Positions 1 through 64,000 of a stretch of 64,000 nucleotides of DNA are shown here, one piece after another; positions within the stretch are counted from its first letter, which is position 1; each line of letters begins with the position of its first letter. The stretch covers positions 231,006 to 295,005 of the forward strand of contig DATKVM010000005.1 in assembly GCA_035530075.1 (NCBI GenBank), given 5' to 3'. The notes beneath the pieces were generated by a model, which saw only the letters and a program-made list of their open reading frames with translations, searched no databases and was not told where the DNA came from. The translations under genes were made by a program, and so were the position numbers. Origin of the DNA: Patescibacteria group bacterium. GTDB lineage: Bacteria > Patescibacteriota > Microgenomatia > UM-FILTER-40-11.

Positions 1-131
1 AGGCGGGCGGTTTTGCCACTTCTGTCGGCGATGTCCCTCCGGCCGATGACCCGGCTTCGCGGCCGGATTATAATCCGGGTTTTTCCCCGGCCTTTGCCGC
101 TTTTTCCTTTGGGGCGCCCCACCGGAAAGGG

Positions 132-1070
132 ATGAGCCAATATGGCGCTTACGGCCGGGCCAAATCGGGGCAGTCGGCCGAAGAAATTCTTAAGGCTTAT
201 TACGGTGGGGGAATCGAAATTAAAAAAGACTACTCAACGAGTATTAATATCCGGGTTCAAGGTTATGGCACGGTTGATATTGAAACTTATGTGAAACGAA
301 TTTATGAAATGCCTGGTTCCTGGGGAGATAGTGGTGGCTTTGAAGCCTTAAAAGCTCAGGCAGTGGCGGCCCGCTCTTACGCTCTGGCTTATACCAATAA
401 CGGCGCTGGCTCAATTTGCGCTACCGAAAGTTGTCAGGTTTACAAACCGGCCAATAAAGGCGGCAAATGGGACGAAGCCGTTAATGCTACGCGCGGTTGG
501 GTGCTTATTGCCGGCGGCAAGCCCTTTTCTGCTTGGTATGCCTCGACAGCTGGTGGTTACACCTTTTCTTACAGTCACAATGGCCATAGTACTCCCGGTT
601 TGTGGGATACGCCTAACGGCAGAAATGGCTGGACCAGTGAGGCTTATGAAAAGACAGCTGGCTCCCCCTGGTTTTACAAGGCCTGGTACCGAACCCGCTC
701 AGGCGACTCCTACGGCCGCTCTCATCCTTGGCTGAACGAGGAGGAATTTTGTGACATTCTCAACGCCATTTTAATTTACAAAAATGATTCGGGGGCGAAA
801 ACTCATCTTTCGCCGATTGATGCTAATATTCCGGAAACTTGGAGTATGAGTCAAGTGAGAGAAGAGGCAGCCAAACGCGGCGGACCGATTACCAGCGTGT
901 CCAGCCTAGAAGTCATTTATTCCAACGATGGCTATACGGCCAAAGTGATTTTCCAAACCAACAAGAGCAAACAAGAGTTTACGGGGGAAGAGTTTAAGGC
1001 TATTTTTAACCTGCGCACGCCCGGAGCGATCGGCATTAAATCCAGCCTTTTTAATTTGATGAGAAAATAA
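132..1070 (+). CDS. SpoIID/LytB-domain protein; may continue upstream, since the frame is open back to the window edge
   Basis: 312-aa ORF. The segment 'GWVLIAGGKPFSAWYASTAGGYTFS' and its overall composition resemble SpoIID/LytB amidase-enhancer domains. There is no in-frame stop between position 3 and the ATG at 132. Confidence 0.55.
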   Translation: MSQYGAYGRAKSGQSAEEILKAYYGGGIEIKKDYSTSINIRVQGYGTVDIETYVKRIYEMPGSWGDSGGFEALKAQAVAARSYALAYTNNGAGSICATESCQVYKPANKGGKWDEAVNATRGWVLIAGGKPFSAWYASTAGGYTFSYSHNGHSTPGLWDTPNGRNGWTSEAYEKTAGSPWFYKAWYRTRSGDSYGRSHPWLNEEEFCDILNAILIYKNDSGAKTHLSPIDANIPETWSMSQVREEAAKRGGPITSVSSLEVIYSNDGYTAKVIFQTNKSKQEFTGEEFKAIFNLRTPGAIGIKSSLFNLMRK

Positions 1071-1080
1071 GCTATAATTA
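1071..1080 (+). promoter_or_regulatory. -10-like box 'gcTATAATta' upstream of the 1116 gene
   Basis: The same gcTATAATt motif recurs just upstream of tRNA-Ser(GCU) (5566-5575) and tRNA-Arg(GCG) (8123-8132). Confidence 0.3.
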
Positions 1081-1115
1081 AGGGTGTAAGAGCAGGGGAA
1101 GGGAGTTATCTAAGA

Positions 1116-1775
1116 ATGTCTGAGCTTTATTCTGCTAAGTCTGCTACCAGAACCGAAAAAGCCGAACCGGCCGAAAAGCCAAATAAAAAGCGCGACTTTT
1201 TACCCGACCATCAGGGTAGTTCCCTTTCTTCCCTTTGGGTTCTTCCCAGTAAGGCTGTTCGTTTTGAGACCCAAGAGCCGGAAGAAGAGATATTGATGAT
1301 TTTAAGGGCTCACTGGGTGACCAATATCCTTTGGTTTCTGTTGGCAACAATTTTGTTTTTTGCCCCCTTTTTGCTTCGCTTTTTCCCTCTTTTAGATTCC
1401 TTCCCCGTCCGTTTTCAGTTAATGTTTGTGGTTGTTTGGTATATGGTTTTGGCGATGTACGTTTTTGAGCGCTTCTTGTCTTGGTTTTTTAACCTCACCC
1501 TCATTACTGACGAGCGGATTATTGATGTTGATTTTTTGAATTTAACGACGAAGAAAGTTTCCGACGCTGATATTGATAAAATTCAGGATGTTAGTTTTAC
1601 TAACGCCGGCGCGGTGGGGGCAATTTTTAATTACGGCGATGTTTTAGTCCAAACGGCGGCGGAAATTGTTGAATTTATTTTTGAAAAGGTTCCTAACCCG
1701 GCCGGAGTGGCTAATGTTCTTCAACGATTAAGAACTGAAGAAAAAATCGAGGCCATTGAAGGCCGAGTAAGGTAG
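1116..1775 (+). CDS. Membrane protein with a C-terminal bacterial PH-like (YdbT-like) domain; hypothetical
   Basis: 219-aa ORF with predicted TM helices ('ILWFLLATILFFAPFLL', 'MFVVVWYMVLAMYVF') followed by a soluble domain. Function unknown. Confidence 0.4.
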   Translation: MSELYSAKSATRTEKAEPAEKPNKKRDFLPDHQGSSLSSLWVLPSKAVRFETQEPEEEILMILRAHWVTNILWFLLATILFFAPFLLRFFPLLDSFPVRFQLMFVVVWYMVLAMYVFERFLSWFFNLTLITDERIIDVDFLNLTTKKVSDADIDKIQDVSFTNAGAVGAIFNYGDVLVQTAAEIVEFIFEKVPNPAGVANVLQRLRTEEKIEAIEGRVR

Positions 1776-1800
1776 CCAGGCTAATAGAAAGAAGCAGATA

Positions 1801-2031
1801 ATGGAAGAGTTTATTCATCAGCTTTTGCATTTTAATTTTTGGAGTTTCGGCAAGTTCTTTATTCTCGTGGGTTTAGGAGTTTACTTGGTGTTCTCCTTTG
1901 TGGTTGTTCGCCAAGTGAAACTGATGACCCAGGTTGTTTCGGGGATTCTCACTAATTCTTTGCGAGTCGTGGCCTGGCTCTTATTTTTGTTTTCGATAAT
2001 TGTTTTTATTTTTACCCTGCTATTTTTCTAG
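1801..2031 (+). CDS. Small two-TM membrane protein (hypothetical)
   Basis: 76-aa hydrophobic ORF lying between two same-strand genes. Confidence 0.3.
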   Translation: MEEFIHQLLHFNFWSFGKFFILVGLGVYLVFSFVVVRQVKLMTQVVSGILTNSLRVVAWLLFLFSIIVFIFTLLFF

Positions 2032-2037
2032 TCCTAA

Positions 2038-3924
2038 ATGAAGCCGACTTTTACCCTTCAAATTGCCAAGATAGTTGGCACTCCCAGCGATGGCTTTTGG
2101 TCCCAAGTTCATACCTTTTCTCCGGAAGAGGAGGGAAAAAAAGAAAAGCGGGGCGATTTGCTGACGGTTCTCGTGATTACGGGGGTGCCGGCCGGAGTGG
2201 AATCAGTCGCTGCGGGCCGGGAAATTTTAAGCCGGCTTCATCAGGAATACTACGAAAACCTTTCTGGAAGCGCTTTCGAAAGATTATCGACGGCGGTCAA
2301 AAGATTGGGAGAAGAAAACGAAAATTTGGAATTAATTGCCGCTGTCCTTTTGAACCAAGCCCTTTATTTGACGATTTATGGCGATGGCCGGATTTTCCTT
2401 AAACGAGGAGAAAAGGCGGGGATTCTTTTAAAAGGCGACGGTGGGTTAAAAACGGCCAGTGGTCTCTTGGAAGCAAACGACCTTTTGGTTCTTGGTTCTC
2501 AGCGGTTTTTTGAGGCAGTTGGTGACGGCGTCCTTAAAGCCAGTCTCGAAAGCGGTTCTGCCACGGAAGCGGTAGAAACTTTGGCCCCAATAGTTTTGGG
2601 GCGCAGCGATATGTCAGCCGCGGCGGCCATATTAGCTTGCGCTCGGAAGGAGGAGGAATTGTCAATTCAGCCGGTTATGCCTGAAGAAGAAAAGTCAGTG
2701 GCCTCGCCAGTTCCGGTTAAAGAAGGAAAAAGTGTCTTGGCTTTACCTCTAAAAGAGAAGTTTTTAGGCTCGTTGCGCCTTAAGTTTCTTCACCGCCGAC
2801 GCTCGTCAATATTTGTCCGCTCAGCGGCCGCGGAAAGGAAAAAACGCCTTTATTTTCTGATCTCGCTTGTTCTCTTGTTCCTTTTAGGCACGAGTTTAAT
2901 TTTGGGGGTGCACCGGAAAGCCGAAACCGACAAACGGGCGCAAGCGGGTCAACTGGTCAAACAAGCAGAAGAAAAACTGAATCAAGGAAAAACTCTTTTT
3001 GCTAGCCAACCTTCGGAGGGAAGAGTTCTGGGTGAAGAGGCGCAACGGTTGACAGAAGAAGCGTTGACTTTAAGCCCTGAGGGTAATGAAGAGGCGACCT
3101 TTCTTAAAGAAGAAGTGAAAAAGTTTTTGTCTTCCTTGGGTCGGGAAGTTGCTTTAGCTGAGCCGGCGGTTTTTATGGACCTAAACATTATTGATGATGA
3201 GGCCAGTGGGGTGGCTTTGGGCCTGGCGGAGGAAAACTTAGTTGTTCTAGATAAGACTAAAAAGAAAATTTATCTTTTGAGCGTGGAAAAAAGGTCTCAG
3301 ACGGTGATTGATTTGGCGGGCGAGCAGGGAAATTTGCTGGTGGCGGTCGATAAAAAGGCCTTTGTTCTGGCCGAAGATGGGATATATGCCGTTAATCTTC
3401 TCCAAAAATCCGCCAGCCTCAAGGTTGAGAAAGACGAGGCTTGGCAGGAAATCGTTGGCTTGGGTACCTTTGTCGGCAACCTTTATCTTTTGGACAAAGG
3501 CGCCGGTAATATTTGGCGCTATTTGGCGACCGATGAAGGTTTTGGGGTTCGGAAAAGTTGGTTTTTAGGCGCCCCGCCTGACCTTTCTCAAAGCGTTTCG
3601 TTGGCGGTTGATGGGGTCATTTGGGTGCTTAAAAAAGAGGGGATTAGCAAGTTTAACTTAGGTAAAGAAGAAAATTTTGTCTTAAACCGGATGCCGGAAA
3701 GCTTTTTGGACCCGGCTAAAATCTTTACTTCGGCTGAGGCGGAAAATCTTTACGTTTTGGATAAAGGGAGAGGGAAGATTTACGTCATTGCCAAAAACGG
3801 CGATTTTAAGGCCGCCTATGCTTGGGACGGCTTTAAAAACGCTCAAGATTTAGTGGCAGTTGAGAGTTTGAAGAAACTTTTTGTTCTCTCGGGAACGAAA
3901 ATTTACACCATAGACCTAAAATGA
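2038..3924 (+). CDS. Large hypothetical protein with a central TM segment; the N-terminal region is weakly PP2C/SpoIIE-like
   Basis: 628-aa ORF with a TM segment 'LYFLISLVLLFLLGTSLILGV' mid-protein. Its stop codon (3922-3924) lies 2 nt from the tmRNA 3' end on the opposite strand. Confidence 0.5.
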   Translation: MKPTFTLQIAKIVGTPSDGFWSQVHTFSPEEEGKKEKRGDLLTVLVITGVPAGVESVAAGREILSRLHQEYYENLSGSAFERLSTAVKRLGEENENLELIAAVLLNQALYLTIYGDGRIFLKRGEKAGILLKGDGGLKTASGLLEANDLLVLGSQRFFEAVGDGVLKASLESGSATEAVETLAPIVLGRSDMSAAAAILACARKEEELSIQPVMPEEEKSVASPVPVKEGKSVLALPLKEKFLGSLRLKFLHRRRSSIFVRSAAAERKKRLYFLISLVLLFLLGTSLILGVHRKAETDKRAQAGQLVKQAEEKLNQGKTLFASQPSEGRVLGEEAQRLTEEALTLSPEGNEEATFLKEEVKKFLSSLGREVALAEPAVFMDLNIIDDEASGVALGLAEENLVVLDKTKKKIYLLSVEKRSQTVIDLAGEQGNLLVAVDKKAFVLAEDGIYAVNLLQKSASLKVEKDEAWQEIVGLGTFVGNLYLLDKGAGNIWRYLATDEGFGVRKSWFLGAPPDLSQSVSLAVDGVIWVLKKEGISKFNLGKEENFVLNRMPESFLDPAKIFTSAEAENLYVLDKGRGKIYVIAKNGDFKAAYAWDGFKNAQDLVAVESLKKLFVLSGTKIYTIDLK

Positions 3925-3925
3925 T

Positions 3926-4301
3926 TGGTGGAGATGTCCGGAATTGAACCGGAGTCCGAAAAATACTTCTTAAAACTTCTACAAGCTTAGGCTGACTTTA
4001 AATCCTTCAACCTGTTCCGTCAGCCAGGAAGGTTGAAGGCCGCCAAACTTGGGCTTGAGTATTAGGAGTTTGGCAACCCTAACACCGGCGTCTTGTCTTT
4101 GTTCACACCTTTAAGCTTCCGACAAGCAAGAAACCTTAAAGATGCCTGTTACGCTAAAGAAGCGTAGTTAAACGCAAAATTAACGTCAGGGGAAGCGTAT
4201 GTATCATTAGCTTCTATTTTTTTTGACCCTGTTTTACTTCTCTTAGTCAAAGAAGGCTTGCTGTTTTAAAAGAGCCTTTTCCGTCGAGACCAGTCATCCC
4301 C
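3926..4301 (-). ncRNA. ssrA: tmRNA (ssrA)
   Basis: The minus strand reads 5'-GGGGATGACTGGTCTCGACGG...GGTTCAATTCCGGACATCTCCACCA-3'. This gives a tRNA-Ala-like acceptor (GGGGATG / CATCTCC+ACCA) and a T-arm GGTTCAATTCC. The partner gene smpB is directly adjacent. An internal reading frame (complement of 4149-4211) would encode the tag ANDTYASPDVNFAFNYASLA followed by a stop. Confidence 0.8.
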
Positions 4302-4381
4302 TTAAATGTCCCTACTTCTTTCCCCTGGGTTCGGTTGTTACCGCGCGTAATTTACGATTTTGGCGGCTGGTTGTCAAGCCC

Positions 4382-4819
4382 CTAATGCGAGGCTAGTTCC
4401 AACTCCGCTTCGCGGGCCAAATCTCGCCGGCGGAGAGCTTCCTTTTTCTCCCACTGTTTCCGAGGCTTTGCCAAGGCTATTTCCAGCTTGATTTGGATGC
4501 CCCGATTATACCAAGAAAGAGGCACCAAAATCAACTTTTTTTGCTTCATCTTGCTGGTCAAAGCCAGCAATTCCCGACGGTGTAAAAGGAGCTTTCGGGT
4601 CCGCTTGGGGTCAATTTTGCGGCTGTCAGCATAGGCGTAAGGGTGAATGTGAGCGTTGAGCAAAAACGCCTCCCCCCCGACGAACTTAATATAGGCTTCA
4701 TCCAAGGAAGCCTGGCCGACAAAAAGTGATTTCACTTCCGGACCAGTTAAGACCACGCCTGCTTCAAACCTATCGAAAACCTCATAGTTTAAACCGGCCT
4801 TTCGGTTAATAATCTTCAT
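4382..4819 (-). CDS. smpB: SsrA-binding protein SmpB
   Basis: 145-aa ORF with typical SmpB length and sequence ('GPEVKSLFVGQASLDEAYIKF...LLLHRRELLALTSKMKQKKLILVPLSWY'), adjacent to the tmRNA. Confidence 0.9.
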   Translation of the reverse strand: MKIINRKAGLNYEVFDRFEAGVVLTGPEVKSLFVGQASLDEAYIKFVGGEAFLLNAHIHPYAYADSRKIDPKRTRKLLLHRRELLALTSKMKQKKLILVPLSWYNRGIQIKLEIALAKPRKQWEKKEALRRRDLAREAELELASH

Positions 4820-4855
4820 ACGCCTATTTTATCACTCCAGTGTTAAACTAAGGCA

Positions 4856-5548
4856 GTGACTTTCTTGGACGCTTTTTTCCCTCGACGCTGTCTTGGCTGC
4901 GGCCAGACCGGAGGCTATTTTTGCCCTTCTTGCTTACCCAAGATAAAGAGAGTGACCCAAATTTGCCCGGTTTGCGAGCGGCCTTCGCCTTTTGGCCAAA
5001 CCCATCCCCGCTGTTATTCCCGCCCTTCCTTAACGGGCTTAATTTCTTTCTTTGTTTATGAGGGGATAATTAGAAAAGCTATTCATCGGTTGAAATACCG
5101 GCAGGTGACCGATTTACTTGAGGAGCTTTGGCAGATAGTAACCCAAGAACTAGGAGGAAGGGCGGAGGAGCTTAGCGGCTTTCATCAATTTCTTAAAGAA
5201 AAACCCGCCGTTATTCCCGTTCCGCTTTTTTGGTACAAGGAAAATTTACGTGGTTTTAACCAGTCTAGCCTAATAGGGGAAAGACTGGCAGAAAGGTGTA
5301 ATTTAACCTTTTTGAGCAACTTTCTTATTCGCCAAAAGATGACTTCTACCCAGACCAAACTTAACCCGAAAGAACGACAAAAGAATGTTGGCAACGCTTT
5401 TATCATCAACCCCGACTACTCACTACCGATTGCTGACTGCATATTGATAGATGATGTCTGGACGACCGGGGCTACTCTAAAGACCGCTGGTAGTGTTTTG
5501 AAGAGGGCGGGGACAAAAAATGTTTGGGGGTTGACTTTGGCTCGGTAG
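4856..5548 (+). CDS. comF: ComF-family protein (double zinc ribbon plus phosphoribosyltransferase domain)
   Basis: An N-terminal CxxC...CxxC ribbon ('CLGCGQ...CPSC...CPVC') is followed by a C-terminal PRTase motif ('ILIDDVWTTGATL'). Confidence 0.75.
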   Translation: MTFLDAFFPRRCLGCGQTGGYFCPSCLPKIKRVTQICPVCERPSPFGQTHPRCYSRPSLTGLISFFVYEGIIRKAIHRLKYRQVTDLLEELWQIVTQELGGRAEELSGFHQFLKEKPAVIPVPLFWYKENLRGFNQSSLIGERLAERCNLTFLSNFLIRQKMTSTQTKLNPKERQKNVGNAFIINPDYSLPIADCILIDDVWTTGATLKTAGSVLKRAGTKNVWGLTLAR

Positions 5549-5584
5549 CAAACCCAGGCTAAATTCGCTATAATTAGAGCACAA

Positions 5585-5666
5585 GGAGAGTGGGCCGGGC
5601 GGCAAGGCACAAGTTTGCTAAACTTGCTTCCGAAAGGAAGGGTGGGTTCGACTCCCACACTCTCCG
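5585..5666 (+). tRNA. tRNA-Ser(GCU), type II with a long variable arm
   Basis: The cloverleaf can be drawn by hand. Acceptor GGAGAGT/ACTCTCC; anticodon stem CAAGT/ACTTG with loop TTGCTAA (anticodon GCT); variable hairpin CTTCCgaaaGGAAG; T-arm GTGGG-TTCGACT-CCCAC. Confidence 0.85.
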
Positions 5667-5669
5667 CAC

Positions 5670-5986
5670 GTGAATTTTAGCCAACTAAGATCTTTCTCCA
5701 AGCGGGAACACTCTCGCCTTTTGAATTTTTATAACTTCAAGAGGAGAGAACAATTAAAACATCTTGTTTGTCTAAAGATCGGAGAAGAGCTTGGGGAACT
5801 AATGGAAGAGGTATTGTCGCTGGAAAAGATTCAGAGAAAAGAGAAGCTTGAGGGTGGAAGAATAAGGTTGGCAACGAAATTGCGGATGTAATTTTAACGG
5901 CGATATTGCTGGCGGAAAATTTAGGAATTGATTTAGAGGAAGAATTAGAAAAAGGGGTTGCGAAAAGAAATAAAAGAAAATATTAA
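5670..5986 (+). pseudogene. MazG/YpjD-like nucleotide pyrophosphohydrolase split by a frameshift
   Basis: Frame A (5670-5891) carries the EExGE helix ('IGEELGELMEEV') and then stops. The next frame continues with 'VGNEIADVILTAILLAENLGIDLEEELEKGVAKRNKRKY*', the usual second half of MazG-like proteins. The frame switches near 5860-5870. Confidence 0.5.
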
Positions 5987-6005
5987 GGAGGAGAGTCAAG
6001 TTTTT

Positions 6006-6087
6006 GGAGGGTGGGCAGGACGGTAATGCGCTGGTCTTGAAAACCAGTGTCCGTAAGGACTAACAGGTTCGACTCCTGTACCCTCCG
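6006..6087 (+). tRNA. tRNA-Ser(UGA)
   Basis: Acceptor GGAGGGT/ACCCTCC; anticodon stem CTGGT/ACCAG with loop CTTGAAA (anticodon TGA); long variable arm; T-arm ACAGG-TTCGACT-CCTGT. Confidence 0.85.
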
Positions 6088-6088
6088 C

Positions 6089-6724
6089 ATGATCAAACTC
6101 TGCCCTCGATGCAGCCGTCAATTTAAGACAAGAGTAACAACGCAAAAATTTTGTTCTTCATTGGGCGCCAATCGCTTTAACAGAAATGGACTCAAGAAGG
6201 TTGACCTTCCCAACAAATCAGAAGAATTGGCCGAATTAGTGGGAATTATTTTAGGTGACGGAGACCTAAATAGATATCAACTGAGGATTACTCTCAATTC
6301 AATTGTGGACAAGGAATATCTCGTCGAAGTCGAGAATCTTTTAAAAAGGCTGTTCGGGGATATAAAGGTTTTCAAGATAAAAAGGCGGGGAGAAGGGTGC
6401 ACGGTAGTTGGGGTATCTTCAGTCGAGATTGTAAATTTCTTAAAAGGAATGAGCGTCGCTTCAAGAAAGCCAAAAGTTCCTGGTTGGATTTTTTTAAAAA
6501 GAGAATACGGGAATAATATTCTGTTGACTTTTGTGAGAGATGTTTTTAACAAATTGGGGTATAGTTCCACCCAGTCTTTAATAAAGAATTTATATTTGAG
6601 CAACGATCGGGAAATTGATAAATATAGAAAACTAGTTGGTTTTCGCAACCAAAAGCTAGAAAGAAAAAGTTTGATAAGAAATTATTCAGACTACTTAGTT
6701 CTTTACAATAAACGCCAGCAATAG
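6089..6724 (+). CDS. Free-standing LAGLIDADG homing endonuclease with an N-terminal zinc ribbon
   Basis: The motif 'LAELVGIILGDGDLN' is a canonical LAGLIDADG block. The N-terminus has 'CPRCSRQ' plus later Cys residues. The start codon sits 1 nt after the tRNA-Ser(UGA) 3' end. The upstream in-frame extension (6047) overlaps the tRNA and is rejected. Confidence 0.7.
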   Translation: MIKLCPRCSRQFKTRVTTQKFCSSLGANRFNRNGLKKVDLPNKSEELAELVGIILGDGDLNRYQLRITLNSIVDKEYLVEVENLLKRLFGDIKVFKIKRRGEGCTVVGVSSVEIVNFLKGMSVASRKPKVPGWIFLKREYGNNILLTFVRDVFNKLGYSSTQSLIKNLYLSNDREIDKYRKLVGFRNQKLERKSLIRNYSDYLVLYNKRQQ

Positions 6725-6778
6725 ATTATCAAGAACGCAGGTTAGAATCTCGCCCTCTCCGCCCTTCGACTTCGCTCA

Positions 6779-6837
6779 GGGCTATAGCCCTTTTTTGTCC
6801 AGGGCTTCAGCCCTTTTTCGCTCAGGGCTATAGCCTT
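6779..6837. terminator. Three tandem GC hairpins (GGGCTATAGCCC, GGGCTTCAGCCC, GGGCTATAGCC), each followed by a T-run
   Basis: Short palindromes with 3'-T tracts are visible directly. They lie between the LAGLIDADG gene and the methyltransferase gene. Confidence 0.4.
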
Positions 6838-6878
6838 TGCTTGCTTTCTTCCTCGGACGCCCCTTATCTTAAAGAGTA

Positions 6879-7484
6879 ATGAATTTTAGTCCTCAGGATA
6901 GAAAAAGAATTGGCGATTATTATCGGCAGCGTCTTGACCGCTATGGAGTTGATAGTGCCGAAGCTTTAAGCTGGTCCAGTCAGCAGGCTCAGCAGATTCG
7001 TTTCCAAGTCCTAACTCAAGTAGGGGATTTGCGCGGCAAGAGCATTTTGGACGTTGGTAGCGGGCTAGGGGATCTTTACGCTCTTTTACAAAAAACGGTC
7101 GGTGAATTTGATTATTTGGGGGTCGATTTGGTGCCGGATTTAGTGACGGTGGCCAGAGCCAAATATCCTCAAGCTCAGTTTGAGAATAGAGATATCCTTG
7201 ATTTTAATGACCGAAAATTCGACTACGTGCTCTCTTCTGGAGCAATGTCCTTCAAGGTTCCCCAGCATTTTGATAAATATTTCGCCATGATTAGAAAAAT
7301 GTTTTCTTTGGCTCGTTTAGGATTGGCCTTCAATATGCTCGACCAGCGGGGGCATATCGATAATGAGCTTTATGCTGCTTATAATCCGTCAGAAATTGAG
7401 GCTTTTTGTCGGACTCTGACGCCAAAAGTGAAGCTAATTACTCATTATTCTCCTCAAGATTTCACTCTCCTTTTGCATCCCTAA
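6879..7484 (+). CDS. Class I SAM-dependent methyltransferase
   Basis: Motif I 'ILDVGSGLGDL' plus acidic residue 'GVDLVPD'. 201 aa. Confidence 0.7.
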   Translation: MNFSPQDRKRIGDYYRQRLDRYGVDSAEALSWSSQQAQQIRFQVLTQVGDLRGKSILDVGSGLGDLYALLQKTVGEFDYLGVDLVPDLVTVARAKYPQAQFENRDILDFNDRKFDYVLSSGAMSFKVPQHFDKYFAMIRKMFSLARLGLAFNMLDQRGHIDNELYAAYNPSEIEAFCRTLTPKVKLITHYSPQDFTLLLHP

Positions 7485-7514
7485 AAAATTTCTTAATTTG
7501 CTTTTCTTTAAGGG

Positions 7515-8105
7515 GTGTTTTATTCTAAAAGTATGGTTGAGGAAGGCTTACCAGCGGCTTCTCCGATTGAGGTTATCCCCTCTAAGGAATTACGGATTTT
7601 ATACTCCTGGAACGCTCCTTCTCGTCCCTTTAAGAAACGGGATCGGGAATTTTGGGCAACGGTAGTGGCGATTGTTTTTTTAGTCGCCTTGATTTTGTTT
7701 TTTGTTAAAGAGTGGTTTTTAATTGCCGCGATTATTGCTCTGACTTTCGTTTATTATGTCCTCTCGACGGTTGAACCGGAAATGACCAGCTATAAATTGA
7801 CTAATCGTGGTTTGGTTTATGCCGGCGAAACTCATCCTTGGGAGAATATCAGTCAGTTTTGGCTAGCCGAGAAATACGGTCAGCGGGTGATTAACTTTGA
7901 ATTAAGAAGTGGCTTACTTGGTAGACTGACTTTATTGGTCGGGGAGGGAGAAGAAGCAGAAATCAGAGGGATTTTACTTAAATACTTGACCGAAGAGGAG
8001 GCTAAACCCAGTTTTTTAGATAGAGCGGCCGATTGGCTCCAAAAAAAGGTTCCCCTAGAGAGTGAAAAGAAAGAAGGTCTTCCTACTCCGCCTTCGGCTG
8101 CCTGA
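7515..8105 (+). CDS. Membrane protein (hypothetical)
   Basis: 196 aa with two adjacent TM helices ('WATVVAIVFLVALILFFV', 'FLIAAIIALTFVYYVL') and a soluble tail. Confidence 0.4.
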   Translation: MFYSKSMVEEGLPAASPIEVIPSKELRILYSWNAPSRPFKKRDREFWATVVAIVFLVALILFFVKEWFLIAAIIALTFVYYVLSTVEPEMTSYKLTNRGLVYAGETHPWENISQFWLAEKYGQRVINFELRSGLLGRLTLLVGEGEEAEIRGILLKYLTEEEAKPSFLDRAADWLQKKVPLESEKKEGLPTPPSAA

Positions 8106-8139
8106 ACTTTGAGGCTACTTTTTGCTATAATTAGGCCAC

Positions 8140-8216
8140 GCGCTCATAGTTTAACGGATAAAATGCCAGGTTGCGGACCTGGAGACTTGGAGGTTCGATT
8201 CCTCCTGGGCGCACCA
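8140..8216 (+). tRNA. tRNA-Arg(GCG), CCA encoded
   Basis: Acceptor GCGCTCA/TGGGCGC; D-stem GTTT/AAAT with loop AACGGATA; anticodon stem CCAGG/CCTGG with loop TTGCGGA (anticodon GCG); T-arm GGAGG-TTCGATT-CCTCC; 3' ACCA. Confidence 0.75.
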
Positions 8217-8399
8217 TTAGAAGTTAAAAGTCCAAAGTGCAGAGTTAAAAGTTAGAAAGAACGGGTTTCAGGTTCGGCAGGAAGCAAGAAGTTGGTAGAA
8301 GGGAATATAAATTAATCTTCGAGGCGAACCCAGCGAAGATCTCGAAGATTACCTTGAAGGAAGATTTTTGCAAAGAAACCCTCGGTTTCTTTGCTAGAT

Positions 8400-8484
8400 G
8401 GAAAGGTGCAGGAGTGGTTGAACTGGCCGCTCTCGAAAAGCGGTAGGGCGCAAGCTCTCGTGGGTTCGAATCCCACCCTTTCCG
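8400..8484 (+). tRNA. tRNA-Ser(CGA)
   Basis: Acceptor GGAAAGG/CCTTTCC; anticodon stem CCGCT/AGCGG with loop CTCGAAA (anticodon CGA); long variable arm; T-arm GTGGG-TTCGAAT-CCCAC. Confidence 0.85.
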
Positions 8485-8494
8485 CTCTGAGCTT

Positions 8495-8583
8495 GCGCCT
8501 GTAGTTTAACGGATAAGCATAGCTTGATGTTCGCAGGCTCACATTAAGCATAGCTTGATTCTCGCCAGCTAAGCTGGCTCAAA
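8495..8583 (+). repeat. tRNA-Arg 5'-fragment remnant plus two 15-bp direct repeats (TAAGCATAGCTTGAT)
   Basis: 8495-8516 'gcgcctgtagtttaacggataa' mirrors the 5' acceptor and D-arm of tRNA-Arg(GCG) ('gcgctcatagtttaacggataa'), but no matching 3' half follows. The sequence 'taagcatagcttgat' occurs at 8514-8528 and again at 8545-8559. A hairpin GCCAGCtaaGCTGGC sits at 8564-8578. Confidence 0.45.
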
Positions 8584-8611
8584 TTAAAGCGTCAGGTTCT
8601 CGCCCGCTTAT

Positions 8612-8683
8612 GCCTTTGTAGCTTAACGGATAGAGCGCCGGCCTCCGGAGCCGGAAATGCCAGTTCAATTCTGGCCAGAGGCA
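8612..8683 (+). tRNA. tRNA-Arg(CCG)
   Basis: Acceptor GCCTTTG/CAGAGGC; D-stem GCTT/GAGC with loop AACGGATA; anticodon stem CCGGC/GCCGG with loop CTCCGGA (anticodon CCG); T-arm GCCAG-TTCAATT-CTGGC. No encoded CCA. Confidence 0.8.
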
Positions 8684-8685
8684 CT

Positions 8686-9192
8686 GTGGTTAGACAGTAT
8701 TCTGCCGGCGGGGTGGTTTTCAAAAAAGAAGATGGCCAGACTCTTTGGCTTTTGATCCAGCCTGCCCGCATTGCTACGCAAAGCGTTGCAGGTGAGCCGG
8801 CCGGCAAAGACGAGTTCCATAAACGAATTCGCTGGCAACTGCCTAAGGGTTGGATTAATGAGGGTGAAAAAACCGAAGCGGCGGCGATACGGGAAGTGGC
8901 TGAGGAGGGGGGAGTTAAGGCAAAAATTATCTCCAAGATAGACTCGATAAAGATTTTCTTCAGCAATACCTTTGAAGGCAAGCCCGAGGAAAAAATTTTA
9001 AAAACCATTGCTTTTTATTTAATGGAATATTTGGGAGAAAAGGCTAATGGCCATGATGAGGAAGTAGCTGAAGTGGCTTGGCTGCCTTTTGAAGAAGCCA
9101 AAGGAAGGCTGACTTTTAAAAGTGAAAAAGAAGTTTTAACCAAAGCCAAAGAGATTTTAGAAAATCCACTACCGCAACAAGCACTTTTTTAA
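8686..9192 (+). CDS. Nudix hydrolase
   Basis: GTG start 2 nt after the tRNA-Arg. Nudix box 'GWINEGEKTEAAAIREVAEEGGV' (Gx5Ex7REUxEExGU). Confidence 0.75.
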   Translation: MVRQYSAGGVVFKKEDGQTLWLLIQPARIATQSVAGEPAGKDEFHKRIRWQLPKGWINEGEKTEAAAIREVAEEGGVKAKIISKIDSIKIFFSNTFEGKPEEKILKTIAFYLMEYLGEKANGHDEEVAEVAWLPFEEAKGRLTFKSEKEVLTKAKEILENPLPQQALF

Positions 9193-9233
9193 GCTCGCAA
9201 TTTGCCTCAAAATCAAGTAAAATAGGCATATCC

Positions 9234-9268
9234 GGAGAGGTCGCATAAGCAAGCTTGACCGACCTCTC
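9234..9268 (+). repeat. Duplicated 5' fragment of tRNA-Ser(GGA) forming a hairpin (GGAGAGGTCG...CGACCTCTC) around 'ATAAGCAAGCTTGAC'
   Basis: 9234-9247 'ggagaggtcgcata' equals the first 14 nt of the tRNA at 9278. The junction motif AGCAAGCTTGA resembles AGCATAGCTTGA in the 8495-8583 remnant. Confidence 0.4.
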
Positions 9269-9277
9269 TTGATATTC

Positions 9278-9364
9278 GGAGAGGTCGCATAGTGGTCGAG
9301 TGCACGCGCTTGGAGAGCGCGCAGGGCCGAGAGGCTCTCGCGGGTTCGAATCCCGCTCTCTCCG
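9278..9364 (+). tRNA. tRNA-Ser(GGA)
   Basis: Acceptor GGAGAGG/TCTCTCC (one G-U pair); anticodon stem CGCGC/GCGCG with loop TTGGAGA (anticodon GGA); long variable arm; T-arm GCGGG-TTCGAAT-CCCGC. Confidence 0.8.
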
Positions 9365-9447
9365 CAACGCGGAAATAGGGATATGAAGAACCTTAAATTT
9401 ACCAATCTGGCAATGTTTATTATCTTTTTGGGCCGACTTTAGGAAAA

Positions 9448-9843
9448 ATGGATAAGGAGCGAGAAGTCAGTTTAAGAGGCCATCATTTACACAGTTTCTC
9501 CGACTATGTGGCCTATCGAGATGCTGGTTGGGGGACTGATCCAATCGAAGACGCAAGGTCGTTGGGTTATGGCGAAGATTTTGTTCAAGCGAAGCAAGAG
9601 ATTTATGCTCAAATTTATGATGAATATGAGCAGACACGGGTTTCGATTGTTGATGGTCTTGATACCCAGTGTCAAAGAAATTGCTTAAAAAAGAATCCTG
9701 ATGTTTGTCTGGGGCCCAAAAGCGGAGGAATTGATGCTTCTGCCGCCAGTCTTTTTGGCTTTCAAGTTGGGCAGGCCTATCCAGCGAAAGCTCTTATCAA
9801 TGCCTGCAGGCGGAGGCGCCCTAGTGCAGAACCGATTCCCTGA
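9448..9843 (+). CDS. Hypothetical protein
   Basis: 131-aa ORF on the same strand as the downstream dnaG. No recognisable motif. Confidence 0.35.
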   Translation: MDKEREVSLRGHHLHSFSDYVAYRDAGWGTDPIEDARSLGYGEDFVQAKQEIYAQIYDEYEQTRVSIVDGLDTQCQRNCLKKNPDVCLGPKSGGIDASAASLFGFQVGQAYPAKALINACRRRRPSAEPIP

Positions 9844-9892
9844 TGCTCTGCTAGGCTCGTTTTAATTCTTCTTCTGATATAATCAGGCTAGA

Positions 9893-11713
9893 ATGGATCA
9901 AATAGAAGAAATCCGCTCAAAAATTGATTTAGTCCAATTTATCTCCGAGTTTCTCCCCTTGAAAAAAGCCGGTCGGAATTTTAAAGGTCTTTGTCCCTTC
10001 CATGCGGAAAAGACCCCTTCATTTATGGTTTCGCCCGAGCGGCAGATTTGGCACTGCTTTGGCTGTGGAGCCGGTGGTGATGTCTTCGGTTTCTTGATGC
10101 AAATGGAAAGGATTGAGTTTGGCGAAGCCCTGCGGCTTTTGGCCAAAAAGACCGGTATTACTCTACAAAGCTACCAGCCGACCAAATCGGAGTCTGAAAA
10201 AGAAAAGCTTTTCCAAGCCAATCATTTAGCGGCCGAGTTTTTCCATTATTTACTCCTTAATCACAAAATCGGAGATAAAGCTTTAAGCTACATTCTCCAG
10301 CGGGGGATTAGTAAAGACTCGCTTTCCCTTTTTAAAATCGGTTACGCCCCGCCAATGTGGGATGGTTTGCAGAAGTTTTTAGTTGGCAAAAAGAATTTTG
10401 CTCCGGCCGATTTAGAAAAAGCCGGCTTAACCATTCGGGGTTCACGATCCGGTTTTTATGACCGCTTCCGCAACCGGTTAATGTTTCCTCTTTTGGACCA
10501 CCGGGGTAATGTCACTGGTTTTGCTGGCAGGGTGCTTCCAGAGGGAAAAGAAGCCCGCCTGCCATCGCCTGCGGCCCGCCCGCCTAGCTTCGCAACGCGA
10601 AACGGGCAGGCTCAGGCTGCTGGCGGGCAGGCGAAGTATGTCAATACTCCGGAAACCCTCATTTATCACAAGAGCGAACTTTTGTATCCGCTCCAAATTA
10701 CTAAGGAGGCAATTAAAAAAGAAAATGCTGTCGTTGTGGTTGAGGGGGAACTGGACGCGATTTCGTCCTACCAAATTGGGATTGAAAATGTGGTCGCCAT
10801 TAAAGGCTCAGCCTTGACCGACGCCCAAGCACGGCTTTTAAAACGTTTTGCCGAAAATTTAATTCTCTCTTTAGACGCGGACGCCGCGGGAGATATGGCT
10901 TCTCGGCGGGGGATTGAAATTGCCGATGGTTTGGGCTTAAACATTAAAGTCGTTTCTCTGGAAAAGTATAAAGACCCGGATGAAGCGGCTCAAAAAGAAC
11001 CGGAATATCTGAAAAAGCAGTTGGCCAAGGCCGAAAATATTTACGATTTCTTTATTAACTCCGCCTTTAAGCGCTTGCGGGGCCAAACGGCGGAAGAAAA
11101 AAAGAAAATCGGTCAGGAAATTATCCCGATATTAGGCAAAATTGAGGATCAAATTATGAAAGATGTTTTTATTAAAAAGTTGGCTGATCGGTTAGGAGTG
11201 AACGAGGAATCGATTATTTTGCAGATTGAGAAATTCCTTTTTAAAACTCCGTCGGTTCCCAAAACTTCTTCTCCGCCGGAGATTCGTCAGCGGCGGGAAA
11301 TTTTGGAAGAGTATTTCTTGGCGCTGCTTTTCCAGAGCAAAGAAACGGAAACTCTCCTTAAGGAAAAAGGTTTACTCTCTTTGCCCTTAAGCCTGAAGCT
11401 GATTAAGGCTTTGGCAGACTATTTGACGGAAAAAAAGAAATTCTCCAGCCGATTCTTCTTTAAAGCCTTACCGGGAGAACTGCGCGAGGGGTTTGACCGG
11501 CTGTATTTAGTCGATTTCGGCGAGCGGATTGAGGAGCCCGATTGGGTGGCTAAAGAAATTCAAAAAACCAAAGCCCAGTTGGAAACTTTAAAAATTAAAG
11601 AAGAGCTTCGGGCGATTTGGCAGGCGCTTCGTCAAAATCCAGCGGCAGAAGAAGAAAGCCGCCAAAAAATTCTGCGCTTGACCCAAAAACTCTCCGCTCT
11701 GGAAAAGGCCTAA
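9893..11713 (+). CDS. dnaG: DNA primase DnaG
   Basis: N-terminal zinc-binding 'CPFHAEKTPSF...WHCFGCGAGGD' followed by the TOPRIM region 'VVVEGELDAIS'. The gene carries a ~30-aa Pro/Ala/Gly-rich in-frame segment (10552-10634) that is locally GC-rich and palindromic. Confidence 0.9.
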   Translation: MDQIEEIRSKIDLVQFISEFLPLKKAGRNFKGLCPFHAEKTPSFMVSPERQIWHCFGCGAGGDVFGFLMQMERIEFGEALRLLAKKTGITLQSYQPTKSESEKEKLFQANHLAAEFFHYLLLNHKIGDKALSYILQRGISKDSLSLFKIGYAPPMWDGLQKFLVGKKNFAPADLEKAGLTIRGSRSGFYDRFRNRLMFPLLDHRGNVTGFAGRVLPEGKEARLPSPAARPPSFATRNGQAQAAGGQAKYVNTPETLIYHKSELLYPLQITKEAIKKENAVVVVEGELDAISSYQIGIENVVAIKGSALTDAQARLLKRFAENLILSLDADAAGDMASRRGIEIADGLGLNIKVVSLEKYKDPDEAAQKEPEYLKKQLAKAENIYDFFINSAFKRLRGQTAEEKKKIGQEIIPILGKIEDQIMKDVFIKKLADRLGVNEESIILQIEKFLFKTPSVPKTSSPPEIRQRREILEEYFLALLFQSKETETLLKEKGLLSLPLSLKLIKALADYLTEKKKFSSRFFFKALPGELREGFDRLYLVDFGERIEEPDWVAKEIQKTKAQLETLKIKEELRAIWQALRQNPAAEEESRQKILRLTQKLSALEKA

Positions 11714-11755
11714 CCACTGCTTTAAATTTAAGCTTAATTGAGGTAAAATTAAGGT

Positions 11756-12883
11756 ATGAAAAAGGCGGACAGCAAAGAAGAGGCAAAGACAACTAAGCCG
11801 GCGACGGTGGATACCAAAGCCGTCAAAAAACTTTTTGAAAAAGGAAAGAAGGAAGGTTTCATTACTCAGGAAGAAGTTTTAACTGTTTTTCCCTTTGCGG
11901 AAGACTACTTAGAAGAACTGGATGAATTTTACTCCAAAGTTATTGATGAGGGGATTGACATTTTTGAGAGTATCAGCGAAGAGGAGCTTAAAGAGACGGA
12001 GCGGATGGCAAAGGATTTTGCCCGGGAGATTGAAGTTTTATCCGCGCTTGAAGCTCCCTCGGTGGCCGATCCCGTCCGGATGTATCTGCGAGAAATCGGT
12101 CGCATTCCGCTTCTGACTGCGGCAGAAGAAATCGATTTGGCCCAGAGAATCGAAAAAGGCGATATGGCTGCCAAAAAGAAATTAACCGAGTCTAACTTGA
12201 GACTGGTGGTTTCTATCGCTAAGCGCTATGTTGGCCGAGGTTTAACCTTGCTAGATTTAATTCAAGAAGGTAATCAAGGCCTAATTCGGGCGGTGGAAAA
12301 ATATGATTGGCGAAGAGGTTATAAATTTTCTACTTATGCCACTTGGTGGATTCGCCAGGCAATTACCCGGGCGATTGCCGACCAAGCCAGAACGATTAGG
12401 GTTCCCGTTCATATGGTTGAGACGATTAACAAGCTAATGCGCACTTCTCGCAAGCTAATGCAGGAGTTGGGGCGTGACCCAACGCCGGAAGAAATCGGCA
12501 AGATAATGGAGATTTCCGCCACCAAAGTTCGGGAAATTTTGAAAATTGCCCAGGGAACAACTTCCTTGGAGGCGCCGGTGGGAGATGAAGAAGACTCTTT
12601 GCTGGGGGATTTTATTGCCGATACTGCGCCTTCACCGTACGACACCGCCTCCAAGCAGCTTTTAAAAGACAATATTAGGGAAGTTTTGGAAACTCTTTCT
12701 CCGAGAGAAGCCAAGGTTTTGGTCTATCGATTTGGTTTAGAGGGCGGCAGGCCAATGACTTTGGAAGAGGTGGGTAAAAAGTTTGGGGTGACTCGGGAGC
12801 GAATCAGGCAAATAGAAGCCAAAGCCTTAAGAAAACTTAAACATCCTTCGAGAAGGAAGAAACTGCAGGATTATTTGGAGTAA
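11756..12883 (+). CDS. rpoD: RNA polymerase primary sigma factor (sigma-70 family)
   Basis: Region 2 '[37 protein letters not shown]' and region 4 '[27 protein letters not shown]'. dnaG-rpoD gene order is classic. Confidence 0.9.
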
Positions 12884-13645
12884 TCATTCCCAACGGCCTT
12901 TGACTAAAGCCTCAATCGGATGAATGGATTTTTCCAGTTTAAGGTCGGAAAAGATTTCGGCCGTCTCCAGGGTTTCTTTTTGTGGCTGAAGCCTAATGCC
13001 CAATTCCTTAATATAGTTTTGAGCCGCCGGAATGAATAAAATTTGGGTCCCGATGTAGTTTAAAAATTGCGGTAAGTCCCGGGAAATAAAACGGCGGTTA
13101 TCAAATTCCTTTTGCAGGTTCTCCGGATAGCGGGCCTCTTGGGCTTCTTCTAAACCAACTCCTGCTGGAGTAGGCTGGTTAGGATTTTTGACGCTTAAGA
13201 TGTAGCTGGCTTGCTTTTCAATATTTAAGTCTTTCTGAACCGGGCCTAAGGTTTCCGGCAATTCCAAAGCAAAAACCAAATGGTCGTGCCTATCGTGTTT
13301 TGCCAAAGCATAAACGCCCTCTCCCGCCGGCCGGCCCGGGCCGCGGAAGCGCTCGCCCCTGGTCGCGGTTTGGTATTTTTCCGGGTCAAAAGTATTTTCA
13401 ATTGCTTCGGCTGAAGGATTAACATCTTCGACAAAAGCCCAATAAGCCTCGCCCCGCTGCCTAATCGGGGGCAGTTTTTTGTGACCAATAATTAAAAGCC
13501 GATATTGGTTTTGGTCAAGGGGGTGCATGACCAAATAGAAACGCTCCACCTCGGCCAGACCGGTCACTTTTTCTTCTTGAACCCGGGGAGCATAGATAAA
13601 ATAAATTTCTCCCTTTTCCAAAATTTTGGCTGGCCGCTTTTCCAT
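12884..13645 (-). CDS. Hypothetical protein
   Basis: 253-aa ORF, convergent with rpoD. No motif I can name. Confidence 0.4.
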   Translation of the reverse strand: MEKRPAKILEKGEIYFIYAPRVQEEKVTGLAEVERFYLVMHPLDQNQYRLLIIGHKKLPPIRQRGEAYWAFVEDVNPSAEAIENTFDPEKYQTATRGERFRGPGRPAGEGVYALAKHDRHDHLVFALELPETLGPVQKDLNIEKQASYILSVKNPNQPTPAGVGLEEAQEARYPENLQKEFDNRRFISRDLPQFLNYIGTQILFIPAAQNYIKELGIRLQPQKETLETAEIFSDLKLEKSIHPIEALVKGRWE

Positions 13646-13731
13646 AAACGAAAATTATGAGGATCTTTGATGAAGAATTCTTTAAGTTTGCTTAAGAAAT
13701 GGGCAAGAGAAGGGGAAACGAGTGCTGATTA

Positions 13732-14142
13732 CTAACGCCAATTTTCTCGGTTTTGATACATCCAGTTGGTTACGTTACCTCTCTCGCACCACTGAATGGC
13801 TTTTTTCAATTCATATTGGCTAAGAGTCTGAGAAAGAGACTCCTTCGGGGGAATTTTACCAGAATAGAAGCTTTGTAAAACCGGTAGGGCTCGTTTATCG
13901 GCCAATTGACCTAGTGTCCAAATGGCCGTGTTTCTTTCTCGGAAAGTCTTTTCGTCAGACTGCAGAAGTTTGGTAAGCGAGTTAACGCAGTCTTCTTTGT
14001 ATTCCTTTTGGGCCTTTAAGCAGGTGACCTTTACTTTCTGATAAATTACTCCAAGGGTATATAAGAAAAAAATCAAGGCGAGAGTAGTAACAAAGATAGT
14101 TGAAGCCAAGATAATCTTTTTAAGATTTGCCATCCTCTTCAT
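13732..14142 (-). CDS. Membrane-anchored hypothetical protein
   Basis: 136 aa with one N-terminal TM helix ('IILASTIFVTTLALIFFLYTLGVIY'). Its stop abuts the arsM-like gene. Confidence 0.4.
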   Translation of the reverse strand: MKRMANLKKIILASTIFVTTLALIFFLYTLGVIYQKVKVTCLKAQKEYKEDCVNSLTKLLQSDEKTFRERNTAIWTLGQLADKRALPVLQSFYSGKIPPKESLSQTLSQYELKKAIQWCERGNVTNWMYQNRENWR

Positions 14143-14143
14143 G

Positions 14144-14896
14144 CTAACTATATTTAACCGCCGAAAAAGTAATACTTAGTCCGTAATCTGGTAAAAACGC
14201 CGGTATCTCTTTATGAATTGTGATATCTGTAAACCCTGCTTTTTCCAAGAGTTTCAAATAGTCTTGTTTAAGAATGGCGCCGCTGATACAGCCGACTAAA
14301 AGTTCCTTATCATTTTTCAAGTCGTCCGGCAACGGTTTGGTTAAAACAACATCGGAGACCATCAGTCTTCCCCCTGGTTTTAATACCCGGGATATCTCTT
14401 TAAAAACCCTTTCTTTATTGGGAGCCAAGTTGATGACGCAATTGGAGATGACCGCATTAACCGAGTTGTCTTCAACCGGCAGCTCTTCAATATCACCCTT
14501 CCTAAATTCAACATTAGTAAAACCGCCTTTTGTGGCGTTGTTTCTTGCTTTTATAAGCATCTCCTCTGTCATGTCAACCCCAATAACCTTGCCTGTCTTA
14601 CCGACTTTACGAGCGGCCAGAAAACAATCAAAACCCGCTCCTGAACCTAAATCCAAAACCACTTCGCCGGTCCTTAAAGAAGCAATCGCGAGCGGATTGC
14701 CACAGCCAAGACCAAGATTGGAGCCCGCCGGAGCTTGGTTCATTTCGTTTTGGGAATAACCCATTTGTCCGGACTGTTTTTGAACAGTTAGGTTAGAATC
14801 GCAACCGCAACTCCCGCACCCGCAGCTGCCGGAAGATTTGGCGATATCGGCATACGATTTCTTAACCAGCTTTTTAATTGTTTCCGATTTCTTCAT
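14144..14896 (-). CDS. arsM: Arsenite S-adenosylmethionine methyltransferase ArsM-like
   Basis: Motif I '[20 protein letters not shown]'. The ArsM/AS3MT-characteristic segments '[29 protein letters not shown]' and 'VGCISGAIL' are present, together with a Cys-rich N-terminus ('CGCGSCGCD'). Confidence 0.65.
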
Positions 14897-14947
14897 GATT
14901 CAATTTTAACACGAGCTGGAAGCAAAAACGATACCTGCGCCAGGCGT

Positions 14948-15024
14948 GTCTAACAAATAAATCATTTGGTCATGTTGGCAGGAGAGAGAAGGGGTGGGAA
15001 AAGTTAGATTAAGAAAATACAGCC
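14948..15024 (+). repeat. Island repeat copy R1 (degenerate)
   Basis: '...ggcaggagagagaaggggtgggaaaagttagattaagaaaatacagcc' matches the right half of the consensus CAAGTTTAGACCTAATTGGTGGGCGAGGGGAGGGTTGGGAGAAGTTAGATTAAGAAAATTCAGCC. Confidence 0.6.
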
Positions 15025-15143
15025 ACGCAATGGAAAATACCAGAAATTATTTACGATGAAGAAATTGAGGCTAAAAGATTTGCCCCCCCCAAAGTTGCGA
15101 TTGTAAAATGATGCCTCTATAATCCCTCTCATTATGGTAGAAG

Positions 15144-15446
15144 GTGACAGGCGGTACCAATATGGGGAGCAGTTTTAGGAGATATTCAACAAAGAGGCTT
15201 GAAGCAATAGTGCGCCAAGCACAAGAAGTTCTGGATGAAAGAGACCTAACTAGAAATGGCCTGTTAATAGAAAGATTTCTGGAGATTCACAATCCAGCTA
15301 GGGGGTGTCAAGTCCAACAAAATAAAGAGCATAGACGGAGCGGTTTTTTCGATTGTGATGGTATTGAACACTCGGTTGAGGTGACTGGCTATTCTTGTCA
15401 AACTCACGGGACCAGTAGCGAAAGACGTTTTGGTGAAATTAATTAA
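15144..15446 (+). CDS. Hypothetical small protein
   Basis: 100-aa ORF inside the island. Confidence 0.3.
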   Translation: MTGGTNMGSSFRRYSTKRLEAIVRQAQEVLDERDLTRNGLLIERFLEIHNPARGCQVQQNKEHRRSGFFDCDGIEHSVEVTGYSCQTHGTSSERRFGEIN

Positions 15447-15477
15447 GCCGATCTCCAATCCTTATCCCTTCAAGTAG

Positions 15478-16374
15478 CTAAAGCATTCCGCCTTTTAACA
15501 GCCTGAACTCCTTTTTAGTTTCCCAGATATTTTTTAGTTGGTCAAAATTATCATCCGGTTTCTGCATTAACCTTGCTAGATTATCTATTTCACCTAATTG
15601 CTCCTCTGATAATTTGTCAAACTTACCAAAATGAGTTATTTGGGGAGTGTGGTGGTAAATAATTTCATCATTCATCAAGCAGTGGAAGTCATAAAAGAGT
15701 TCCCAGGAAATTGCGATTAATCCTCCGTTGCCGCCGGCATTCCAAAAGTGCTGGCCATCGATTTTACCGCTTCGTACTGCCAGCCAGGCATCAGGCGAAA
15801 AGTCAAAAGTTCCTTCCGGAATATCGTAAGGATCAAATTTTAAATACCCTTCGATACTCCCGTCAACGTCAATGGTTACCCACCTGGACTCTTTTTCATT
15901 CCAATATTGATTTAGCCAGTGGTCATCGCTTTTACCGCCCGGTAAGCCATCTACATTGAAGTAGGGAGAAAATCCCGAACGCACACGAGCCGGAATACCT
16001 TTTATCTTTAACAAAGAAGCCATTAAGATTGAGGTAGATCTACAAGTTAGGACTAACTTATTTTCCGCTTCTCTGTCTAGTACTAATCCTCTTGAATCCC
16101 TTCTAAACAGTTCCGCCAACATGGCGGAAGCGGTTATAAACACATCGTCTTCAGGTTGCCTGGTCCAGGGCACTCTGGTTGTGTCTCCATATCTTAAATC
16201 TGCGTTCGAACCGGTATTACCATTTTTCAAAGTCATTCGATGCATGAGTTGTTTTCTAACCAAGAGCCCGATTTCCCTAATATTGTCCGGTAAAGACTTT
16301 TGGAGAATGTCTTGGTAAAGACCCGGGTTGGTATACTGACTAAATTGAAGATAAAAACTTATTATTTTTTTCAT
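15478..16374 (-). CDS. Transglutaminase-like superfamily protein
   Basis: 298 aa. Putative Cys/His/Asp arrangement ('LTCRSTSILMASLL...', '...DDHWLNQYW...', 'IDVDGS'). Confidence 0.5.
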   Translation of the reverse strand: MKKIISFYLQFSQYTNPGLYQDILQKSLPDNIREIGLLVRKQLMHRMTLKNGNTGSNADLRYGDTTRVPWTRQPEDDVFITASAMLAELFRRDSRGLVLDREAENKLVLTCRSTSILMASLLKIKGIPARVRSGFSPYFNVDGLPGGKSDDHWLNQYWNEKESRWVTIDVDGSIEGYLKFDPYDIPEGTFDFSPDAWLAVRSGKIDGQHFWNAGGNGGLIAISWELFYDFHCLMNDEIIYHHTPQITHFGKFDKLSEEQLGEIDNLARLMQKPDDNFDQLKNIWETKKEFRLLKGGML

Positions 16375-16417
16375 CCACTCTCATTTTATCAAATTAAAGC
16401 AACATCTTTATTTTTGG

Positions 16418-16460
16418 TCAGATTAAAAAAATTCAGCCCCCATCCTGGATGAAGTTCGAA
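16418..16460 (+). repeat. Island repeat copy R2 (right-end fragment, ...AGATTAAAAAAATTCAGCCCCCATCCTGGATGAAGTTCGAAC)
   Basis: Near-identical to the right end of R4 (22391-22437). Confidence 0.6.
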
Positions 16461-16461
16461 C

Positions 16462-16767
16462 TTATTTTTTGGCTCCGAAGAAACCGAAGAATCCAAAAAA
16501 ACCAAAAAGTCCAGTGCTGCCCCCTAATCCCAATAAGCCAAACAATCCTATCCAGCCAAGCTTCCACAAATCCCTTGGTTTGCCCTTTCTAATATAATTG
16601 ATTGTATTTTGAACGACTGAAATCACAAATCCAAGAGCAAATATAAAGGTTAGAAGGAAAAATACTGGTTCTTCAATTTTGGAGACACCATAAATAGCGT
16701 TATGCAAAACAATAGAAAGTATGGTCAGCCCGAACAAAATATAGTTTCTTTTTGTTTGTTTTTCCAT
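16462..16767 (-). CDS. Small membrane protein with a Gly/Phe-rich tail (GLFGFFGFFGFFG)
   Basis: 101 aa and two TM helices. Last gene of the minus-strand operon. Confidence 0.4.
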   Translation of the reverse strand: MEKQTKRNYILFGLTILSIVLHNAIYGVSKIEEPVFFLLTFIFALGFVISVVQNTINYIRKGKPRDLWKLGWIGLFGLLGLGGSTGLFGFFGFFGFFGAKK

Positions 16768-16795
16768 ATTATTTATTCTACCAGAAAACTGTCTT

Positions 16796-17797
16796 CTAGG
16801 TATTTTTAATTAAACTCCAAGTGGCATATTCTTCAGGAGTTAAGGTCGGCTCTTTGGCGGATTTTTGGCGGTAAGACCGCTCGAAGTGGGGGACCAGAAT
16901 ATCTTTCTCATAGGATTTAATAATGACGGGATGAATATAGTAGGTGCGGCAGACTTTCTTGGTATTGCCAAGCTGGGTTGAGACTTCGGCCACCACTTCA
17001 GAGAGATTGTTTTTTAAATCCGCCTCGGAAAGCGCCTTGCCTTTTTTATACAGCCAGTCTCCGGCTAAAACGCTGCCGCCCCAGGTGCGAAAATCTTTAG
17101 CGGAAAAATCTGCTCCCGTATGAGTTTGCAAGTAATTGTTCACCTCGGCTGCGTCGACCACTTGCCGGTTATTATTTTCGTCTAAATACTGAAACACTTG
17201 ATAGCCGGGAAGGTCAATGCAGGCCTTAATCGTTCTGGCCACTCGGGGATGATTGACCCCCAGTTCATGAAAGACCCCGCTTTTACCTTCAAAGCTAAAG
17301 GTCATCGTATTGCCTTCAACCTCAATATGCTTTTTGCGCATGGTGGTTAGGCCGTAGGACTGGTTTTCTTCGGCGTAGGTTTGATTGCCCACCCGGATAA
17401 AAGTGTGCTCCAAAAGCCAGACGACCGTGGCAACGACGCGATTTTGAGTTAGAGAGTGTTCTCGCATATGGCCGCTGACGACTTCGCGCAGGGCGGGGAG
17501 CCGCTCGCCAAAAGCTACCATTTGGTCAAACTTTTTTTCTTGGTTGCGCTTAATCCACTCGGGGTGATAAATATATTGTTTGCGGCCGGCTGCGTCCACG
17601 CCAATCGCCTGAACATAATCGTCGGGGTCTGAGCTAACAACCACCTCGGTCCAGGCGGGGGGAATGGCCAACGCGGCTAAACGCTCGGCCGCCGTTTTGG
17701 AAACCGGCTTGCCTTTTTCATCGATAAACCCAAAGCCATTACCTCTCTTAACCCGCCGCCAAGGAAGTTCTGTATCTTTCCGATAATGAATTGTCAC
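16796..17797 (-). CDS. DNA topoisomerase IB (poxvirus/bacterial type)
   Basis: 'AIPPAWTEV...AIGVDAAGRKQYIYHPEW' and the C-terminal 'LGNTKKVCRTYYIHP' match bacterial TopIB motifs, including the catalytic Tyr region. Confidence 0.7.
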   Translation of the reverse strand: MTIHYRKDTELPWRRVKRGNGFGFIDEKGKPVSKTAAERLAALAIPPAWTEVVVSSDPDDYVQAIGVDAAGRKQYIYHPEWIKRNQEKKFDQMVAFGERLPALREVVSGHMREHSLTQNRVVATVVWLLEHTFIRVGNQTYAEENQSYGLTTMRKKHIEVEGNTMTFSFEGKSGVFHELGVNHPRVARTIKACIDLPGYQVFQYLDENNNRQVVDAAEVNNYLQTHTGADFSAKDFRTWGGSVLAGDWLYKKGKALSEADLKNNLSEVVAEVSTQLGNTKKVCRTYYIHPVIIKSYEKDILVPHFERSYRQKSAKEPTLTPEEYATWSLIKNT

Positions 17798-17835
17798 CAG
17801 TATATTGTAGCAAAACTAGAGGGTAGATAAAGAAA

Positions 17836-18465
17836 CTAACTTAACCATTTTGTAAGTTGTTGGCCGATTTTCGTCACCAAATCATGAGCACCAGATAAAT
17901 TAGCTGCAATACCAACCGCTGACCATGCCGCTTGGATAATTTTTTTTGTTGGATTGGGTTTAATTAGTTGGGCTTTAATCACCTCAATATCTCCAACAAG
18001 ATTTCTTTTTTCTTCATCAGATAACTGGGCTTCTTTAATGATGCCTATCAATTTGTCCAGATCGTTTATAGAACTTCCACTTGCCTGAGAGATAGTCCCA
18101 TATTGATGGCCCGAGACAAAGATCACATTTGCCCCTTCTTCAGCCTCAATTGTGACAGAAGATAAGGCTTTTTGGGAAAATTTCGAATCTTCAAATAACC
18201 GAATGCCTTTATTAGATATCCTTATTTCTTGAAACAAAATAGATTGTCCTGTTAGTTTCACCCGTTCATTCCTAGTGTCAATGTATTTCTCGCCAATCAA
18301 GTAATCAATATTATTCTTAATCCTAATTCTATCTAACTCTGCAGAGCGTAAATCGCCAATCACTTTTTCTGAAGTAGTCCACTGAGCCCTTGATTTGTTG
18401 AAGTCATAAAGATATCTAAGGATTTTTTCTTTTACTTCGTCTTCGGAAAGAGTATTCGAGTCCAT
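17836..18465 (-). CDS. Hypothetical protein (operon member)
   Basis: 209 aa. Stop/start 2 nt from the upstream gene. Confidence 0.4.
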   Translation of the reverse strand: MDSNTLSEDEVKEKILRYLYDFNKSRAQWTTSEKVIGDLRSAELDRIRIKNNIDYLIGEKYIDTRNERVKLTGQSILFQEIRISNKGIRLFEDSKFSQKALSSVTIEAEEGANVIFVSGHQYGTISQASGSSINDLDKLIGIIKEAQLSDEEKRNLVGDIEVIKAQLIKPNPTKKIIQAAWSAVGIAANLSGAHDLVTKIGQQLTKWLS

Positions 18466-18466
18466 A

Positions 18467-18880
18467 TTAAATCAAATCATTTTCTAAACCATACTTTATT
18501 GCTTTGAGCGAAGCTCGTGCACTTTCCAAATCCTCTTTATATGCCTCGGCGTCTCTTGCATCATTTCCTTCCGAATCCCCAATTGTGTAAACCCCAGATC
18601 TATAATCCAATCTCTCAAAATTCTGATAGTATTTGGAATTGGTAGTTATAAGGTTATCGAGAATCATTAATGTCTCTTCGCGCCACTGCCGAAGGAGATC
18701 GTAATCGACTTTTCCAAGTAGTTGGTCTATAAGGTCGATTTTTGAATCAAGTAGAGTTATCTTATCTTTTTTATCCATTTGTTTAATTTCTTTGAGTGAG
18801 CTTTTGCTCCGCGAGCCTAAGATTAATATAACCTTTGACTTCACTCCAATTATACTCGCTTTACAAGATTTGAGGTACAT
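18467..18880 (-). CDS. Hypothetical protein (operon member; the real start may be the internal Met, giving ~100 aa)
   Basis: 137-aa ORF. Predicted coiled-coil content. Confidence 0.35.
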   Translation of the reverse strand: MYLKSCKASIIGVKSKVILILGSRSKSSLKEIKQMDKKDKITLLDSKIDLIDQLLGKVDYDLLRQWREETLMILDNLITTNSKYYQNFERLDYRSGVYTIGDSEGNDARDAEAYKEDLESARASLKAIKYGLENDLI

Positions 18881-18925
18881 CGGAGAGATGAGGCAAAGGC
18901 GGGAAGAAATTAAAAAAATTAGCGC

Positions 18926-20347
18926 TCATTCATCTTTAATTCCAACATAAAACCTGCCGGTGGCGACACAAACACCCTTATTTATGGCATAGCAATCAAC
19001 CCAATGCATACCTGGGTATTGGGTGTGTTCTTCTTTAAAGTCTGAGTCTCCCTCGCAAAAATGAAATTCGTTTCCTCTCCAACCGCCTATGCGTGCCATT
19101 TCTAATGCCGGAAGTCCATTATTAACCACTAACCACCTTATTTCATCATATACAAGTCCATTAATATCTGGTGAAAAATATAAGGAATATTCCTTGCTAA
19201 GATATTCTCCTGAAGTCATTGACCTTGTGCCATTAAGTACCTCAAGTTGAAACTTAGAAAATGGTTTTGGAATATTCTTGAAAGAAGGAGGATTTTTAAC
19301 CTTTTCTGAGCGCTTGACCTTGCAGGAAACGTTAATTTTTGAGGGGTTAGGAGCAAAAGGCCATGGCGGATTAGCAATGAGACTCTCCCTCAAAGCAGAA
19401 TATACTTCTTCTCTTTCTTCCTCTGGCATGTTTATAAATTCACCTAATGCTTTGGAGGCAAAATCCACGGCTAATTTTCTTTGCACTCCCGTTTTATCTT
19501 CATTCAAATAACTGTCCACAAAAATATTGCTCTCTGCCATATCTGGTATTGCTGGTTTCTCTAGCCATTGCCCCATATTCTTAAGGAAATAACAAACTGC
19601 ATCATAAAAATTAATACCTTTATTCTGGGCAAAGATGTTTGTGATAACTAGCTCAAGATGAAAGGATTTCAGCTCAAACTCGGTTAATCCGGCATTACAC
19701 GACTTTTTCCAAACTTTAGCAAACTTGACGGATTTTCTATAACTAGGATTTGAATTTAAATTTAAAGCTTGTTTGATGTAGCCTTTGGGGTCAGACAAAA
19801 TCCAGGGAATTTTCCCCCCACTAACGCTATATTTCTTGGCCCAATTGCCCCGGTGCATTTTCTGGATTTCTGGAACCAAATAAATATCGTCTCCATACCT
19901 GTTTTTTCTTCCAGATTTTAAAGCGGGAACAACATCTATGGAAAAACCCTTTTCTTTTGGAAAAGCGATGCTAACTGAGTGTGTTTGGTCTGCGTCAATT
20001 TCTACTTCTTCTCCTATTTTACGATAACCTTCGGCCAAAATTGAAGCTAAGCTTTGTAATGGGTCTTTAACATCAAAATAGAAGGGTTCACCTTGCTTAG
20101 CGCTTGAAAAAAGCTTACTTCCGGTTACTTGAAAAGCTTCAGGTAATACCCATATTATGTCAAGGTCGTGAACGGGGGTTACTGAAGTTTCTCTAACATA
20201 TGAACCGCTTTGAAAAATTTCATTCCCAGGTAATATCTCTTGAAGGTCGCTGTAATGTTTTGAAATAACTTCTCTTTCCTCCGCCGGGGGCGATAAATAC
20301 TTGCGACAAAACTCCTCTAAGGTGGTATTAACTTCGTCTTGGTTCAT
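18926..20347 (-). CDS. cGAS/DncV-like nucleotidyltransferase (CD-NTase/SMODS-type Pol-beta NTase) with a ~300-aa C-terminal domain of unknown function
   Basis: 'QSGSYVRETSVTPVHDLDIIWVLP' fits GS-x9-[DE]hDh. The third acidic residue lies in 'FSIDVVPAL' about 75 residues later. This spacing and context match CD-NTase, OAS and SMODS cores. The gene overlaps the upstream TM-protein gene by 20 nt. Confidence 0.55.
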   Translation of the reverse strand: MNQDEVNTTLEEFCRKYLSPPAEEREVISKHYSDLQEILPGNEIFQSGSYVRETSVTPVHDLDIIWVLPEAFQVTGSKLFSSAKQGEPFYFDVKDPLQSLASILAEGYRKIGEEVEIDADQTHSVSIAFPKEKGFSIDVVPALKSGRKNRYGDDIYLVPEIQKMHRGNWAKKYSVSGGKIPWILSDPKGYIKQALNLNSNPSYRKSVKFAKVWKKSCNAGLTEFELKSFHLELVITNIFAQNKGINFYDAVCYFLKNMGQWLEKPAIPDMAESNIFVDSYLNEDKTGVQRKLAVDFASKALGEFINMPEEEREEVYSALRESLIANPPWPFAPNPSKINVSCKVKRSEKVKNPPSFKNIPKPFSKFQLEVLNGTRSMTSGEYLSKEYSLYFSPDINGLVYDEIRWLVVNNGLPALEMARIGGWRGNEFHFCEGDSDFKEEHTQYPGMHWVDCYAINKGVCVATGRFYVGIKDE

Positions 20348-20918
20348 ATCGGTACGAGGACATAATGGAAAAAATATCGCTCACTAAGCGAAGTGGCATG
20401 CTTGATAGAGCATACCATTTGTAATCTTTAATTATTTCCTTATGTTTATCGTCAAGTTGGTAGCCTATTTCAAAGGTATAAATAATTAAGGGTTTATCGG
20501 CTCGCTTGACCATTTGAAAAAAATCGTCAAAGTCATTCATTCCCCTATGGTATCCCAGTATTATAATGCCAGCTTCATCAATATCTTTCTGGTCAATAGC
20601 ATGGAAATCGGTTACAACTCCTTTAGAGACATTAAAATAGCCTGAACTCTTAAGAACGCCAAGTTCCCGTTCCATGTCTTTTGTTCCGCCATCAGTTCTT
20701 TTTCCCCCGGGCGGACAAAAAATAAAAACCTTTTTGCCTAAATTCTTCCCAAGTCTCCAAAAAACTTTGGCCGAACGACTGAAGATAACAATATACCCCA
20801 CAAAGACCAATAAAAGACCGCCAGCGGCTTTTAAAATATCCCAGAGGCTAAGGATGGTAGCAACATTGTTGATGTTCGTATCGGTTTCCATTTTGCCTGT
20901 CAAATAAGTGCTTGACAT
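20328..20918 (-). CDS. N-terminally TM-anchored protein with a Rossmann-like alpha/beta domain (possibly TIR-like or SLOG-like); candidate effector
   Basis: TM helix 'LLLVFVGYIVIFS', then 'KKVFIFCPPGGKRTDGG...IIILGYHRG...KPLIIYTFE', which alternates beta and alpha elements. First gene of the operon, separated from divergent lexA by 30 bp. Confidence 0.4.
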   Translation of the reverse strand: MSSTYLTGKMETDTNINNVATILSLWDILKAAGGLLLVFVGYIVIFSRSAKVFWRLGKNLGKKVFIFCPPGGKRTDGGTKDMERELGVLKSSGYFNVSKGVVTDFHAIDQKDIDEAGIIILGYHRGMNDFDDFFQMVKRADKPLIIYTFEIGYQLDDKHKEIIKDYKWYALSSMPLRLVSDIFSIMSSYRYEPRRS

Positions 20919-20948
20919 TATTGTAGATATACCATAAACTTACTATAG

Positions 20949-21545
20949 ATGCAAGAGGTAAAACCATTAACAGAGCGCCAAAAACTTGTTCTTAGTTTCA
21001 TAGCCACTTTCTTAAAGGAAAAAGGGTTTTCTCCTTCACTTAAAGAAATTGCCCGTTTTATTGAAACCGATAACCTCAGTTCGGCCCAATATTTTGTTAA
21101 AGAACTTGAGGAGAAGGGATATTTAAGGAAGAATGCCAATAAATCAAGGGGCATTGCTCCAATTCCTATTCGGTCTTCCATCCCCTTACTTGGATATATT
21201 GCGGCAGGGAAACCCATTGACCCCATGGAGAACCCGGAGGAGATTTCTGTTCCCTCAAGTATTACGATTGATACTCGTTATCCTCATTATGCCCTCAAGG
21301 TTAAAGGCGATAGCATGATTGATATGGGAATCTTAAACGGCGATATCGTTATAATTAAACATCAACTAACTGCGGATAATGGGGATGTCGTAGTCGCCGT
21401 TACAGAACACGGAGCAACACTGAAAATCCTGAAAAAAAGTGGCAGTAAAGTTCTTTTAGAACCGAGGAATAAAAACTATCAAACTATCTATCCTAAACAA
21501 TTGGAAATCAGAGGGAAATTTGTTGGGCTAATAAGAGGAGAATGA
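20949..21545 (+). CDS. lexA: LexA repressor
   Basis: N-terminal winged-helix domain. Ala-Gly cleavage site 'IAAGKP', catalytic Ser in 'KGDSMID' and Lys in 'GATLKIL'. 198 aa. Confidence 0.85.
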   Translation: MQEVKPLTERQKLVLSFIATFLKEKGFSPSLKEIARFIETDNLSSAQYFVKELEEKGYLRKNANKSRGIAPIPIRSSIPLLGYIAAGKPIDPMENPEEISVPSSITIDTRYPHYALKVKGDSMIDMGILNGDIVIIKHQLTADNGDVVVAVTEHGATLKILKKSGSKVLLEPRNKNYQTIYPKQLEIRGKFVGLIRGE

Positions 21546-21661
21546 GTTGGTTTTACCAGTCTTACCCAGTGGTAAGTATAGTGAAAGCCCATTTGTTCCC
21601 ACGCGTGGACTCCCTTCGGTTCCCTCAGGGCAAGCCCTTAGGAAACTCAGGGTAAACTTCA

Positions 21662-21780
21662 CGCCTTCCAGACCTAACAAGCCTGCCTGCCGGTGGGCAA
21701 GTTTAGACCTAATTGTTGGGCGAGGGGGTGAAAGAAGTTAGATTAAGAAAATTTAGCTTGCTCTGAAACGACTTTCGAAC
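21662..21780 (+). repeat. Island repeat copy R3 (extended form with a CCTGCCTGCCGG left arm)
   Basis: '...ccttccagacctaacaagcctgcctgccggtgggcaagtttagacctaattgttgggcgagggggtgaaagaagttagattaagaaaatttagc...gactttcgaac'. Confidence 0.6.
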
Positions 21781-21781
21781 T

Positions 21782-22303
21782 TTAAACATTTCGGGCTTGT
21801 AACTTTGGTAATAGCGCCTTGTATCGTTTAATTTTGGTTTGTTTAGTTAACATGGCGTATCTGGGCGAAGGAGATGGTAGGCAAATCAACTCTATCTTAG
21901 TGTATTGTTGGATTATATCCTTGAACTGTCTTTTAAACATTTTTTCTACATGGCGACTGGTGAAAAAGATTTTCTCGATAGTATGGTTTTTGAGGATAGT
22001 TGTGACCCCATTAGTGTTATAGACGATATTAAATAAGTTTATATCTAAATTACTATTTTTCTTTCTTTCGCAGGATAAGATTATATCTACTAGTGCCATC
22101 TTTAGTTGTACAAAAAGCCCTTGCTGCCTTTCTTTAGTACTGAAGTCGGAACTATAAACTTCTTCCATGATTGGCCAGAACTGATTGCGACCGTTTGCAT
22201 AAAACCAGTCGTAAGGACTTGAGGGTTTAGTTACAAAACTTCCCAGCATTAAATACTTTACTTTCTCAGGAACAAAGTCTCCAAACGGATGCGTTTCAAC
22301 CAT
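21782..22303 (-). CDS. UDG-superfamily DNA glycosylase (MUG/TDG family-2-like)
   Basis: 'MLGSFVTKPSSPYDWFYANGRNQFW' parallels the MUG/TDG motif GINPG...NHFW. The C-terminal 'LPSPSPRYA' parallels the TDG motif MPSSSAR. Confidence 0.5.
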   Translation of the reverse strand: MVETHPFGDFVPEKVKYLMLGSFVTKPSSPYDWFYANGRNQFWPIMEEVYSSDFSTKERQQGLFVQLKMALVDIILSCERKKNSNLDINLFNIVYNTNGVTTILKNHTIEKIFFTSRHVEKMFKRQFKDIIQQYTKIELICLPSPSPRYAMLTKQTKIKRYKALLPKLQARNV

Positions 22304-22340
22304 GGGAATATTATACTGTAGTTCGAGTCCACGCCGGGTT

Positions 22341-22437
22341 CAGTGTAACAAGTTTAGACCTGATTGGTGGGCGAGGGGAAGGTTAGGAGAAGTTAGATTA
22401 AGAAAATTCAGCCCCCATCATGGACGAAGTTCGAACT
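22341..22437 (+). repeat. Island repeat copy R4 (near-consensus)
   Basis: 'cagtgtaacaagtttagacctgattggtgggcgaggggaaggttaggagaagttagattaagaaaattcagcccccatcatggacgaagttcgaac'. Confidence 0.7.
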
Positions 22438-22445
22438 AGTTTAGC

Positions 22446-23048
22446 TTAAGGATTGAAGTTTTGGGCCTTTTCAAAAATCTCAGAAAGTAAATGATAATAA
22501 CTTTTCGCTTCTTCTTTTACTTCTGGCAGAGAAATAATTGCTATTTTTTCCTCTAATTTCTGCTTAGCATATCTTAGTAAATCCTCAAATGCCATTCCTC
22601 TTTTACCTAAAGAAGAAATAAAGGCAAATACTCCTCTTGGGTGAAGAAATTTAAAGCAATCAGCATTAGCGCAGATTTCTGCCTCAATACTGGGATATTT
22701 CTTCATACCGTGGTGACTTGAAATACAATCTGAAATTTCTTTAATAATCTTTTTATCTAAATCTAAGGGTCTTATTGCTAATAAAGTTGCCTTAAGGGAC
22801 ATTTGAACATGGTCTTTCATTCTATTATTCAGGAAAGCTTCTCCCATTTTCAGGTCCATAAAATTCAGACAGGCTAAAATAAAATCTTCATTTGCCTTGT
22901 AGGCTTTCGCCAATTCTTTCCCATAGGCTAAACAAATTTTATGGTTTTCTATTGGAGGTATATCTGTCTTTTCAACCTCCTTTTTTAGAAGTTTTTCAGA
23001 AATTTCTAAGAGATTTTTGTTAAAATCATTCATACCCAATTTTATCAT
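22446..23048 (-). CDS. Putative HD-superfamily hydrolase (weak call)
   Basis: 200 aa with spaced His/Asp residues (HKICLAY, MDLKMGE, KDHVQMS, SSHHG, NADCF). The assignment is uncertain. Confidence 0.3.
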   Translation of the reverse strand: MIKLGMNDFNKNLLEISEKLLKKEVEKTDIPPIENHKICLAYGKELAKAYKANEDFILACLNFMDLKMGEAFLNNRMKDHVQMSLKATLLAIRPLDLDKKIIKEISDCISSHHGMKKYPSIEAEICANADCFKFLHPRGVFAFISSLGKRGMAFEDLLRYAKQKLEEKIAIISLPEVKEEAKSYYHLLSEIFEKAQNFNP

Positions 23049-23090
23049 AAACTAAAAAGCCCAATTTTAAGGGCTTTCTGAAGCTAGCTC

Positions 23091-23208
23091 CGTAATCCTA
23101 GGATTAATCTTGCCTGCCGGTTGCATGTCGCCAAAGGCTTTCGCCGACGGCACGCAGGCAAGTTTAGACCTAATTGGTGGGCGGGGGGAGGGTTGGGAGG
23201 AGTTTGGA
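23091..23208 (+). repeat. Island repeat copy R5
   Basis: Left arm 'cgtaatcctaggattaatcttgcctgccgg' matches the left arm of R12. Core 'caagtttagacctaattggtgggcggggggagggttgggaggagtt'. Confidence 0.65.
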
Positions 23209-23382
23209 TCTCCAAAGACAACTACCAGTCGTCGCTGGGCAGTTCTCTTAACATATCTGAACGACCCGACTCAAATCCTTCTTGCCGGCCAAAGAAAAAA
23301 TGTTTCCATGACTCAACAATATTTCCAATATTTCCACTCCCGGAGTGGAATAGTTCTCGCACTGAAGCTAAACAACGCTCCG

Positions 23383-23628
23383 CTAGCGATGAGAAGGCTT
23401 TTCTAAACCCAGTGCGACTTGACGAGCGCAATTATCTCTGTGACCCAACTCCTGGTCGCCTCTGCACCAAGGGCACCTTGGATAAACATTAGCCTCATTC
23501 ACATATGTCATGACGAACTCGACTTGCTGTAGTGCCCCTCGCAACAATGTTATTTGTTCTTCTGGAGACATCGATATCTCTCCCCCCGGTGAACCGCCTT
23601 CTTTTTCCCTTTTAACCATCCTTTCCAC
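23383..23628 (-). CDS. Hypothetical small Cys-containing protein (CPWC)
   Basis: 81-aa ORF in an otherwise ORF-poor 0.5-kb stretch between R5 and R6. Coding status is uncertain. Confidence 0.25.
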   Translation of the reverse strand: MERMVKREKEGGSPGGEISMSPEEQITLLRGALQQVEFVMTYVNEANVYPRCPWCRGDQELGHRDNCARQVALGLEKPSHR

Positions 23629-23702
23629 CTCCCTCTAGGCAGAGATTAAGAACAATTCATCCTAAATCTACTCTTTCTGCTTATTATTGTCAAAAAATTC
23701 CT

Positions 23703-23760
23703 TTTTAGACCCAATTGGTGGGCGAGGGGAGGGTTGGAAGAGGTTAGATTAGAAATTCAA
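23703..23760 (+). repeat. Island repeat copy R6
   Basis: 'tttagacccaattggtgggcgaggggagggttggaagaggttagattagaaattcaa'. Confidence 0.65.
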
Positions 23761-23895
23761 CTCCTCAATCTTGAGATTATTATAGTAACAATCGAGAAAG
23801 TATTAAAGGCTTTTGAGAACGTTATCCAAATGGAGTTGGTAAGGGTCAGGTGGGAAGAAATCCAAAGATTTCAAATTAAATCCACTTCTGTTTAA

Positions 23896-24660
23896 TCAAG
23901 GTTTCCTTGCGACAATAACTACTCTATGTCTTGGGAATTTAATTCCCTTCTTTGTCCTAAACTTCGCCACATATTTCTCTAAGAATTTCATATCTTTCTC
24001 GGAATCAAAATCTTCAAATATGGGAACTCCTTGTAAAAATAGGTCTAAATCTTCATAAGAAGCATAGTATTCGTCATAGAAATAATCTTGAGCAAAGATG
24101 ATTTCAAACCCTGCGTCTTTAAGCTCCCATTTATCCTCTTCTAGTCTCGAAGCATTCCACTCTTTATATCCTTGACCACGACCAAATATTTCTTTAATTG
24201 ATTGACAGTCTTTTTCTCCAATGTTTATACCAACAAAGTAACCACCTGATTTTAATAGTCTATGAAACTCGGAAAAAGGTGTCGGGCCGCGACGACTAAA
24301 TATTAAATCAAAAGATTTATCGGAAAATGATGTTTTGCTGGCATCCTGCAGTTCAAAAATAACATTTTTGACTTGTAAAATATTTTGCTTTTGCCTGGCA
24401 ATTTTTAATAATCCTTTGGATATGTCAATTCCTGCGATACTTAAAAAATATTTTGCTATTTGGAAAGCAAACTTTCCGTCACCGCATCCAGCGTCGAGAG
24501 CAATTTTGTTTTTATTTGCCAAACCAAGTAGTTTTTTCTTAAAAATTTTCTCAGGATCTCCATTCGGATATTCGGAAAGGTGTTCTACATGACTTTTACC
24601 AAAGGCGTATCCACCGAATTTCTTAGCCACTTTATCGTAGAAGTTTGATGACATAAGCAT
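23896..24660 (-). CDS. Class I SAM-dependent methyltransferase
   Basis: Motif I 'ALDAGCGDGKFAFQ' and post-I acidic 'GIDIS'. 254 aa. Confidence 0.65.
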   Translation of the reverse strand: MLMSSNFYDKVAKKFGGYAFGKSHVEHLSEYPNGDPEKIFKKKLLGLANKNKIALDAGCGDGKFAFQIAKYFLSIAGIDISKGLLKIARQKQNILQVKNVIFELQDASKTSFSDKSFDLIFSRRGPTPFSEFHRLLKSGGYFVGINIGEKDCQSIKEIFGRGQGYKEWNASRLEEDKWELKDAGFEIIFAQDYFYDEYYASYEDLDLFLQGVPIFEDFDSEKDMKFLEKYVAKFRTKKGIKFPRHRVVIVARKP

Positions 24661-24789
24661 ATTTTACTACTCTTTTAGACCTCACGTCTGACTGTTTTTA
24701 CCCCGCTATTGGATTCAAAACATACGATTTAGTTTTCTAACACAGACTTTTTCTAAGTGGCTTTAGAAAAATAGTCTTTTATAGCTTTG

Positions 24790-24869
24790 CACCTTCCAGG
24801 CCTAACAAGTTTAGACCTAATTGGTGGGCGAGGGGAGAGTTGGGAAAAGTTAGATTAAGAAAATTCAGT
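24790..24869 (+). repeat. Island repeat copy R7 (near-consensus)
   Basis: 'caccttccaggcctaacaagtttagacctaattggtgggcgaggggagagttgggaaaagttagattaagaaaattcag'. Confidence 0.7.
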
Positions 24870-25011
24870 TCACACTGAGTCCTTCGATAGACTCAGGGTA
24901 AATTTATCGAAGTGCCCGCCGGATGGAACGATTTTTTAACCTTAAGCTGGGTTGAGTCCGTCAAGTTTCATCCTATTGAACTATCGCAACTTCCTTCTAT
25001 AAAATAAGTAT

Positions 25012-25545
25012 TTATTTTTTTAATTCCTTAGTAGTACTTCCTTGCTCCAATAATCGGAAAATATCTAAGACGTAATCCGGCCAAATCCATTCAATGAATT
25101 TAACTCCGTTATTTTCTTCAACCGCTTGGATTATCTTAGAAAGAGGAACATTGTCTCGGGCAAGTCCTTGTTTTTCTAAATCAAGAATTTCTTCCAGTGT
25201 GAACCACTCAACAGTCTTTATTTCTTCCTCCAATCTATTGCCGAGCCTTTCAAAACCTTCTCCGTAAAAGACAAAACTTAAAAGATAAATCGTGTTATTT
25301 AAAGTTCCCTGGACAACCGTGCCTAGACGAACAATGTTAGTTTTACCTCCCGTTTCTTCAACCAATTCTCGTTTGGCTGCTTCCGCGACACTCTCTTCTT
25401 TATTTACCTCGCCATGGGGAAAAGTCCACTTGCCCTTGGAGTGAGTATTGATATGACCATAAACTTTATCGGTCGCTTCCTGAACCAGTAGATATTTACC
25501 ATTATCTTTGACCAGGCAATTAGCCAAAATTATTGGGCGTATCAT
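25012..25545 (-). CDS. Nudix hydrolase
   Basis: Nudix box 'GEVNKEESVAEAAKRELVEETGG'. 177 aa. Confidence 0.7.
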   Translation of the reverse strand: MIRPIILANCLVKDNGKYLLVQEATDKVYGHINTHSKGKWTFPHGEVNKEESVAEAAKRELVEETGGKTNIVRLGTVVQGTLNNTIYLLSFVFYGEGFERLGNRLEEEIKTVEWFTLEEILDLEKQGLARDNVPLSKIIQAVEENNGVKFIEWIWPDYVLDIFRLLEQGSTTKELKK

Positions 25546-25675
25546 TTAAGTAGATTATAGCAAATGTTCGAATCCTGTCTGGGGTATAAAGTTATTAGGA
25601 TAATATTTGAGGCTAAAAAAATTTGCTCCTCTATCTAGACACTATACGAACTAGAGAGTGGGTTAGTAGTTTTTT

Positions 25676-26485
25676 ATGCTAAAAATTATCACTTCATCTA
25701 ATAAAATGGGGTTAAAGAGCATTAGTTTATTATATAATGTACCTATGCTTGATGAAGAGGAAGCCGTTGTAATTACAGTAGAAGAGGAAGATTGGCAAAC
25801 TCGATATTTTAAAGAAAAAGGTAAGCCTACACAAGAAAGAACAGTAATTATTCAAGGACATGTAATAAATATTGTTAATTACGATCACGAATTTGTTTTT
25901 ACAGGAACTCATTTAAAAGAGCTCCAAGAATTTGTTACAAGAGCTAAAGAACTTAATCCTAATTTATTAAGAAACTTTAAAAAAATAGTTTTTGGTGATA
26001 CCCAACCTCCCAGTAGATACAATGACGAAGAAAAACATCCTTTTAATGGGACGACACTTATCTCAGAAGATGGCGTGTGGTTTCATAAACGAGGTCAAAG
26101 AACTGATATTAGACATCGCACAGGTGATACTTCTAATTTTCAAGGAACACTAGCTCATGAAGTCATACACCTAAGCGAGAATCAAGTAGAACATCGGTGG
26201 AGAAAGGATTTTGAATGGCACTACTGTTCTGAATTTCAAAATGAATGGGAACAAACAGAAAATAAGGGTATATGGAGAAATAAGACAAATGGACGGAAGG
26301 CATTGGAAGGTCAATTTACCAAACATCCTGAGCGGTGCGTTACAGATTATGGAAGAATGACATGGGATGATGATTATGCTGATAGTGGTGTAGTGGCAGT
26401 ATTTAATCCTCAAAGACTACAAACTATTTGCCCTCAAAAATTAGAAGTAATTAGACAAGTAGGAAAAGAACCTGAAGTTGCTTAA
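25676..26485 (+). CDS. Hypothetical protein with an HExxH motif (possible zincin-like metallopeptidase); noticeably AT-rich
   Basis: 'LAHEVIHLSE' in a 269-aa ORF. Codon usage is more AT-rich than the flanking genes. Confidence 0.35.
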   Translation: MLKIITSSNKMGLKSISLLYNVPMLDEEEAVVITVEEEDWQTRYFKEKGKPTQERTVIIQGHVINIVNYDHEFVFTGTHLKELQEFVTRAKELNPNLLRNFKKIVFGDTQPPSRYNDEEKHPFNGTTLISEDGVWFHKRGQRTDIRHRTGDTSNFQGTLAHEVIHLSENQVEHRWRKDFEWHYCSEFQNEWEQTENKGIWRNKTNGRKALEGQFTKHPERCVTDYGRMTWDDDYADSGVVAVFNPQRLQTICPQKLEVIRQVGKEPEVA

Positions 26486-26520
26486 CATATCAATTAGCTT
26501 GATGTGAGGTTTTGTTTTCT

Positions 26521-26556
26521 CCCCCGTGTGGGCTCGAACCACGAACCAATCGCTTA
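26521..26556 (-). other. att-like partial duplicate of the tRNA-Asn(GUU) 3' half (T-arm and acceptor)
   Basis: 'cccccgtgtgggctcgaaccacgaaccaatcgctta' is nearly identical to 31773-31808 of the intact tRNA-Asn ('cccccgcgtggattcgaaccacgaaccgatcgctta'). The match ends at the anticodon stem. Confidence 0.55.
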
Positions 26557-26559
26557 TGG

Positions 26560-26635
26560 TTTCACACCTCCCAAGTGTAACAGCCTGCCTACTGGTAGAC
26601 AAGTTTAGACCTAATTGGTGGGCGAAGGGAGGAAC
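26560..26635 (+). repeat. Island repeat copy R8 (truncated at its right end by the GNAT gene)
   Basis: 'ttcacacctcccaagtgtaacagcctgcctactggtagacaagtttagacctaattggtgggcgaagggagg'. Confidence 0.65.
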
Positions 26636-26641
26636 AAAGAA

Positions 26642-27106
26642 TTACTTCTTAGTTAATTTTTTGATAAAGTGCACCAAAGTTGAATGCTCTGTAAATCCTA
26701 ACTTCTTATGAAATTCAATACTTTCCTTATTCCAGTCCCAAGTGTCTGAACCCATTTCTTTACACCCCTTTGTCTTTGCCCATTCTTCAGCCTTCCTGAT
26801 TAATTCTTTGGCAATTCCTCTTTTGCGATATTTCTCTTTAACGTACAAGCCCTCAAGGTAACCAACAGGGTACTCATTTGCGCCTGGAATATGTTCTTCC
26901 TTAATTGAAGCGCTCACAAAAGCTACAAGAAGATGATCTTCTTTGCCGACAAATACGATATCTCTATCCGATCGCAAGATTCGGTTAAATTCTTCTTTTA
27001 TTTCCTTTTCCGAATGTTTTGGCCAAAGCAACAATCCCATTTTAACTAACTCTTCGAAATCTTCGTTGTTTGCCTTGACAATATTCATCATCTTTGATTC
27101 TATCAA
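26642..27106 (-). CDS. GNAT family N-acetyltransferase
   Basis: Acetyl-CoA binding region 'VKEKYRKRGIAKELIRKAEEWAKTKG'. 154 aa. Confidence 0.7.
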   Translation of the reverse strand: MIESKMMNIVKANNEDFEELVKMGLLLWPKHSEKEIKEEFNRILRSDRDIVFVGKEDHLLVAFVSASIKEEHIPGANEYPVGYLEGLYVKEKYRKRGIAKELIRKAEEWAKTKGCKEMGSDTWDWNKESIEFHKKLGFTEHSTLVHFIKKLTKK

Positions 27107-27127
27107 GAATCGCCTGTTCTTCCAAAA

Positions 27128-27176
27128 AAGGTGGGCGAGGGGAGAATTGAGAGAAGGTGGATTAAGAAAATTCAGC
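27128..27176 (+). repeat. Island repeat copy R9 (right half)
   Basis: 'ggtgggcgaggggagaattgagagaaggtggattaagaaaattcagccc'. Confidence 0.65.
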
Positions 27177-27265
27177 CCCGGTGGTAGGATTCGAACCTAC
27201 AACCTTTCACTAACAGGGAGCCGCGCTCCCTCCGCCAGTTGGCGGATCACTACGCCGGAATATCC
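27176..27265 (-). other. tRNA-like fragment (T-arm GTAGG-TTCGAAT-CCTAC plus an Asn-like anticodon loop rc CTGTTAG); no complete cloverleaf
   Basis: The reverse complement contains 'aggttgtaggttcgaatcctaccaccgg'. I could not find a matching 5' acceptor strand within 90 nt, so this is probably a pseudo-tRNA or att remnant. Confidence 0.35.
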
Positions 27266-27397
27266 CCATAATAGCAAGTTTAAGGCCAAAGGGCCAGGGT
27301 AAATTTGCTAGGCAAAAAAGAACTCTAGCCTGGTCTTAAACTGACTCTCTTGGTATCGCCAGAAAAAAGGCGTATGCTAAAGTGAAGGAGAATACAT

Positions 27398-28894
27398 ATG
27401 GAAGAACAAGAGAATGCCCCCGAGATATTGAGTAGTGATGTTCAGCCAACGGTGCCACTGCCTTCAAACAAGCCTGTTCTCAAGCCAAGTTTACCCTTAG
27501 TAATTCTTATAATAGTTTTTTTGATTTCCTTAATCACTCTTGCCGTCTTTTTTCTAAGTAAGCGCTTGGATTTTTTTAATACGCGAATAGCTATTCCCAC
27601 AAATTCTTCCCAGGGAAGTCCCTCTCCTTCAGTTCCCCAAGAACTGGATATTCAGAAAGATATTCAAAGCCGTGAGCATTTGAATGACCAGAAAAACATT
27701 AGCCCTGGCGATATTGTTTCCTCAGGGTTTATTGACCCTTCACTTTTTACTAAAAAAACATCCTCGTCTTCGGTACTAGAGTTAGTTAAAAAAGCCCATG
27801 CTCAAGAAGTAAAACAGGTCCCGGCTTTATTTTATGTTAAAAACAAAACCCAAATTGCGGTATTGGACTTATTTAGTAACCAGGAATATCTATTGCTTGA
27901 CTTGAAAGATTTTAGCAGCATTTCTGTTAACAGCGGCACCGTAATCTCTAAACAATATTTTGTCAATAAGTCCAAACAAGTCGTGTTTCAATTAATGGAA
28001 AAGCTAGTGGATGATAAATATAAAACCTCTTTTCAGGTTTATGACATTAGGTCTCAGAGTTTGAAAGAAGTTGTTTCAACCACCGGCGGAAGCGGGGACC
28101 CGGCTAATTGGAATGGTTTTAGTATTTCGCCGGATGAACATTCCCTTTTCATACTTTATGTTAATCCCTACGAGAGCGATCCCTTTGCTGATGTTGCCAA
28201 TAAGGTAGTGGAGAATCCAGGTTATTTTGATAATACTTATTTTTTCTTTAATCTTGATGATGGTTCTTTAAAAAAATTTAAATTGGACGAAAGACTGACG
28301 GGTATGATTAACTTTCAATGGTCTTCAGATAGCAACTCTGTTCTTCTTTTGTACAGCCGCACTTACGAAACTCCATCCTCTTTAGTTCTGTTCTCAGTTT
28401 CCCCGTTGGCTGTCAAAGAAATTCTTTTTCAAGGATCTGGCTCCGAAAGAGATCTGGTAAAGGGTCAATATTTTCCTGACCTTAAAAAGATATTTTACAT
28501 TTCGACAGGGTCAAATAAAGAAGAAAGTACTTTTTCGGAAAGGCACTTTGGTTATCTGAACCTCGCCAGCCAAAATTTTAATGACGTTATTGAGCCTGGC
28601 TATGAAGTGACCCAGTTTGTGTTTGATTTTAATAAGGGTTTTGTGGTTAATACTCAGGTCCATAGCGAAAGCCAAACCAGCAGCAAAGCTCTTAATTATT
28701 ACGATTTAAGTACTGGTAAGGTAACTAAAATTATCGAAGGGGCATTTAATATTCTTGGTTTTAATGGAGATTATCGCCATTTGTTAGTGAGTAGTTTGAA
28801 CGGATCAAGGTCGGATTTATATGACCTGGATATTGAAACTGGACAAACCAACTATCTTACAACAACCCAAGCTGCTATACCTTATCAGTTTTAA
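27398..28894 (+). CDS. Hypothetical secreted or membrane-anchored protein (N-terminal TM helix, beta-rich C-terminus)
   Basis: 498 aa. TM helix 'LPLVILIIVFLISLITLAVFFL'. No catalytic motif seen. Confidence 0.4.
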   Translation: MEEQENAPEILSSDVQPTVPLPSNKPVLKPSLPLVILIIVFLISLITLAVFFLSKRLDFFNTRIAIPTNSSQGSPSPSVPQELDIQKDIQSREHLNDQKNISPGDIVSSGFIDPSLFTKKTSSSSVLELVKKAHAQEVKQVPALFYVKNKTQIAVLDLFSNQEYLLLDLKDFSSISVNSGTVISKQYFVNKSKQVVFQLMEKLVDDKYKTSFQVYDIRSQSLKEVVSTTGGSGDPANWNGFSISPDEHSLFILYVNPYESDPFADVANKVVENPGYFDNTYFFFNLDDGSLKKFKLDERLTGMINFQWSSDSNSVLLLYSRTYETPSSLVLFSVSPLAVKEILFQGSGSERDLVKGQYFPDLKKIFYISTGSNKEESTFSERHFGYLNLASQNFNDVIEPGYEVTQFVFDFNKGFVVNTQVHSESQTSSKALNYYDLSTGKVTKIIEGAFNILGFNGDYRHLLVSSLNGSRSDLYDLDIETGQTNYLTTTQAAIPYQF

Positions 28895-29000
28895 GCCGGC
28901 ATAACTACACAAAAAAGCTGATAGTCAACTATGGCTTTGTAATCCTGGTATTAATCCAACTAACATTATACCAAGCATTATCAAGGCTTTCCAAAATTCC

Positions 29001-29057
29001 GTGGGGTAGAGTAGGCGAAAGAAAGATTAAAGAAGTTAAATTAAGAAAATTCAGCCC
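29001..29057 (+). repeat. Island repeat copy R10 (degenerate)
   Basis: 'gtggggtagagtaggcgaaagaaagattaaagaagttaaattaagaaaattcagccc'. Confidence 0.5.
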
Positions 29058-29165
29058 AAGAACCGGACACCATATTATTTCCACTCCCGGAGTGGAATAA
29101 CATAACCTCACACCTTCCAGGGGCAATCTGAATTTAAAAATCAGGGAGAAGTGACCTCAAGATAG

Positions 29166-29468
29166 TTAAGGGACTTGGGGACTTTCTTCATCCATCATCT
29201 CAGCCGCAAATGAAAGTATTGACCTTCTAGAAGCATTATCACCTTCCGGCAAATTCTGAAGAACGGCAATAAATCCCAGTAGATTTTTCCTAAATCTTTC
29301 AGCAATCTGAGCGTTGGTATAAGTACCTATTTCTAGCTGATCTGCCGGAACCTCCGGTAGCCCTGCCGCTTTAAAAGCTGCCTCAACAAAGGCTGACCAT
29401 AAAGTTTCTGGATCTATTAGATCTCTTTCTCCTGAGGCCATATGCCTACAAAATATATTAAAAACCAA
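29166..29468 (-). CDS. Hypothetical protein
   Basis: 100-aa ORF between R10 and R11. Confidence 0.3.
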   Translation of the reverse strand: MVFNIFCRHMASGERDLIDPETLWSAFVEAAFKAAGLPEVPADQLEIGTYTNAQIAERFRKNLLGFIAVLQNLPEGDNASRRSILSFAAEMMDEESPQVP

Positions 29469-29520
29469 AGCTTGTCAACTATAGGCAAAAGCCCTATGGT
29501 CCTGGTATTGCTGGTTCGTC

Positions 29521-29614
29521 CCTGCCTGCCGGGGTACAACCCAGGCTTCACACCTCAGGTGTAACAGGTAATGGATTTAGGCCTAATTGGCGGGTGAGGG
29601 GAGGATTGGGAGCT
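29521..29614 (+). repeat. Island repeat copy R11 (left-arm-rich form)
   Basis: 'cctgcctgccggggtacaacccaggcttcacacctcaggtgtaacaggtaatggatttaggcctaattggcgggtgaggggaggattgggag'. Confidence 0.6.
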
Positions 29615-29623
29615 GAACATTAG

Positions 29624-30301
29624 TTACCAGATAAAAGGGACGAGACGGTACTTTACCCGTTTACAATAGTCGTTGTAACCTGGTAAATCACGTAGCAATA
29701 CTTCTTCCTCGTTCAGTGCTCGGATAATAACGACTCCACATATGGGTAGAAAAGCCACTAAAGCCCAATAAGAACCAAGCGCCAGAGGAGTAAATAAAAA
29801 AAGAGGGATAACGCCCGCGTACATCGGGTGTCTGACAAGAGCGTAAGGACCGGTATCGATGACCTTTTGTCCTTCAAAAACCTCGACCGTCCGCCCAGCA
29901 AAGGCATTTTCTTTAAAAGCAAGAAATACCAGATAATAAGCAAAAACAATTATGATGTTGGAAACAATTACTAACCATAAAGGGACGTTGGACCAACCAA
30001 AACGATAGTCCAGTCCCGGAATTAAAAAACCTAAAAAGAAAATTATACCTGTTAATTTAATAATTAAATCCTGTTTGGCTTCTTTCTCTTTAAACATCAT
30101 CCTCCGCTTCAAAAACGCTGGAGACTTTTGGAGAAAATAGAGCGAAAGAAAGAGTGAGCAAGAAAGGATTATGGCGATAAAAATCCACCCCTGCCAATAC
30201 CTAAGGGAGCCTGCAGGCAAAAAAAGCATTGACGCCAGGACTACAAATGCCAAAGGATACAACAGAAGAATTTTACTTCTCATTTTTGCCATTTTATTCA
30301 T
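29624..30301 (-). CDS. Isoprenylcysteine carboxyl methyltransferase (ICMT)/phospholipid methyltransferase family membrane protein
   Basis: Multi-TM protein with 'ALVRHPMYAGVIPLFLF' (RHPxY motif). 225 aa. Confidence 0.6.
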   Translation of the reverse strand: MNKMAKMRSKILLLYPLAFVVLASMLFLPAGSLRYWQGWIFIAIILSCSLFLSLYFLQKSPAFLKRRMMFKEKEAKQDLIIKLTGIIFFLGFLIPGLDYRFGWSNVPLWLVIVSNIIIVFAYYLVFLAFKENAFAGRTVEVFEGQKVIDTGPYALVRHPMYAGVIPLFLFTPLALGSYWALVAFLPICGVVIIRALNEEEVLLRDLPGYNDYCKRVKYRLVPFIW

Positions 30302-30321
30302 ATTTATATTATATAACGCTT

Positions 30322-30381
30322 CGTAATCCTAGGATTAATCTTGCCGGTCGGCAGGTTGGGATTAGATTAAGAAAATTCAGC
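30322..30381 (+). repeat. Island repeat copy R12
   Basis: 'cgtaatcctaggattaatcttgccggtcggcaggttgggattagattaagaaaattcagc'. Confidence 0.6.
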
Positions 30382-30448
30382 GGATATCCTGAGTTCACCC
30401 CGAAACAAACTCAACAGTTGCCGGCATAAATTAACACCCGCCTTAAAA

Positions 30449-30700
30449 ATGCTGGGCTTGAGGGTCTTACTTGACGAGGCGGGGGTAAGAGAATTTAGGG
30501 AAATGACCAAACGATACGGTAGCTCTGCTTGGTATAGTCTGAATAAGGAAATGAAGGGGTTTGGAAATGCCGATGAGGTTACTGTGTTTTCGCTATTGAA
30601 AAAGCAGATAACCGATTTTGAGCCGTTAAAACTGGTTGCAAATCAAGGTATAATGTTAAATAATGATAAATATGAAAGCAGAACAATACTACACGATTGA
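30449..30700 (+). CDS. Hypothetical protein
   Basis: 83-aa ORF directly upstream of the excisionase-like gene and overlapping it. Confidence 0.3.
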   Translation: MLGLRVLLDEAGVREFREMTKRYGSSAWYSLNKEMKGFGNADEVTVFSLLKKQITDFEPLKLVANQGIMLNNDKYESRTILHD

Positions 30701-30848
30701 AGAAGTAGCCAAGCTACTGAAAGTAGCATATCTGACAGTTTACCGTTGGATACAAGCTGGCAAGCTCACAGCTTATAAGGCTGGTAAACAGTATCGGATA
30801 AAAGGAAACGACCTAAATAAATTCTTAGAGAAAAAGAATACAAAATGA
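30663..30848 (+). CDS. Excisionase/AlpA-family helix-turn-helix DNA-binding protein
   Basis: 'YTIEEVAKLLKVAYLTVYRWIQAGKLTAYKAGKQYRIKGNDLNKFL' is the typical Xis-type HTH-plus-wing pattern. 61 aa. Confidence 0.6.
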   Translation: MINMKAEQYYTIEEVAKLLKVAYLTVYRWIQAGKLTAYKAGKQYRIKGNDLNKFLEKKNTK

Positions 30849-31348
30849 GCAAAATAAAGAAACTAAACCAAATAGCAAAACTTACGAAGAAATTGAGCAA
30901 AGAAGGTAAAAAAACGGCTCTAATCACAGGTTGCTTTGATATTGTGCATATAGGGCATATACAACTTTTTAGGTTTGCAAAGAAAAATGCCGATGTGGTT
31001 ATAGTAGGTTTGGATAACGACAAATCAATTAGACTTTCAAAAGGTATAAAACGACCAGTCAATAACCTTGAATATCGTTGTCAAACCATTGCTGAATTGG
31101 AAAGTGTTGATTATGTTTTTCCAATTGAAGATACCATAACATTTAACACTTCTGATGCAGACGAAATTCACATAGTGATGTTACAGAAAATTAAACCAGA
31201 CCTCTTGATTACAAATCCTATTGCAGATAAATACTGGAAAGATAAGCAGAAACGAGCGAAAGAATTAGGAATAAAGTTTTTACCAATAACTCGTCAAAAA
31301 ATGACATCATCAACGGAAATTATAGACAAGTTGCTTTCAGAAATATGA
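30845..31348 (+). CDS. Cytidylyltransferase-like nucleotidyltransferase (HxGH motif)
   Basis: 'ALITGCFDIVHIGHIQLF' carries the HxGH signature of the cytidylyltransferase/adenylyltransferase Rossmann family. 167 aa. Confidence 0.55.
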   Translation: MSKIKKLNQIAKLTKKLSKEGKKTALITGCFDIVHIGHIQLFRFAKKNADVVIVGLDNDKSIRLSKGIKRPVNNLEYRCQTIAELESVDYVFPIEDTITFNTSDADEIHIVMLQKIKPDLLITNPIADKYWKDKQKRAKELGIKFLPITRQKMTSSTEIIDKLLSEI

Positions 31349-31810
31349 TAAAAGCAGTTATTTTAGCCAGAGTATCAACGCTCAAACAGGAAAAAGAGGG
31401 ACTATCTCTCAAGGATATTCAACTCCCCGAACTTAGGGATTATGCCGTCAAAAGAGATTTTGAAGTAGTCAAAGAGTATTACTGAGAGCTACTATGAGGA
31501 AAAACGAAAAGAGTATCGGGCAAAACAGAAGGAAATTGAGAACAAAATGGCTAAGCTACGATTTGCCGACGAGGAATACTATATAACCTCAGAATACCTG
31601 CTAAAACTGGCTTCTAACGCAAGTAAACTGTTTGAAAGTTCTGAAGCACACGGAAAACGGCTACTTTTGAAGATGACACTTCAGAACTTGGAGCTAAAGG
31701 GTAAAAAAGCCCGATATGACTGGACAAAACCCTTTGACAAGATTGCTTTTTACGCCTCTCGTCAAGTTCAGCTCCCCCGCGTGGATTCGAACCACGAACC
31801 GATCGCTTAA
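31345..31810 (+). pseudogene. Serine recombinase remnant: a 46-aa catalytic N-terminus (ARVST) then a stop, followed by an out-of-frame C-terminal tail
   Basis: 31345-31485 encodes 'MIKAVILARVSTLKQ...' (resolvase catalytic Ser motif) and ends at a TGA. A second open frame runs from about 31480 to 31810 ('...EKRKEYRAKQKEIENKMAKLRFADEEYYITSEYLLKL...'). Its 3' end overlaps the tRNA-Asn 3' end. The total is far shorter than a functional recombinase. Confidence 0.5.
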
Positions 31811-31843
31811 CAGGCGAGCGCTCTACCGTTGAGCTACAGGGGA
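31772..31843 (-). tRNA. tRNA-Asn(GUU)
   Basis: Minus strand: acceptor TCCCCTG/CGGGGGA; D-stem GCTC/GAGC; anticodon loop CTGTTAA (anticodon GTT) with a 4-bp stem plus one mismatch; T-arm CGTGG-TTCGAAT-CCACG. Confidence 0.75.
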
Positions 31844-31906
31844 AAATACTTAATTTCCAATTCCCAATGACCAATTTGAAGTCAGCGTTGCTGACAAAAT
31901 CAAGCT

Positions 31907-32437
31907 TTGCTTATTTCCAAACTTATTATAGCAACTTTTGGCCTTGAACTCCAGGGAAAATTTGGTTCATGGTATTATTACTTTATGGAGCTTTGGCAGA
32001 AGATAGTTCTTTTGGTTTATGCGCTCATAAACCTGGTCGTCTTTGCTAGAGGCTTTTATGAATGCAAGGTCAAGAAAAACGCTTACGGCCTTACCCGCCC
32101 CCTCTTTTTTTTAGGCGTCTTTGCTTGGGGAGACGCCGTTGTTTTTTGTTTATTTTGGCTGTTTTCCTCCATCGTTGTCCTGCTTCTTAATGATTGGTAT
32201 TTATTCCTCCTTATTGTTTCCGTCTTCTGGGTTGTCAGAAGTTTAGGGGAGACAATTTATTGGTTTAATCAGCAATTTTCTAAGAGTCTGCCTTGGAATA
32301 AACCGGAAAAGTTGCCGTTCTATTCTATTTTCCATAACGATTCTGTCTGGTTTATCCATCAGATCATTTGGCAGTGTACCACCGTCGTCTCAACCATACT
32401 TTCCCTTTATTTTGGCCGGTTGTGGCTGTTAAATTAA
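31907..32437 (+). CDS. Polytopic membrane protein (hypothetical)
   Basis: 176 aa with about five TM helices. Confidence 0.4.
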   Translation: MLISKLIIATFGLELQGKFGSWYYYFMELWQKIVLLVYALINLVVFARGFYECKVKKNAYGLTRPLFFLGVFAWGDAVVFCLFWLFSSIVVLLLNDWYLFLLIVSVFWVVRSLGETIYWFNQQFSKSLPWNKPEKLPFYSIFHNDSVWFIHQIIWQCTTVVSTILSLYFGRLWLLN

Positions 32438-33582
32438 ACTCTTAGCTTTTTTTGGACTGCTTCGACTACTTTTCCCACACTGACCGAAGCCGCGGTCGGC
32501 TCCTCATTATGGACCACGGTTCCGCCGAAAGGCCCATAAATGGCCGGATTAAAAAGTTTGCCGGCAGCGACCACCACGCTTTTTAGCCCCAGGCCCGGGG
32601 CCAAGTGCGTTCCCGCCATACTTTCCAAACCAACCAAGACTGTCTTTTTTTTGGGAAAGCATTGTAAAAGAGCCGCATATTGAGCGAGGGACAGTGAGGG
32701 AAGAAGGGTAAAAGAACCTGCCTTTTTGGTACACTCACTGGCTATTTCTTGAGTTAGCCGGGGATGGTCTACTCCCTGGGTCAGAAAAACTCGACCAAAA
32801 CTGGATAAAGATTTTATTAATAAAACCCATTTTGAAAGCGGCCAGGATTTTTCCTTAAAATGAAGTGCGTGAGCGTCAGGATGAATAATAAAATTAAAGG
32901 AGTCTGTCTTTCCTAATTTAGTAAAGACCTTAGCCGCTGCCTTTTGGTCTTTTTGAGAAAGACCAATGGAGGAGTGGGGCGGCCGTTTGAATTGACGAAT
33001 ATCATAAAGCACTTCCCAGAGAATTTGTGCCCGATGTAGCTGATGCAGGGGGATTTCATGGAAAGAGAGCTTCTTTTCCGGATCTTGATTAAAAAAACTA
33101 GCCGGGACCGTGCTATTGTAACGGGGAACAATTTTGACAATTTCTCCCAGCCTAAAAGCCTCTTTTTTCGTTTTTCCGTTCGGCCCTTTTTGGAAATGAA
33201 GAACAATTTTGTTTTTTTCTTGGCCCCAGTCAGTAAGGATATTGTGCTGGCCCAGAAGCTCCCGGCAGCGCGACCACTCCAGGATTAATTTTTGCGGGTA
33301 GCGCTGAATCAAGGCGTCGGTTAAATAACTGTCACAAATCGTGTCGCCCAAAAAGCCCTCGGTCTTGCGCAAATCAACTACCATAACTTTGGCTTTGGCA
33401 AAAAGCTTCTGATTTTCTTGCCGGAATTTGAGGAGCGCCGCTTTTTCCTCTTGGTTAAAAAGGGCTTGAAAGGCAAGCGACCTTTCCGGCAAAGTTAGCC
33501 AAACGGCTGGAAGGGTAAGGATTTTTGTCCCTTCAGGGCGGTCTTTTTTGGCCATCTTAAGAGTAGAATAGCATATGCCCAA
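32434..33582 (-). CDS. Glycosyltransferase family 9 (heptosyltransferase-like)
   Basis: C-terminal 'LVGLESMAGTHLAPGLGLKSVVVAAG...GPFG' is typical of GT9 ADP-heptose transferases. 382 aa. Confidence 0.6.
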   Translation of the reverse strand: MGICYSTLKMAKKDRPEGTKILTLPAVWLTLPERSLAFQALFNQEEKAALLKFRQENQKLFAKAKVMVVDLRKTEGFLGDTICDSYLTDALIQRYPQKLILEWSRCRELLGQHNILTDWGQEKNKIVLHFQKGPNGKTKKEAFRLGEIVKIVPRYNSTVPASFFNQDPEKKLSFHEIPLHQLHRAQILWEVLYDIRQFKRPPHSSIGLSQKDQKAAAKVFTKLGKTDSFNFIIHPDAHALHFKEKSWPLSKWVLLIKSLSSFGRVFLTQGVDHPRLTQEIASECTKKAGSFTLLPSLSLAQYAALLQCFPKKKTVLVGLESMAGTHLAPGLGLKSVVVAAGKLFNPAIYGPFGGTVVHNEEPTAASVSVGKVVEAVQKKLRV

Positions 33583-33683
33583 AAGGGGCGCAACGGTTAA
33601 GTGATTTTTATTACCAACCTCTCCTTACCTTAATCTTACTCTGCTTTTAGCAACCCTTAAATTTTTATTGGCAAAGTAGGGGG

Positions 33684-34145
33684 ATGGTCGCCGCTAAAGA
33701 ACCAGCCAAAGCTGCAGTTGAGAAGCTGCCTCAATGTCTTAATCAGTCCCAGCTCTCGCTTCTGACGCAAAAAACGCCGTCCCAGTTTGTTAAAAGGCGG
33801 CCGGGGCCGGGCGGAGTAGAACTGGATTATGTCGAAATCGGTTATGTGGTTAATCTTTTAAATCAAGTTTTTGGTTGGGATTGGGACTTTCACATCTTGG
33901 ATCAGCAAATCGGCCGCACTCAAGTTTGGGTTAGGGGAGAGCTGGCGGTTCGGGCCAAAGATTGCCTCATTACCAAATCCCAGTATGGTGGAGCGGAAAT
34001 CCGCTTTAACCGAACTACCGGCGAGGTATTAAGTATTGCCGATGATCTAAAGTCAGCCGTTTCCGATTGCCTTAAGAAATGTGCTTCACTTTTGGGTGTC
34101 GCCGGAGATATTTATTGGCCGAATTTGGATAACTGGGAGCGATAG
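33684..34145 (+). CDS. Rad52/Rad22-family single-strand annealing protein (N-terminal domain only)
   Basis: 'RRPGPGGVELDYVEIGYVVNLLNQVFGWDWDFHI' parallels the Rad52 signature (R.G.GG..L.Y.E...V...AN..FGF.GWS). 153 aa. Confidence 0.55.
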   Translation: MVAAKEPAKAAVEKLPQCLNQSQLSLLTQKTPSQFVKRRPGPGGVELDYVEIGYVVNLLNQVFGWDWDFHILDQQIGRTQVWVRGELAVRAKDCLITKSQYGGAEIRFNRTTGEVLSIADDLKSAVSDCLKKCASLLGVAGDIYWPNLDNWER

Positions 34146-34270
34146 CATTGCTTCATTGTTTCATGGTTTCATTGCTTTTATGAGCTAATAACAATTGAAC
34201 AATCGAGCAATGAAACAATTCCGGTAGCCCATATAACAGGCTTAACTATTTTGGAAATAATAGGAAAACT

Positions 34271-35746
34271 ATGGCCCAAGGTGATGTTTATGCTCCCGAT
34301 TTTCCTCGGAACAGTATCTGGCTTAACAGTCAAAGACCGCTTACCTTAGCTGACTTGCGGGGCCAGGTGGTTTTGCTGGACTTTTGGACTTATTGCTGTG
34401 TTAACTGCCTTCATATTCTCCCTGACCTAAAGTATCTGGAAGAAAGATATCGGCAGGAGCCTTTCTTAGTGATTGGGGTTCATTCGGCCAAGTTTTTTAA
34501 TGAGCAGAATATTAAGAACATTCAATCGGCCATCGAACGCTATGAAATCAAGCACCCGGTGGTGGTCGACAATAACCATATTATTTGGGAATCTTACGGC
34601 ATTTCCGCCTGGCCCAGCTTTGTTTTAATTGACGCCGCCGGCCGAATCCGGGGGGCCCTTTCCGGCGAAGGTCACCGCTTGAAACTGGATACCGTCATTG
34701 GCCAGCTCTTAGAAGAGGGGAGAAGCGAGGGAATTTCTGCTCCCGGTCCTCTTTTAGTAACGGAAAAGATTGTTTGCCAAGAAACCACCCTCTCTTTTCC
34801 GGGGAAAATTACTCTGGATGAGGTAGGCAAACATCTTTTTGTCGCCGATTCTAATCATCATCGGATTCTCCTTTGTCATTTTCATTCTCCTACTCAAGCC
34901 CATCTGCTTTCGGTAATTGGCTCGGGAGAAAGGGGGAATAAAGACGGCTCTTTTGCCGAGGCTTCTTTTTGCCAACCCCAGGGACTTTGTTTAGTGGATA
35001 ACTTCCTTTATGTTTGCGATAGCGGTAATCACCTTTTACGGCGAGTGGATTTAGAAAACCAAACGGTTAAAACTATCACGCCGGCCGGTCGCTTGCGTTC
35101 CCCTTGGGATTTAGATTATGCGGAGGGCTATCTTTATGTTGCGGTTGCGGGGAGCCATCAAATTTGGAGCTATCATTTGGCGGATTCTTCTTTAGCAGTT
35201 TTTGCCGGCAGCGGGATAGAAAATTTACTGGACGGCAATCTTTTTGCCGCTCACTTAGCTCAACCCAGCGGCTTGAGCGTCAACGAGGAGAGAATTTATT
35301 TTGTTGATAGTGAGGCTTCCGCTTTGCGGATGATTGATTTACGGACTGATGAGGTTACCACTCTTATTGGCCGGGGACTTTTTGATTTTGGTTATCGTGA
35401 CGGCCCTTTCGGTCAAGCCCTCTTGCAACACCCGCAAGGGATTTTTGCCGCTCAGGAGAAAATTTATTTGGCGGATACTTATAATCAGGCGATTCGAGAA
35501 GCAAATTTAGTCAAAAGAGAGATTACGACCTTAGTTGGTCGAGAAGAAAACGCTCGTCTTTGCTTAGCCGACAGTCAAGCTTGTGAAATTTTGCCTTTAT
35601 TCGAACCTAATGATGTTAAACTCAAAAGCCCTTTTCTCTATCTTGCCGATACTAATAACCATTTAATTCGGGCTTTCAATCTTTCAAAGGGCGAGCTGTC
35701 GACCGTTGAGCTAAGCACCGCTCCTTTTCTAACTCGCCCTCGCTAA
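34271..35746 (+). CDS. Thioredoxin-like (TlpA/redoxin CxxC) domain fused to NHL-repeat beta-propeller
   Basis: 'VVLLDFWTYCCVNCLHILP' (CxxC) and a C-terminus with repeated 'LYVADSGNHLIR'-type NHL motifs. 491 aa. Confidence 0.65.
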   Translation: MAQGDVYAPDFPRNSIWLNSQRPLTLADLRGQVVLLDFWTYCCVNCLHILPDLKYLEERYRQEPFLVIGVHSAKFFNEQNIKNIQSAIERYEIKHPVVVDNNHIIWESYGISAWPSFVLIDAAGRIRGALSGEGHRLKLDTVIGQLLEEGRSEGISAPGPLLVTEKIVCQETTLSFPGKITLDEVGKHLFVADSNHHRILLCHFHSPTQAHLLSVIGSGERGNKDGSFAEASFCQPQGLCLVDNFLYVCDSGNHLLRRVDLENQTVKTITPAGRLRSPWDLDYAEGYLYVAVAGSHQIWSYHLADSSLAVFAGSGIENLLDGNLFAAHLAQPSGLSVNEERIYFVDSEASALRMIDLRTDEVTTLIGRGLFDFGYRDGPFGQALLQHPQGIFAAQEKIYLADTYNQAIREANLVKREITTLVGREENARLCLADSQACEILPLFEPNDVKLKSPFLYLADTNNHLIRAFNLSKGELSTVELSTAPFLTRPR

Positions 35747-35865
35747 CTTACAGGACTCATACCTGACTTTTACGGTGTCTTTAAGCCTAGGGAATAAATT
35801 TTTCCTAAGTAGCTGGAGTGATTTTAGCTGTAAATTCAACTACAAAAAGGGGGAGGTGAAGATTA

Positions 35866-36084
35866 ATGGATAGATTGAATTTCCTTGATTGGCTGTCTAT
35901 AATTTTAGTTATTATTGGGGCGCTCAATTGGGGATCCATTGGCCTTTTTGATTATAGCTTTGTCGCCGCCATTTTTGGGATAATGACGACAATTACTCGG
36001 GTAATTTATATCTTGGTTGGTCTGGCCGGTCTTTATATTATCTTTGCTTCCCCCGGTTGGACCAGACATCGGGGGGGTAGTTAA
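35866..36084 (+). CDS. DUF378-family small membrane protein
   Basis: 'LDWLSIILVIIGALNWGSIGLFDYSFVAAIFG' matches the DUF378 pattern. Confidence 0.5.
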   Translation: MDRLNFLDWLSIILVIIGALNWGSIGLFDYSFVAAIFGIMTTITRVIYILVGLAGLYIIFASPGWTRHRGGS

Positions 36085-36090
36085 AATAAA

Positions 36091-36360
36091 GTGAATAATT
36101 GGTCTCAGCCACTAAGTTTTCTTGGGCCGATACTTTTTTGGTTGGTCTTAATTTGGTCTCTGATTTGGAAGGGTTTGGCTTTTTGGAAAGCGGTTGTCAA
36201 GCATCAGGTTCTTTGGTTCGGGATTTTCTTGGGAGTTAATACTTTAGGGATATTGGAGATTCTATATCTTTTCTGGTTAGCCCGTTTCCCGATTATTGAT
36301 AATGAAAAAGTTTTAGGTTTCTTGAACGATCGGGTTGGCGAGAAAGTGAAAACCGCCTAA
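36091..36360 (+). CDS. Small membrane protein (hypothetical)
   Basis: 89 aa, two TM helices. Confidence 0.35.
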   Translation: MNNWSQPLSFLGPILFWLVLIWSLIWKGLAFWKAVVKHQVLWFGIFLGVNTLGILEILYLFWLARFPIIDNEKVLGFLNDRVGEKVKTA

Positions 36361-36504
36361 TTTCTTTCTATCTTTCGTCTTGCTCGCACTATTTTAGACG
36401 AACCCTTGGAGATTTCGGTAACGATGAGTTCATTATGGAGGTTCAGGAGAGTATTTGCGATTGGTATTGCCAGCGGAAAAGAGTCATTATAAACTGGATA
36501 CTTA

Positions 36505-38046
36505 ATGGTTAAGGCGAAAGGCTTTGATACCGAGAAGTACTTAACCCTTCAGAAGAAGGCAATTGAAGAAAGGTTAAGTCATTTTTCCGGCCGGCTCTAT
36601 TTGGAATTTGGCGGCAAACTCCTTGACGATTTCCACGCGGCTCGAACTCTACCCGGCTATGATCCCAATGCCAAACTGATGCTTTTACAGAGTTTAAAGA
36701 AAGACTTGGGAGTTTTGTATTGCATCTCGGCTAAACAATTAAGTAATGGTAAGGTCAGGGGGGATTGGGGAGTAGGCTATGACTTGGCCACGATTAAGAT
36801 TTTGGAAGATTTGGAGAAATACCACCTGCTTCTTTTAGGCGTCGTCATTAACCGTTTTGAAGGCGAAGCGGAAGCCAATAACTTCGAGCGGCGGCTAAAG
36901 AGAATGGGGGTTAAAGTTTATAAACGCCGGGAGATTAAGGGTTACCCTAACAATTTGGCTTTAATTTTGAGTGGCGAAGGTTATGGCGGTGACGATTATA
37001 TTCCAACCGACAAGGTGTTGGTAGTGGTCTGGGGAGCCGGCCCAGGGGCCGGCAAGCTCTCGACTTGTCTGGGCCAAATTTATAATGATAACCAGAGAGG
37101 GATTGATTCAGGCTATGCTAAGTTTGAGACCTTCCCCGTTTGGGATTTACCCCTTGAGCACCCCATTAACGTTGCCTACGAAGCGTCAACCGCGGATTTA
37201 GGCGACTTTAATGTAATCGATACTTTTCATCTTCAGGCTTATAAGAAGGTGGCGGTGAACTATAATCGCGACGTTGAGTCTTTCCCTATCATTCGAACTA
37301 TTTTTAGCCAGATTACTAGTCACAAAAGTTATTCCCGCGAATATCGTTCACCTACTGATATGGGTTTCAATGTGTTGAGGCGGGGGATAATTAATGACAA
37401 AGTGGTCAGGGAGGCCGCCAAAAGAGAAATTAACTTCTACCTTTTTCGGTATCGGGAAGAGTATAAAAAGGGTTTAGTCTCAGAGAAGATTTTGGAGCGA
37501 ATGGCTAACCTGATGCACCGCGTCGGCATAAAGGAAGATTTTTTCCCAACGGTTCCCGCCGCCCGACAGGCTAGGGAAGGGGCTAGGAGAAAGAGAGGTA
37601 GGGGGGAGAAAGGGATTTATTGCGGAGCGGCGATTGAGCTGCCTTCTGGCTTAATTATCACTGGCAAGAACTCTCCCTCTCTTCATGCCGAAGCGGCGGT
37701 AATTCTTAATGCCATTAAAACTTTGGCCAGGGTTGACGACGAGTTTGAACTAATTTCCTTTTCCGTGATTAAGTCAATAAACAATCTTAAAGAGCAAATC
37801 GGGGAGCCATCACTTAGCTTAAATTGTTCTGAGGCACTCTTGGCGTTGGCTGTCTCCTCTCAAACTAATCCCTTAGCCAAGAAGGCGCAAAAATTTCTCT
37901 CGGTGCTGCGAGGTTGTTTCCTACACACCACCCACCGCCCGGCTACGGCTGATGAGGGGATATTTAGAAAGCTAGGGATTTGGGTTTCCACTGACGGCCT
38001 GGTAGAGAAAGTTGGCCGGACGGCGGCGGATGAGATTAACGGCTAA
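36505..38046 (+). CDS. UPF0371/DUF1846-family protein
   Basis: N-terminal 'EKYLTLQKKAIEERLSHFSGRLYLEFGGKLLDDFHAARTLPGYDPNAK' resembles UPF0371 proteins as I remember them from Firmicutes. 513 aa. Confidence 0.45.
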   Translation: MVKAKGFDTEKYLTLQKKAIEERLSHFSGRLYLEFGGKLLDDFHAARTLPGYDPNAKLMLLQSLKKDLGVLYCISAKQLSNGKVRGDWGVGYDLATIKILEDLEKYHLLLLGVVINRFEGEAEANNFERRLKRMGVKVYKRREIKGYPNNLALILSGEGYGGDDYIPTDKVLVVVWGAGPGAGKLSTCLGQIYNDNQRGIDSGYAKFETFPVWDLPLEHPINVAYEASTADLGDFNVIDTFHLQAYKKVAVNYNRDVESFPIIRTIFSQITSHKSYSREYRSPTDMGFNVLRRGIINDKVVREAAKREINFYLFRYREEYKKGLVSEKILERMANLMHRVGIKEDFFPTVPAARQAREGARRKRGRGEKGIYCGAAIELPSGLIITGKNSPSLHAEAAVILNAIKTLARVDDEFELISFSVIKSINNLKEQIGEPSLSLNCSEALLALAVSSQTNPLAKKAQKFLSVLRGCFLHTTHRPATADEGIFRKLGIWVSTDGLVEKVGRTAADEING

Positions 38047-38123
38047 GGGTGTTTTGCTTGATTCTTACCTTCTCCTTGCTCCCTTTTAACCACCTTGTTA
38101 ATCAAGGTTTCTAGCCTTAGTGG

Positions 38124-38774
38124 ATGAGGATGATTTTTTTGGTGACAACCTTACTACTTTTGGTGGGTTTGGGAGCGGTGGCAGTCCACAACTTCTGGGG
38201 CGAAAAGACCCTGGTCGATATCCAAATTCTCCCCGACCAATTAACTCCGGTGGCAACCCCGGCAGTTTCCTTAATGCCGACCCTGGAAGTAACCGTTACC
38301 GCCGACTGGAAAACATTTAAAAGTGAAGACCAAAGTTTTCGCTTCCGTTATCCGCCTGCTTGGCAAATAGTGGAAACCTCGCCGTTATCACCACAAAGTG
38401 GGAAGAATTTTTTGGGGGTCGTCGTGCAATCATGGGCTTTGACCAATTTTCCTCCAGAAAGCAATTCGCCCGCAGAAGAAACGGTTAAAATCGATTTTGA
38501 AATTTCCACTGAAGGTAAAAAAGAATCGTTGGGGAGCTTACTCGATTGTGACAGTCCCAATATTATCGAGTGTAAAAACCTCGACATTAATGGTGTGACC
38601 TACAAGAAAATGGTGACCAAAAATCAAAAAGGGGCGGAAAATGTTGTTTTAGCGACAGTGAAAGACGACCGAATCTACCGCATCTCTGGCACTGTTAATA
38701 TTGAGAAAAATGAAAGCGGCAAGCGGCAAATGGAAGAAGTAATGGGTACTTTTGAAATCTTGCAGTCCAGCTGA
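38124..38774 (+). CDS. Hypothetical secreted protein
   Basis: 216 aa with an N-terminal signal/TM ('MRMIFLVTTLLLLVGLGAVAV'). Confidence 0.4.
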   Translation: MRMIFLVTTLLLLVGLGAVAVHNFWGEKTLVDIQILPDQLTPVATPAVSLMPTLEVTVTADWKTFKSEDQSFRFRYPPAWQIVETSPLSPQSGKNFLGVVVQSWALTNFPPESNSPAEETVKIDFEISTEGKKESLGSLLDCDSPNIIECKNLDINGVTYKKMVTKNQKGAENVVLATVKDDRIYRISGTVNIEKNESGKRQMEEVMGTFEILQSS

Positions 38775-38858
38775 GCTTTTCTTTCCGGATTAAGTCTTTC
38801 TCGTCGACCAAAGAAGATGCCGTCTTTCCGGCATCCTCTTTAGATGGTAGCTCTTTGG

Positions 38859-39281
38859 TTAGTAACCCCGTCCGCCTCCTCTGGGTGCCGGCGGTGCTGC
38901 TTCTTCCAAACGGCGACCGGGTTCTTCAACCACAATATCGCTGTTTACATCCACGACCCCTCGGCTCCAAAAAGCGTCAGCGTAAACTAGGGGTTTACTG
39001 CGTCGATTGCGAACCGTCCCTGAAAGGTTAACTACCCCGTTTCTGACATCAATCCGAATGGCATTGACATCGCTTTGGGGAATATAAGGATCAGCGGCAA
39101 CGGTATCGGCCACCAAGTCCTTAATCTCGTTATCTTCCAAGATTAAATCGCGGTTATAATCATAAAGGTCGGTGTAATCAAAGCCGTAAGGATAACCGGC
39201 GCCTCCCCACGGTGGTCCCCATGGGCCAGACGCCCAAGGCCCCATTCCTCCCCCCCAATAACCTGGATACATCTGCCTCAC
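38859..39281 (-). CDS. BON-domain protein with a Trp/Gly/Pro-rich N-terminus
   Basis: 'IRIDVRNGVVNLSGTVRNRRSK' is BON-like. N-terminus 'YPGYWGGGMGPWASGPWGPPWGGAGYPYG'. Confidence 0.45.
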   Translation of the reverse strand: MRQMYPGYWGGGMGPWASGPWGPPWGGAGYPYGFDYTDLYDYNRDLILEDNEIKDLVADTVAADPYIPQSDVNAIRIDVRNGVVNLSGTVRNRRSKPLVYADAFWSRGVVDVNSDIVVEEPGRRLEEAAPPAPRGGGRGY

Positions 39282-39379
39282 CTCCTTCCTGGTTAGACTA
39301 AAGACAAACTAACATTGGGCTTTTAAGCGCCTTTGATAAGGCGGTAAGAGCTGGGTAAGAGATTTTGAAAGTAAAGCAT

Positions 39380-39751
39380 TTAGATTAGATGGGCTAACTT
39401 AATCTCATTGCGGACATCGGCGATGCCCACCGCTTCCAGGGCGTTTAGGTAAGCTTGAACTTTGCTTTGCCGATAGCGGACAGTCCCGCTAAGACGGGCG
39501 ATTTTATCTTGGACATCGACCGTGATTTTCTCTTTATCCGGTCGAGGAATTCGGGGATCATCATAAAGGCTGGCAATAATATTTTGTCTTAAATCTTCAT
39601 CATCCAAAAGCTGTAAATCAAGGGCGCTGTAATTAGAGCAGGTCCCTTCCGGATAAGAGTTAAAGGGAAAGGAATATAAATGAGCGGCGGGTGGGGGCCA
39701 GACCCACGAGGGACCGGGATAGCCCCAATATCCCCAATGATAACCAATCAT
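39380..39751 (-). CDS. BON-domain protein paralog (start at internal Met 'MIGYHWGYWGYPGPSW')
   Basis: 'ITVDVQDKIARLSGTVRYRQSK' is BON-like with a similar aromatic/Gly/Pro N-terminus. The longer upstream extension to 40030 overlaps the GH5 gene and is rejected. Confidence 0.45.
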   Translation of the reverse strand: MIGYHWGYWGYPGPSWVWPPPAAHLYSFPFNSYPEGTCSNYSALDLQLLDDEDLRQNIIASLYDDPRIPRPDKEKITVDVQDKIARLSGTVRYRQSKVQAYLNALEAVGIADVRNEIKLAHLI

Positions 39752-39902
39752 TACTCTCTCCTTTCCGTCTTTAAGACTAGCAAGCTTACCCAGAGGCAGA
39801 GTGAGGGGAGGGTAAGACTTAAGTAAGGGCTTGGGAAAAAGAGACAAAAATTGGGAAGTTCTATGCTTGACAGAAGAAATTGAAGTGCTACAATGCCGTT
39901 CA

Positions 39903-41513
39903 TCAATGTTTGGCAAGGAAAATTCCGACTGCCCGGGAAAAGAAAAGACTAACCTCCGGGCCAGACAAATTAGGACCTTAATTATTGTCTTCCTGCTGGC
40001 CCTCGTTGTGGCCGGGAAACTTTCCGCCATTGAGGCGGCCGGTCCTTATTCTCCCTCTGAGGTGCCTTTGGGTCGAACTATCCCCGCTTTAGCTCAAACC
40101 GAGCGAAAGCTTAATCTTTGGCAGAGGGATTTAGCGTTAGAATTTCCTCAAGTGAAAAGTAATCTCCAGACAGAATTAAGCGCTTTCTCGATTAATGCTC
40201 GCCAACGGCTTAAATCCTTGTTTGATCAACTTTCTGAGCGTTTTTTCCAGCGGTTTCTCGAAAAAGCTTCCCCCCGGCTGATTATTGTGAATCCCAACCC
40301 GGAGCCAACCCCATTACCGATTTCATTAACGCCGACGCCGACCTATGCTATCTCGCCAACGCCAACGCCGACAGTTACGCCAACGGTCGTGCCGACAACT
40401 ACTCCTGTCGCTCCGACGCCGACGGTGACCCCGATCCTGCCAACCGCCAGTCCTAACCAAGCGCCAGTTCCGGTTAGTGGGTATAGCGTCTCCGGAGGAG
40501 TGATTAAGGGAAATGGCCAGCCAATTGCCTTAAATGGTGTAAACTGGTTTGGTTTTGAAACGGCTAATAATGTGGTGCATGGTCTCTGGTCGCGTAATTA
40601 TAAGGAAATGATTGGTCAGATGAAGGAAGCGGGTTTCAATGCCCTGCGGATTCCCTTTTGTCCAAACACTCTTACCAACGGCAGTGTTTCCGGTATCGAT
40701 TATAGTCAAAATCCGGACTTGGAAGGCCTGGGGAGCTTGGAAATATTAGATAAGATTGCGGAGGAGCTTAATCGTCAAGGAATGTATTTCGTCTTAGACC
40801 ACCACCGGCCGGATTGTAACGCCATTTCCGAGCTACCCACTACTGGTAGTTATTCAGAATCAGCTTGGATTGCCGACTTAGTCACAATGGCCAAACGCTA
40901 TCAGAGATTTCCTAACTTTTTTGGGATGGATTTAAAGAACGAACCTCACGGGGCGGCTACTTGGGGTACCGGTGACGGGACTGATTGGAAACTGGCGGCA
41001 GAGAAAGCCGGTCGGGCGGTCTTGGCCGCCGACCCCAATATTCTAATTTTCGTCGAGGGAATCCAGAATAATTCTTCTTGCTCCGACAATTCAATTGCTC
41101 ATTGGTGGGGTGGCAATTTGGAACCGCAGGCTTGTTATCCGATTGACCTGCCGACAGAAAAGCTTGTTCTTTCCCCCCACGCTTACGGCCCAGATGTTTA
41201 TCCCCAAGACTATTTTAATGCCGCCAACTTTCCCAATAATTTACCTGCGATTTGGGAAAAGCACTTTGGCTTTTTAGCGGGAAAATATGCCTTGGCGATT
41301 GGAGAATGGGGAGGACGATATCAAGGCAAAGACGCTGTTTGGCAAAATGCCTTCGTTGATTATTTGGCCAAAAAGGGTATTTGCAATAGTTTTTATTGGA
41401 GTTGGAACCCTAATTCGGGTGACACGGGTGGAGTTTTACAGGATGACTGGCGAACTCTGCGCCAAGATAAGGTTGAGATGCTGCGTAATTATGCCAACCG
41501 CTGTCAGCCATAA
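39903..41513 (+). CDS. Glycoside hydrolase family 5 (cellulase-like) with signal/TM and a Pro/Thr-rich linker
   Basis: Linker 'PTPTYAISPTPTPTVTPTVVPTTTPVAPTPTVTP'. Catalytic region 'MDLKNEPHG' (acid/base NEP) and 'AIGEWGG' (nucleophile). The start is chosen at Met 'MFGKENS' to avoid overlap. Confidence 0.7.
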   Translation, partial: SMFGKENSDCPGKEKTNLRARQIRTLIIVFLLALVVAGKLSAIEAAGPYSPSEVPLGRTIPALAQTERKLNLWQRDLALEFPQVKSNLQTELSAFSINARQRLKSLFDQLSERFFQRFLEKASPRLIIVNPNPEPTPLPISLTPTPTYAISPTPTPTVTPTVVPTTTPVAPTPTVTPILPTASPNQAPVPVSGYSVSGGVIKGNGQPIALNGVNWFGFETANNVVHGLWSRNYKEMIGQMKEAGFNALRIPFCPNTLTNGSVSGIDYSQNPDLEGLGSLEILDKIAEELNRQGMYFVLDHHRPDCNAISELPTTGSYSESAWIADLVTMAKRYQRFPNFFGMDLKNEPHGAATWGTGDGTDWKLAAEKAGRAVLAADPNILIFVEGIQNNSSCSDNSIAHWWGGNLEPQACYPIDLPTEKLVLSPHAYGPDVYPQDYFNAANFPNNLPAIWEKHFGFLAGKYALAIGEWGGRYQGKDAVWQNAFVDYLAKKGICNSFYWSWNPNSGDTGGVLQDDWRTLRQDKVEMLRNYANRCQP

Positions 41514-41580
41514 GCCTTTTCTCGCCCGATTCTTACCCTCCTCTTACTTTCGCTTGTCTTTTCTTCTTTAGTCTTTAACG

Positions 41581-41820
41581 ATGACGTCTTTGGATGTTCT
41601 TTACTATGCTTTAGCGGGAGGGTTTTTAGTCTTTGTCGGTTTTGTTTCTTTTGTTCTTTATCGGCTAGGAATAGCCCTGATAACCCTTAATCAGGTCCTG
41701 GGAGAGATAGAAGATGTTATGCGGGACATTGATGCCGCTAAAAACTTCCTGAAAGTGGGGGTTTTAGGAATGATTGGTCGGATTTTAGGTGGCGGGCAGA
41801 AAGGAGGTGGCGGTCGATGA
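41581..41820 (+). CDS. Small membrane protein (hypothetical)
   Basis: 79 aa; overlaps the next ORF by 4 nt. Confidence 0.35.
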   Translation: MTSLDVLYYALAGGFLVFVGFVSFVLYRLGIALITLNQVLGEIEDVMRDIDAAKNFLKVGVLGMIGRILGGGQKGGGGR

Positions 41821-42086
41821 GCGATTATCGTCAAGGAGGGAAAAATGGAGGAGGGATGCTGATAACTCTTCTGGTCGGTATGGCGCTGGGGGCGGCAGCC
41901 GTGGTTTTGAGCAACCGAGAAATGCGAGAGGAGTTAATGGGCCGACTCGAGGATTTGAGGAAGAGAGGAGAGCGTAAAGTCGAAGAAGCAAAAAAAGAGC
42001 TGGAGGAAGCAGGCGCTAAAGGTCGGAAAAAGGCGGCGGAAGAGTTAGAAAAAGCTAAAAAAGAAGCTGGGTCTCCCCGGCACTGA
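41817..42086 (+). CDS. YtxH/DUF948-like small protein (TM plus charged coiled-coil)
   Basis: 'MLITLLVGMALGAAAVVL' followed by a Lys/Glu-rich helix. Confidence 0.4.
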   Translation: MSDYRQGGKNGGGMLITLLVGMALGAAAVVLSNREMREELMGRLEDLRKRGERKVEEAKKELEEAGAKGRKKAAEELEKAKKEAGSPRH

Positions 42087-42167
42087 TTTTGCAATTTACG
42101 GCTGACGGTCGCGAAATTTGGCCTGATAAGCTATACTACGGCATCGTCTACATATTGACGGCGCATT

Positions 42168-43634
42168 ATGGTTAATCCTGTTTCTTCCCGAAAAGAGAAA
42201 TTCTCTCTCCCTTCTTCCCAGAAAGCGGAAGAACGCTTTTTTTTGGCTCAAGAACTTTCTCTTGACGGTTTTGCCATTCTTCGGCCCAAACGTCAGAACG
42301 GGAAAATCATTGATTTTGTTTGGGATTATGCTAATCCAGCGGCTCACCGGTTGTTGCGGCAGAAAAATTTGTTGGGCAAAGATTTCGCGGCCACTTTGCC
42401 CATAACGGAGAAGAGTGGGCTTTTAAGGGACTTTGTCAAAGTGATGGAGTCGAATCAATCCTCTGAGGGGGAGATTGCTTATCGGACGGCTAAAGTCTCT
42501 GGTTGGTTTCAATTAACGGTCATTAAACTGGAAGATCAGCTGGCGCTTTCTTTCCGGGATATTACCGAAAGGAAGCTTTGGGAGGAAAGCTTAAGACAAA
42601 GCGAAGCCCGCTTTAAAATTATTACCGAGTCAAATATGATTGGCCTTTTTTTCTGGGATGAAACGGGGGCGATTCTGGATGCTAATGACGCGTTTTTAAA
42701 AATTCTCGGTTACGACCGAAAAGCTTTCTTCGAGAAAGAGCCCACTTGGCGGGATTTAACTCCTTCGGAATTCTGGGCCGCGGACGAAAAAGCGATGGCG
42801 GAGATGAAGAAAAGCGGTGTCTGCCAGCCTTTTGAAAAGGAACTGCGCCATAAAAAAGATTTCACTATTCCCGTGCTTTTGGGAGCGGCTAGGTTGACGG
42901 CTATTAATTATGAAGGGGTGGCTTTTGTGGTGGATATTAGTGAAAGAAAAGAAATGGAGAAACAACGAGAAATTTTCCTGGGCCACGAACTAAAAACGCC
43001 GTTGGCGGCCATTAAGGGCTTTGCCCAACTAGTGTTTAAGCGATTGGAAAAAACGGCCGACCAGGAAACCCTTTCCTACCTTTCACGGATTAACGGTAAA
43101 GTTGATAGTTTAGCGCAATTAATCAGCGATTTAACTGATTTAACCCGGATTCGGGCTGACCAGCTGGAGTTTCGGGAAGAGGTTTTTGATTTTGACGCCC
43201 TGACTAGAGAAGTAATTGCCGATTGTCAGGCAATCGCGCCTAATCATCAGCTTATCCTGGAAGGGAAGACCAATCAATTTATCTTCGCCGATAAATCCCG
43301 AATTGGTCAAGTGTTGACCAACCTTCTTTCTAATGCTGTTAAATACTCGCCCAGAGCAAAAAAGGTAATTATTCGGCTTAACCGCGATAAGAACCATCTT
43401 CTTGTTTTCATTCAAGATTTCGGCTTCGGTATTTCCCAAGAAGACCAAGAAAAGATTTTTCAGCCCTTTTTTCGCTCCGCCCTTTCCAAAAACGAAGTCA
43501 ATGGAGTAGGGCTGGGCTTATATATTAGCCGCCAGATTGCCCAGCATTACGGAGGAAACCTCTTGGTTAAAAGCCGGCCTCAGGAAGGGACGACCTTCTC
43601 TTTTTCTCTGCCCATAAGGAAAGGTCACGCTTAA
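42168..43634 (+). CDS. Sensor histidine kinase with PAS domains
   Basis: H-box 'LGHELKTPLAAIKGF'. ATPase N/G boxes 'LLSNAVKYSP', 'DFGFGIS', 'GVGLGLYISRQI'. Confidence 0.8.
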   Translation: MVNPVSSRKEKFSLPSSQKAEERFFLAQELSLDGFAILRPKRQNGKIIDFVWDYANPAAHRLLRQKNLLGKDFAATLPITEKSGLLRDFVKVMESNQSSEGEIAYRTAKVSGWFQLTVIKLEDQLALSFRDITERKLWEESLRQSEARFKIITESNMIGLFFWDETGAILDANDAFLKILGYDRKAFFEKEPTWRDLTPSEFWAADEKAMAEMKKSGVCQPFEKELRHKKDFTIPVLLGAARLTAINYEGVAFVVDISERKEMEKQREIFLGHELKTPLAAIKGFAQLVFKRLEKTADQETLSYLSRINGKVDSLAQLISDLTDLTRIRADQLEFREEVFDFDALTREVIADCQAIAPNHQLILEGKTNQFIFADKSRIGQVLTNLLSNAVKYSPRAKKVIIRLNRDKNHLLVFIQDFGFGISQEDQEKIFQPFFRSALSKNEVNGVGLGLYISRQIAQHYGGNLLVKSRPQEGTTFSFSLPIRKGHA

Positions 43635-44302
43635 TCCTGAATCATATAACCAAAGCCGCGAATGGAATGAAGAAGTTTTTTCTTGAAATTCAAATCAATC
43701 TTTTTTCTTAAATAGCCAACGTAAACATCAACTACTCGGGTTTCGATATCCGGTGAAGAATCCCAGAGGCGGCTCAAAATCATGTCCCGCGTTAGAATTC
43801 GGTCTTTGTTAATCATTAAATAGTGAAGGAGTCTAAACTCCTGGGGGGTGAGTTTAATCAGTTTGCCCGCCCTTTTGACTTCGTGATTGGCGGGATTAAG
43901 TTCTAAATCAGCAATTTTCATTTTGGTTTCATTGCCGGGTAAATTTCTCAGCCGGGTTTTAATTCTGGCCAGAAGCTCGTCTCCATCAAAGGGTTTGGTC
44001 ATATAGTCATCTGCTCCTAAATTCAGACCATGGACAACATTAGGCACACCGTCTTTAGCCGTAAGAATAATGATTGGCAAATGCTGATGGTCTTTTTTAA
44101 TTTGGCCACAGACATTCTCGCCATCAATGTCCGGTAGGCCTAAATCAAGGACCACTAAATCCGGAGCCGTTTTTTTGATTAGATTAAGCGCTTCAATTCC
44201 CCTGGTGGCGGTTTGGACTAAATAACCGTGATCGGTTAATAGTTCTTTTAGAAAATCACGTATGTCTTGGTCGTCTTCAACCGCAAGGATACTTTTCATC
44301 AT
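43631..44302 (-). CDS. OmpR/PhoB-family response regulator
   Basis: Receiver 'ILAVEDDQD...LVVLDLGLPDIDG' and a winged-helix C-terminus 'LTPQEFRLLHYLM...RVVDVYVGYLRKKI'. Confidence 0.85.
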   Translation of the reverse strand: MMKSILAVEDDQDIRDFLKELLTDHGYLVQTATRGIEALNLIKKTAPDLVVLDLGLPDIDGENVCGQIKKDHQHLPIIILTAKDGVPNVVHGLNLGADDYMTKPFDGDELLARIKTRLRNLPGNETKMKIADLELNPANHEVKRAGKLIKLTPQEFRLLHYLMINKDRILTRDMILSRLWDSSPDIETRVVDVYVGYLRKKIDLNFKKKLLHSIRGFGYMIQD

Positions 44303-44473
44303 ATTTTTTACTGCTTTAAACGGTTCTCTCTGGCTCGCTGCTGATTATATTACGCTTTCCTGTCGCTTGCAATCTTTATTACAAAGTTCTTACCGAACTC
44401 TTATAAAAACCTCACGCAAGCAAAATATTATCTTCAATTATTACTATAAATGATAGAAAGGGGGTGAAACGAA

Positions 44474-44644
44474 ATGGCCGATAGTGATAAGGGAAGAATT
44501 CAAGAAGAATCGGAAGAAGATGATGCCACTCAACGCTCTTCTAAAGGAAGGGGCTGGTTCGGTGATTCAGCACGACACGCTGAGGCCGGCCGGAAAGGCG
44601 GCTTGGCTCGGAGCCGTAAGTATCACGCCAAAATGGGCGCCTAA
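44474..44644 (+). CDS. KGG-repeat stress-induced small protein (YciG/Con-10-like), not in the supplied ORF track
   Basis: 'MADSDKGRIQEESEEDDATQRSSKGRGWFGDSARHAEAGRKGGLARSRKYHAKMGA' shows the GWFGD...HAEAGRKGG stress-protein repeat. 56 aa. Confidence 0.5.
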   Translation: MADSDKGRIQEESEEDDATQRSSKGRGWFGDSARHAEAGRKGGLARSRKYHAKMGA

Positions 44645-44756
44645 CTAGATAAAAGTTTGCTGTCTCCTTTTCAACAGATAGTCCTTTGGACTATCTGTTT
44701 CGGTTAAAGGGTTTTTCTCCTTGACTCTTCGGGTTTTATTCGGTTAAAGTAAACTA

Positions 44757-44996
44757 ATGACAACCCTGATTAATGAGGAAATTCGGGTGGCGACTATTTT
44801 TGAAAACGGCCAAATCCGGCCAATTGCCTTTTCCTGGCGAAACCGGCGCTATAAAGTTCTTCAGACGGTTTTCTCTTATTCGAAAAACATTGGCCGAGAA
44901 AAAGTTTTCTATTTTTCCGTGGACACGGGTGGGGCGGTTTTTGAATTAGCGTTTAATCGAGAAAAATTCTCGTGGGAGGTAACAAAAGTATTTTAA
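44757..44996 (+). CDS. Hypothetical small protein
   Basis: 79-aa ORF. Confidence 0.3.
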   Translation: MTTLINEEIRVATIFENGQIRPIAFSWRNRRYKVLQTVFSYSKNIGREKVFYFSVDTGGAVFELAFNREKFSWEVTKVF

Positions 44997-45083
44997 TTTA
45001 TAATTACAATTTTTATTGAAAACAGTTTGGTAATTGCGTCATTGTAAATTGATTGTGAATTGAAAATTAGGAATTGAAAATTT

Positions 45084-46325
45084 ATGCAGAAATGCATCCT
45101 GCATCTCGATATGGACTCTTTTTTTGCTTCGGTGGAGCAGCAGGCTAATCCTGGGCTAGTTGGCCGGCCGGTGGGAGTTATCAAAGGGGAGGGCAGAACT
45201 TGCGTTATCGCTGCCTCTCGAGAGGCCAAGAAATTTGGGGTTAAAACTGGCAGCAGCATTTATGACACCAAAAGACTATGCCTGGGGATTGTTTTCGTTC
45301 CGGCCCAAATGGATAAATATTTCGCCGTCTCCCAAAAATTTATGGAGATTTGCTCGGGGTTTTCCCCCGACTTGGAGGTTTTTTCTATTGATGAACTTTT
45401 TTTGGATGTCACGCAAACGGCTTCACTTTTCGGGGGAACTTTTGAACTTTGCCGGGAAATTAAGGCGAAGCTGCGGCGGGAAATAGGCGAATACATTACT
45501 TGCTCAATAGGGATATCTTATAACCGTTTATTGGCCAAATTAGCATCAGCCTTAAAAAAGCCGGACGGGATATTTGAGGTAACTCCGGAGAATCGGGACG
45601 CCGTTTTGTTTTCTCGACGGTTGTCCGATATTTGCGGTCTCGGTTTCCGTCTTGAGCGGCAACTTTTAGCGAAGGGGATTACTAATTTCCAAACGCTTAG
45701 AGCCATTCCTTTGGAATATCTCCAGGCTGCCTTTGGTCCTTTTTGGGCAATTGAATTAAAAAAACTCTCTTATGGAGAAGATGATTCTCTTTTAGTAAGA
45801 ATCGGGGATCCGCCAGCTGGCGGACTCAAAGCAAAGAGTGTTTCGCGGACTTTTACTTTGTATGCCGACACGAAAGATCAAAAGGTAATTAGGGCTACCC
45901 TAAGAAATCTTTGTGAAGAAGCGGCTTTTAAAGCCAGAGAAATGGGGATGGCCGGGCGGGAGGTGGGGATTGCGGTGAGAGGAGACAATTTAGGCGAGGG
46001 AAAACACAAAACTTTAAAATATTTTATTGACTCGGGGAAAGATGTTTTTGAAGTGGCTTGGAAACTTTTTGAGGCAATGGAGTGGCCAAGCTCGATTAGA
46101 TTCCTGGGAGTATGGTTGAGCCTTTTGCAACCGAAAAGCGAGCTAACCTTAAATCTTTTTCCGGAAGAAAAGAGAAAAGAAGCTTTGGTGACGGCAATGG
46201 ACAGAATCAACCGTCGCTTTGGCGAGCTAACTGTTTATCCAGCAGTTTTGCTCCAGGGTTCAATGATCAAAAGTGAAGTCAACGGTTTTTTGGGCGATAA
46301 AGCCTATCGCTTTGGCTGCGGATAA
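45084..46325 (+). CDS. dinB: DNA polymerase IV (Y-family, DinB)
   Basis: 'ILHLDMDSFFASVEQ' catalytic start and later 'SIGISYNRLLAKLAS'. 413 aa. Confidence 0.85.
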   Translation: MQKCILHLDMDSFFASVEQQANPGLVGRPVGVIKGEGRTCVIAASREAKKFGVKTGSSIYDTKRLCLGIVFVPAQMDKYFAVSQKFMEICSGFSPDLEVFSIDELFLDVTQTASLFGGTFELCREIKAKLRREIGEYITCSIGISYNRLLAKLASALKKPDGIFEVTPENRDAVLFSRRLSDICGLGFRLERQLLAKGITNFQTLRAIPLEYLQAAFGPFWAIELKKLSYGEDDSLLVRIGDPPAGGLKAKSVSRTFTLYADTKDQKVIRATLRNLCEEAAFKAREMGMAGREVGIAVRGDNLGEGKHKTLKYFIDSGKDVFEVAWKLFEAMEWPSSIRFLGVWLSLLQPKSELTLNLFPEEKRKEALVTAMDRINRRFGELTVYPAVLLQGSMIKSEVNGFLGDKAYRFGCG

Positions 46326-46599
46326 AACGTTCCGTTTTTCCTACGGATAAAGCTTTTAGGTTTGGTTAGGGGCTACTTTTTCTCCATAAGTGTTGAGGAG
46401 ATGATCGCATGGCAAACCCGTAATCACTAGGTTCACCTGCTTCGATGCCGGCTTCAGTCTCAAAATATGGAGCCATTTTCCCTCCTTAGAATAACTAAAT
46501 TTTAGATATTATAACAATTTGGTTTTATTATAGCGATTTGATTTAAGAATTTTCCAGTAATGGACTGAAATTTAGGTTTGGTGCGGTATAATTACTTCA

Positions 46600-47874
46600 A
46601 TGAAGATTTACTTTTTTGTTTTAGGCACTAATCACACTCTTTCAAAAATTGATATCGTGAATATTCTCCAAAAAAAAAGAGTGAATTTAGAGATTATTGA
46701 GGCTTCGGAAGAAGTGTTAGTGGTTAAAACAGAAGAGCCACTGAATGTCCGGCCGCTAGTGCAGGAACTGGGGAGTGCGGCCAAGATCGGGCAGGTTTTT
46801 AAAAGTTACCCGTTGAAGAATTTCCCGGAAAATTTTTTGGCAGAGGTAGCCCAAGAAGAGTTTAGCCAGTTTTTCCTTCCTCCAGGAATGGAAAATCCTC
46901 GTTTCGGAATAAGTGTTTATGGGGTGGGGGGAAAATTTAAGGAGGTAAACCATACTTTCTTTTTAGTGCCGAAGATTTTAAGGGAAATTAAGGGAAGATT
47001 AGGGGAGATAGGGGTGGAGACTAATTATTTGTCTGTCAAGGAGAAAGAGTTATCCACGGTAATTGTCGACCAAAGGGGACTTTTAGATAAAGGTTTTGAG
47101 CTGGTTTTGGGGGTGGGTGAGGAAGAGGTCTTCGTCGGAAAAACCTTGGCGGTCCAGGATTATGAAGGTTATAGCGCTCGTGATTATGGCCGGCCAGCCA
47201 GAGATCCTCGGTCGGGAATGATTCCGCCGAAACTGGCGAAAATGATGGTTAATCTGGCCCTCAAGGATAAAGACAAACTCTTGCTGGACCCTTTTTGTGG
47301 CAGCGGGACTCTCTTGCAGGAAATGGCCTTGCTTGGTTACCGGAACCTAATTGGCTCGGATTCCAGCGAGAAGTCAATTAGAGATACCGAAACTAATCTT
47401 GACTGGCTTTTTGGCAAATTTGGTTTAAAGAAGGAGGACTATAAGCTAAGGCTTTTTAAGGAGGATGTTCAGAAAATTGCCTCCAAGATAAACTTTAAGA
47501 CCGTTGATGCGATTGTCACCGAGCCATATTTGGGTTCGCCCGGAGCCAAAGCTTTTCATTTGGGGCAGATTGAGAATGAGATTTCAAAACTGGGCAAGCT
47601 TTATCTGGCGGCCTTTGAGGAGTTTCGGAAAGTGCTTCGTGATGATGGGGTAGTGGTGATGATTTTCCCAGTTTTTCGGTTTAAAGGTCAGTTTTTCCCC
47701 CTGAATATTCTGGATAAAATTTCTTCCCTTGGTTTTGAATCAAGAGATTTTATTCCTCAAAAGCCGGAAGGTGGAGGAAAACTGAATCTTAATTTAACTG
47801 CCAGGGGTTCGATAGTTTATTTCCGCCCCGGCCAAACAGTCTCGAGGGAAATTTTTGTCTTAACTAGAAAGTAA
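46600..47874 (+). CDS. Putative RNA methyltransferase (THUMP-like N-terminus plus class I SAM MTase, UPF0020/Trm14-like)
   Basis: 'LLDPFCGSGTLLQEMALLGY' (motif I) and 'IVTEPYLG' (NPPY-like, EPY variant). Confidence 0.55.
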   Translation: MKIYFFVLGTNHTLSKIDIVNILQKKRVNLEIIEASEEVLVVKTEEPLNVRPLVQELGSAAKIGQVFKSYPLKNFPENFLAEVAQEEFSQFFLPPGMENPRFGISVYGVGGKFKEVNHTFFLVPKILREIKGRLGEIGVETNYLSVKEKELSTVIVDQRGLLDKGFELVLGVGEEEVFVGKTLAVQDYEGYSARDYGRPARDPRSGMIPPKLAKMMVNLALKDKDKLLLDPFCGSGTLLQEMALLGYRNLIGSDSSEKSIRDTETNLDWLFGKFGLKKEDYKLRLFKEDVQKIASKINFKTVDAIVTEPYLGSPGAKAFHLGQIENEISKLGKLYLAAFEEFRKVLRDDGVVVMIFPVFRFKGQFFPLNILDKISSLGFESRDFIPQKPEGGGKLNLNLTARGSIVYFRPGQTVSREIFVLTRK

Positions 47875-47918
47875 GTTTTAGGGCCACCGGAGAAAACTGC
47901 TGGCGAATAAATATTTGC

Positions 47919-48995
47919 TTACTTCTGGAATAGAGGGAGGATAAATTTTTTGATTTCTTCACTGGTTAGTTTAGTCATATCGTCGCTCAGGAAGATGTTT
48001 CCTCGGCAACCCTTGATTGTTCTTTGCAGGGAAAGAATCTGATTTTCAGAAAGACCAGTCTGGGGGCTGCAGACGAAAACATCTGGGTCAAGATTCCAAA
48101 ATACCCTGGTAAAAAGACGTTTTTTAACACTATCTGAAACCGCACGAAAAAGATAGGTGTTAATAAGGCGATTTAAAAAAGGAATTCCGTATAAAGACGG
48201 CCTGGTGATATCCGGCCCGATGCGTAGAGAATCAATTGCCCTAAGGGCGGGTAAAAGGGGACAGCCACAGCCGATGGTGTAAACATTGGAGTGTTGCCTT
48301 TTAATCTCCAGAAGAAAATTTCTTAATAACCTAAAAGCTATCCTGGGCTTAATTTTGGGATAGAAATAGGGATAATAGAGAAAGTCCAATTTCAAAAGCT
48401 CAAAGCCAAAATCTTGGGTAAGGGTTTTTATTACCTTTTTTAAATAACTTTCTACCTTTGGTAAACGGATATCCAAGAGGTAATGCTTTTGGGTGACAAG
48501 ATTGTCCCAGAAAGGGTGGCTAAGAGGCTTTCCCTGGTTTTGGATTAACCAGTCAGGATGATTTTGAGCAAGATTGGAGTTGGGATGGACCCAAAAGGGA
48601 GCAATCCACAATCCCGGCTTGAATCCTAGAGTCTTTATTTTTTGAGCAAGAGATTTAAGGCCCGATGGAAACCTTTCTGGCAGAGGTGTCAGCCAGTCGC
48701 CGTGGGAAGCACATCCATCATCGATAAGAATATATTTAATTGGTATTTCCCGGTGTTGTGAGAACCACCGAGATTGGTTTAGAATTTTTTCCTCGTTTAT
48801 ATCATCGCCAAAAGCGTACCAGGAACACCAGCCTTTAGCCGGCGGTTTTAATTTTGACGGTAAGAAGCGGAAGTTTTTGGGAGGGATTTCCACAAAGGGA
48901 GGGGAGTTACATTTCAGCCCTTTTAAGATTAAAAAATTTGAATTACTCCAAGATTGCCAGCCGGTAGAGATAATCTTTTGCCATTCTTTCCGCAT
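47919..48995 (-). CDS. Alpha-galactosidase-like glycoside hydrolase (GH36/melibiase-type)
   Basis: 'KGWCSWYAF' and 'KYILIDDGCASHGDW' resemble melibiase catalytic-domain motifs. 358 aa. Confidence 0.5.
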   Translation of the reverse strand: MRKEWQKIISTGWQSWSNSNFLILKGLKCNSPPFVEIPPKNFRFLPSKLKPPAKGWCSWYAFGDDINEEKILNQSRWFSQHREIPIKYILIDDGCASHGDWLTPLPERFPSGLKSLAQKIKTLGFKPGLWIAPFWVHPNSNLAQNHPDWLIQNQGKPLSHPFWDNLVTQKHYLLDIRLPKVESYLKKVIKTLTQDFGFELLKLDFLYYPYFYPKIKPRIAFRLLRNFLLEIKRQHSNVYTIGCGCPLLPALRAIDSLRIGPDITRPSLYGIPFLNRLINTYLFRAVSDSVKKRLFTRVFWNLDPDVFVCSPQTGLSENQILSLQRTIKGCRGNIFLSDDMTKLTSEEIKKFILPLFQK

Positions 48996-49087
48996 ACAGA
49001 TATTTTACCTGATTTTTTAACATCTAGATAAACTGTTGTTAATTTAAGTATTGACAAGAGAAAAGATATAGATTACCATCTATATTT

Positions 49088-49354
49088 ATGACAGATTTTA
49101 ATATTTGCTGCCCTTTTGCCGTTCCTCAAATGGCAGACCCTTCCCGGCGCAAAATTTATGAACACCTGGCAACTCACGGAGAGAAAACCGTCAATGAGAT
49201 AACCCAGGTAATGAAATTGCGCCAGCCGACGGTTTCCTATCATTTGCGGCAAATGAAAAAAGAGGGGATTTTGACCAGTCGGAAGCAGGGGAGAGAGGTT
49301 TTCTACCGTGTTAAGCTGACTTGTCCCGAAGGCGGGAGTTGTTTTGGACTATAA
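49088..49354 (+). CDS. ArsR/SmtB-family transcriptional regulator
   Basis: HTH 'RRKIYEHLATHGEKTVNEITQVMKLRQPTVSYHLRQM'. Confidence 0.7.
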   Translation: MTDFNICCPFAVPQMADPSRRKIYEHLATHGEKTVNEITQVMKLRQPTVSYHLRQMKKEGILTSRKQGREVFYRVKLTCPEGGSCFGL

Positions 49355-50537
49355 AAAAATGAAAAAAGTCTATTTAGATTATGCCGCTACGACTCCGGTA
49401 AGGCCGGAAGTAGTGGAGGCAATGTGTCCATATTGGACCGAGAAATTCGGTAATCCCTCCAGTATTCACTCTTGGGGCCGAGAAGCGCGGGAGGCAGTAG
49501 AGCAAGCTCGAGCGGCGGTGGCCGCGGTACTGGGAGCCGAACCAAGAGAAGTCATTTTTACTTCCTCAGTGACCACAAGCGATAATTTGGCGATTTTAGG
49601 TGTTGCTCGGGCGGCCGGCAAGGGACATCTTATTACTTCTCAAATTGAGCACCACGCGGCTTTGGATGTTTTCCACGTTTTGGAAAAAGGGGGCTTTGCC
49701 GTCATTTATCTGCCGGTTGGCCCGACCGGCATAGTGGACTTGAAAGCCTTGGAGTCGGCTATTAGGTCGGAAACAATTTTGGTTTCGGTAATGTGGGCTA
49801 ATAATGAAGTGGGGACGGTTGAGCCTTTGGAGGAAATCGTTAAAATTGTCAAAGCGCAAAACCCTAAAACCCATGTTCATACTGACGCGGCCACGATAGT
49901 TGAGTATCTGCCGATTAACGCCAAAAAGTTGGGGGTGGATTTACTTTCCCTGGGGGCCCATAAATTCGGTGGTCCTAAAGGGGTGGGTATTTTGTATCTT
50001 AAGAAAGGCACAAAAATTGACCCGATTACTTATGGCGGCCATCACGAAGAGGGCCTTTGGCCCGGGACAGAGCCAACTCCTCTTATCATTGGTGCCGCTA
50101 AAGCGTTGGAGTTGGCTCAGTTAGAAGTTAGAAGTTCAAAGTTCAAGGTTACAAGGTTGCGAGATAAATTAATCAAAGGGGTGTTGGAAAAAATTCCGGA
50201 GGCTTTCTTGACTGGGGACCCGGTAAAGCGGCTACCGGATATCGCTTCTTTTCGATTCAATGGGGCCGAGGGGGAGGCGATTTTGCTCCGGCTGGATGCT
50301 GAAGGGATTGCCGCTTCTTCCGGCTCAGCTTGCACTTCGGGAGAGCTTAAGCCCTCACATGTTCTTTCGGCGATGGGGATTAAGCCCGAGGAGACCCATG
50401 GTTCGGTGCGATTCTCTTTGGGGAGAGGGACAACGGAAGAGGAAATTGATTATGTCCTTGAAAAACTACCCCTCATTATTAAAGAATTGAGAGCGATTGC
50501 TCCTCAATTATGTGTGGAAACGGAGGAATTACCTTAA
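49344..50537 (+). CDS. Cysteine desulfurase (NifS/IscS class)
   Basis: PLP-lysine region 'SLGAHKFGGPKGVGILY' and active-site 'SSGSACTSG'. Confidence 0.85.
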   Translation: MDYKKMKKVYLDYAATTPVRPEVVEAMCPYWTEKFGNPSSIHSWGREAREAVEQARAAVAAVLGAEPREVIFTSSVTTSDNLAILGVARAAGKGHLITSQIEHHAALDVFHVLEKGGFAVIYLPVGPTGIVDLKALESAIRSETILVSVMWANNEVGTVEPLEEIVKIVKAQNPKTHVHTDAATIVEYLPINAKKLGVDLLSLGAHKFGGPKGVGILYLKKGTKIDPITYGGHHEEGLWPGTEPTPLIIGAAKALELAQLEVRSSKFKVTRLRDKLIKGVLEKIPEAFLTGDPVKRLPDIASFRFNGAEGEAILLRLDAEGIAASSGSACTSGELKPSHVLSAMGIKPEETHGSVRFSLGRGTTEEEIDYVLEKLPLIIKELRAIAPQLCVETEELP

Positions 50538-50538
50538 A

Positions 50539-52011
50539 ATGGCGGATTTAAAAGCTCTTTATTCGGAGAAAGTTTTGGACCATTTCCAACACCCGCGCAA
50601 TATAGGGGAGATGAAAGATCCTGATGGAGTGGGAACGGTGGGTAATCCTGTTTGTGGGGACGTGATGCGACTTTTTATTAAAGTCGGTAAAAAAGATGGC
50701 CAGGAAATTATCAAGGATGCTAAATTTCAAACTCTTGGCTGTTTACCAGATAAAGAAGAAACCGTTCTCGCTAACAGTCAATGGTTAACAATTGGGAGTC
50801 TTATTGGCGGGACGAAAGTTTTAAATGGCGAAGGAAAAGAAACTCTAAGTTCCAATCTTTTTACGAGAAATTATGAAGGCGAACTCCTTACTATAATTCC
50901 TTTTGTTTCTCCTTTTAATTCATTTTCCGTGACGCCGAATCACCCAATATTTTGTCTAAAAAGAAAATCTTTGGTAAAAACCAGGAGAAGTAGCTCTAAA
51001 TGTAGTTGGTTGCGAGTTGATAATGAGGAAGTTACTTCTGCAGACCCAGATTATTCCAGAGCTGATAAGCTTGAGATAGGCGATTATTTGGTTTTTCCTT
51101 ATAGTAACGAAACAATTGATAATAAATTGTTCTCCAAGAGGCTGATGAGACTCTTAGGTTATTACCTTTCTGAAGGTTATATTACAGCCGGAAGTGTGAC
51201 TAATTTTTCCTTTAATTGTAACGAGAGGAATTTAATTGATGAGGTAAGATCATTAGTACTAGGAATTACTAATAAAAAAACTTCAGAACGGACTCGAGGA
51301 AATGTCACAGAAATAAGGTTTTGTTCAAAAAAATGGGCAGATTTTTTTATTTTAAACTGTTCGAGATTGGCAAGAAAAAAGTGCTTGTCTGAAACTCTTC
51401 TTAGGCTACCTTTTAGTAAACAATGGGAGATGGTAAAAGCTTTTATGTTAGACGATGGCGATGTTTATAAAAGGAGACTCAGGGATACTGAAACTTACAG
51501 GATGATTACCACTTCCAGATCATTGGCGATTCAAGTACAGGAAATATTAGTAAGGGGGGGGATCTTTGCGTCAATAAGAGAAATTTTTAAAACCAATTGC
51601 TTTATCGAAGGTCGAAAACTTAAGGACTCCGTTCAGTATTTAGTTTCCTTTAAATTGAAAAAGACAAAAAATAAATTGGTCCGTAAATGCAAAAGTTATT
51701 TTCTTGTTCCAATAAGAGAAATAAAAAGAGAAAAGTTTCAGGGTTTGGTTTATAATTTTCAAGTTTTGGGAGAACCCAATTCATACTTGGTCAAGGGGTT
51801 CGCTGTTCATAATTGTGGGGCAGCCATTGCCACGAGTTCAATCGCTACAGAAATGATTAAAGGCAAGCCATTGTCAGAGGCAATGGAGTTGACTAATCAA
51901 GCAATTACTGAAGCTTTGGGCGGTCTTCCTCCGGTCAAAAGGCACTGCTCTGTCTTAGCCGCCGACGCGGTGAAGAAAGCGATTGCTGATTATGAGAGCA
52001 AAAAGAAATGA
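50539..52011 (+). CDS. iscU: Fe-S cluster scaffold IscU/NifU-like, interrupted by an intein
   Basis: Exteins 'NPVCGDVMRLFIKV...KFQTLG' and 'CGAAIATSSIATEMIKGKPLSEA...RHCSVLAADAVKKAI' together make ~132 aa, a normal IscU length. The insert starts with Cys and ends with His-Asn before the +1 Cys. Confidence 0.8.
   Translation: MADLKALYSEKVLDHFQHPRNIGEMKDPDGVGTVGNPVCGDVMRLFIKVGKKDGQEIIKDAKFQTLGCLPDKEETVLANSQWLTIGSLIGGTKVLNGEGKETLSSNLFTRNYEGELLTIIPFVSPFNSFSVTPNHPIFCLKRKSLVKTRRSSSKCSWLRVDNEEVTSADPDYSRADKLEIGDYLVFPYSNETIDNKLFSKRLMRLLGYYLSEGYITAGSVTNFSFNCNERNLIDEVRSLVLGITNKKTSERTRGNVTEIRFCSKKWADFFILNCSRLARKKCLSETLLRLPFSKQWEMVKAFMLDDGDVYKRRLRDTETYRMITTSRSLAIQVQEILVRGGIFASIREIFKTNCFIEGRKLKDSVQYLVSFKLKKTKNKLVRKCKSYFLVPIREIKREKFQGLVYNFQVLGEPNSYLVKGFAVHNCGAAIATSSIATEMIKGKPLSEAMELTNQAITEALGGLPPVKRHCSVLAADAVKKAIADYESKKK
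50740..51813 (+). mobile_element. Intein (358 aa) with a LAGLIDADG homing-endonuclease domain, inserted at the conserved IscU GCG(S/A)AI site
   Basis: Starts 'CLPDKEET', ends 'GFAVHN', then 'C'. Internal blocks 'LLGYYLSEGYI' and 'FMLDDGDVY' are LAGLIDADG-type. Confidence 0.75.
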
Positions 52012-53615
52012 AAAACCGTTTTGCCATTAAAATTTCCGGGCCAGCCGGAGCAGGGATGATGCAGGCCGGAGAAACCTTAAGCAAGGCCTTAAACCGCTTA
52101 GGTTTTTTTAGCTTAATGTATCCCGAGTATCCTTCGCGGATTCGGGGGGGCGATAATCACGTTCAAGTGGTTTTCTCTTCCCGTCAGTTTCTTTCACCTC
52201 AAGAAAAAGTTAATCTCCTTTTGGCCTTCGGTCTGGACAATTTATTGGCCCATCAGGATGAAGTGATTGAAGGCGGTTTGAATTTTGAAGCTGGTGATAT
52301 TGGTTTGGGAGGAATTGCTGACAAGTTGGGCAATCCCTTAGTGGCCAATAGCGCCGCTTTAGGTTTTCTTTGGGCGGTTTTGGGTTTTGACTTGCCAGTG
52401 TTGAAAGAACAATTGGCCGAAGATTTTGCCGAGAAGAAAACAATTAAGGATCTTAATTTAAAGGCAGCCGTGGCCGGTTTCGAGAAAGCAAAAGATATTT
52501 GGGGGATGGCAAAGGTGAAAACCAAAGGTATTAAGGGGAAGATTAGCAATTTATCCGGCAACGAGGCTTTGACTCAAGGAATTTTGGCGGCTGAATGCAG
52601 TTTTGCCGCCATTTATCCGATGACGCCGATAAATTCGATTTTAAGCATGTTGGCTAAGACTAAGGTGAATTTATTCCGGCCGGAAGATGAAATTGCCGGG
52701 ATAAATGCGGCTATTGGCGCTGCCTATGCTGGTGGCCGAGCAATGGTTGCCACTTCCGGCGGCGGCTTTTCCTTAATGGTAGAAGCCTTGGGGATGGCAG
52801 GGGCTGCCGAAGTTCCGGTGGTAATTGTTGTTGGTCAGCGCACTGGCCCCTCGACAGGCATGGCGACCTTTAGTTCCCAAGCAGACTTAAACTTTGTCAT
52901 TAATGCCGGTCACGGCGAGTTTCCCCGGATAGTGTTGACCCCGGGCGATTTAGAGGAGTCTTATCGGCTAGGAGCCGAAGCTTTTAATTTAGCCGAGCGC
53001 TATCAAGTGCCAGTCATTTTATTGACCGACAAATACTTGGCCGAAAGCTGTTTTAGTCGCCTGAAAGAAATTTTGGATAAAGTGGTGGTTAGAATTGACC
53101 GCGGGAAACTTTTCGACGGCAAAGGAGAGTATCGGCGGTATGCCCTAACTCTTGATGGAATTTCCCCCCGAGCCTTTCCCGGTCAGACCGTTTTTTTGAC
53201 CAACTCCTACGAGCACGATGAATATGGCTTCTCAACGGATGAGGTTGGAATTAGGGAAGAAATGATGGCCAAAAGGGGAAGAAAACTGATTGGGTTAAAG
53301 GGAGGGGTGGAGAAATATGGGGAAGAGGGAGCGGAAACGACTTTGGTCGGTTGGGGTTCGACTAAAGAAATTCTTTTAGATTTCATTACAACTCACCCCG
53401 ACTATAATCTTGTTCATTTTTGGCGGCCCTGGCCCTTTCCAAAAGAAGCGGAGGAAATTCTTCGCCAAGCCAAGAAACTAATCGTGGTTGAAGGGAATTT
53501 TTCCGGGCAGCTGGTAGATTTAATTGAAAAAGAAACCGGTTTAAGGCCAAAAAGAGTTTTGAAAGATAACGGGAGGCCTTTTTATAAGGAAGAATTGGCT
53601 AGGTTACTTAAGTAG
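52008..53615 (+). CDS. korA: 2-oxoacid:ferredoxin oxidoreductase alpha subunit
   Basis: Domain order and motifs ('GNEALTQGILAAECSFAAIYPMTPI') fit OFOR/KorA. The downstream beta subunit overlaps by translational coupling. Confidence 0.7.
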   Translation: MKNRFAIKISGPAGAGMMQAGETLSKALNRLGFFSLMYPEYPSRIRGGDNHVQVVFSSRQFLSPQEKVNLLLAFGLDNLLAHQDEVIEGGLNFEAGDIGLGGIADKLGNPLVANSAALGFLWAVLGFDLPVLKEQLAEDFAEKKTIKDLNLKAAVAGFEKAKDIWGMAKVKTKGIKGKISNLSGNEALTQGILAAECSFAAIYPMTPINSILSMLAKTKVNLFRPEDEIAGINAAIGAAYAGGRAMVATSGGGFSLMVEALGMAGAAEVPVVIVVGQRTGPSTGMATFSSQADLNFVINAGHGEFPRIVLTPGDLEESYRLGAEAFNLAERYQVPVILLTDKYLAESCFSRLKEILDKVVVRIDRGKLFDGKGEYRRYALTLDGISPRAFPGQTVFLTNSYEHDEYGFSTDEVGIREEMMAKRGRKLIGLKGGVEKYGEEGAETTLVGWGSTKEILLDFITTHPDYNLVHFWRPWPFPKEAEEILRQAKKLIVVEGNFSGQLVDLIEKETGLRPKRVLKDNGRPFYKEELARLLK

Positions 53616-53621
53616 CTTAGG

Positions 53622-54344
53622 TTGCTTATGATAGACGAGAAAGCTTTATTTACTTCTCAAGAGCCAACCTGGTGTCCGGGCTGTGGGGCTTACGCTTTTT
53701 TAGCGGCTCTCAAAAAAGCCATCGTAGAAAATAAACTTGAGCCAAAGAATATCGTTTTGACTTATGATATTGGCTGTTCCGCCAATATGGTTAATTTCTT
53801 GAATGTTTGCGGTTTTGCCACTCTGCATGGCCGCTCAATTCCGGTTGCTGTTGGAGCAAAAGTACTTAACCCCAAGCTGACCGTCATTGCTCAGGGAGGA
53901 GAGGGGGGCATTGTCACCGAGGGGGCCAATCATTTAATTCATGCCGCTCAACGAAATGATGACATTACCGTCGTTGTCAATAACAACTATGTCTTCGGCT
54001 TAACTACCGGTCAAGCTTCCGCGGCCACTCCCAAAGGGGCAGTCACTCGCTCTACTCCTCATGGTAATCTCTATGAAGCGCTTTCGGCAATTGATTTGGC
54101 AGCCGTTTCCGGCGGGACTTTCATTGCTCGGGCTTTGGCTTCCAATATTAAAGCGATGGAGGAAATTTTGCGTCAAGCCATTATCCATAAAGGCTTTAGT
54201 TTAGTGGAGGTAATTCAGCCCTGCGTTATTTGGGCTAAGGACTTAATTGTTCCTGGACCGGTTTGGGTGGAGAAACCGTTTATTGATCGCCGGGAGTTCC
54301 TCGGGCAGGCAAATCTCTTCGGAATTCTCTATAATAAAAAGTGA
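53622..54344 (+). CDS. korB: 2-oxoacid:ferredoxin oxidoreductase beta subunit (TPP-binding)
   Basis: 'TWCPGCGAYA' and 'DIGCSANM' TPP-binding motifs. Confidence 0.7.
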   Translation: MLMIDEKALFTSQEPTWCPGCGAYAFLAALKKAIVENKLEPKNIVLTYDIGCSANMVNFLNVCGFATLHGRSIPVAVGAKVLNPKLTVIAQGGEGGIVTEGANHLIHAAQRNDDITVVVNNNYVFGLTTGQASAATPKGAVTRSTPHGNLYEALSAIDLAAVSGGTFIARALASNIKAMEEILRQAIIHKGFSLVEVIQPCVIWAKDLIVPGPVWVEKPFIDRREFLGQANLFGILYNKK

Positions 54345-54345
54345 A

Positions 54346-55074
54346 ATGCCATTTCTGAATGTTCTCATCTTTGGCTCACTGGCTGGCTTGGCCACCCTCT
54401 TGGGGATTTATTTAATTGTTAAGCAAGAAAAATGGGCCCAAAAGAATTTAATTTATCTTATTTCTTTTTCGGCTGGCGTTTTGCTTTCCTTTTCTTTTGT
54501 TCACCTTCTGCCGGAGGCACTTGACCAAAGCAAAGGCGCTCTCTTTATCACTCTAATCTCTTTTTTGGCTTTTTATATTTTGGAACATGCCCTAACGCTT
54601 CACACCTGCGAAGAGGGAGGAGAATGTCCTCCACATGAGACTTTTACTTTGGTTTCGTGGGTCGGGCTTTTTGTCCATTCTCTAATCGACGGAGTGGTTA
54701 TCGGGGCCGGATTTGAAGTTTCCTTTGCTTTAGGGATTCTGTCGACGCTGGCGGTCTTATTGCATGAATTGCCTGAAGGGGTATCCTCAATGGCCATAAT
54801 GCTTTATGGCGGTTATTCGGTTAGAGAAGCCATTAAGTATTCAGTCTGGGTGGCCCTGGCCACTCCTTTTGGGGCGGTTATTTCTTTCCTCCTCTTGGGA
54901 AAAACTAACAGTGGTTTGGTGGGGCTGCTTTTGGCGGTTGCCGCGGGTAGCTTTTTGTATGTGGCTGCTTCAGATTTGATTCCGGAAATTCACAAGAAAA
55001 GCCGAGTCCTAAATATCTTTTTGACTCTTCTGGGGGCCTTAGTTCCCTTCATTGCCAGTCTCTTTTTGAGATAA
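54346..55074 (+). CDS. ZIP-family metal transporter (ZupT-like)
   Basis: 'HELPEG' signature and multiple TM helices. The start is set at Met 'MPFLNV' just after the korB stop. Confidence 0.7.
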   Translation: MPFLNVLIFGSLAGLATLLGIYLIVKQEKWAQKNLIYLISFSAGVLLSFSFVHLLPEALDQSKGALFITLISFLAFYILEHALTLHTCEEGGECPPHETFTLVSWVGLFVHSLIDGVVIGAGFEVSFALGILSTLAVLLHELPEGVSSMAIMLYGGYSVREAIKYSVWVALATPFGAVISFLLLGKTNSGLVGLLLAVAAGSFLYVAASDLIPEIHKKSRVLNIFLTLLGALVPFIASLFLR

Positions 55075-55190
55075 TTTTTTGCTTGCGGACCCTCTTTTCT
55101 TTGGATAAAATTCTGGTCAAGATTGTCCATGGTCTTTTCTCTTTGGGCTGAGATTAAGAACTTGGCAAACTTTGACAGCGGAGGGGTGAA

Positions 55191-55346
55191 ATGAGTTGGG
55201 TAAGAGTCGTTGGGGTGGTAATCGCCGCGGTTGGCGTAGGAGTGCACGTTTACATTGCCAGGAGATATCCTCCAATCAGATGGCTGGTAACGGGGGGTGC
55301 GGTGTTAGAGGCAATTGGAGTAACGGTGCTGGCAGCGACAAGATAA
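55191..55346 (+). CDS. Small membrane protein (51 aa, hypothetical), not in the ORF track
   Basis: 'MSWVRVVGVVIAAVGVGVHVYIARRYPPIRWLVTGGAVLEAIGVTVLAATR'. Confidence 0.3.
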   Translation: MSWVRVVGVVIAAVGVGVHVYIARRYPPIRWLVTGGAVLEAIGVTVLAATR

Positions 55347-55386
55347 CTCCCGAAGGGGGGTCTTTCAAACTTTAGACCCCCCCCTT

Positions 55387-56310
55387 TTACTGGGAAAATT
55401 GCGGTTGAGAATAATCAGCAATATAAATCGCGATTTCTTCATAAGATTTAATATTTTTCCCTTCAAAGACAACTTTGGCAATTTTCCCTTTTTTGGTTTT
55501 CTCACTCCAGGGCTGATCAAAAATAAAGTTGCCCAGAGAATAAAAAATTAAGCCGCTTTGATATTTTTCGGTCGGTTGAGTAACGTGGGGATGATGACCG
55601 ATGATTACTTTTGCTCCGGAATCAATAATTTGGTGAGCCAGGTCTTTTTGCCAGGGCAGAGGCTCTTTTTGATATTCGCCCCCCCAGTGCAAAGAGACAA
55701 CGAGAACATCTACTTTATTCGCATTTTTCTTTACTTCTTCTACCACGGCCGCTTTGGGATAAGTGACTAAGTCAAAGGAAAGAAAACCGAAAGTTAGCTT
55801 GTTAGCAAGATAGCTGGTTAATTGGTTGGATGAAGGAAGGATTCCATTTTTATTTAAAAGCGCGGTGGTTTGGGAAAGTCCTTCTGGCCCGTGATTGAGA
55901 ATGTGATTATTAGCGATTGACAAAACATCAAACCCGGCAAATTTAAGCCCCTCAATGGCCTCTTCCCGACTGCAAAAAATCATTCCGACAGAGGTGGTAG
56001 GGCAATTGTCGATGATTGGTGATTCCAGATTGCCGAAAGTGATATCAGCGGCGGCGATAGTTGAAGCAGTTTTCAGAAAAGGATATTTAAAATCCTGGTA
56101 TTTTAACATTTGGACATTAACCATTCGGCCGAGCATCACGTCTCCAACGGCAATTAGCGTGACAGCTTTTCTTTTAAAAAAAGGAAAGTGAACAGGGGGG
56201 ATGGTTTTGGTGGCGGTGGAGGCAGGAGAAGAGGGGAGTTGACGGATTTGCCAGAATAAAGTCCCACTAAGTAAAAAAAGTAGGCTTAGCAAGAAGAGAA
56301 TCTTTTTCAT
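55387..56310 (-). CDS. CapA/PgsA-family metallophosphoesterase
   Basis: 'VLVVSLHWGGEY...VIIGHHPHVTQP' motifs. N-terminal signal/TM. Confidence 0.65.
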   Translation of the reverse strand: MKKILFLLSLLFLLSGTLFWQIRQLPSSPASTATKTIPPVHFPFFKRKAVTLIAVGDVMLGRMVNVQMLKYQDFKYPFLKTASTIAAADITFGNLESPIIDNCPTTSVGMIFCSREEAIEGLKFAGFDVLSIANNHILNHGPEGLSQTTALLNKNGILPSSNQLTSYLANKLTFGFLSFDLVTYPKAAVVEEVKKNANKVDVLVVSLHWGGEYQKEPLPWQKDLAHQIIDSGAKVIIGHHPHVTQPTEKYQSGLIFYSLGNFIFDQPWSEKTKKGKIAKVVFEGKNIKSYEEIAIYIADYSQPQFSQ

Positions 56311-56335
56311 CTCTCCTTCATTATATAATCAAGCC

Positions 56336-56902
56336 ATGAGGGTATTTGTTGCGATTGAGTTGCCCCAAGACTTAAAAGAAAAAATCTTTGCTTTGGCGGA
56401 GAAAGTAAGTCGGGGGATGGCAATTAAACTGGTAGAGAAAGAAAATCTTCATTTAACCCTGGCTTTTTTGGGGGAAGTTCCCGAAGAAAAAGTTCAAGAG
56501 ATAGTGGGGGTTTTGAGGCCCTCTTTTGCCAAGGCTTCGGAGGGTGAAGGATTAAGAAGAGTGGGTAAAATCTGTCTAAGTTTAGGTAAGTGGGAGCCGT
56601 TTCCCAACAAACAAAGGCCTCACGGAATTTGGATTAATGTTGGTGGAGAGACGGGAAAGCTATTTTCTTTGTACAAAAAAATTATTGATGGGCTTTTGGT
56701 GAGGGGATTTATTTTAGAAGGTGAGGACTTACAGTTTTCGCCTCATATTACCGTTGGTCGGCTTAAAAGTGGGGGAGCCAGGTCTTTGGAAAAAGTATCT
56801 CTGCCAGAAAGCTTTGTGGCGGAGAGAGTGACCCTTTTTGAAAGCCGGCTCACCGAAAAAGGGCCGATATATTCCAAAATTGGCGAATTTGGGGTAAAAT
56901 AA
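56336..56902 (+). CDS. thpR: RNA 2',3'-cyclic phosphodiesterase (LigT/ThpR, 2H family)
   Basis: Two H-x-T/S-x motifs: 'HLTLAFLG' and 'HITVGR'. Confidence 0.75.
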   Translation: MRVFVAIELPQDLKEKIFALAEKVSRGMAIKLVEKENLHLTLAFLGEVPEEKVQEIVGVLRPSFAKASEGEGLRRVGKICLSLGKWEPFPNKQRPHGIWINVGGETGKLFSLYKKIIDGLLVRGFILEGEDLQFSPHITVGRLKSGGARSLEKVSLPESFVAERVTLFESRLTEKGPIYSKIGEFGVK

Positions 56903-56907
56903 GGCCA

Positions 56908-57570
56908 GTGTTAGATTTTACTGTTTTTGTAAACTTCAAGACTTATCCTCAAGGAACTGGGGAAGATGCCATTAGATTAACCCAAATTTGTCAAGCAGTC
57001 AGTCAGGAGAAAAATCTCCCCGTTATCCCTATTGTCCAAGCGGCCGATTTACATTCCGTCAAAGAAGCGGTCAAAATTCCCGTTTGGGTAGAGCACCTCG
57101 ACCCTCAACCGGCCGGTCCTTTTACCGGCTGGACGGTTTTAGAAACCATTTTAGTTGAGGGTAGCAGTGGCGCTTTGCTTAATCACAGCGAACATCCCTT
57201 ATCTCCCGGAACCGTCAGACAAATTATTAACCGGGCTAGAAAACAATCAAAAAAATTCACTCTCATGGTTTGCGCTAAGACCTTGGGCCAAATGGAAAGA
57301 CTGGTAAAACTTAAACCAGATTTTTTAGCTTATGAAATTAGTGAACTGATTGGCGGGAAAGTTGCCATTACCGATTTTGACTCCAAAGCGATTAAACACG
57401 CGGTTGAAATTAGCGGCGAAATCCCTTTAGTGGTTGGGGCAGGAATCCATAAAGCTGAAGATTTGGTCAAGGCCCGTGATCTTGGAGCTAAAGGAGTTTT
57501 AATCTCGTCGGCCGTTGTTTTGGCTAAAGACCCAAAGGAAAAACTAACAGAGTTGTTAAAATTAATTTAA
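56908..57570 (+). CDS. tpiA: Triose-phosphate isomerase (short archaeal-type)
   Basis: 'VNFKTYPQG', 'LLNHSEHPLS' and 'VVGAGI' in a ~220-aa protein. Confidence 0.7.
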   Translation: MLDFTVFVNFKTYPQGTGEDAIRLTQICQAVSQEKNLPVIPIVQAADLHSVKEAVKIPVWVEHLDPQPAGPFTGWTVLETILVEGSSGALLNHSEHPLSPGTVRQIINRARKQSKKFTLMVCAKTLGQMERLVKLKPDFLAYEISELIGGKVAITDFDSKAIKHAVEISGEIPLVVGAGIHKAEDLVKARDLGAKGVLISSAVVLAKDPKEKLTELLKLI

Positions 57571-57593
57571 CTTCTGCCCGGGAGGGTAAAGTC

Positions 57594-58028
57594 ATGATCT
57601 ACCTTGGTGCTGACCATAGAGGTTATGGATTAAAGGAAAAGATTAAAACTTGGCTTAAGGGGTGGGAGTATGAATTTGAGGATTTGGGTAATGATCGCCT
57701 TGATTCGGAGGATGACTATCCTGATTTTGCCATCAAGGTCGCCAAAAAGTTAGGTAAGGAAGGAAATTTTGGGGTTTTGGTTTGTGAATCGGGAGTGGGG
57801 ATGGATATTGTCGCTAACCGATTCCCTAAAGTGCGTTGCGGCTTGGGATTTTCTCAACAGCAAATTCGGCTGGCGAAAAGGGATGATAATATTAACTGTC
57901 TGACATTGGCAGCTGATTTTGTCAGTGATGACGACGCCAAAGCCATTATTCAAATCTTTTTGGAAACCCAATTTTCCAAGGGAGAGAAATACTTAAGAAG
58001 GTTGAAGAAGATTGAAAAGATTAAATGA
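57594..58028 (+). CDS. rpiB: Ribose-5-phosphate isomerase B
   Basis: 'IYLGADHRGYGLKEKI' and 'GVLVCESGVGMDIVANR'. Confidence 0.8.
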   Translation: MIYLGADHRGYGLKEKIKTWLKGWEYEFEDLGNDRLDSEDDYPDFAIKVAKKLGKEGNFGVLVCESGVGMDIVANRFPKVRCGLGFSQQQIRLAKRDDNINCLTLAADFVSDDDAKAIIQIFLETQFSKGEKYLRRLKKIEKIK

Positions 58029-58062
58029 TTGTTTCATTGTTCAATTGTTTCATTGTTAAACG

Positions 58063-59097
58063 GTGATAAAGCTGCCTAAATTAGCCGACTTCGGTTTTAA
58101 AGGGAAAAAAGTTTTAGTCAGAGCGGATTTGGATGCACCCCTCCTTCGTCAAGACTTCGGAGGGCAAGCCCTTATTGAGGATGACGCCCGGATAAAAGAG
58201 TCTCTTCCCACGATAAAATATCTTCTTGAACGCGGCGCTTCGGTGATCCTCATGGGGCATTTGGGAAGGCCAGAGGGGAAGGTGGTTGAAGAACTTCGAA
58301 TGCTTCCTGTAGCCCAGGATCTCAGTTCAAAATTCAAAGTGCAAAGTTCAAAACTACAGTGCAAAGTTCAAAACTTTGATGCTTACAAAATTACTGAAAA
58401 TCTTATTTTATTGGAAAATCTAAGGTTTTACCCAGGGGAGGAGAATAACGATTCGGGATTTGCAAAAGAGTTAGCTTCTTTGGGAGATTTTTATGTGAAC
58501 GAAGCGTTTGCGACCAGCCACCGAGCTCACGCTTCCATTGTTGGAGTTCCCAAACTTCTCCCTCATACGGCCGGGCTACATTTTGCTAGAGAGGTGGAAA
58601 ATCTTTCCAAGATAATTGAAAACTCCCAAAGACCGCTGGTAGTCATTATCGGCGGAACAAAAGCGGAGACGAAGTTGCCAATGTTAGAGGAATTTACTAA
58701 GAAGGCAGATTGGGTTTTAGTGGGCGGAACTCTGGCAAAAGGGAATATCGAAGAAAAGCCGCAGAATGTTTTATCAGCCAACCTAACGAATGATGGTTTT
58801 GATATTAATGAAGAATCAATTGAAAAATTTAGTGGGATTATTAAAGCGGCGGGAACAATAGTTTGGAATGGGCCGATGGGGAAATATGAAGATGAAAAGT
58901 GGGAGGCGGGAACGAGAGAAATTGCCCAAGCGATCACCGACTCGTCAGCCTTTAAGGTTGTTGGTGGGGGAGACACAATTGCCGCCTTGACCAAATTCGG
59001 ACTTCTTGACAAAATGGATTATATAAGCACCGGGGGAGGAGCGATGCTGGAATTCCTGGCTAAAGGAACTTTACCCGGGATTGATGCTCTTAAATGA
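58063..59097 (+). CDS. pgk: Phosphoglycerate kinase
   Basis: 'MGHLGRPEG', 'LLENLRFYPGEE', 'VVGGGDT' and 'STGGGAMLEFL'. Confidence 0.85.
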   Translation: MIKLPKLADFGFKGKKVLVRADLDAPLLRQDFGGQALIEDDARIKESLPTIKYLLERGASVILMGHLGRPEGKVVEELRMLPVAQDLSSKFKVQSSKLQCKVQNFDAYKITENLILLENLRFYPGEENNDSGFAKELASLGDFYVNEAFATSHRAHASIVGVPKLLPHTAGLHFAREVENLSKIIENSQRPLVVIIGGTKAETKLPMLEEFTKKADWVLVGGTLAKGNIEEKPQNVLSANLTNDGFDINEESIEKFSGIIKAAGTIVWNGPMGKYEDEKWEAGTREIAQAITDSSAFKVVGGGDTIAALTKFGLLDKMDYISTGGGAMLEFLAKGTLPGIDALK

Positions 59098-60122
59098 TAA
59101 AACTTGCCATTAACGGTTTTGGGAGAATTGGGAGAATTGCCTTTAGACAGGCACTTTTAGACTTTAAGGACGAAATCGAGGTGGTGGCGATTAATACTTC
59201 CGGCTCGATGGAACCAGAAGGTTGGGCCACGCTTTTAAAATACGATTCGGTTTACCGGACTTTCCCTAAAGAAGTTAAAGTGGCGGAGGCGCAAGGTTCG
59301 CGGGAAATCGGCTCGCTTTTAGTGGAAGGGGAACTTTATCCTTTGCTGGCGGAAAGAGAGCCCCTAAAAATTCCCTGGTTTGCTTATGAGCCGGAGGTGG
59401 TGATTGAGTCGACTGGTGCTTTTCGGAAGGCAGAAGAGGCGGAGAAACATTTAAAAGCAGGCGCTCCGAAGGTAATTATTTCCGCTCCTCCCAAAGGTGA
59501 AGGTGTGCCGATATTTTTAATGGGAGTGAACGAGGGAAGATATAAAAGAGAGCGAATTATTTCCAATGGTTCCTGCACGACCAATTGCGTCGCCCCGATT
59601 GTGAAGCTGGTCAAAGAGAAGTTTGGCATTGAGCAGGCGGCTTTGACGACGATTCACGCTTATACGGCGGATCAGGAATTAGTTGACGGTTCTCATAAGG
59701 ATTTGCGTCGGGCGCGGGCGGCGGCTCAAAATGTTATTCCGACCGAAACCGGGGCGGCTGAGTCGGTAATTGCTATCTTTCCTGATTTGAAAGGTAAATT
59801 TGCCGGCTCATCCATCCGGGTGCCAGTTATTTGCGGTTCTTATTCTGATTTAACTTTCAAGGTCCAAAAAAAGGCGACGATTAACGACCTAAATTCTCTT
59901 TTCCAAAAAGCGGCAGAGGGTAGAATGAAAGGAATCCTAGCTGTTACCAGCGATCCGATTGTTTCGGGTGATATTATTGGCAACCCCGCTTCCTCTATTG
60001 TTGATTTGAATATGACCACGGTGGTAGCGGATGATTTTATCCAAGTAGGCGCTTGGTATGACAATGAATGGGCTTATGCCAAGAGACTTTTAGAAGAAGC
60101 AATTTATATTGCCGAAAAGTAA
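59094..60122 (+). CDS. gap: Glyceraldehyde-3-phosphate dehydrogenase
   Basis: 'INGFGRIGR' and the catalytic 'SNGSCTTNC'. Confidence 0.9.
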   Translation: MIKLAINGFGRIGRIAFRQALLDFKDEIEVVAINTSGSMEPEGWATLLKYDSVYRTFPKEVKVAEAQGSREIGSLLVEGELYPLLAEREPLKIPWFAYEPEVVIESTGAFRKAEEAEKHLKAGAPKVIISAPPKGEGVPIFLMGVNEGRYKRERIISNGSCTTNCVAPIVKLVKEKFGIEQAALTTIHAYTADQELVDGSHKDLRRARAAAQNVIPTETGAAESVIAIFPDLKGKFAGSSIRVPVICGSYSDLTFKVQKKATINDLNSLFQKAAEGRMKGILAVTSDPIVSGDIIGNPASSIVDLNMTTVVADDFIQVGAWYDNEWAYAKRLLEEAIYIAEK

Positions 60123-60761
60123 ATGGCCGAAATTGTTCCCGCAATTCTCACTTCTGAATTTTCCGATTATGCTGAAAAAATGGATTCCCTGGCGGGGATA
60201 ACGAACCGGGTTCAGGTAGATATTATTGACGGTAAATTTGTCAATAATCAGACCATCAGTATGGAATCTTTAAAAAATATAGAAACCAATTTACAAATCG
60301 ATTTGCATCTGATGGTAAAAGAACCGGAAAGATGGGTTAATCGGGCACTGGAAATTTTGCCGGATAGGTTAATTGGTCAAGTAGAAATGATGTTTGATCC
60401 ATTAAAGTTTATCAATGAAACAGTGGGGGGGGGAATGGGAGTGGGCTTGGCCCTGGATTTAGAAACAGCGGTGGAGACAATCTCGGACGAAATTTATCAT
60501 ATGGTGGACTTGGTCCTGGTCTTGGCCGCTAAAGCCGGTTTCAGCGGTCAGGGATTTAATGAGAAAGCGCTCGCAAAAATTGAGAAAATCAGGAAAATTG
60601 TTGGGGACTTAGTCGATGTGGGAGTTGATTGTGGTTTGGATGAGGAAACTATCCCTCTTTGTCAAAAAGCAGGAGCAAATATTTTTTATGTTACTAGTAG
60701 CTTTTGGCAAACTGAAAATTTAGCCAAGAGATATCAAGAGTTGACAAGCCTTATTGCTTAA
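60123..60761 (+). CDS. rpe: Ribulose-phosphate 3-epimerase-like
   Basis: 'IVPAILTSEF...VQVDIIDGKFV' resembles the Rpe N-terminus. 212 aa. Confidence 0.55.
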   Translation: MAEIVPAILTSEFSDYAEKMDSLAGITNRVQVDIIDGKFVNNQTISMESLKNIETNLQIDLHLMVKEPERWVNRALEILPDRLIGQVEMMFDPLKFINETVGGGMGVGLALDLETAVETISDEIYHMVDLVLVLAAKAGFSGQGFNEKALAKIEKIRKIVGDLVDVGVDCGLDEETIPLCQKAGANIFYVTSSFWQTENLAKRYQELTSLIA

Positions 60762-60779
60762 GAGTTTAATTACCAGGAA

Positions 60780-61319
60780 ATGATTAAGAACGTCACTTTT
60801 TTTGGTTCCTCGGAAGTCAAACCCGGTAGTCCGGATTATGATGCGGCTTATCAAACCGCCAAACTTTTGGCCCAGGATGGCTTTCAAATTGTTAATGGGG
60901 GCGGGCCGGGAGTAATGCGGGCCTCCTCTGAAGGAGCAAAAGCTGGGGGTGGGAGAGCGGCGGGGGTTTCTTTTAACCCTAAGGATATGACTCATTTCGA
61001 AGGTCGTGATCCTCAAAATCCTCTGGACCAAGAGATTATCGTTGATGATTATGTTTTAAGAACCCTTAAGCTTTTGGAATTGGGTGACGCCTATTTACTT
61101 TTTAACGGGGGGACGGGAACTATTTCTGAGTTTGGTATGGCTTGGGGCCTGGCCCGACTCTATTTCGGCCATCACAAACCTCTGATTTTATACGGCGCTT
61201 TTTGGCATGAAATTTTGGAAGCTTTTGGCCGCAATATGCTGATTCGACCGGAAGAAGTCAGAGTTTATCGCATTGTCACTACTCCTCAAGAAGTCCTGAC
61301 GGAAATTCGTAAACTTTAA
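60780..61319 (+). CDS. LOG-family (TIGR00730) nucleotide phosphoribohydrolase
   Basis: 'VNGGGPGVMRASSEGA' and 'GGTGTISE' motifs. Confidence 0.65.
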   Translation: MIKNVTFFGSSEVKPGSPDYDAAYQTAKLLAQDGFQIVNGGGPGVMRASSEGAKAGGGRAAGVSFNPKDMTHFEGRDPQNPLDQEIIVDDYVLRTLKLLELGDAYLLFNGGTGTISEFGMAWGLARLYFGHHKPLILYGAFWHEILEAFGRNMLIRPEEVRVYRIVTTPQEVLTEIRKL

Positions 61320-61406
61320 CCAAAAAACTCTTCCATTGCCAAAAAAATCATAACTTTTTCCTTTTGAATTTACCAGAAGAGGAAAAAGTGTTATGATGTT
61401 AATAGA

Positions 61407-62228
61407 ATGATGCCTCTGACTGTTTCTGAACTGGAAGAAAAAAGTAAAAAAATCAGGCGGAGCATCATCGAGATGATTTATCGAGCCGGTTCAGGTCATC
61501 CTGGCGGCAGCCTTTCGGCGACCGATATTTTAGTGGCTCTGTACTTCGGTAATATCTTGAAATTTGATCCCCATTATCCCAAAGCGGAGAAGAGAGATCG
61601 CTTTATTCTCTCTTGTGGTCATGTCTGTCCCGCCTACTACGCCGTCCTGGCCAATTTGGGAGTTTTCAATGAAGGGTTGCTGACAACCTTAAGAGAAAAG
61701 GGTAGTCTCCTTCAAGGGCATCCGTCACTCCTTCATGCTGATTTTTTGGAGACCACCAGCGGTTCTTTAGGACAAGGTCTTTCTTTGGCCGCCGGCAAGG
61801 CTTTGGCTTTAAAACTACGGGGGGAGAAAGAAAAGGTAGTCGTTTTATCTTCTGACGGTGAGCAGAATGAGGGCTCTCACTGGGAGGCGGTTATGTTTGC
61901 GGCTCATCACCGGTTGGACAATCTGAATTTAATTATTGACCAAAACGCTATGCAAATCGGGGGTTGGACCAAGGAAGTTTTAGATCTTCAACCGTTGGTG
62001 GAAAAATATCGTAGTTTTGGTTGGGAGGTTTTCCAAACCAGTGGCCATGAATACTGCCAGCTACTCACGACTTTTAGTAATTTTAATAACCGCCGAAAAA
62101 GCCCCAAGGTAGTTATTTGTCGAACTATCAGGGGCAAGGGAATCTCTTTTATGGAGGGACAGGAAAAGTACCATGCGGCGACTTTGACTGAAGAAGAATA
62201 TCAAAGAGCGGTGGGGGAGCTAGTGTAA
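61407..62228 (+). CDS. tkt: Transketolase, N-terminal (TPP pyrophosphate-binding) subunit
   Basis: 'GSGHPGGSLSATDIL', 'SCGHVCPAYYA' and 'SSDGEQNEGSHWEA'. Split-gene arrangement with the next ORF. Confidence 0.8.
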   Translation: MMPLTVSELEEKSKKIRRSIIEMIYRAGSGHPGGSLSATDILVALYFGNILKFDPHYPKAEKRDRFILSCGHVCPAYYAVLANLGVFNEGLLTTLREKGSLLQGHPSLLHADFLETTSGSLGQGLSLAAGKALALKLRGEKEKVVVLSSDGEQNEGSHWEAVMFAAHHRLDNLNLIIDQNAMQIGGWTKEVLDLQPLVEKYRSFGWEVFQTSGHEYCQLLTTFSNFNNRRKSPKVVICRTIRGKGISFMEGQEKYHAATLTEEEYQRAVGELV

Positions 62229-63161
62229 ATGACCAATGACCGATCGCCAATGGCCAAGTCAATGCGCGATGCCTTTGGGGCGGCAATGTTGGAACTAGGG
62301 AAAGCAAACCCTTCGGTGCTGGCGTTGACAGCCGATTTGGGTCCTTCAGTCAGATTAACCGAATTTGCCCGGGAATTTCCCGAGCGATATTTCAATGTTG
62401 GAGTGGCGGAAGCCAACTTAATCGGTCTGGGGGCAGGGCTAGCCCTAGAAGGCTTTATCCCTTTTTGCGCTTCTTTTGCTGTCTTTGTTTCCGGCCGCTG
62501 TTTCGACCAAATTCGAGTTTCTGTTTGCCAGAATAAAGCTAATGTTAAATTAGTGGGTTCCCACCTTGGTTTTACAAATGCTGGCGACGGGGCGACGGCT
62601 CAAAGTATTGAAGATATTGCTTTAATGCGGACACTGCCTGGAATGACGATTATTTGTCCAGCTGACGCTCGAGAAGTCAAAAAAGCGGTTTTTAAGATGG
62701 CAGAAATTCCTGGGCCAATGTATTTGCGACTTTCTCGGGCAGAAACACCGGTTTTTACTCCGGAAGCGGCAAAGTTCGAAATTGGGCAGGCCCAAGTACT
62801 CCGGGCGGGTAAAAAGGTAACCATTGTTGCTTGCGGCTCCTTAGTTTATGCAGCTTTGGAGGCGGCGGAGAAGATTGACGGAGAAGTAATTAGTCTTTCT
62901 ACAATCAAGCCTTTGGATAAAGAAACGGTTTTGACTTCAGCGAAAAAAACCGGCCGCGTTTTGACTCTGGAGGAACATTCGATTTATGGTGGCATGGGTT
63001 CGGCGGTAGCCGAGTTTCTAAGCCAAGAATATCCGGTGCCGGTAAAAATCATTGGCATCCCTGATGTTTTCGGCGAATCAGCCCGTAGTTACCAAGAACT
63101 ACTTGATAAATATGGCTTGACAACCGAAAATATGGTTAAAATAGCTGATGGCTTTAAATAG
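62229..63161 (+). CDS. tkt: Transketolase, C-terminal (pyrimidine-binding) subunit
   Basis: Adjacent in the same orientation with a 0-nt gap. Typical TK C-terminal domain. Confidence 0.8.
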   Translation: MTNDRSPMAKSMRDAFGAAMLELGKANPSVLALTADLGPSVRLTEFAREFPERYFNVGVAEANLIGLGAGLALEGFIPFCASFAVFVSGRCFDQIRVSVCQNKANVKLVGSHLGFTNAGDGATAQSIEDIALMRTLPGMTIICPADAREVKKAVFKMAEIPGPMYLRLSRAETPVFTPEAAKFEIGQAQVLRAGKKVTIVACGSLVYAALEAAEKIDGEVISLSTIKPLDKETVLTSAKKTGRVLTLEEHSIYGGMGSAVAEFLSQEYPVPVKIIGIPDVFGESARSYQELLDKYGLTTENMVKIADGFK

Positions 63162-63180
63162 CGTCAATCACTCAAATTAA

Positions 63181-64000
63181 ATGAAAGTGGTTGTTACTTC
63201 AAGAATTCCCCGGGTCGGCATCGATGTTTTGGAAGATGCTGGTCTGGAAGTAGTTGGTAACCCCACCGAAAGACTTTTGAGCCTCTCGGAGTTAAAAGAT
63301 TTTGTCAGGGGAGCGGAAGGTATTTTATGTCTTCTCTTGGACAAGATTAACGCCGACGTAATTCAAGCGGCGGGTGAAAACTTAAAAATTATCGCTAATT
63401 ATGGGGTGGGCTATGACAATATTGACGTTGAAGCGGCTCAAAAAAGAGGGATTTTGGTTACAAATACCCCCAGTGAACTTTCTGGTCAGGCCGTGGCGGA
63501 ATACACGATCGCTCTCATCTTTGCCCTCCTTAAACGAATAGTGGAAGGGGATGAATTTGCTCGGCGAGGTAATTTTGGCGGTTGGAAGCCGGAAATTTTC
63601 TTGGGAGAGAATTTAGAAAATAAAACTTTGGGCTTAGTTGGTTTAGGCCAGATTGGTTCCAAAGTGGCCGCTCTGGCCAAGGGTTTAGGGCTGCGAGTAG
63701 TTTACAACAAGAGAAGCCGGGACTTGGAGGCAGAAAAGGCGATGGGAATAGAATATTTGAGCTTGGAAAATCTCCTGCGCGAGTCGGATATTGTTTCTTT
63801 GCATGTGCCATTGAGTAAGGAAACCGAGCACCTTATAAATAGCGAGACTTTGGAGAAAATGAAGGCCAAAACTTATTTAATTAATACCTCTCGAGGTAAA
63901 GTCGTTGACGAAGGTGCTTTAGTTGAAGCTCTTAAAAGCGGTAAGCTGGCGGGGGCGGCTTTGGATGTTTATGAATACGAACCGCAAATTAACCCCGAGC
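63181..64000 (+). CDS. D-isomer-specific 2-hydroxyacid dehydrogenase (PGDH/glycerate dehydrogenase-like), 3' partial
   Basis: NAD-binding 'GLVGLGQIGSKVA' and 'HVPL'. Runs off the window end. Confidence 0.75.
   Translation, partial: MKVVVTSRIPRVGIDVLEDAGLEVVGNPTERLLSLSELKDFVRGAEGILCLLLDKINADVIQAAGENLKIIANYGVGYDNIDVEAAQKRGILVTNTPSELSGQAVAEYTIALIFALLKRIVEGDEFARRGNFGGWKPEIFLGENLENKTLGLVGLGQIGSKVAALAKGLGLRVVYNKRSRDLEAEKAMGIEYLSLENLLRESDIVSLHVPLSKETEHLINSETLEKMKAKTYLINTSRGKVVDEGALVEALKSGKLAGAALDVYEYEPQINPE

Follow-up and report, generated by a model that had tools for sequence, protein, structure and literature searches.

Fragments of probably replaced tRNA genes and a decayed LAGLIDADG gene in the Ser/Arg tRNA cluster of an uncultured Shapirobacteria bacterium

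The window, i.e. the whole 64,000-nucleotide stretch of DNA analysed here, comes from an uncultured Shapirobacteria (CPR) bacterium. Near its start lie six tRNA genes, all on the + strand (as are the other features of the array described below), and each was called by both ARAGORN and Rfam (45-68 bits in Rfam vs a gathering score of 29 bits). These are tRNA-Ser(GCU) (5585-5667, the same sequence as in the related loci L089 and L090), tRNA-Ser(UGA) (6006-6088), tRNA-Arg(GCG) (8140-8216), tRNA-Ser(CGA) (8400-8485, identical in L088, L090 and L093), tRNA-Arg(CCG) (8612-8684) and tRNA-Ser(GGA) (9278-9365). An extended -10 promoter, TTCGCTATAAT, is found about 10 nt 5' of tRNA-Ser(GCU) (-10 at 5569-5574), and tRNA-Arg(GCG) is preceded by the promoter TTTGCTATAAT (-10 at 8126-8131). 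The spacer between tRNA-Arg(GCG) and tRNA-Ser(CGA) carries a 183-nt insertion (8217-8399) that is common to L088, while only 1 nt is present there in L090; the leader module found in front of tmRNA in L012 and L093 makes up its last ~58 nt (8335-8392). An earlier note on this DNA had described the six tRNAs, an ORF of LAGLIDADG type, two 5' stubs of tRNA genes and a motif shared by the stubs, and all of these lie where that note had put them.

The order of the array is kept in L012-L015, L017, L088-L093 and L102, and the Ser/Arg cluster appears to be one that Shapirobacteria keep between smpB/comF and dnaG. Its density and isoacceptor content are by this comparison apparently ancestral and ordinary for the clade; here and below, ancestral states are called by parsimony across metagenome-assembled genomes. 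Three of the tRNAs are identical between the window and L090, whereas the replacement genes described below are only 68% identical to the ancestral ones. The whole structure is the same in six independent assemblies (99.9-100% identity), which excludes an assembly artefact.

The first disturbed site lies directly 3' of tRNA-Ser(GCU), where relatives carry merely 3-56 nt and the window has a lineage-specific insertion of ~1.06 kb. The left part of this block is a frameshifted MazG-like pseudogene (5668-6005) that runs through two reading frames and whose frameshift-corrected translation matches PF12643 (34.4 bits vs a 27-bit cut-off). It is followed by the replacement tRNA-Ser(UGA), the body of which is unlike that of the ancestral gene (68% identity) and is of a type that recurs in tRNA-Ser(UGA) of L013 and tRNA-Ser(CGA) of L014, and by the LAGLIDADG ORF. 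The ancestral tRNA-Ser(UGA) survives only as its last ~33 nt, a 3' stump comprising the T-arm and the acceptor strand (6731-6763) just 3' of the ORF, i.e. the ORF sits between the new gene and the remains of the old one. The stump matches L089 at 22 of 22 positions, including 3 nt of the flank, and lines up with the gene and its flank in L089, L090 and L093; a longer 5' extension was tested and was not significant. Further downstream, a terminator-like 23-nt hairpin unit, AGGGCTATAGCCCT with a run of T after it, occurs three times in tandem (6771-6843). Such 3' stumps beside replaced tRNAs are also seen in L089, L102, L012 and L013.

The ORF (6089-6724, ATG at 6089, 211 aa) starts 0-1 nt past tRNA-Ser(UGA), carries LAELVGIILGDGDL and is a free-standing, degraded member of the LAGLIDADG homing endonucleases. 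Its own match to Pfam LAGLIDADG_2 is below threshold (E=0.011, 16 bits vs a 25-bit cut-off); however, PF14528 is present in its homologues, the top Foldseek matches of its structure model, which is of low confidence, are all LAGLIDADG enzymes, and the helices and strands predicted for residues 45-119 follow the order alpha-beta-beta-alpha-beta-beta-alpha. A profile search gave 294 relatives, mostly of 320-390 aa among those listed. Full-length members have ~340 aa and consist of an HTH-like N-terminal region of ~125 aa and two LAGLIDADG motifs. The window ORF keeps motif 1 with the catalytic Asp, but it has lost the N-terminal HTH region, the motif-2 block and the strands that follow it. To the earlier note, an endonuclease lacking active-site residues would have spoken against its reading, and motif 2, with its catalytic acid, is indeed missing here and present in all aligned relatives. 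Judged by these losses, the ORF is a decayed relic of the family and predicted to be inactive; a truncated copy is also found in L007.

Full-length members of the family lie in relatives directly 5' of tRNA-Ser genes of the same array, sometimes overlapping them. In L092 and L102-105 the endonuclease gene is located between tRNA-Arg(GCG) and tRNA-Ser(CGA), with the end of the ORF overlapping the tRNA, and in L106 the order is comF, endonuclease gene, tRNA-Ser(GCU). At one and the same locus the gene may be present or absent among close relatives. In all these loci (L092, L102-105, L106) it is linked to a tRNA allele of divergent sequence, and at least in L092 this allele differs from that of close relatives without the endonuclease; a possible 5' stub of the old tRNA-Ser(CGA), 6-7 nt long, precedes the gene in L092. 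In L008, one of the nearest sequence relatives of the ORF, the endonuclease gene is followed by tRNA-Trp.

The second site is that of tRNA-Arg(CCG). A 5' stub (8495-8516) representing positions 1-22 of the ancestral gene begins 9 nt past tRNA-Ser(CGA), the same spacing as that of the intact gene in L090; compared with the 5' ends of tRNA-Arg(GCG) and of the present tRNA-Arg(CCG), its identity is 86% and 73%, respectively. The ancestral gene is then interrupted by a 71-nt insertion in its D-loop, continues with positions 20-34 (8585-8599, 15 of 15 positions matching L090) and is cut in the anticodon loop. A 12-nt linker and the replacement tRNA-Arg(CCG) follow (8600-8684 together); this gene is 68% identical to the ancestral one and 100% identical to that of L093. 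In the pairwise alignment to L090 (a multiple alignment was also made) the 71-nt insert and the replacement of the 3' part are the only interruptions of collinearity. The inserted DNA is built of a 40-nt unit A (8545-8584), made up of TAAGCATAGCTTGAT, TCTC, the hairpin GCCAGC-TAA-GCTGGC and TCAAAT, and of a shortened 31-nt tandem copy, unit C (8514-8544), with the motif at its 5' end. L093 has the same structure with the identical new tRNA-Arg(CCG), but it has a single unit, unit C not being present. By five protein markers, L093 is farther from the window than L090 is, and farther than L089 and L092 for those markers that they carry; yet L090, L089 and L092 all retain the ancestral gene. Since the new allele is shared with a more distant locus while nearer loci are ancestral, it has moved between lineages.

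At the third site, a -10-like TAAAAT (9218-9223) lies ahead of the original promoter-proximal leader (6 nt) and the first 14 nt of tRNA-Ser(GGA) (9228-9247), which are 95% identical to the corresponding 6 leader nt and 14 gene nt at 9272-9291. Between this stub and the working gene lies a 44-nt insertion at position 14/15 with three components: motif sequence (12 nt), an inverted copy of the gene's own 5' end (10 nt) and a direct duplication (20 nt) through which the gene is made complete again. The 24 unique nt of the insert, with the motif AGCAAGCTTGA and then CGACCTCTCT, the inverted copy of positions 1-10, are followed by the duplicated leader ATATTC (9248-9277 together), and this segment can form a hairpin with 9228-9247 that has 23-bp arms (folding z = -5.3). 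The insertion is found in the window and in L088 and is missing from L012 and L014, whose tRNA is of the same type.

The two 5' fragments are real scars of disrupted tRNA genes, as had been proposed. Their interpretation as traces of an excised mobile tRNA intron, group I or archaeal-type, is a different matter, and we regard it as extremely improbable. The breaks do fall within tRNA genes, and L008 sits beside intron-containing tRNAs; but they are located in D-loops (positions 14/15 and about 21/22) rather than in the anticodon loop, Rfam detects neither an intron nor any other family in the spacers, each stub is followed by a complete, uninterrupted tRNA, and the Arg stub and the working tRNA are different gene copies.

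The shared motif, TAAGC-N1-3-AGCTTGA, occurs four times in the window: on the + strand at 8514, 8545 and 9246, and on the - strand at 31913-31900, a copy that the earlier note had not listed. Only 0.03 matches are expected, and four were reached by no shuffle. Every copy is less than 100 nt upstream of a tRNA and in the same orientation; the chance that three independent loci would all occupy such positions is ~2e-7. The fourth copy, 70 nt upstream of tRNA-Asn and 23 kb away from the array, belongs to unit B (31874-31913, - strand; hairpin GTCAGC-AAC-GCTGAC), which lies between a TTGCTATAAT promoter (31937-31928) and tRNA-Asn (31843-31771). A half copy of tRNA-Asn with its break point in the anticodon loop was also noted at 26519-26556. 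The motif forms the 5' end of a hairpin-bearing filler unit of ~40 nt, and the start of the unit overlaps ATA/ATAA in both target D-loops. There are four copies at three loci of the window and one in L093, the motif of which is altered to GCAGAACTTGAT. The unit was not seen elsewhere among the fetched loci, and scans of sequence collections gave 47 metagenome-contig and 4 viral-contig matches, none linked to tRNA genes, that we judged to be due to chance.

It had been suggested that the motif AGCAWAGCTTGA serves the LAGLIDADG enzyme as its recognition or junction sequence and that the fragments are scars of cleavage and the ensuing gene conversion. The tie of the family to the tRNA-Ser genes of the array and the possible Ser(CGA) stub in L092 agree with this, and the motif is a small near-palindrome, like the sites of homodimeric LAGLIDADG enzymes. 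We find it quite unlikely nonetheless, as none of the endonuclease junctions of the window, L092, L102 or L106 carries the motif, and L093 has the unit, with its changed motif, yet its Ser(GCU)-Ser(UGA) junction is intact and its array contains no endonuclease gene. The loss of motif 2 and the N-terminal domain from the window ORF also speaks against it.

Another view, doubtful in our opinion, is that the unit is a functional 5' leader module of tRNA precursors, exchanged between stable-RNA genes; as such it might serve as a promoter (TTGATT, 18 nt, TCAAAT) or a regulator, or its hairpin might act in processing or stability. The position and orientation of all copies would suit such a role, as would the TTGATT-TCAAAT spacing, fixed at 18 nt in units A and B, and one compensatory pair in the hairpin (C-G to U-A), and another leader module has demonstrably moved between tmRNA and tRNA-Ser(CGA). 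In addition, the Ser(GGA) insert shows 0 differences between the window and L088, as opposed to 5 in the 29 nt just upstream, an invariance that could reflect constraint, hence function, rather than neutral debris. On the other hand, the unit is missing from relatives with the same tRNAs, a promoter scan was negative at the unit, and the L093 copy reads TCGAAT and has its small hairpin broken. Unit B already has its canonical promoter ~15 nt upstream, the folding z-scores are modest except for the palindrome, and at the Arg locus the unit lies within a dead gene.

The unit might also be a transposable element of the miniature non-autonomous kind (MITE- or REP-like), with tRNA D-loop-like sequence as its target and TAA as the duplicated site. 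The clean insertion in the D-loop of the ancestral tRNA-Arg(CCG), the several copies at unlinked loci and the internal hairpin would fit this, and the TAA on either side of the unit at the Arg locus could be a transposase-type target duplication. We nevertheless consider it unlikely: there are no terminal inverted repeats, the duplicated flanks are unequal by our reading of the junctions (3-7 nt at Arg, about 11 nt at Asn, 20 nt at Ser(GGA)), the known loci number just three, with only the chance matches mentioned above beyond them, and Pfam detected no transposase among about 17 ORFs of the array, its surroundings and the tRNA-Asn region.

The reading we prefer, and hold to be rather probable as a whole, is that three of the cluster's six genes were destroyed and functionally replaced in this lineage, the fragments being the debris. 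Breaks inside or beside tRNA genes would have been repaired using divergent donor DNA, one side of the join being homologous and the other illegitimate (through microhomology or template switching), and such repair would leave a stub of the old gene next to a new working copy. The break at Ser(UGA) was probably made by the homing endonuclease, the gene of which would decay after fixation, and the ~40-nt unit would have been copied between the 5' regions of tRNA genes; in this scheme the motif is not a recognition site of the nuclease. The anatomy of the sites, their ancestral states, the decayed condition of the ORF and the tie of its family to tRNA-Ser genes are established by the comparisons, whereas the agent of the breaks and the way of copying the unit are what we infer. 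As neither a nuclease gene nor a remnant of one was found at the Arg(CCG), Ser(GGA) and Asn sites, a nuclease-made break at these is conjecture. Of the earlier interpretation, the scars and the LAGLIDADG family stand, while the role given to the motif, the intron and the emphasis on density do not.

It is instructive to compare this locus with known systems. According to the published account, SegB of phage T4 is a free-standing homing endonuclease, its gene lying between the tRNA genes of a cluster, that favours inheritance of itself and of the neighbouring tRNA region by co-conversion and marker exclusion (PMC2988022, Table 1 and its reference 38). Like SegB, the endonuclease gene described here moves together with a divergent tRNA allele, as seen when L092 and L102 are set against endonuclease-free relatives. 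In contrast to SegB, which is a GIY-YIG enzyme of a phage genome, the present family is predicted to be LAGLIDADG with an N-terminal HTH region, resides in CPR chromosomes and adjoins or overlaps tRNA-Ser genes at their 5' end; the window copy is, judged by its sequence, inactive. With the double-motif LAGLIDADG enzymes (PF14528/PF03161; I-DmoI, I-Tsp061I, intein-associated domains) the ORF shares the Asp of motif 1 and the fold matches, but it stays below the Pfam gathering threshold, without motif 2 and the ensuing strands, and its full-length relatives add the HTH-like N-terminal ~125 aa.

Goddard and Burt reportedly described, in 1999, a cycle of invasion, fixation, degeneration and loss for intron-borne homing endonuclease genes of yeast mitochondria. 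Presence and absence at one locus among close relatives and the truncated copies in the window and L007 resemble this cycle; here, however, the gene is free-standing, and what it seems to target is a tRNA gene, which ends up replaced instead of interrupted. Partial tRNA gene duplicates are said (Williams, 2002) to border integrated elements, with att sites in anticodon or T loops. At our locus tRNA stubs likewise flank inserted DNA, and breaks occur in anticodon loops (the ancestral tRNA-Arg(CCG) and the half copy of tRNA-Asn) and T loops (L089, L013). Unlike the case of integrated elements, the working tRNAs are whole divergent genes and not chimeras with a common att core; no integrase was detected by Pfam scans of the array, its immediate neighbourhood and the ORFs beside tRNA-Asn, and 5' stubs with D-loop junctions are, to our knowledge, atypical of integrases. 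Homology-facilitated illegitimate recombination and microhomology-mediated template switching are known modes of recombination, and the anatomy of the junctions suggests that such a mechanism may have operated here: on one side of each junction (tRNA 3' end or Nudix start) the sequence is collinear, on the other there is a short ATA/ATAA overlap, and the Ser(GGA) insert is made up of an ectopic snippet and two local copies, one inverted and one in direct orientation. Overall, the locus speaks for a turnover of tRNA genes by selfish nucleases and sloppy recombination, rather than for a new kind of system.

The array of six tRNA genes (four Ser and two Arg) is present where the earlier note had placed it, with ARAGORN and Rfam both calling Ser GCU, Ser UGA, Arg GCG, Ser CGA, Arg CCG and Ser GGA at 5585-9365 (+). 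The two programs also report a tmRNA at 3926-4301 (-) and a tRNA-Asn at 31771-31843 (-). The structure of the locus is identical in six independent assemblies of one strain, so it is not an assembly artefact, and no strain-level polymorphism in structure is found among them. The relatives of its DnaG protein place the genome in Candidatus Shapirobacteria (Microgenomates, CPR). In five loci fetched from relatives (L012-L015 and L017) the genes follow the same order, i.e. Ser GCU, Ser UGA, two genes, Arg GCG, Ser CGA, Arg CCG, Nudix, Ser GGA, dnaG, and this order is also kept, as far as the contigs extend, in closer relatives (L088-L093 and L102) that were reached via Nudix and endonuclease homologues. 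Neither the density of the array nor its set of isoacceptors is thus peculiar to the window; both are ancestral and usual in this clade. The spacers in the relatives' arrays are often only 0-16 nt long, and the feature that needs to be explained is the long spacers of the window, not the density of the array.

There are a few further points about the conserved part of the array. Two relatives (L089 1281-2689 and L090 1650-3029) have the segment with comF, smpB, tmRNA, Ser(GCU) and Ser(UGA) in the opposite orientation to that of window 4382-6088 and L093. The first Arg tRNA of the array (8140-8216) has the anticodon GCG in the window and in all relatives examined; the usual anticodon for such a tRNA in bacteria is ACG. 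About 58 nt before tRNA-Ser(CGA) (8335-8392, also found in L088) have their homologue immediately in front of tmRNA in L012 (3735-3791) and L093 (about 2783-2850); the window's own tmRNA is preceded by a different region. This leader module has been swapped between the two stable-RNA genes.

One long insertion follows Ser(GCU). Only 4 nt separate Ser(GCU) from the ancestral Ser(UGA) in L089, L090 and L093, where the window has a block of 1.06 kb, so about 1.06 kb were gained in the window. This block contains a frameshifted MazG-like pseudogene (5668-6005), a tRNA-Ser(UGA) starting at 6006 whose body is only 68% identical to the gene at the same position in close relatives, and directly behind it a LAGLIDADG-like ORF (6089, ATG, to 6724, + strand, 211 aa). 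Directly behind the ORF lies the 3' stump of the ancestral tRNA-Ser(UGA) (6731-6763), which matches L089 at 22 out of 22 positions and runs on into the shared downstream flank. An attempt to extend the stump 5' into the end of the ORF gave no significant match (51 of 500 shuffles did equally well), and a 12-nt match between the left end of the block and the start of a methyltransferase gene in relatives (E=0.39) was judged to be chance. Just behind the stump there are three tandem 23-nt units (6771-6843, +), in each of which the short hairpin AGGGCTATAGCCCT precedes a T run; one partial copy is found at the same place in L089, and a related sequence lies upstream of Arg(GCG) in L088.

The ORF is a real LAGLIDADG-type reading frame next to tRNA-Ser(UGA), as the earlier note had proposed. 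Motif 1 reads LAELVGIILGDGDL and keeps the conserved acidic residue, and the columns G, D and G are invariant in two alignments; the motif-2 block CLRGLxDTDG and about 30 residues after it, found in four relatives, are gone, and with them the second catalytic acid. The scores against PF03161 (16.1 bits, cut-off 25) and PF14528 (12.3, cut-off 22.5) are both below threshold; the latter domain is carried by relatives of the ORF. A first protein search returned only three distant relatives, all with two motifs (LAELVGIILGDG and LRGLxDTDGG), and a profile search extended the family to 294 proteins, of which those among the matches listed are mostly 320-390 aa long, have an HTH-like N-terminal region and in most cases carry PF14528. 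Compared with this family, the 211-aa product lacks the N-terminal ~125 aa as well as the whole motif-2 block. Its AF2 model is poor (mean pLDDT 50.5); the order in domain 1 of this model is alpha-beta-beta-alpha-beta-beta-alpha, a second core is absent, and the top Foldseek matches of the low-confidence model in the PDB are all LAGLIDADG enzymes (E = 5e-5 to 0.1). Judged by its sequence, the ORF is a relic that cannot form a two-motif active centre, and the present activity presumed for it earlier is contradicted by its sequence. The MazG-like pseudogene, the replacement Ser(UGA) body and the stump around the ORF fit this reading.

Full-length members of the family adjoin tRNA-Ser genes in relatives, which bears out the suggestion that a tRNA-associated endonuclease family is involved here. 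Among close relatives the endonuclease gene is present in some and absent in others at the same site, as is typical of a mobile gene, and each intact member in the same array immediately precedes a tRNA and shares its strand. In L092 (Nudix identity to the window 79%) and L102-L105 the gene lies between Arg GCG and Ser CGA, and its end extends into the tRNA; in L106 the order is comF, endonuclease gene, 8 nt, Ser GCU, the endonuclease being a Moranbacteria protein that is seen in 70 blocks of the contig collection. In L008, which is probably archaeal as its tRNA genes are longer than usual and its neighbours are of archaeal type, the gene overlaps tRNA-Trp. The place of the window's relic, directly upstream of the ancestral Ser(UGA) stump, agrees with the position usual for the family, and the replacement tRNA-Ser(UGA) would have come with an insertion that was later or linked. 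At the Ser(CGA) position, where the window, L088, L090 and L093 have no endonuclease gene, these four carry an identical tRNA; L092 and L102, with the gene next to it, have a Ser(CGA) of another sequence type. The divergent Ser(CGA) next to the gene in L092 indicates that nuclease gene and tRNA allele arrived together. In L102 the 342 nt that separate Ser(CGA) from Arg(CCG) (3573-3914) encode a putative small GIY-YIG-like protein (YVYLLR...GST...EH..., recognized by eye), which would be a second nuclease-like gene beside an intact LAGLIDADG gene in one array.

Two short fragments had been described as pseudo-copies of neighbouring tRNA genes. The first of these, Arg-like, is real (8495-8516, 86% identical to the start of tRNA-Arg(GCG)), and its origin is revealed by L090, a relative with 77-94% identity to the window over seven proteins. 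There the undisturbed state is preserved: Ser(CGA), a 9-nt spacer TCTGAGTTT, and tRNA-Arg(CCG) starting with GCGCCTGTAGTTTAACGGATAAAGCGTCAGGTTCCGG. The fragment matches this gene at 22 out of 22 positions and the spacer at 8 out of 9, so that it is the 5' stub of the ancestral Arg(CCG) in its original place, and this collinearity rules out a copy of the neighbouring tRNA. The alignment with L090 places a 71-nt insertion (8514-8584) after the first 22 nt of the ancestral gene, followed by its positions 20-34 (TAAAGCGTCAGGTTC, 8585-8599). The gene is broken off in the anticodon loop, 12 unrelated nt come next, and then a replacement tRNA-Arg(CCG) that is only 68% identical to the ancestral gene; collinearity returns at the last bases of Arg(CCG) and the Nudix start. 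L093 has the same disrupted structure and an identical new tRNA. It is further from the window than L090 (five shared markers), and also than L089 and L092 (by the markers those carry), and all three of these nearer relatives keep the ancestral Arg(CCG). The disrupted and replaced allele has therefore moved between lineages; a scan of viral sequences for the new Arg(CCG) gave no match.

The second fragment is likewise real, as a repeat of leader and tRNA start: 9228-9247 is 95% identical to the 6-nt leader and first 14 nt of tRNA-Ser(GGA). The same type of tRNA-Ser(GGA) lies directly behind a TAAAAT-type promoter in L012 and L014, and the stub occupies the promoter-proximal position of these genes. 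Following position 14, the window and L088 share an identical 44-nt insertion. It starts with AGCAAGCTTGAC, continues with CGACCTCTCT, which repeats tRNA positions 1-10 in inverted form, and with TTG, and ends in a 20-nt direct repeat (leader and positions 1-14) that makes the gene complete again. The inverted copy folds with the upstream stub into a strong hairpin (z = -5.3), which would stop it from pairing with the working tRNA. Window and L088 differ at five positions in the 29 nt upstream and at none in the insert, an identity that is compatible with constraint, recent transfer or conversion against the tRNA.

Both fragments are thus scars of disrupted tRNA genes, and such remnants are common beside replaced tRNAs in the relatives' arrays: L089 and L102 have 3' ends of older Arg(GCG) genes behind the new ones, and 3' duplicates lie behind Ser and Arg genes in L012, L013 and L089. 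The other part of the earlier proposal, excision of a mobile intron, is not borne out, as an Rfam scan of 3500-10500 (E up to 5) gave meaningful scores only for tRNAs and tmRNA, with no intron RNA between exon halves. L089 (4625-4769) and L013 (2224-2359) have in common a GC-rich hairpin of ~45 nt (CCCGCCTGCCATYGGCTGTCGCC..AGGCGACTGGCGGGCAGG), which in each genome directly precedes what is left of the 3' end of a replaced tRNA, the tRNA locus being a different one in the two; it is another short junction-associated element.

The motif shared by the stubs is also genuine. TAAGC-N1-3-AGCTTGA has four copies in 64 kb (0.03 expected), the fourth, not listed in the earlier note, being at 31913-31900 (-), 70 nt upstream of tRNA-Asn; every copy lies within 100 nt upstream of a tRNA and in the same orientation, and for three independent loci the chance of this is ~2e-7. 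With its 14 nt the motif forms the beginning of a ~40-nt unit with the layout TAAGCAWAGCTTGAT, 3-4 nt, a 6-bp hairpin and TCAAAT. Copy A is full (8545-8584), copy B (31913-31874, -) has one compensatory change in the hairpin, and copy C, in the Arg(CCG) insertion, is shortened to 31 nt; further members are a copy in L093 and a 12-nt piece in the Ser(GGA) insert. The Arg(CCG) locus of L093 has one 40-nt unit where the window has two, so C is a later, shortened tandem copy of A. The role that had been given to the motif, as a junction or recognition sequence of the endonuclease, does not hold: it is absent from every endonuclease junction examined, and the unit also occurs in L093, where the array has no endonuclease gene and the motif is changed.

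The terminator alternative finds no support, as the scan reports none at 8486-8611, 9228-9277 or 31874-31913, and a motif limited to four occurrences in 64 kb, each of them before a tRNA, is contrary to what is expected of a widespread terminator. A degenerate tRNA is likewise rejected (the Rfam tRNA model has no match in the spacers at E up to 5), comparisons by eye with Ser variable arms and anticodon arms were weak, and the unit matches no Rfam family. An nhmmer profile searched against all fetched loci detected no copies beyond A, B and C of the window and those of L093/L094. The pattern AAGCWWAGCTTGATN{18,20}TCAAAT gave 47 matches in metagenomes, which we treat as chance because none has the hairpin and none is linked to a tRNA (the sole tRNA in any of these loci is about 3.4 kb from the match); four viral matches, with no tRNA in the locus, were treated in the same way. 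A function as leader module is a less likely alternative, a promoter having been rejected because the promoter scan is empty there and the L093 copy weakens the putative -10. A miniature transposon is another less likely alternative; inverted repeats are missing from the ends of the unit, which counts against an insertion element of the MITE type. The duplicated flanks, in our own reading of the junctions, are 3-7, about 11 and 20 nt long at the three loci, and the start of the unit overlaps ATA/ATAA in both target D-loops. With this overlap and the unequal flanks, a transposase fits less well than template switching or microhomology-based copying in the course of repair, and we speculate that the unit may have spread in this way, the likeliest explanation but one that we hold weakly.

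An integrated element as the source of the rearrangements was also considered. A phage or plasmid origin is unsupported, since no match was obtained for the ORF in phage genomes (tblastn), for the 1.06-kb block in plasmids (blastn) or for the Arg spacer in phages (blastn). An integrase-mediated island in a tRNA gene was rejected as well, though direct repeats of tRNA 3' parts exist: none of the ORFs scanned with Pfam at 4.8-9.9 kb and 25.7-35.7 kb is an integrase by this measure. One such repeat is a 38-nt copy of the 3' half of tRNA-Asn, from anticodon loop to 3' end (26519-26556, -, 89% identical to 31772-31809, -), which lies 5.25 kb from the intact gene like the att repeat of an integrated element; Pfam detects no integrase between the two, where the ORFs are a GNAT acetyltransferase, a PEMT-like protein, a cytidylyltransferase and unknowns. 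As tRNA-Asn is directly behind rpoD in the more distant L012 and L013, it was relocated in the window. Near this rearranged region the window encodes a Rad52/Rad22-family single-strand annealing protein (33684-34145, +, Pfam E=2e-9); such proteins in bacteria usually derive from phages or mobile elements. A 36-66-nt repeat (...GTTTAGACCTAATTGGTGGGCGAGGGGAGGGTTGGGAGAAGTTAGATTAAGAAAATTCAGC) is dispersed over 14957-30381 in seven to eight copies, 0.5-7 kb apart; it may represent a repeated module of intergenic regions or 5' UTRs, or else the boundary of a cassette.

CPR genomes are tiny and each isoacceptor occurs only once in the array, so that the loss of one copy should matter. The tRNA genes of the array have nevertheless been repeatedly destroyed and then replaced by divergent alleles, and the sharing of one replacement allele between lineages is at odds with their relatedness. 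A homing-endonuclease family whose genes adjoin those of tRNA-Ser is a concrete and testable candidate driver of such replacement. In its broadest form, which is tentative and which we consider doubtful as a whole, the proposal would be that a widespread CPR/DPANN HTH-LAGLIDADG family homes on tRNA-Ser genes (the ORF ending at or inside the tRNA 5' end), spreads with a cleavage-resistant tRNA allele and drives serial tRNA replacement, and that the ~40-nt unit is an undescribed element copied specifically into the 5' part of tRNAs. When these genomes are annotated, their tRNA stubs and leader modules should be treated as recombination debris, not as split or intron-containing tRNAs. In a limited set of literature we found no paper describing the association of the family with tRNA-Ser genes in CPR, which is weak evidence of novelty.

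It is useful to compare the locus, a relic of a free-standing homing endonuclease together with remnants of tRNA genes, with known systems. SegB of phage T4 is a free-standing homing endonuclease in a tRNA cluster, and endonuclease and neighbouring allele are inherited together (PMC2988022). The joint arrival of endonuclease gene and neighbouring tRNA allele in L092 resembles this behaviour. The family described here differs from SegB in that it is a chromosomal, LAGLIDADG counterpart.

Follow-up and report, generated by a model that had tools for sequence, protein, structure and literature searches.

A tRNA-Asn-anchored island of repeat-delimited cassettes in a Patescibacteria bacterium and its likely origin in repeated integration

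The window analysed here, a 64-kb stretch of one contig from a Patescibacteria (CPR) bacterium, contains a series of short repeats that separate genes lying mostly on the minus strand (15144-30301). These genes encode a transglutaminase-like protein, a type IB topoisomerase, a CBASS cyclase with a TM effector, LexA, two methyltransferases, Nudix, GNAT and ICMT/PEMT proteins, and several products without a family. Pfam or PADLOC bore out the first-pass annotation for LexA, the SMODS cyclase, both methyltransferases, Nudix, GNAT and ICMT/PEMT, and weakly for the transglutaminase-like protein; its ‘UDG-like’ (21782-22303) and ‘HD-like’ (22446-23048) assignments found no Pfam or PDB sequence support. 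The array is cassette-like, as had been described, in that same-orientation repeats separate genes which mostly share one strand. Most compartments are indeed single genes of 0.4-1.5 kb, but the 16.4-21.6 kb segment holds about seven. Judged from their sequence, the cassette genes appear to have their own -10 box about 7 nt 5′ of the ATG and a terminator-like hairpin 3′ of the stop codon; a TAnAAT box lies 6-8 nt upstream of the ATG in several cassettes.

Profile searches of the window with nhmmer recovered 12 of the 12 repeat copies originally listed (E-values 1e-25 to 0.06), all on the same strand as claimed and all within 14.95-30.4 kb, that is, 15.5 kb of the 64 kb. The other 48 kb gave no credible match to the profile. 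The shared left and right arms proved to be real repeat modules (repeat families D3, D4 and D6). The family is real, but the copies are heterogeneous, with the 24-nt G-rich core at up to three mismatches in six or seven of them (none in 100 shuffles) and the AT-rich module E in eight. Among 241 million metagenome records the core pattern occurred in only four contigs, all related, and its only two matches among 185,579 species genomes were chance. Uniform genome-wide density had been named as the pattern of a generic intergenic element; across the window, the metagenome records and the species genomes, the repeat is instead confined to the island.

On the gene (minus) strand, a stop codon is followed by modules F, E and D, a hairpin (C), B and sometimes A; the gene that comes after this has a -10 box to itself. 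Module D is the C-rich core on this strand, the earlier G-rich core being its complement. D-C-B is the best conserved part of the unit and is private to this population, being absent from the other Patescibacteria islands compared. Similarity of D, C and B to tRNA on either strand was no better than chance, so D-C-B is not tRNA-derived; compared directly with tRNA, F showed a weak resemblance (p about 0.05) and A none.

The copies, all on the minus strand, differ in the modules they retain. Copy 1 (14948-15024; nhmmer match 14975-15024) holds E (15003-15023) with a degenerate D (core) and B, and copy 2 (16417-16461; match 16417-16441), immediately 3′ of a stop codon, only E (16417-16437) and F (16437-16461). 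Copy 3 (21597-21790; match 21654-21759) comprises a tRNA-Asn 3′ end fragment (21597-21612), B (21658-21678), a C hairpin, D, E (21737-21757) and an F-like segment. Copy 4 (22318-22436; match 22338-22416) combines an inverted tRNA-Asn 3′ end fragment (22318-22338, plus strand) with D (22352-22382), E (22392-22412) and F (22412-22436). Copy 5 (23087-23223; match 23116-23223) has A (23087-23109), a long C hairpin (23110-23161), D (23162-23192) and a degenerate E, and copy 6 (23699-23764; match 23699-23764) D (23703-23733) and a variant E. In copy 7 (24780-24935; match 24780-24873), B (24786-24806), D (24809-24839) and E (24849-24869) are accompanied by an upstream hairpin and an F variant. Copy 8 (26557-26640; match 26555-26640) consists of B (26561-26581), which adjoins a displaced tRNA fragment, a C hairpin and D (26603-26633); copy 9 (27110-27176; match 27110-27179) of the D core (27130-27146) and E (27156-27176). 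Copy 10 (28934-29127; match 29016-29057) has an A-like segment (28934-28956), a degenerate D, E (29035-29055), the hairpin TTCCACTCCCGGAGTGGAA (29076-29099) and B (29107-29127). Copy 11 (29490-29617; match 29542-29617) carries A-like, C hairpin and B-like segments with D (29575-29605), and copy 12 (30318-30381; match 30361-30381) A (30318-30340), a short hairpin and E (30361-30381), its core deleted.

At the edge of the island, an intact tRNA-Asn gene (GTT; 31771-31843, minus strand; called by ARAGORN, and by Rfam as tRNA at 65 bits) is the anchor and probable integration target. The contig of strain L020 terminates exactly at its 3′ end. Translations reveal an overlapping large serine recombinase (LSR) pseudogene on the plus strand (31345-31810). 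Its N-terminal part (46 codons, 31345-31485) has a weak Resolvase match and ends in a stop; of its C-terminal part (108 codons, 31484-31810), the final 13 codons run antisense to the 3′ half of tRNA-Asn. Some of its 161 homologues carry a recombinase zinc ribbon (PF13408), and the L034 homologue has Resolvase and Recombinase domains ahead of it. The window contains no intact recombinase. A small DNA-binding gene of HTH_17 (excisionase/MerR) type (30663-30848, plus strand; PF12728, E = 9e-17) lies nearby and probably served the most recently integrated element as an accessory gene.

Pieces of tRNA-Asn also lie within the array. One of them, 5.2 kb inside the island, spans 38 nt from the anticodon loop to the 3′ end (26519-26556, minus strand; repeat family D7), is 89% identical to the intact gene and directly adjoins module B. 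The fragments at 21597-21612 (15/16 match) and, inverted, at 22318-22338 (19/21) were each equalled in 0 of 1000 shuffles. A tRNA-Asn 3′ fragment thus lies downstream of B or a B stub in three copies: the one at 26.5 kb abuts it, the one at 22.3 kb is inverted, and the one at 21.6 kb is separated by about 45 nt. A decayed second tRNA-Asn (27176-27259, minus strand), type 2 as in the relative L035, retains its 3′ half with a disrupted 5′ part; aligned with the L035 tRNA-Asn it matches the 3′ end at 27/29 positions, neither ARAGORN nor Rfam calls it, and E-D directly follows it. After the intact tRNA-Asn the LSR gene comes next, not E-D, and no E follows the displaced fragment at 26519. Missing from the first-pass annotation were the tRNA-Asn gene, the LSR pseudogene and the fragments of tRNA, and its view of an orphan repeat without recombinase context is not supported for an array that adjoins a tRNA-Asn with a decayed LSR and contains displaced tRNA-Asn fragments.

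Three of the modules, E, F and A, turn up again in an unrelated Patescibacteria genome (L032), in its tRNA-Asn island, which they match better than 200 of 200 shuffles. There, E lies immediately 3′ of the intact tRNA-Asn, and the island has at least eight same-orientation fragments ending in GGAGC, most with a small gene directly after. F has its best match at the tRNA-like 3′ end of the LSR remnant in L032, and this end itself matches a tRNA-Asn 3′ half (p = 0.001). LSR remnants also accompany tRNA-Asn or its fragments in L035, L042 and L043. This hotspot adjoins rpoD-dnaG in L035 and L042; the LSR ends are duplicated in L042, and L043 has multiple tRNA-like fragments.

Co-occurring strains differ in their cassettes, with breakpoints inside the repeat unit. 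L022 retains 24668-29606 at 99.4% identity, breaks at 29606 (copy 11, end of the D core) and carries different cassettes onward to its tRNA-Asn; homology with L029 ends at 22395 (copy 4, inside E) and with L015 at about 24935 (copy 7, before F). In L015, L016 and L017, new cassettes lie between the same units. Because the three mapped junctions sit at different points of the unit, they do not demonstrate a fixed crossover, nor do they demonstrate plain homologous recombination.

We consider it reasonably likely that repeated site-specific integration at tRNA-Asn formed a genomic island here, which begins at about 14.9 kb (possibly 12.9 kb) and reaches 31.8 kb, its units being att-derived relics that delimit the cassettes. 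The unit would be a composite relic of an integration site, whose first part on the gene strand is F, a decayed 3′ end of tRNA-Asn; one copy would have the decayed tRNA-Asn gene in place of F. It would continue with E, the sequence natively trailing tRNA-Asn, and with a lineage-specific extension of about 100 nt made up of D, variable hairpin C and B. On this make-up, each cassette would consist of an att fragment, a conserved arm, its own promoter, a gene and a terminator-like hairpin. New cassettes would enter at the tRNA, with earlier ones piling up behind it, and the last arrival would have brought the LSR that is now a pseudogene overlapping the tRNA. Being long direct repeats, the units would now permit cassette loss, gain and exchange between strains, whether through homologous recombination or through the action of a recombinase that could be supplied in trans. 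Since parts of the repeat would go back to the site at which a serine-recombinase element integrated into tRNA-Asn, we read the array as an atypical form of an established type of genomic island rather than as an integron or a transposon family. We infer the creation of the units by integration, and likewise the acting enzyme, the position of crossover and any role of D-C-B. Simple serial integration duplicates the att core only; with the extra block of about 100 nt copied at least eight times, each incoming cassette must be assumed to have carried it.

An alternative that we regard as unlikely is an active platform, integron-like but not an integron, in which F-E-D-C-B is a dedicated recombination site, the tRNA-Asn end acts as attI, and a trans-acting recombinase (serine family or other) encoded elsewhere excises and inserts single-gene circles at any unit. 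It would account for a periodic, singly oriented array with one unit per cassette, for strains that differ in cassettes with two of three junctions counted at the F/E boundary, and for the recurrence in L022 of the 3′ end of GNAT, together with its D module, at a second position of the array. Direct reading also finds TCTAAC / GTTAG-type motifs three times per unit, and conservation of the unit far beyond that of the flanking decayed tRNA pieces suggests selection or homogenisation. However, no intact recombinase lies in or beside the array, the junction positions differ, many units are truncated in ways intolerable for a functional site, and neither circular junctions nor excision products were observed. 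LSRs normally require distinct attP and attB sites, with which identical units conflict.

Somewhat less probable again is a regulatory or structural intergenic element (terminator, insulator or small RNA) like REP/BIME/BOX mosaics, which homologous recombination would have spread through the island and whose closeness to tRNA relics would be incidental. Consistent with this, the F/E junction scores as a terminator-like hairpin with a U-tract on the gene strand in three copies, and on direct reading the unit is C-rich and G-poor on that strand, resembling a Rho-loading region. In the B/D stem, every one-sided change retains G-U pairing on the gene strand, and the modularity with optional hairpins, the intergenic position and the variable module composition recall BOX and BIME. 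Against it, Rfam gave no match even at E up to 5, and the consensus fold is weak (-5.9 kcal/mol) with no compensatory pair. Folding z-scores range from -2.8 to +1.5, and only the long C hairpin copy (23080-23225, minus strand) is clearly below shuffles (3/200). BIME/REP in E. coli and BOX in pneumococcus are dispersed genome-wide in both orientations, whereas this family occupies one island and one strand, is not found in the intergenic space of the other 48 kb, and is tied to tRNA-Asn and recombinase relics, with E, F and A linked in L032 to tRNA-Asn and LSR ends.

A non-autonomous transposon (MITE or IS-derived) inserted repeatedly at intergenic sites of the island, as the earlier MITE-driven reading had it, would suit short, non-coding, length-variable copies with internal hairpins, but is very improbable: the copies are not complete elements but truncations, nested one within another, of a single long unit, cluster in 15.5 kb in a single orientation, and have neither terminal inverted repeats nor target-site duplications, and there is no transposase nearby and no copy in viral contigs or species genomes. 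Least credible is a classical integron array without integrase (CALIN), which shares mostly co-oriented single-gene cassettes, 60-150-nt intervening repeats, strain-variable content and, on direct reading of the gene strand, fits to RYYYAAC (ATCTAAC) and GTTRRRY (GTTAGGC), but the roughly 45 nt between these boxes are C-rich and not self-complementary, whole-unit single-strand DNA folds of either strand lack an R''-L''/L'-R' stem (7/8 no better than shuffles), the only palindrome (21 nt) has no L boxes, neither IntI nor another tyrosine recombinase was found, the cassettes have their own promoters, and the repeat probably comes partly from a tRNA integration site. The first-pass annotation was thus right that no integron integrase is present (for about 1.7-63 kb) and that the repeat is not attC-type, and its exclusion of CRISPR also stands.

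The array resembles several known systems. In SCC composite islands and pseudo-SCC, the 3′ end of one conserved gene is where LSRs place incoming cassettes, giving tandem arrays bounded by integration-site direct repeats, and many compartments lack recombinase genes. The present array is alike in its probable LSR-type insertion, tandem direct-repeat-bounded organisation and recombinase-free compartments; it differs in its tRNA-Asn target and repeat of about 130-200 nt (core sites of about 18 nt in rlmH for SCC), and in having single genes where SCC compartments are multi-kb. In tycheposon-seeded Prochlorococcus islands, arriving elements insert at the tRNA of the island and displace their predecessors inward; partial tRNAs, broken integrase genes and remnants that hold cargo alone are left behind, and small sets of genes distinguish coexisting strains (bioRxiv 10.1101/2020.12.28.424599). 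Our island shares the probable integration at tRNA, the remnants and the strain differences, whereas host phylum and recombinase family are different, replication or hallmark tycheposon genes are absent, and the conserved non-tRNA module D-C-B is without described counterpart. Islands at tRNA genes (tDNA) recognised by the Islander principle (PMC4383910) likewise have an intact tRNA at one end with an adjoining integrase gene, displaced 3′ fragments of the same tRNA in direct orientation, tandem arrays included, and accessory content. Their integrase is a tyrosine recombinase whereas ours is serine and decayed; our repeat reaches about 100-130 nt beyond the tRNA-derived part, and our compartments are mostly single genes, not whole elements. 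Both have G+C below that of the flanks, here 0.35-0.43 in the island against 0.42-0.49 outside, and the GC skew is reversed within the island.

The repeat family at about 14.95–30.4 kb of the window is real and non-random, and it delimits a cassette array whose content varies between strains. A 24-nt G-rich core gave six matches at ≤3 mismatches, against none in 100 shuffles, and a gap-free repeat search recovered the same repeat families (D1–D4 and D6) together with the arms described in the first-pass annotation. Profile searches built from the copies found all 12 listed copies, on one strand throughout. The other 48 kb of the window held no credible copy, and scanning each module by Hamming distance gave the same distribution. 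The positions, common strand and shared arms reported earlier are thus reproduced, as is the exclusion of CRISPR, since the spacings are 0.5–7.4 kb and gene-bearing against CRISPR spacers of 25–50 nt. Most of the earlier gene calls were also confirmed, the exceptions being those of a ‘UDG-like’ and an ‘HD-like’ protein. The island has a G+C content of 0.35–0.43 versus 0.42–0.49 outside, and its GC skew is reversed.

Since most cassette genes lie on the minus strand, the unit was read on that strand. A full unit follows the stop codon of the upstream gene with module F (AAGTTCGAACTTCGTCCAKGATGGGG), then E (GCTGAATTTTCTTAATCTAAC), then D (TTCTCCCAACCCTCCCCTCGCCCACCAATTAGGTCTAAACTTG), which is the complement of the G-rich core. 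Next come C, a hairpin of variable length and sequence (e.g., GCCTAC/GTAGGC or GCCTGCC/GGCAGGC), and B (CTGTTACACTTGGAAGGTGTGAAA), sometimes followed by a second hairpin and A (GATTAATCCTAGGATTACGRAGC) before the next gene starts. The copies differ from one another, being nested truncations of the full unit: seven carry the G-rich core and eight the AT-rich module E, the 16.42-kb copy consists of E and F only, and the 30.32-kb copy has A, a short hairpin and E without the core. Several cassette genes have a TAnAAT box 6–8 nt 5' of the ATG, and in three copies the F/E junction scores as a hairpin with a U-tract on the gene strand. With these boxes and terminator-like hairpins, the cassettes look transcriptionally autonomous, unlike those of integrons. 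A promoter inside the unit was rejected, as a consensus scan gave no consistent site and the promoter-like matches in the region equalled the shuffle number; a conserved G-quadruplex was also rejected, the four G-runs being kept in only one or two of seven cores. A further shared module, outside the main unit, is a perfect 9-bp hairpin, TTCCACTCC-C-GGAGTGGAA; two copies of it lie in intergenic DNA of the island (23322–23345 and 29076–29099), within a 24-nt identical stretch.

Searches beyond the window indicate a small repeat family confined to this population. The D pattern had only two chance 23-nt matches in 185,579 species genomes and none in viral contigs, where no relatives of the repeat or of the recombinase described below were found either. 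Among 241 million metagenome records it matched five contigs, one by chance and four from the same population, comprising one copy of the window and three contigs with other cassettes between the same units. Uniform density, the outcome that would have pointed to a generic intergenic element, was not seen: the copies cluster in the island, with none in the other 48 kb of the window, and the D pattern recurs only in these four related metagenome contigs.

The island ends at an intact tRNA-Asn gene (31771–31843, minus strand). In tDNA islands an incoming element integrates at a tRNA gene and older elements are pushed inward (PMC4383910), and the same logic applies to tycheposon islands (bioRxiv 10.1101/2020.12.28.424599). 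Three hallmarks of such islands are present here. An intact tRNA gene stands at one end; a displaced direct-repeat fragment, the 3' 38 nt of tRNA-Asn in direct orientation at 89% identity, lies inside (26519–26556); and an integrase gene adjoins the tRNA, namely a large serine recombinase (LSR) pseudogene (31345–31810, plus strand) overlapping the tRNA 3' half. Further tRNA-Asn pieces lie at 21597–21612 and, inverted, at 22318–22338, and a decayed second tRNA-Asn, of the type found beside rpoD in a relative (L035), at 27176–27259. An HTH_17 (excisionase-type) gene stands 0.5 kb from the LSR pseudogene. None of this recombinase context, whether intact tRNA-Asn, LSR pseudogene, HTH_17 gene or tRNA fragments, had been noticed in the first-pass annotation.

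The LSR gene lacks its middle. Its N-terminal 46 codons (MIKAVILARVSTLKQ...) are terminated by a stop, and its C-terminal 108 codons end in ...FYASRQVQLPRVDSNHEPIA, the last 13 being antisense of the tRNA, since this end overlaps the tRNA-Asn 3' half on the opposite strand. Because the copy is decayed, present-day activity is not expected from it. Between 1.7 and 63 kb there is no further recombinase gene, save one for a type IB topoisomerase inside the island. The C-terminal segment has 161 database relatives; among the matches listed, those with a named source are labelled as Patescibacteria or CPR lineages, except for a MAG assigned to Marinimicrobia and an entry named just ‘bacterium’. The 120 listed of the 161 are all short (84–268 aa), and a few keep the recombinase zinc-ribbon domain. 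In another Patescibacteria contig (L034), this segment comes after Resolvase and Recombinase domains. It is the last ~100 residues (ITESYYEEKRKEY...FYASRQ.WLP) that recur in the 161 entries and in loci L032, L035 and L036–L043, and many of the entries, among the matches listed, are truncated at much the same point, just ahead of ITESYYE. Two 269-aa genes, behind tRNA-Asn or its fragment, were considered as paralogues and proved unrelated. Past the tRNA-Asn end of the island, at a distance of 1.8 kb, lies a gene for a single-strand annealing protein of the Rad52/Rad22 family (33684–34145), which may be linked with recombination at the repeats.

The origin of the modules was traced by comparing neighbourhoods of LSR-remnant homologues in other genomes. 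Among them is L032, a Patescibacteria contig that otherwise shows no DNA similarity to the window. There, E directly follows an intact tRNA-Asn (GGGGGAG, then CTGAATTTGTCTTAATCTGACC) and is followed by a gene start. As a degenerate pattern, tRNA-Asn followed by E reads GGAG, then CTGAATTT.TCTTAATCT.AC. In the 8 kb behind the L032 tRNA lie at least eight same-orientation fragments ending GGAGC, most with a small gene directly after. Modules E, F and A each beat all 200 shuffles in matching the L032 island: E corresponds to the tRNA trailer, F to the 3' end of the L032 LSR remnant, an end that in turn matches a tRNA-Asn 3' half (p = 0.001), and A to a 16/16 block. Back in the window, E-D also lies behind the decayed type-2 tRNA-Asn, and a tRNA-Asn 3' fragment is found downstream of B or its remnant in three copies. 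It abuts B in the 26.5-kb copy, lies inverted beside a B stub in the 22.3-kb copy and stands ~45 nt from B in the 21.6-kb copy.

Neither L032 nor L034 has a counterpart of modules D, C and B, which show no resemblance to tRNA-Asn on either strand. On this comparison, the repeat unit appears to be only partly tRNA-derived. Derivation of the D core from an inverted tRNA acceptor end, and of B from the anticodon loop, did no better than shuffles, and a tRNA origin of A was not significant.

Contigs from related strains place the variation at the same units. One (L022) is 99.4% identical to the window over 24668–29606; beyond 29606, inside D, it runs to its own intact tRNA-Asn through three different genes, without an LSR remnant. 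Another (L029) tracks the window to 22395, inside E, and then carries a different cassette, and a third (L015) matches only from 24706 to ~24935 before other cassettes begin. Three strain junctions could be mapped: two fall at the boundary of F and E, and the third where the D core ends. These divergence points indicate that cassette content turns over at the units, through crossovers that may be site-specific or homologous, and the differences between strains (L022, L029 and L015–L017) agree with the cassette-like array proposed earlier. Judged from translations, the L015–L017 cassettes include genes for an LD-carboxypeptidase-like protein, a PEP-utilising-domain protein and unknowns. The strain contigs yielded no precise empty site; they diverge at the tRNA 3' end, where one contig (L020) stops exactly, or in units (L022, L029 and L015). 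Several others stop shortly before the island. The repeat accounts for the breaks at this locus in assemblies of this population, and offers a marker for recovering the flexible gene pool.

A related hotspot is found in four other Patescibacteria genomes. In L035, whose core genes are ~75% identical to the window, 47 nt separate rpoD from a tRNA-Asn that the LSR end overlaps. In a 780-kb contig (L042), tRNA-Asn and rpoD-dnaG are 2 kb apart, and the two LSR C-terminal remnants present are 96% alike. Three tRNA-Asn-like ends, all in direct orientation, occur in L043, and in L034 the LSR end overlaps a tRNA-Asn 3' half. In both L035 and L042 the tRNA-Asn site lies beside rpoD-dnaG, and in the window rpoD stands at the island end opposite the tRNA. 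The tRNA-Asn and LSR ends in these four genomes suggest that accretion at tRNA-Asn by this LSR family is recurrent in the phylum, and the hotspot suggests a shared route of gene flow within it. The attL-like junctions of the window, L035 and L032 disagree on where the crossover lies. The tRNA-Asn of L034 (10340–10690) is split at the anticodon loop by ~250 nt, with the recombinase end overlapping its 3' half and the 5' half farther along; an intron, a small insertion or an unresolved att junction could each account for the split.

From genome to genome, island DNA is also much closer than the core genes beside it. The LSR remnants of the window and L035 share 90% identity versus ~75% for rpoD (L035 527–866 against 942–1766), and a core gene flanking the L022 island is only 87% identical versus 99.4% for island DNA (L022 1–1148 and 4870–9807). 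These values point to recent exchange of island segments between diverged lineages.

Taken together, the locus fits best among tRNA-anchored islands formed through accretion by a serine recombinase. Staphylococcal SCC composite islands are serine-recombinase-based, with direct repeats of the integration-site sequence bounding their compartments, and the locus, with its LSR remnant and tRNA-derived direct repeats, may be SCC-like. It is unusual in its long, only partly tRNA-derived unit, its single-gene compartments that look transcriptionally self-contained, and its CPR host.

Of the other explanations, a structured RNA or insulator has some support, in the terminator-like F/E junctions, the C-rich, G-poor gene strand and the G-U-preserving changes between copies. 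Against a conserved RNA, no Rfam family matched at gathering score or at E up to 5, and RNAalifold gave 13 pairs with no compensatory change; nor would either role account for the ties that modules E, F and A have, in another genome, with tRNA-Asn and LSR ends. An integron-type attC (CALIN) array fails. RYYYAAC-like and GTTRRRY-like boxes are present, but the sequence between them is C-rich, not self-complementary and cannot pair. DNA folds of four whole units on both strands lack the R''-L''/L'-R' stem, and seven of the eight are no better than shuffles (z from -1.5 to +1.5), the eighth (23080–23225, minus strand, z = -2.8) being the long C hairpin only. No open reading frame between 1.7 and 63 kb matches Phage_integrase, and integron cassettes are expected to be promoterless and transcribed from a shared Pc promoter, whereas several here appear to have a TAnAAT box and a terminator-like hairpin. 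The first-pass annotation was therefore right that the repeat is not an attC-type palindrome and, for the 1.7–63 kb covered, that an integron integrase is absent. Its other suggestion, a MITE-driven (non-autonomous transposon) organisation, fails on copies that are nested truncations on one strand in one cluster, not dispersed complete elements, without terminal inverted repeats, target-site duplications or terminal pairing in folds, save in one copy flanked by inverted tRNA fragments.

Under serine-recombinase accretion, each incoming circle would carry a mimic of the tRNA 3' half and a conserved arm, and would recombine with the tRNA-Asn gene, pushing older cassettes inward. Read along the gene strand, the array repeats as [tRNA-like fragment]-E-D-(C)-B-[promoter]-gene-stop-[fragment]-E-D..., which is the periodic order that such integration would produce. 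The LSR-bearing element next to the tRNA would be the last arrival, with its other end at the B/displaced-fragment junction at 26.5 kb, and the long direct repeats could then also permit deletion and exchange.

A more far-reaching reading is that Patescibacteria possess a platform functionally analogous to an integron. Cassettes would dock at tRNA-Asn through a serine or unknown recombinase, each with its own promoter and terminator and a ~130-nt site made of a tRNA-end mimic, trailer E and a D-C-B arm. This arm would make integrase-less single-gene circles mobilisable in trans, and the truncated LSR ends beside tRNA-Asn across the phylum would be footprints of the process. We consider this unlikely, and keep it alive because D-C-B is better conserved than the tRNA-derived parts. 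If D-C-B (~100 nt) is a recombination arm and its enzyme is found, cassette platforms would have evolved independently a second time.

The genomes of CPR/Patescibacteria are tiny, and their acquisition of accessory genes is poorly understood. At this tRNA-Asn hotspot, co-occurring strains exchange single genes, among them those for a CBASS defence system, methyltransferases, Nudix, GNAT and enzymes of the cell envelope.

The cargo includes a compact CBASS-type pair (18926–20918, minus strand), in which a SMODS/AGS_C oligonucleotide cyclase (PADLOC PDLC00785, E = 7e-72) is overlapped upstream by a gene with a transmembrane effector match (E = 2e-24); LexA is encoded divergently beside it (20949–21545). 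Between the cyclase gene and the next gene lies a weak A-like sequence (18806–18828, minus strand, 5/23 mismatches), which hints that the 16.4–21.6 kb ‘operon’ may itself be built of older cassettes. The type IB topoisomerase (16796–17797, minus strand) matches Topoisom_I (E = 3e-37) and Top1B_N_bact. Its variant in strain L005 differs at the N-terminus and is longer (352 versus 333 aa); the homology of L005 to the window breaks off at 17809. A role for this enzyme as the recombinase, acting via CCTT motifs in B, was dropped as pure speculation.

Elsewhere in the window, six tRNA genes (four Ser and two Arg) lie beside a tmRNA gene at 5585–9365, with a partial tRNA-Ser-like 3' fragment at 6731–6762. 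In strain L006 (243–357), 113 nt replace window positions 8217–8681, which hold tRNA-Ser-CGA and most of tRNA-Arg-CCG, and the cluster may be a second small variable site. Finally, the two NifU_N halves of a NifU-like gene (50497–52011) are separated by a LAGLIDADG domain, suggestive of an intein.
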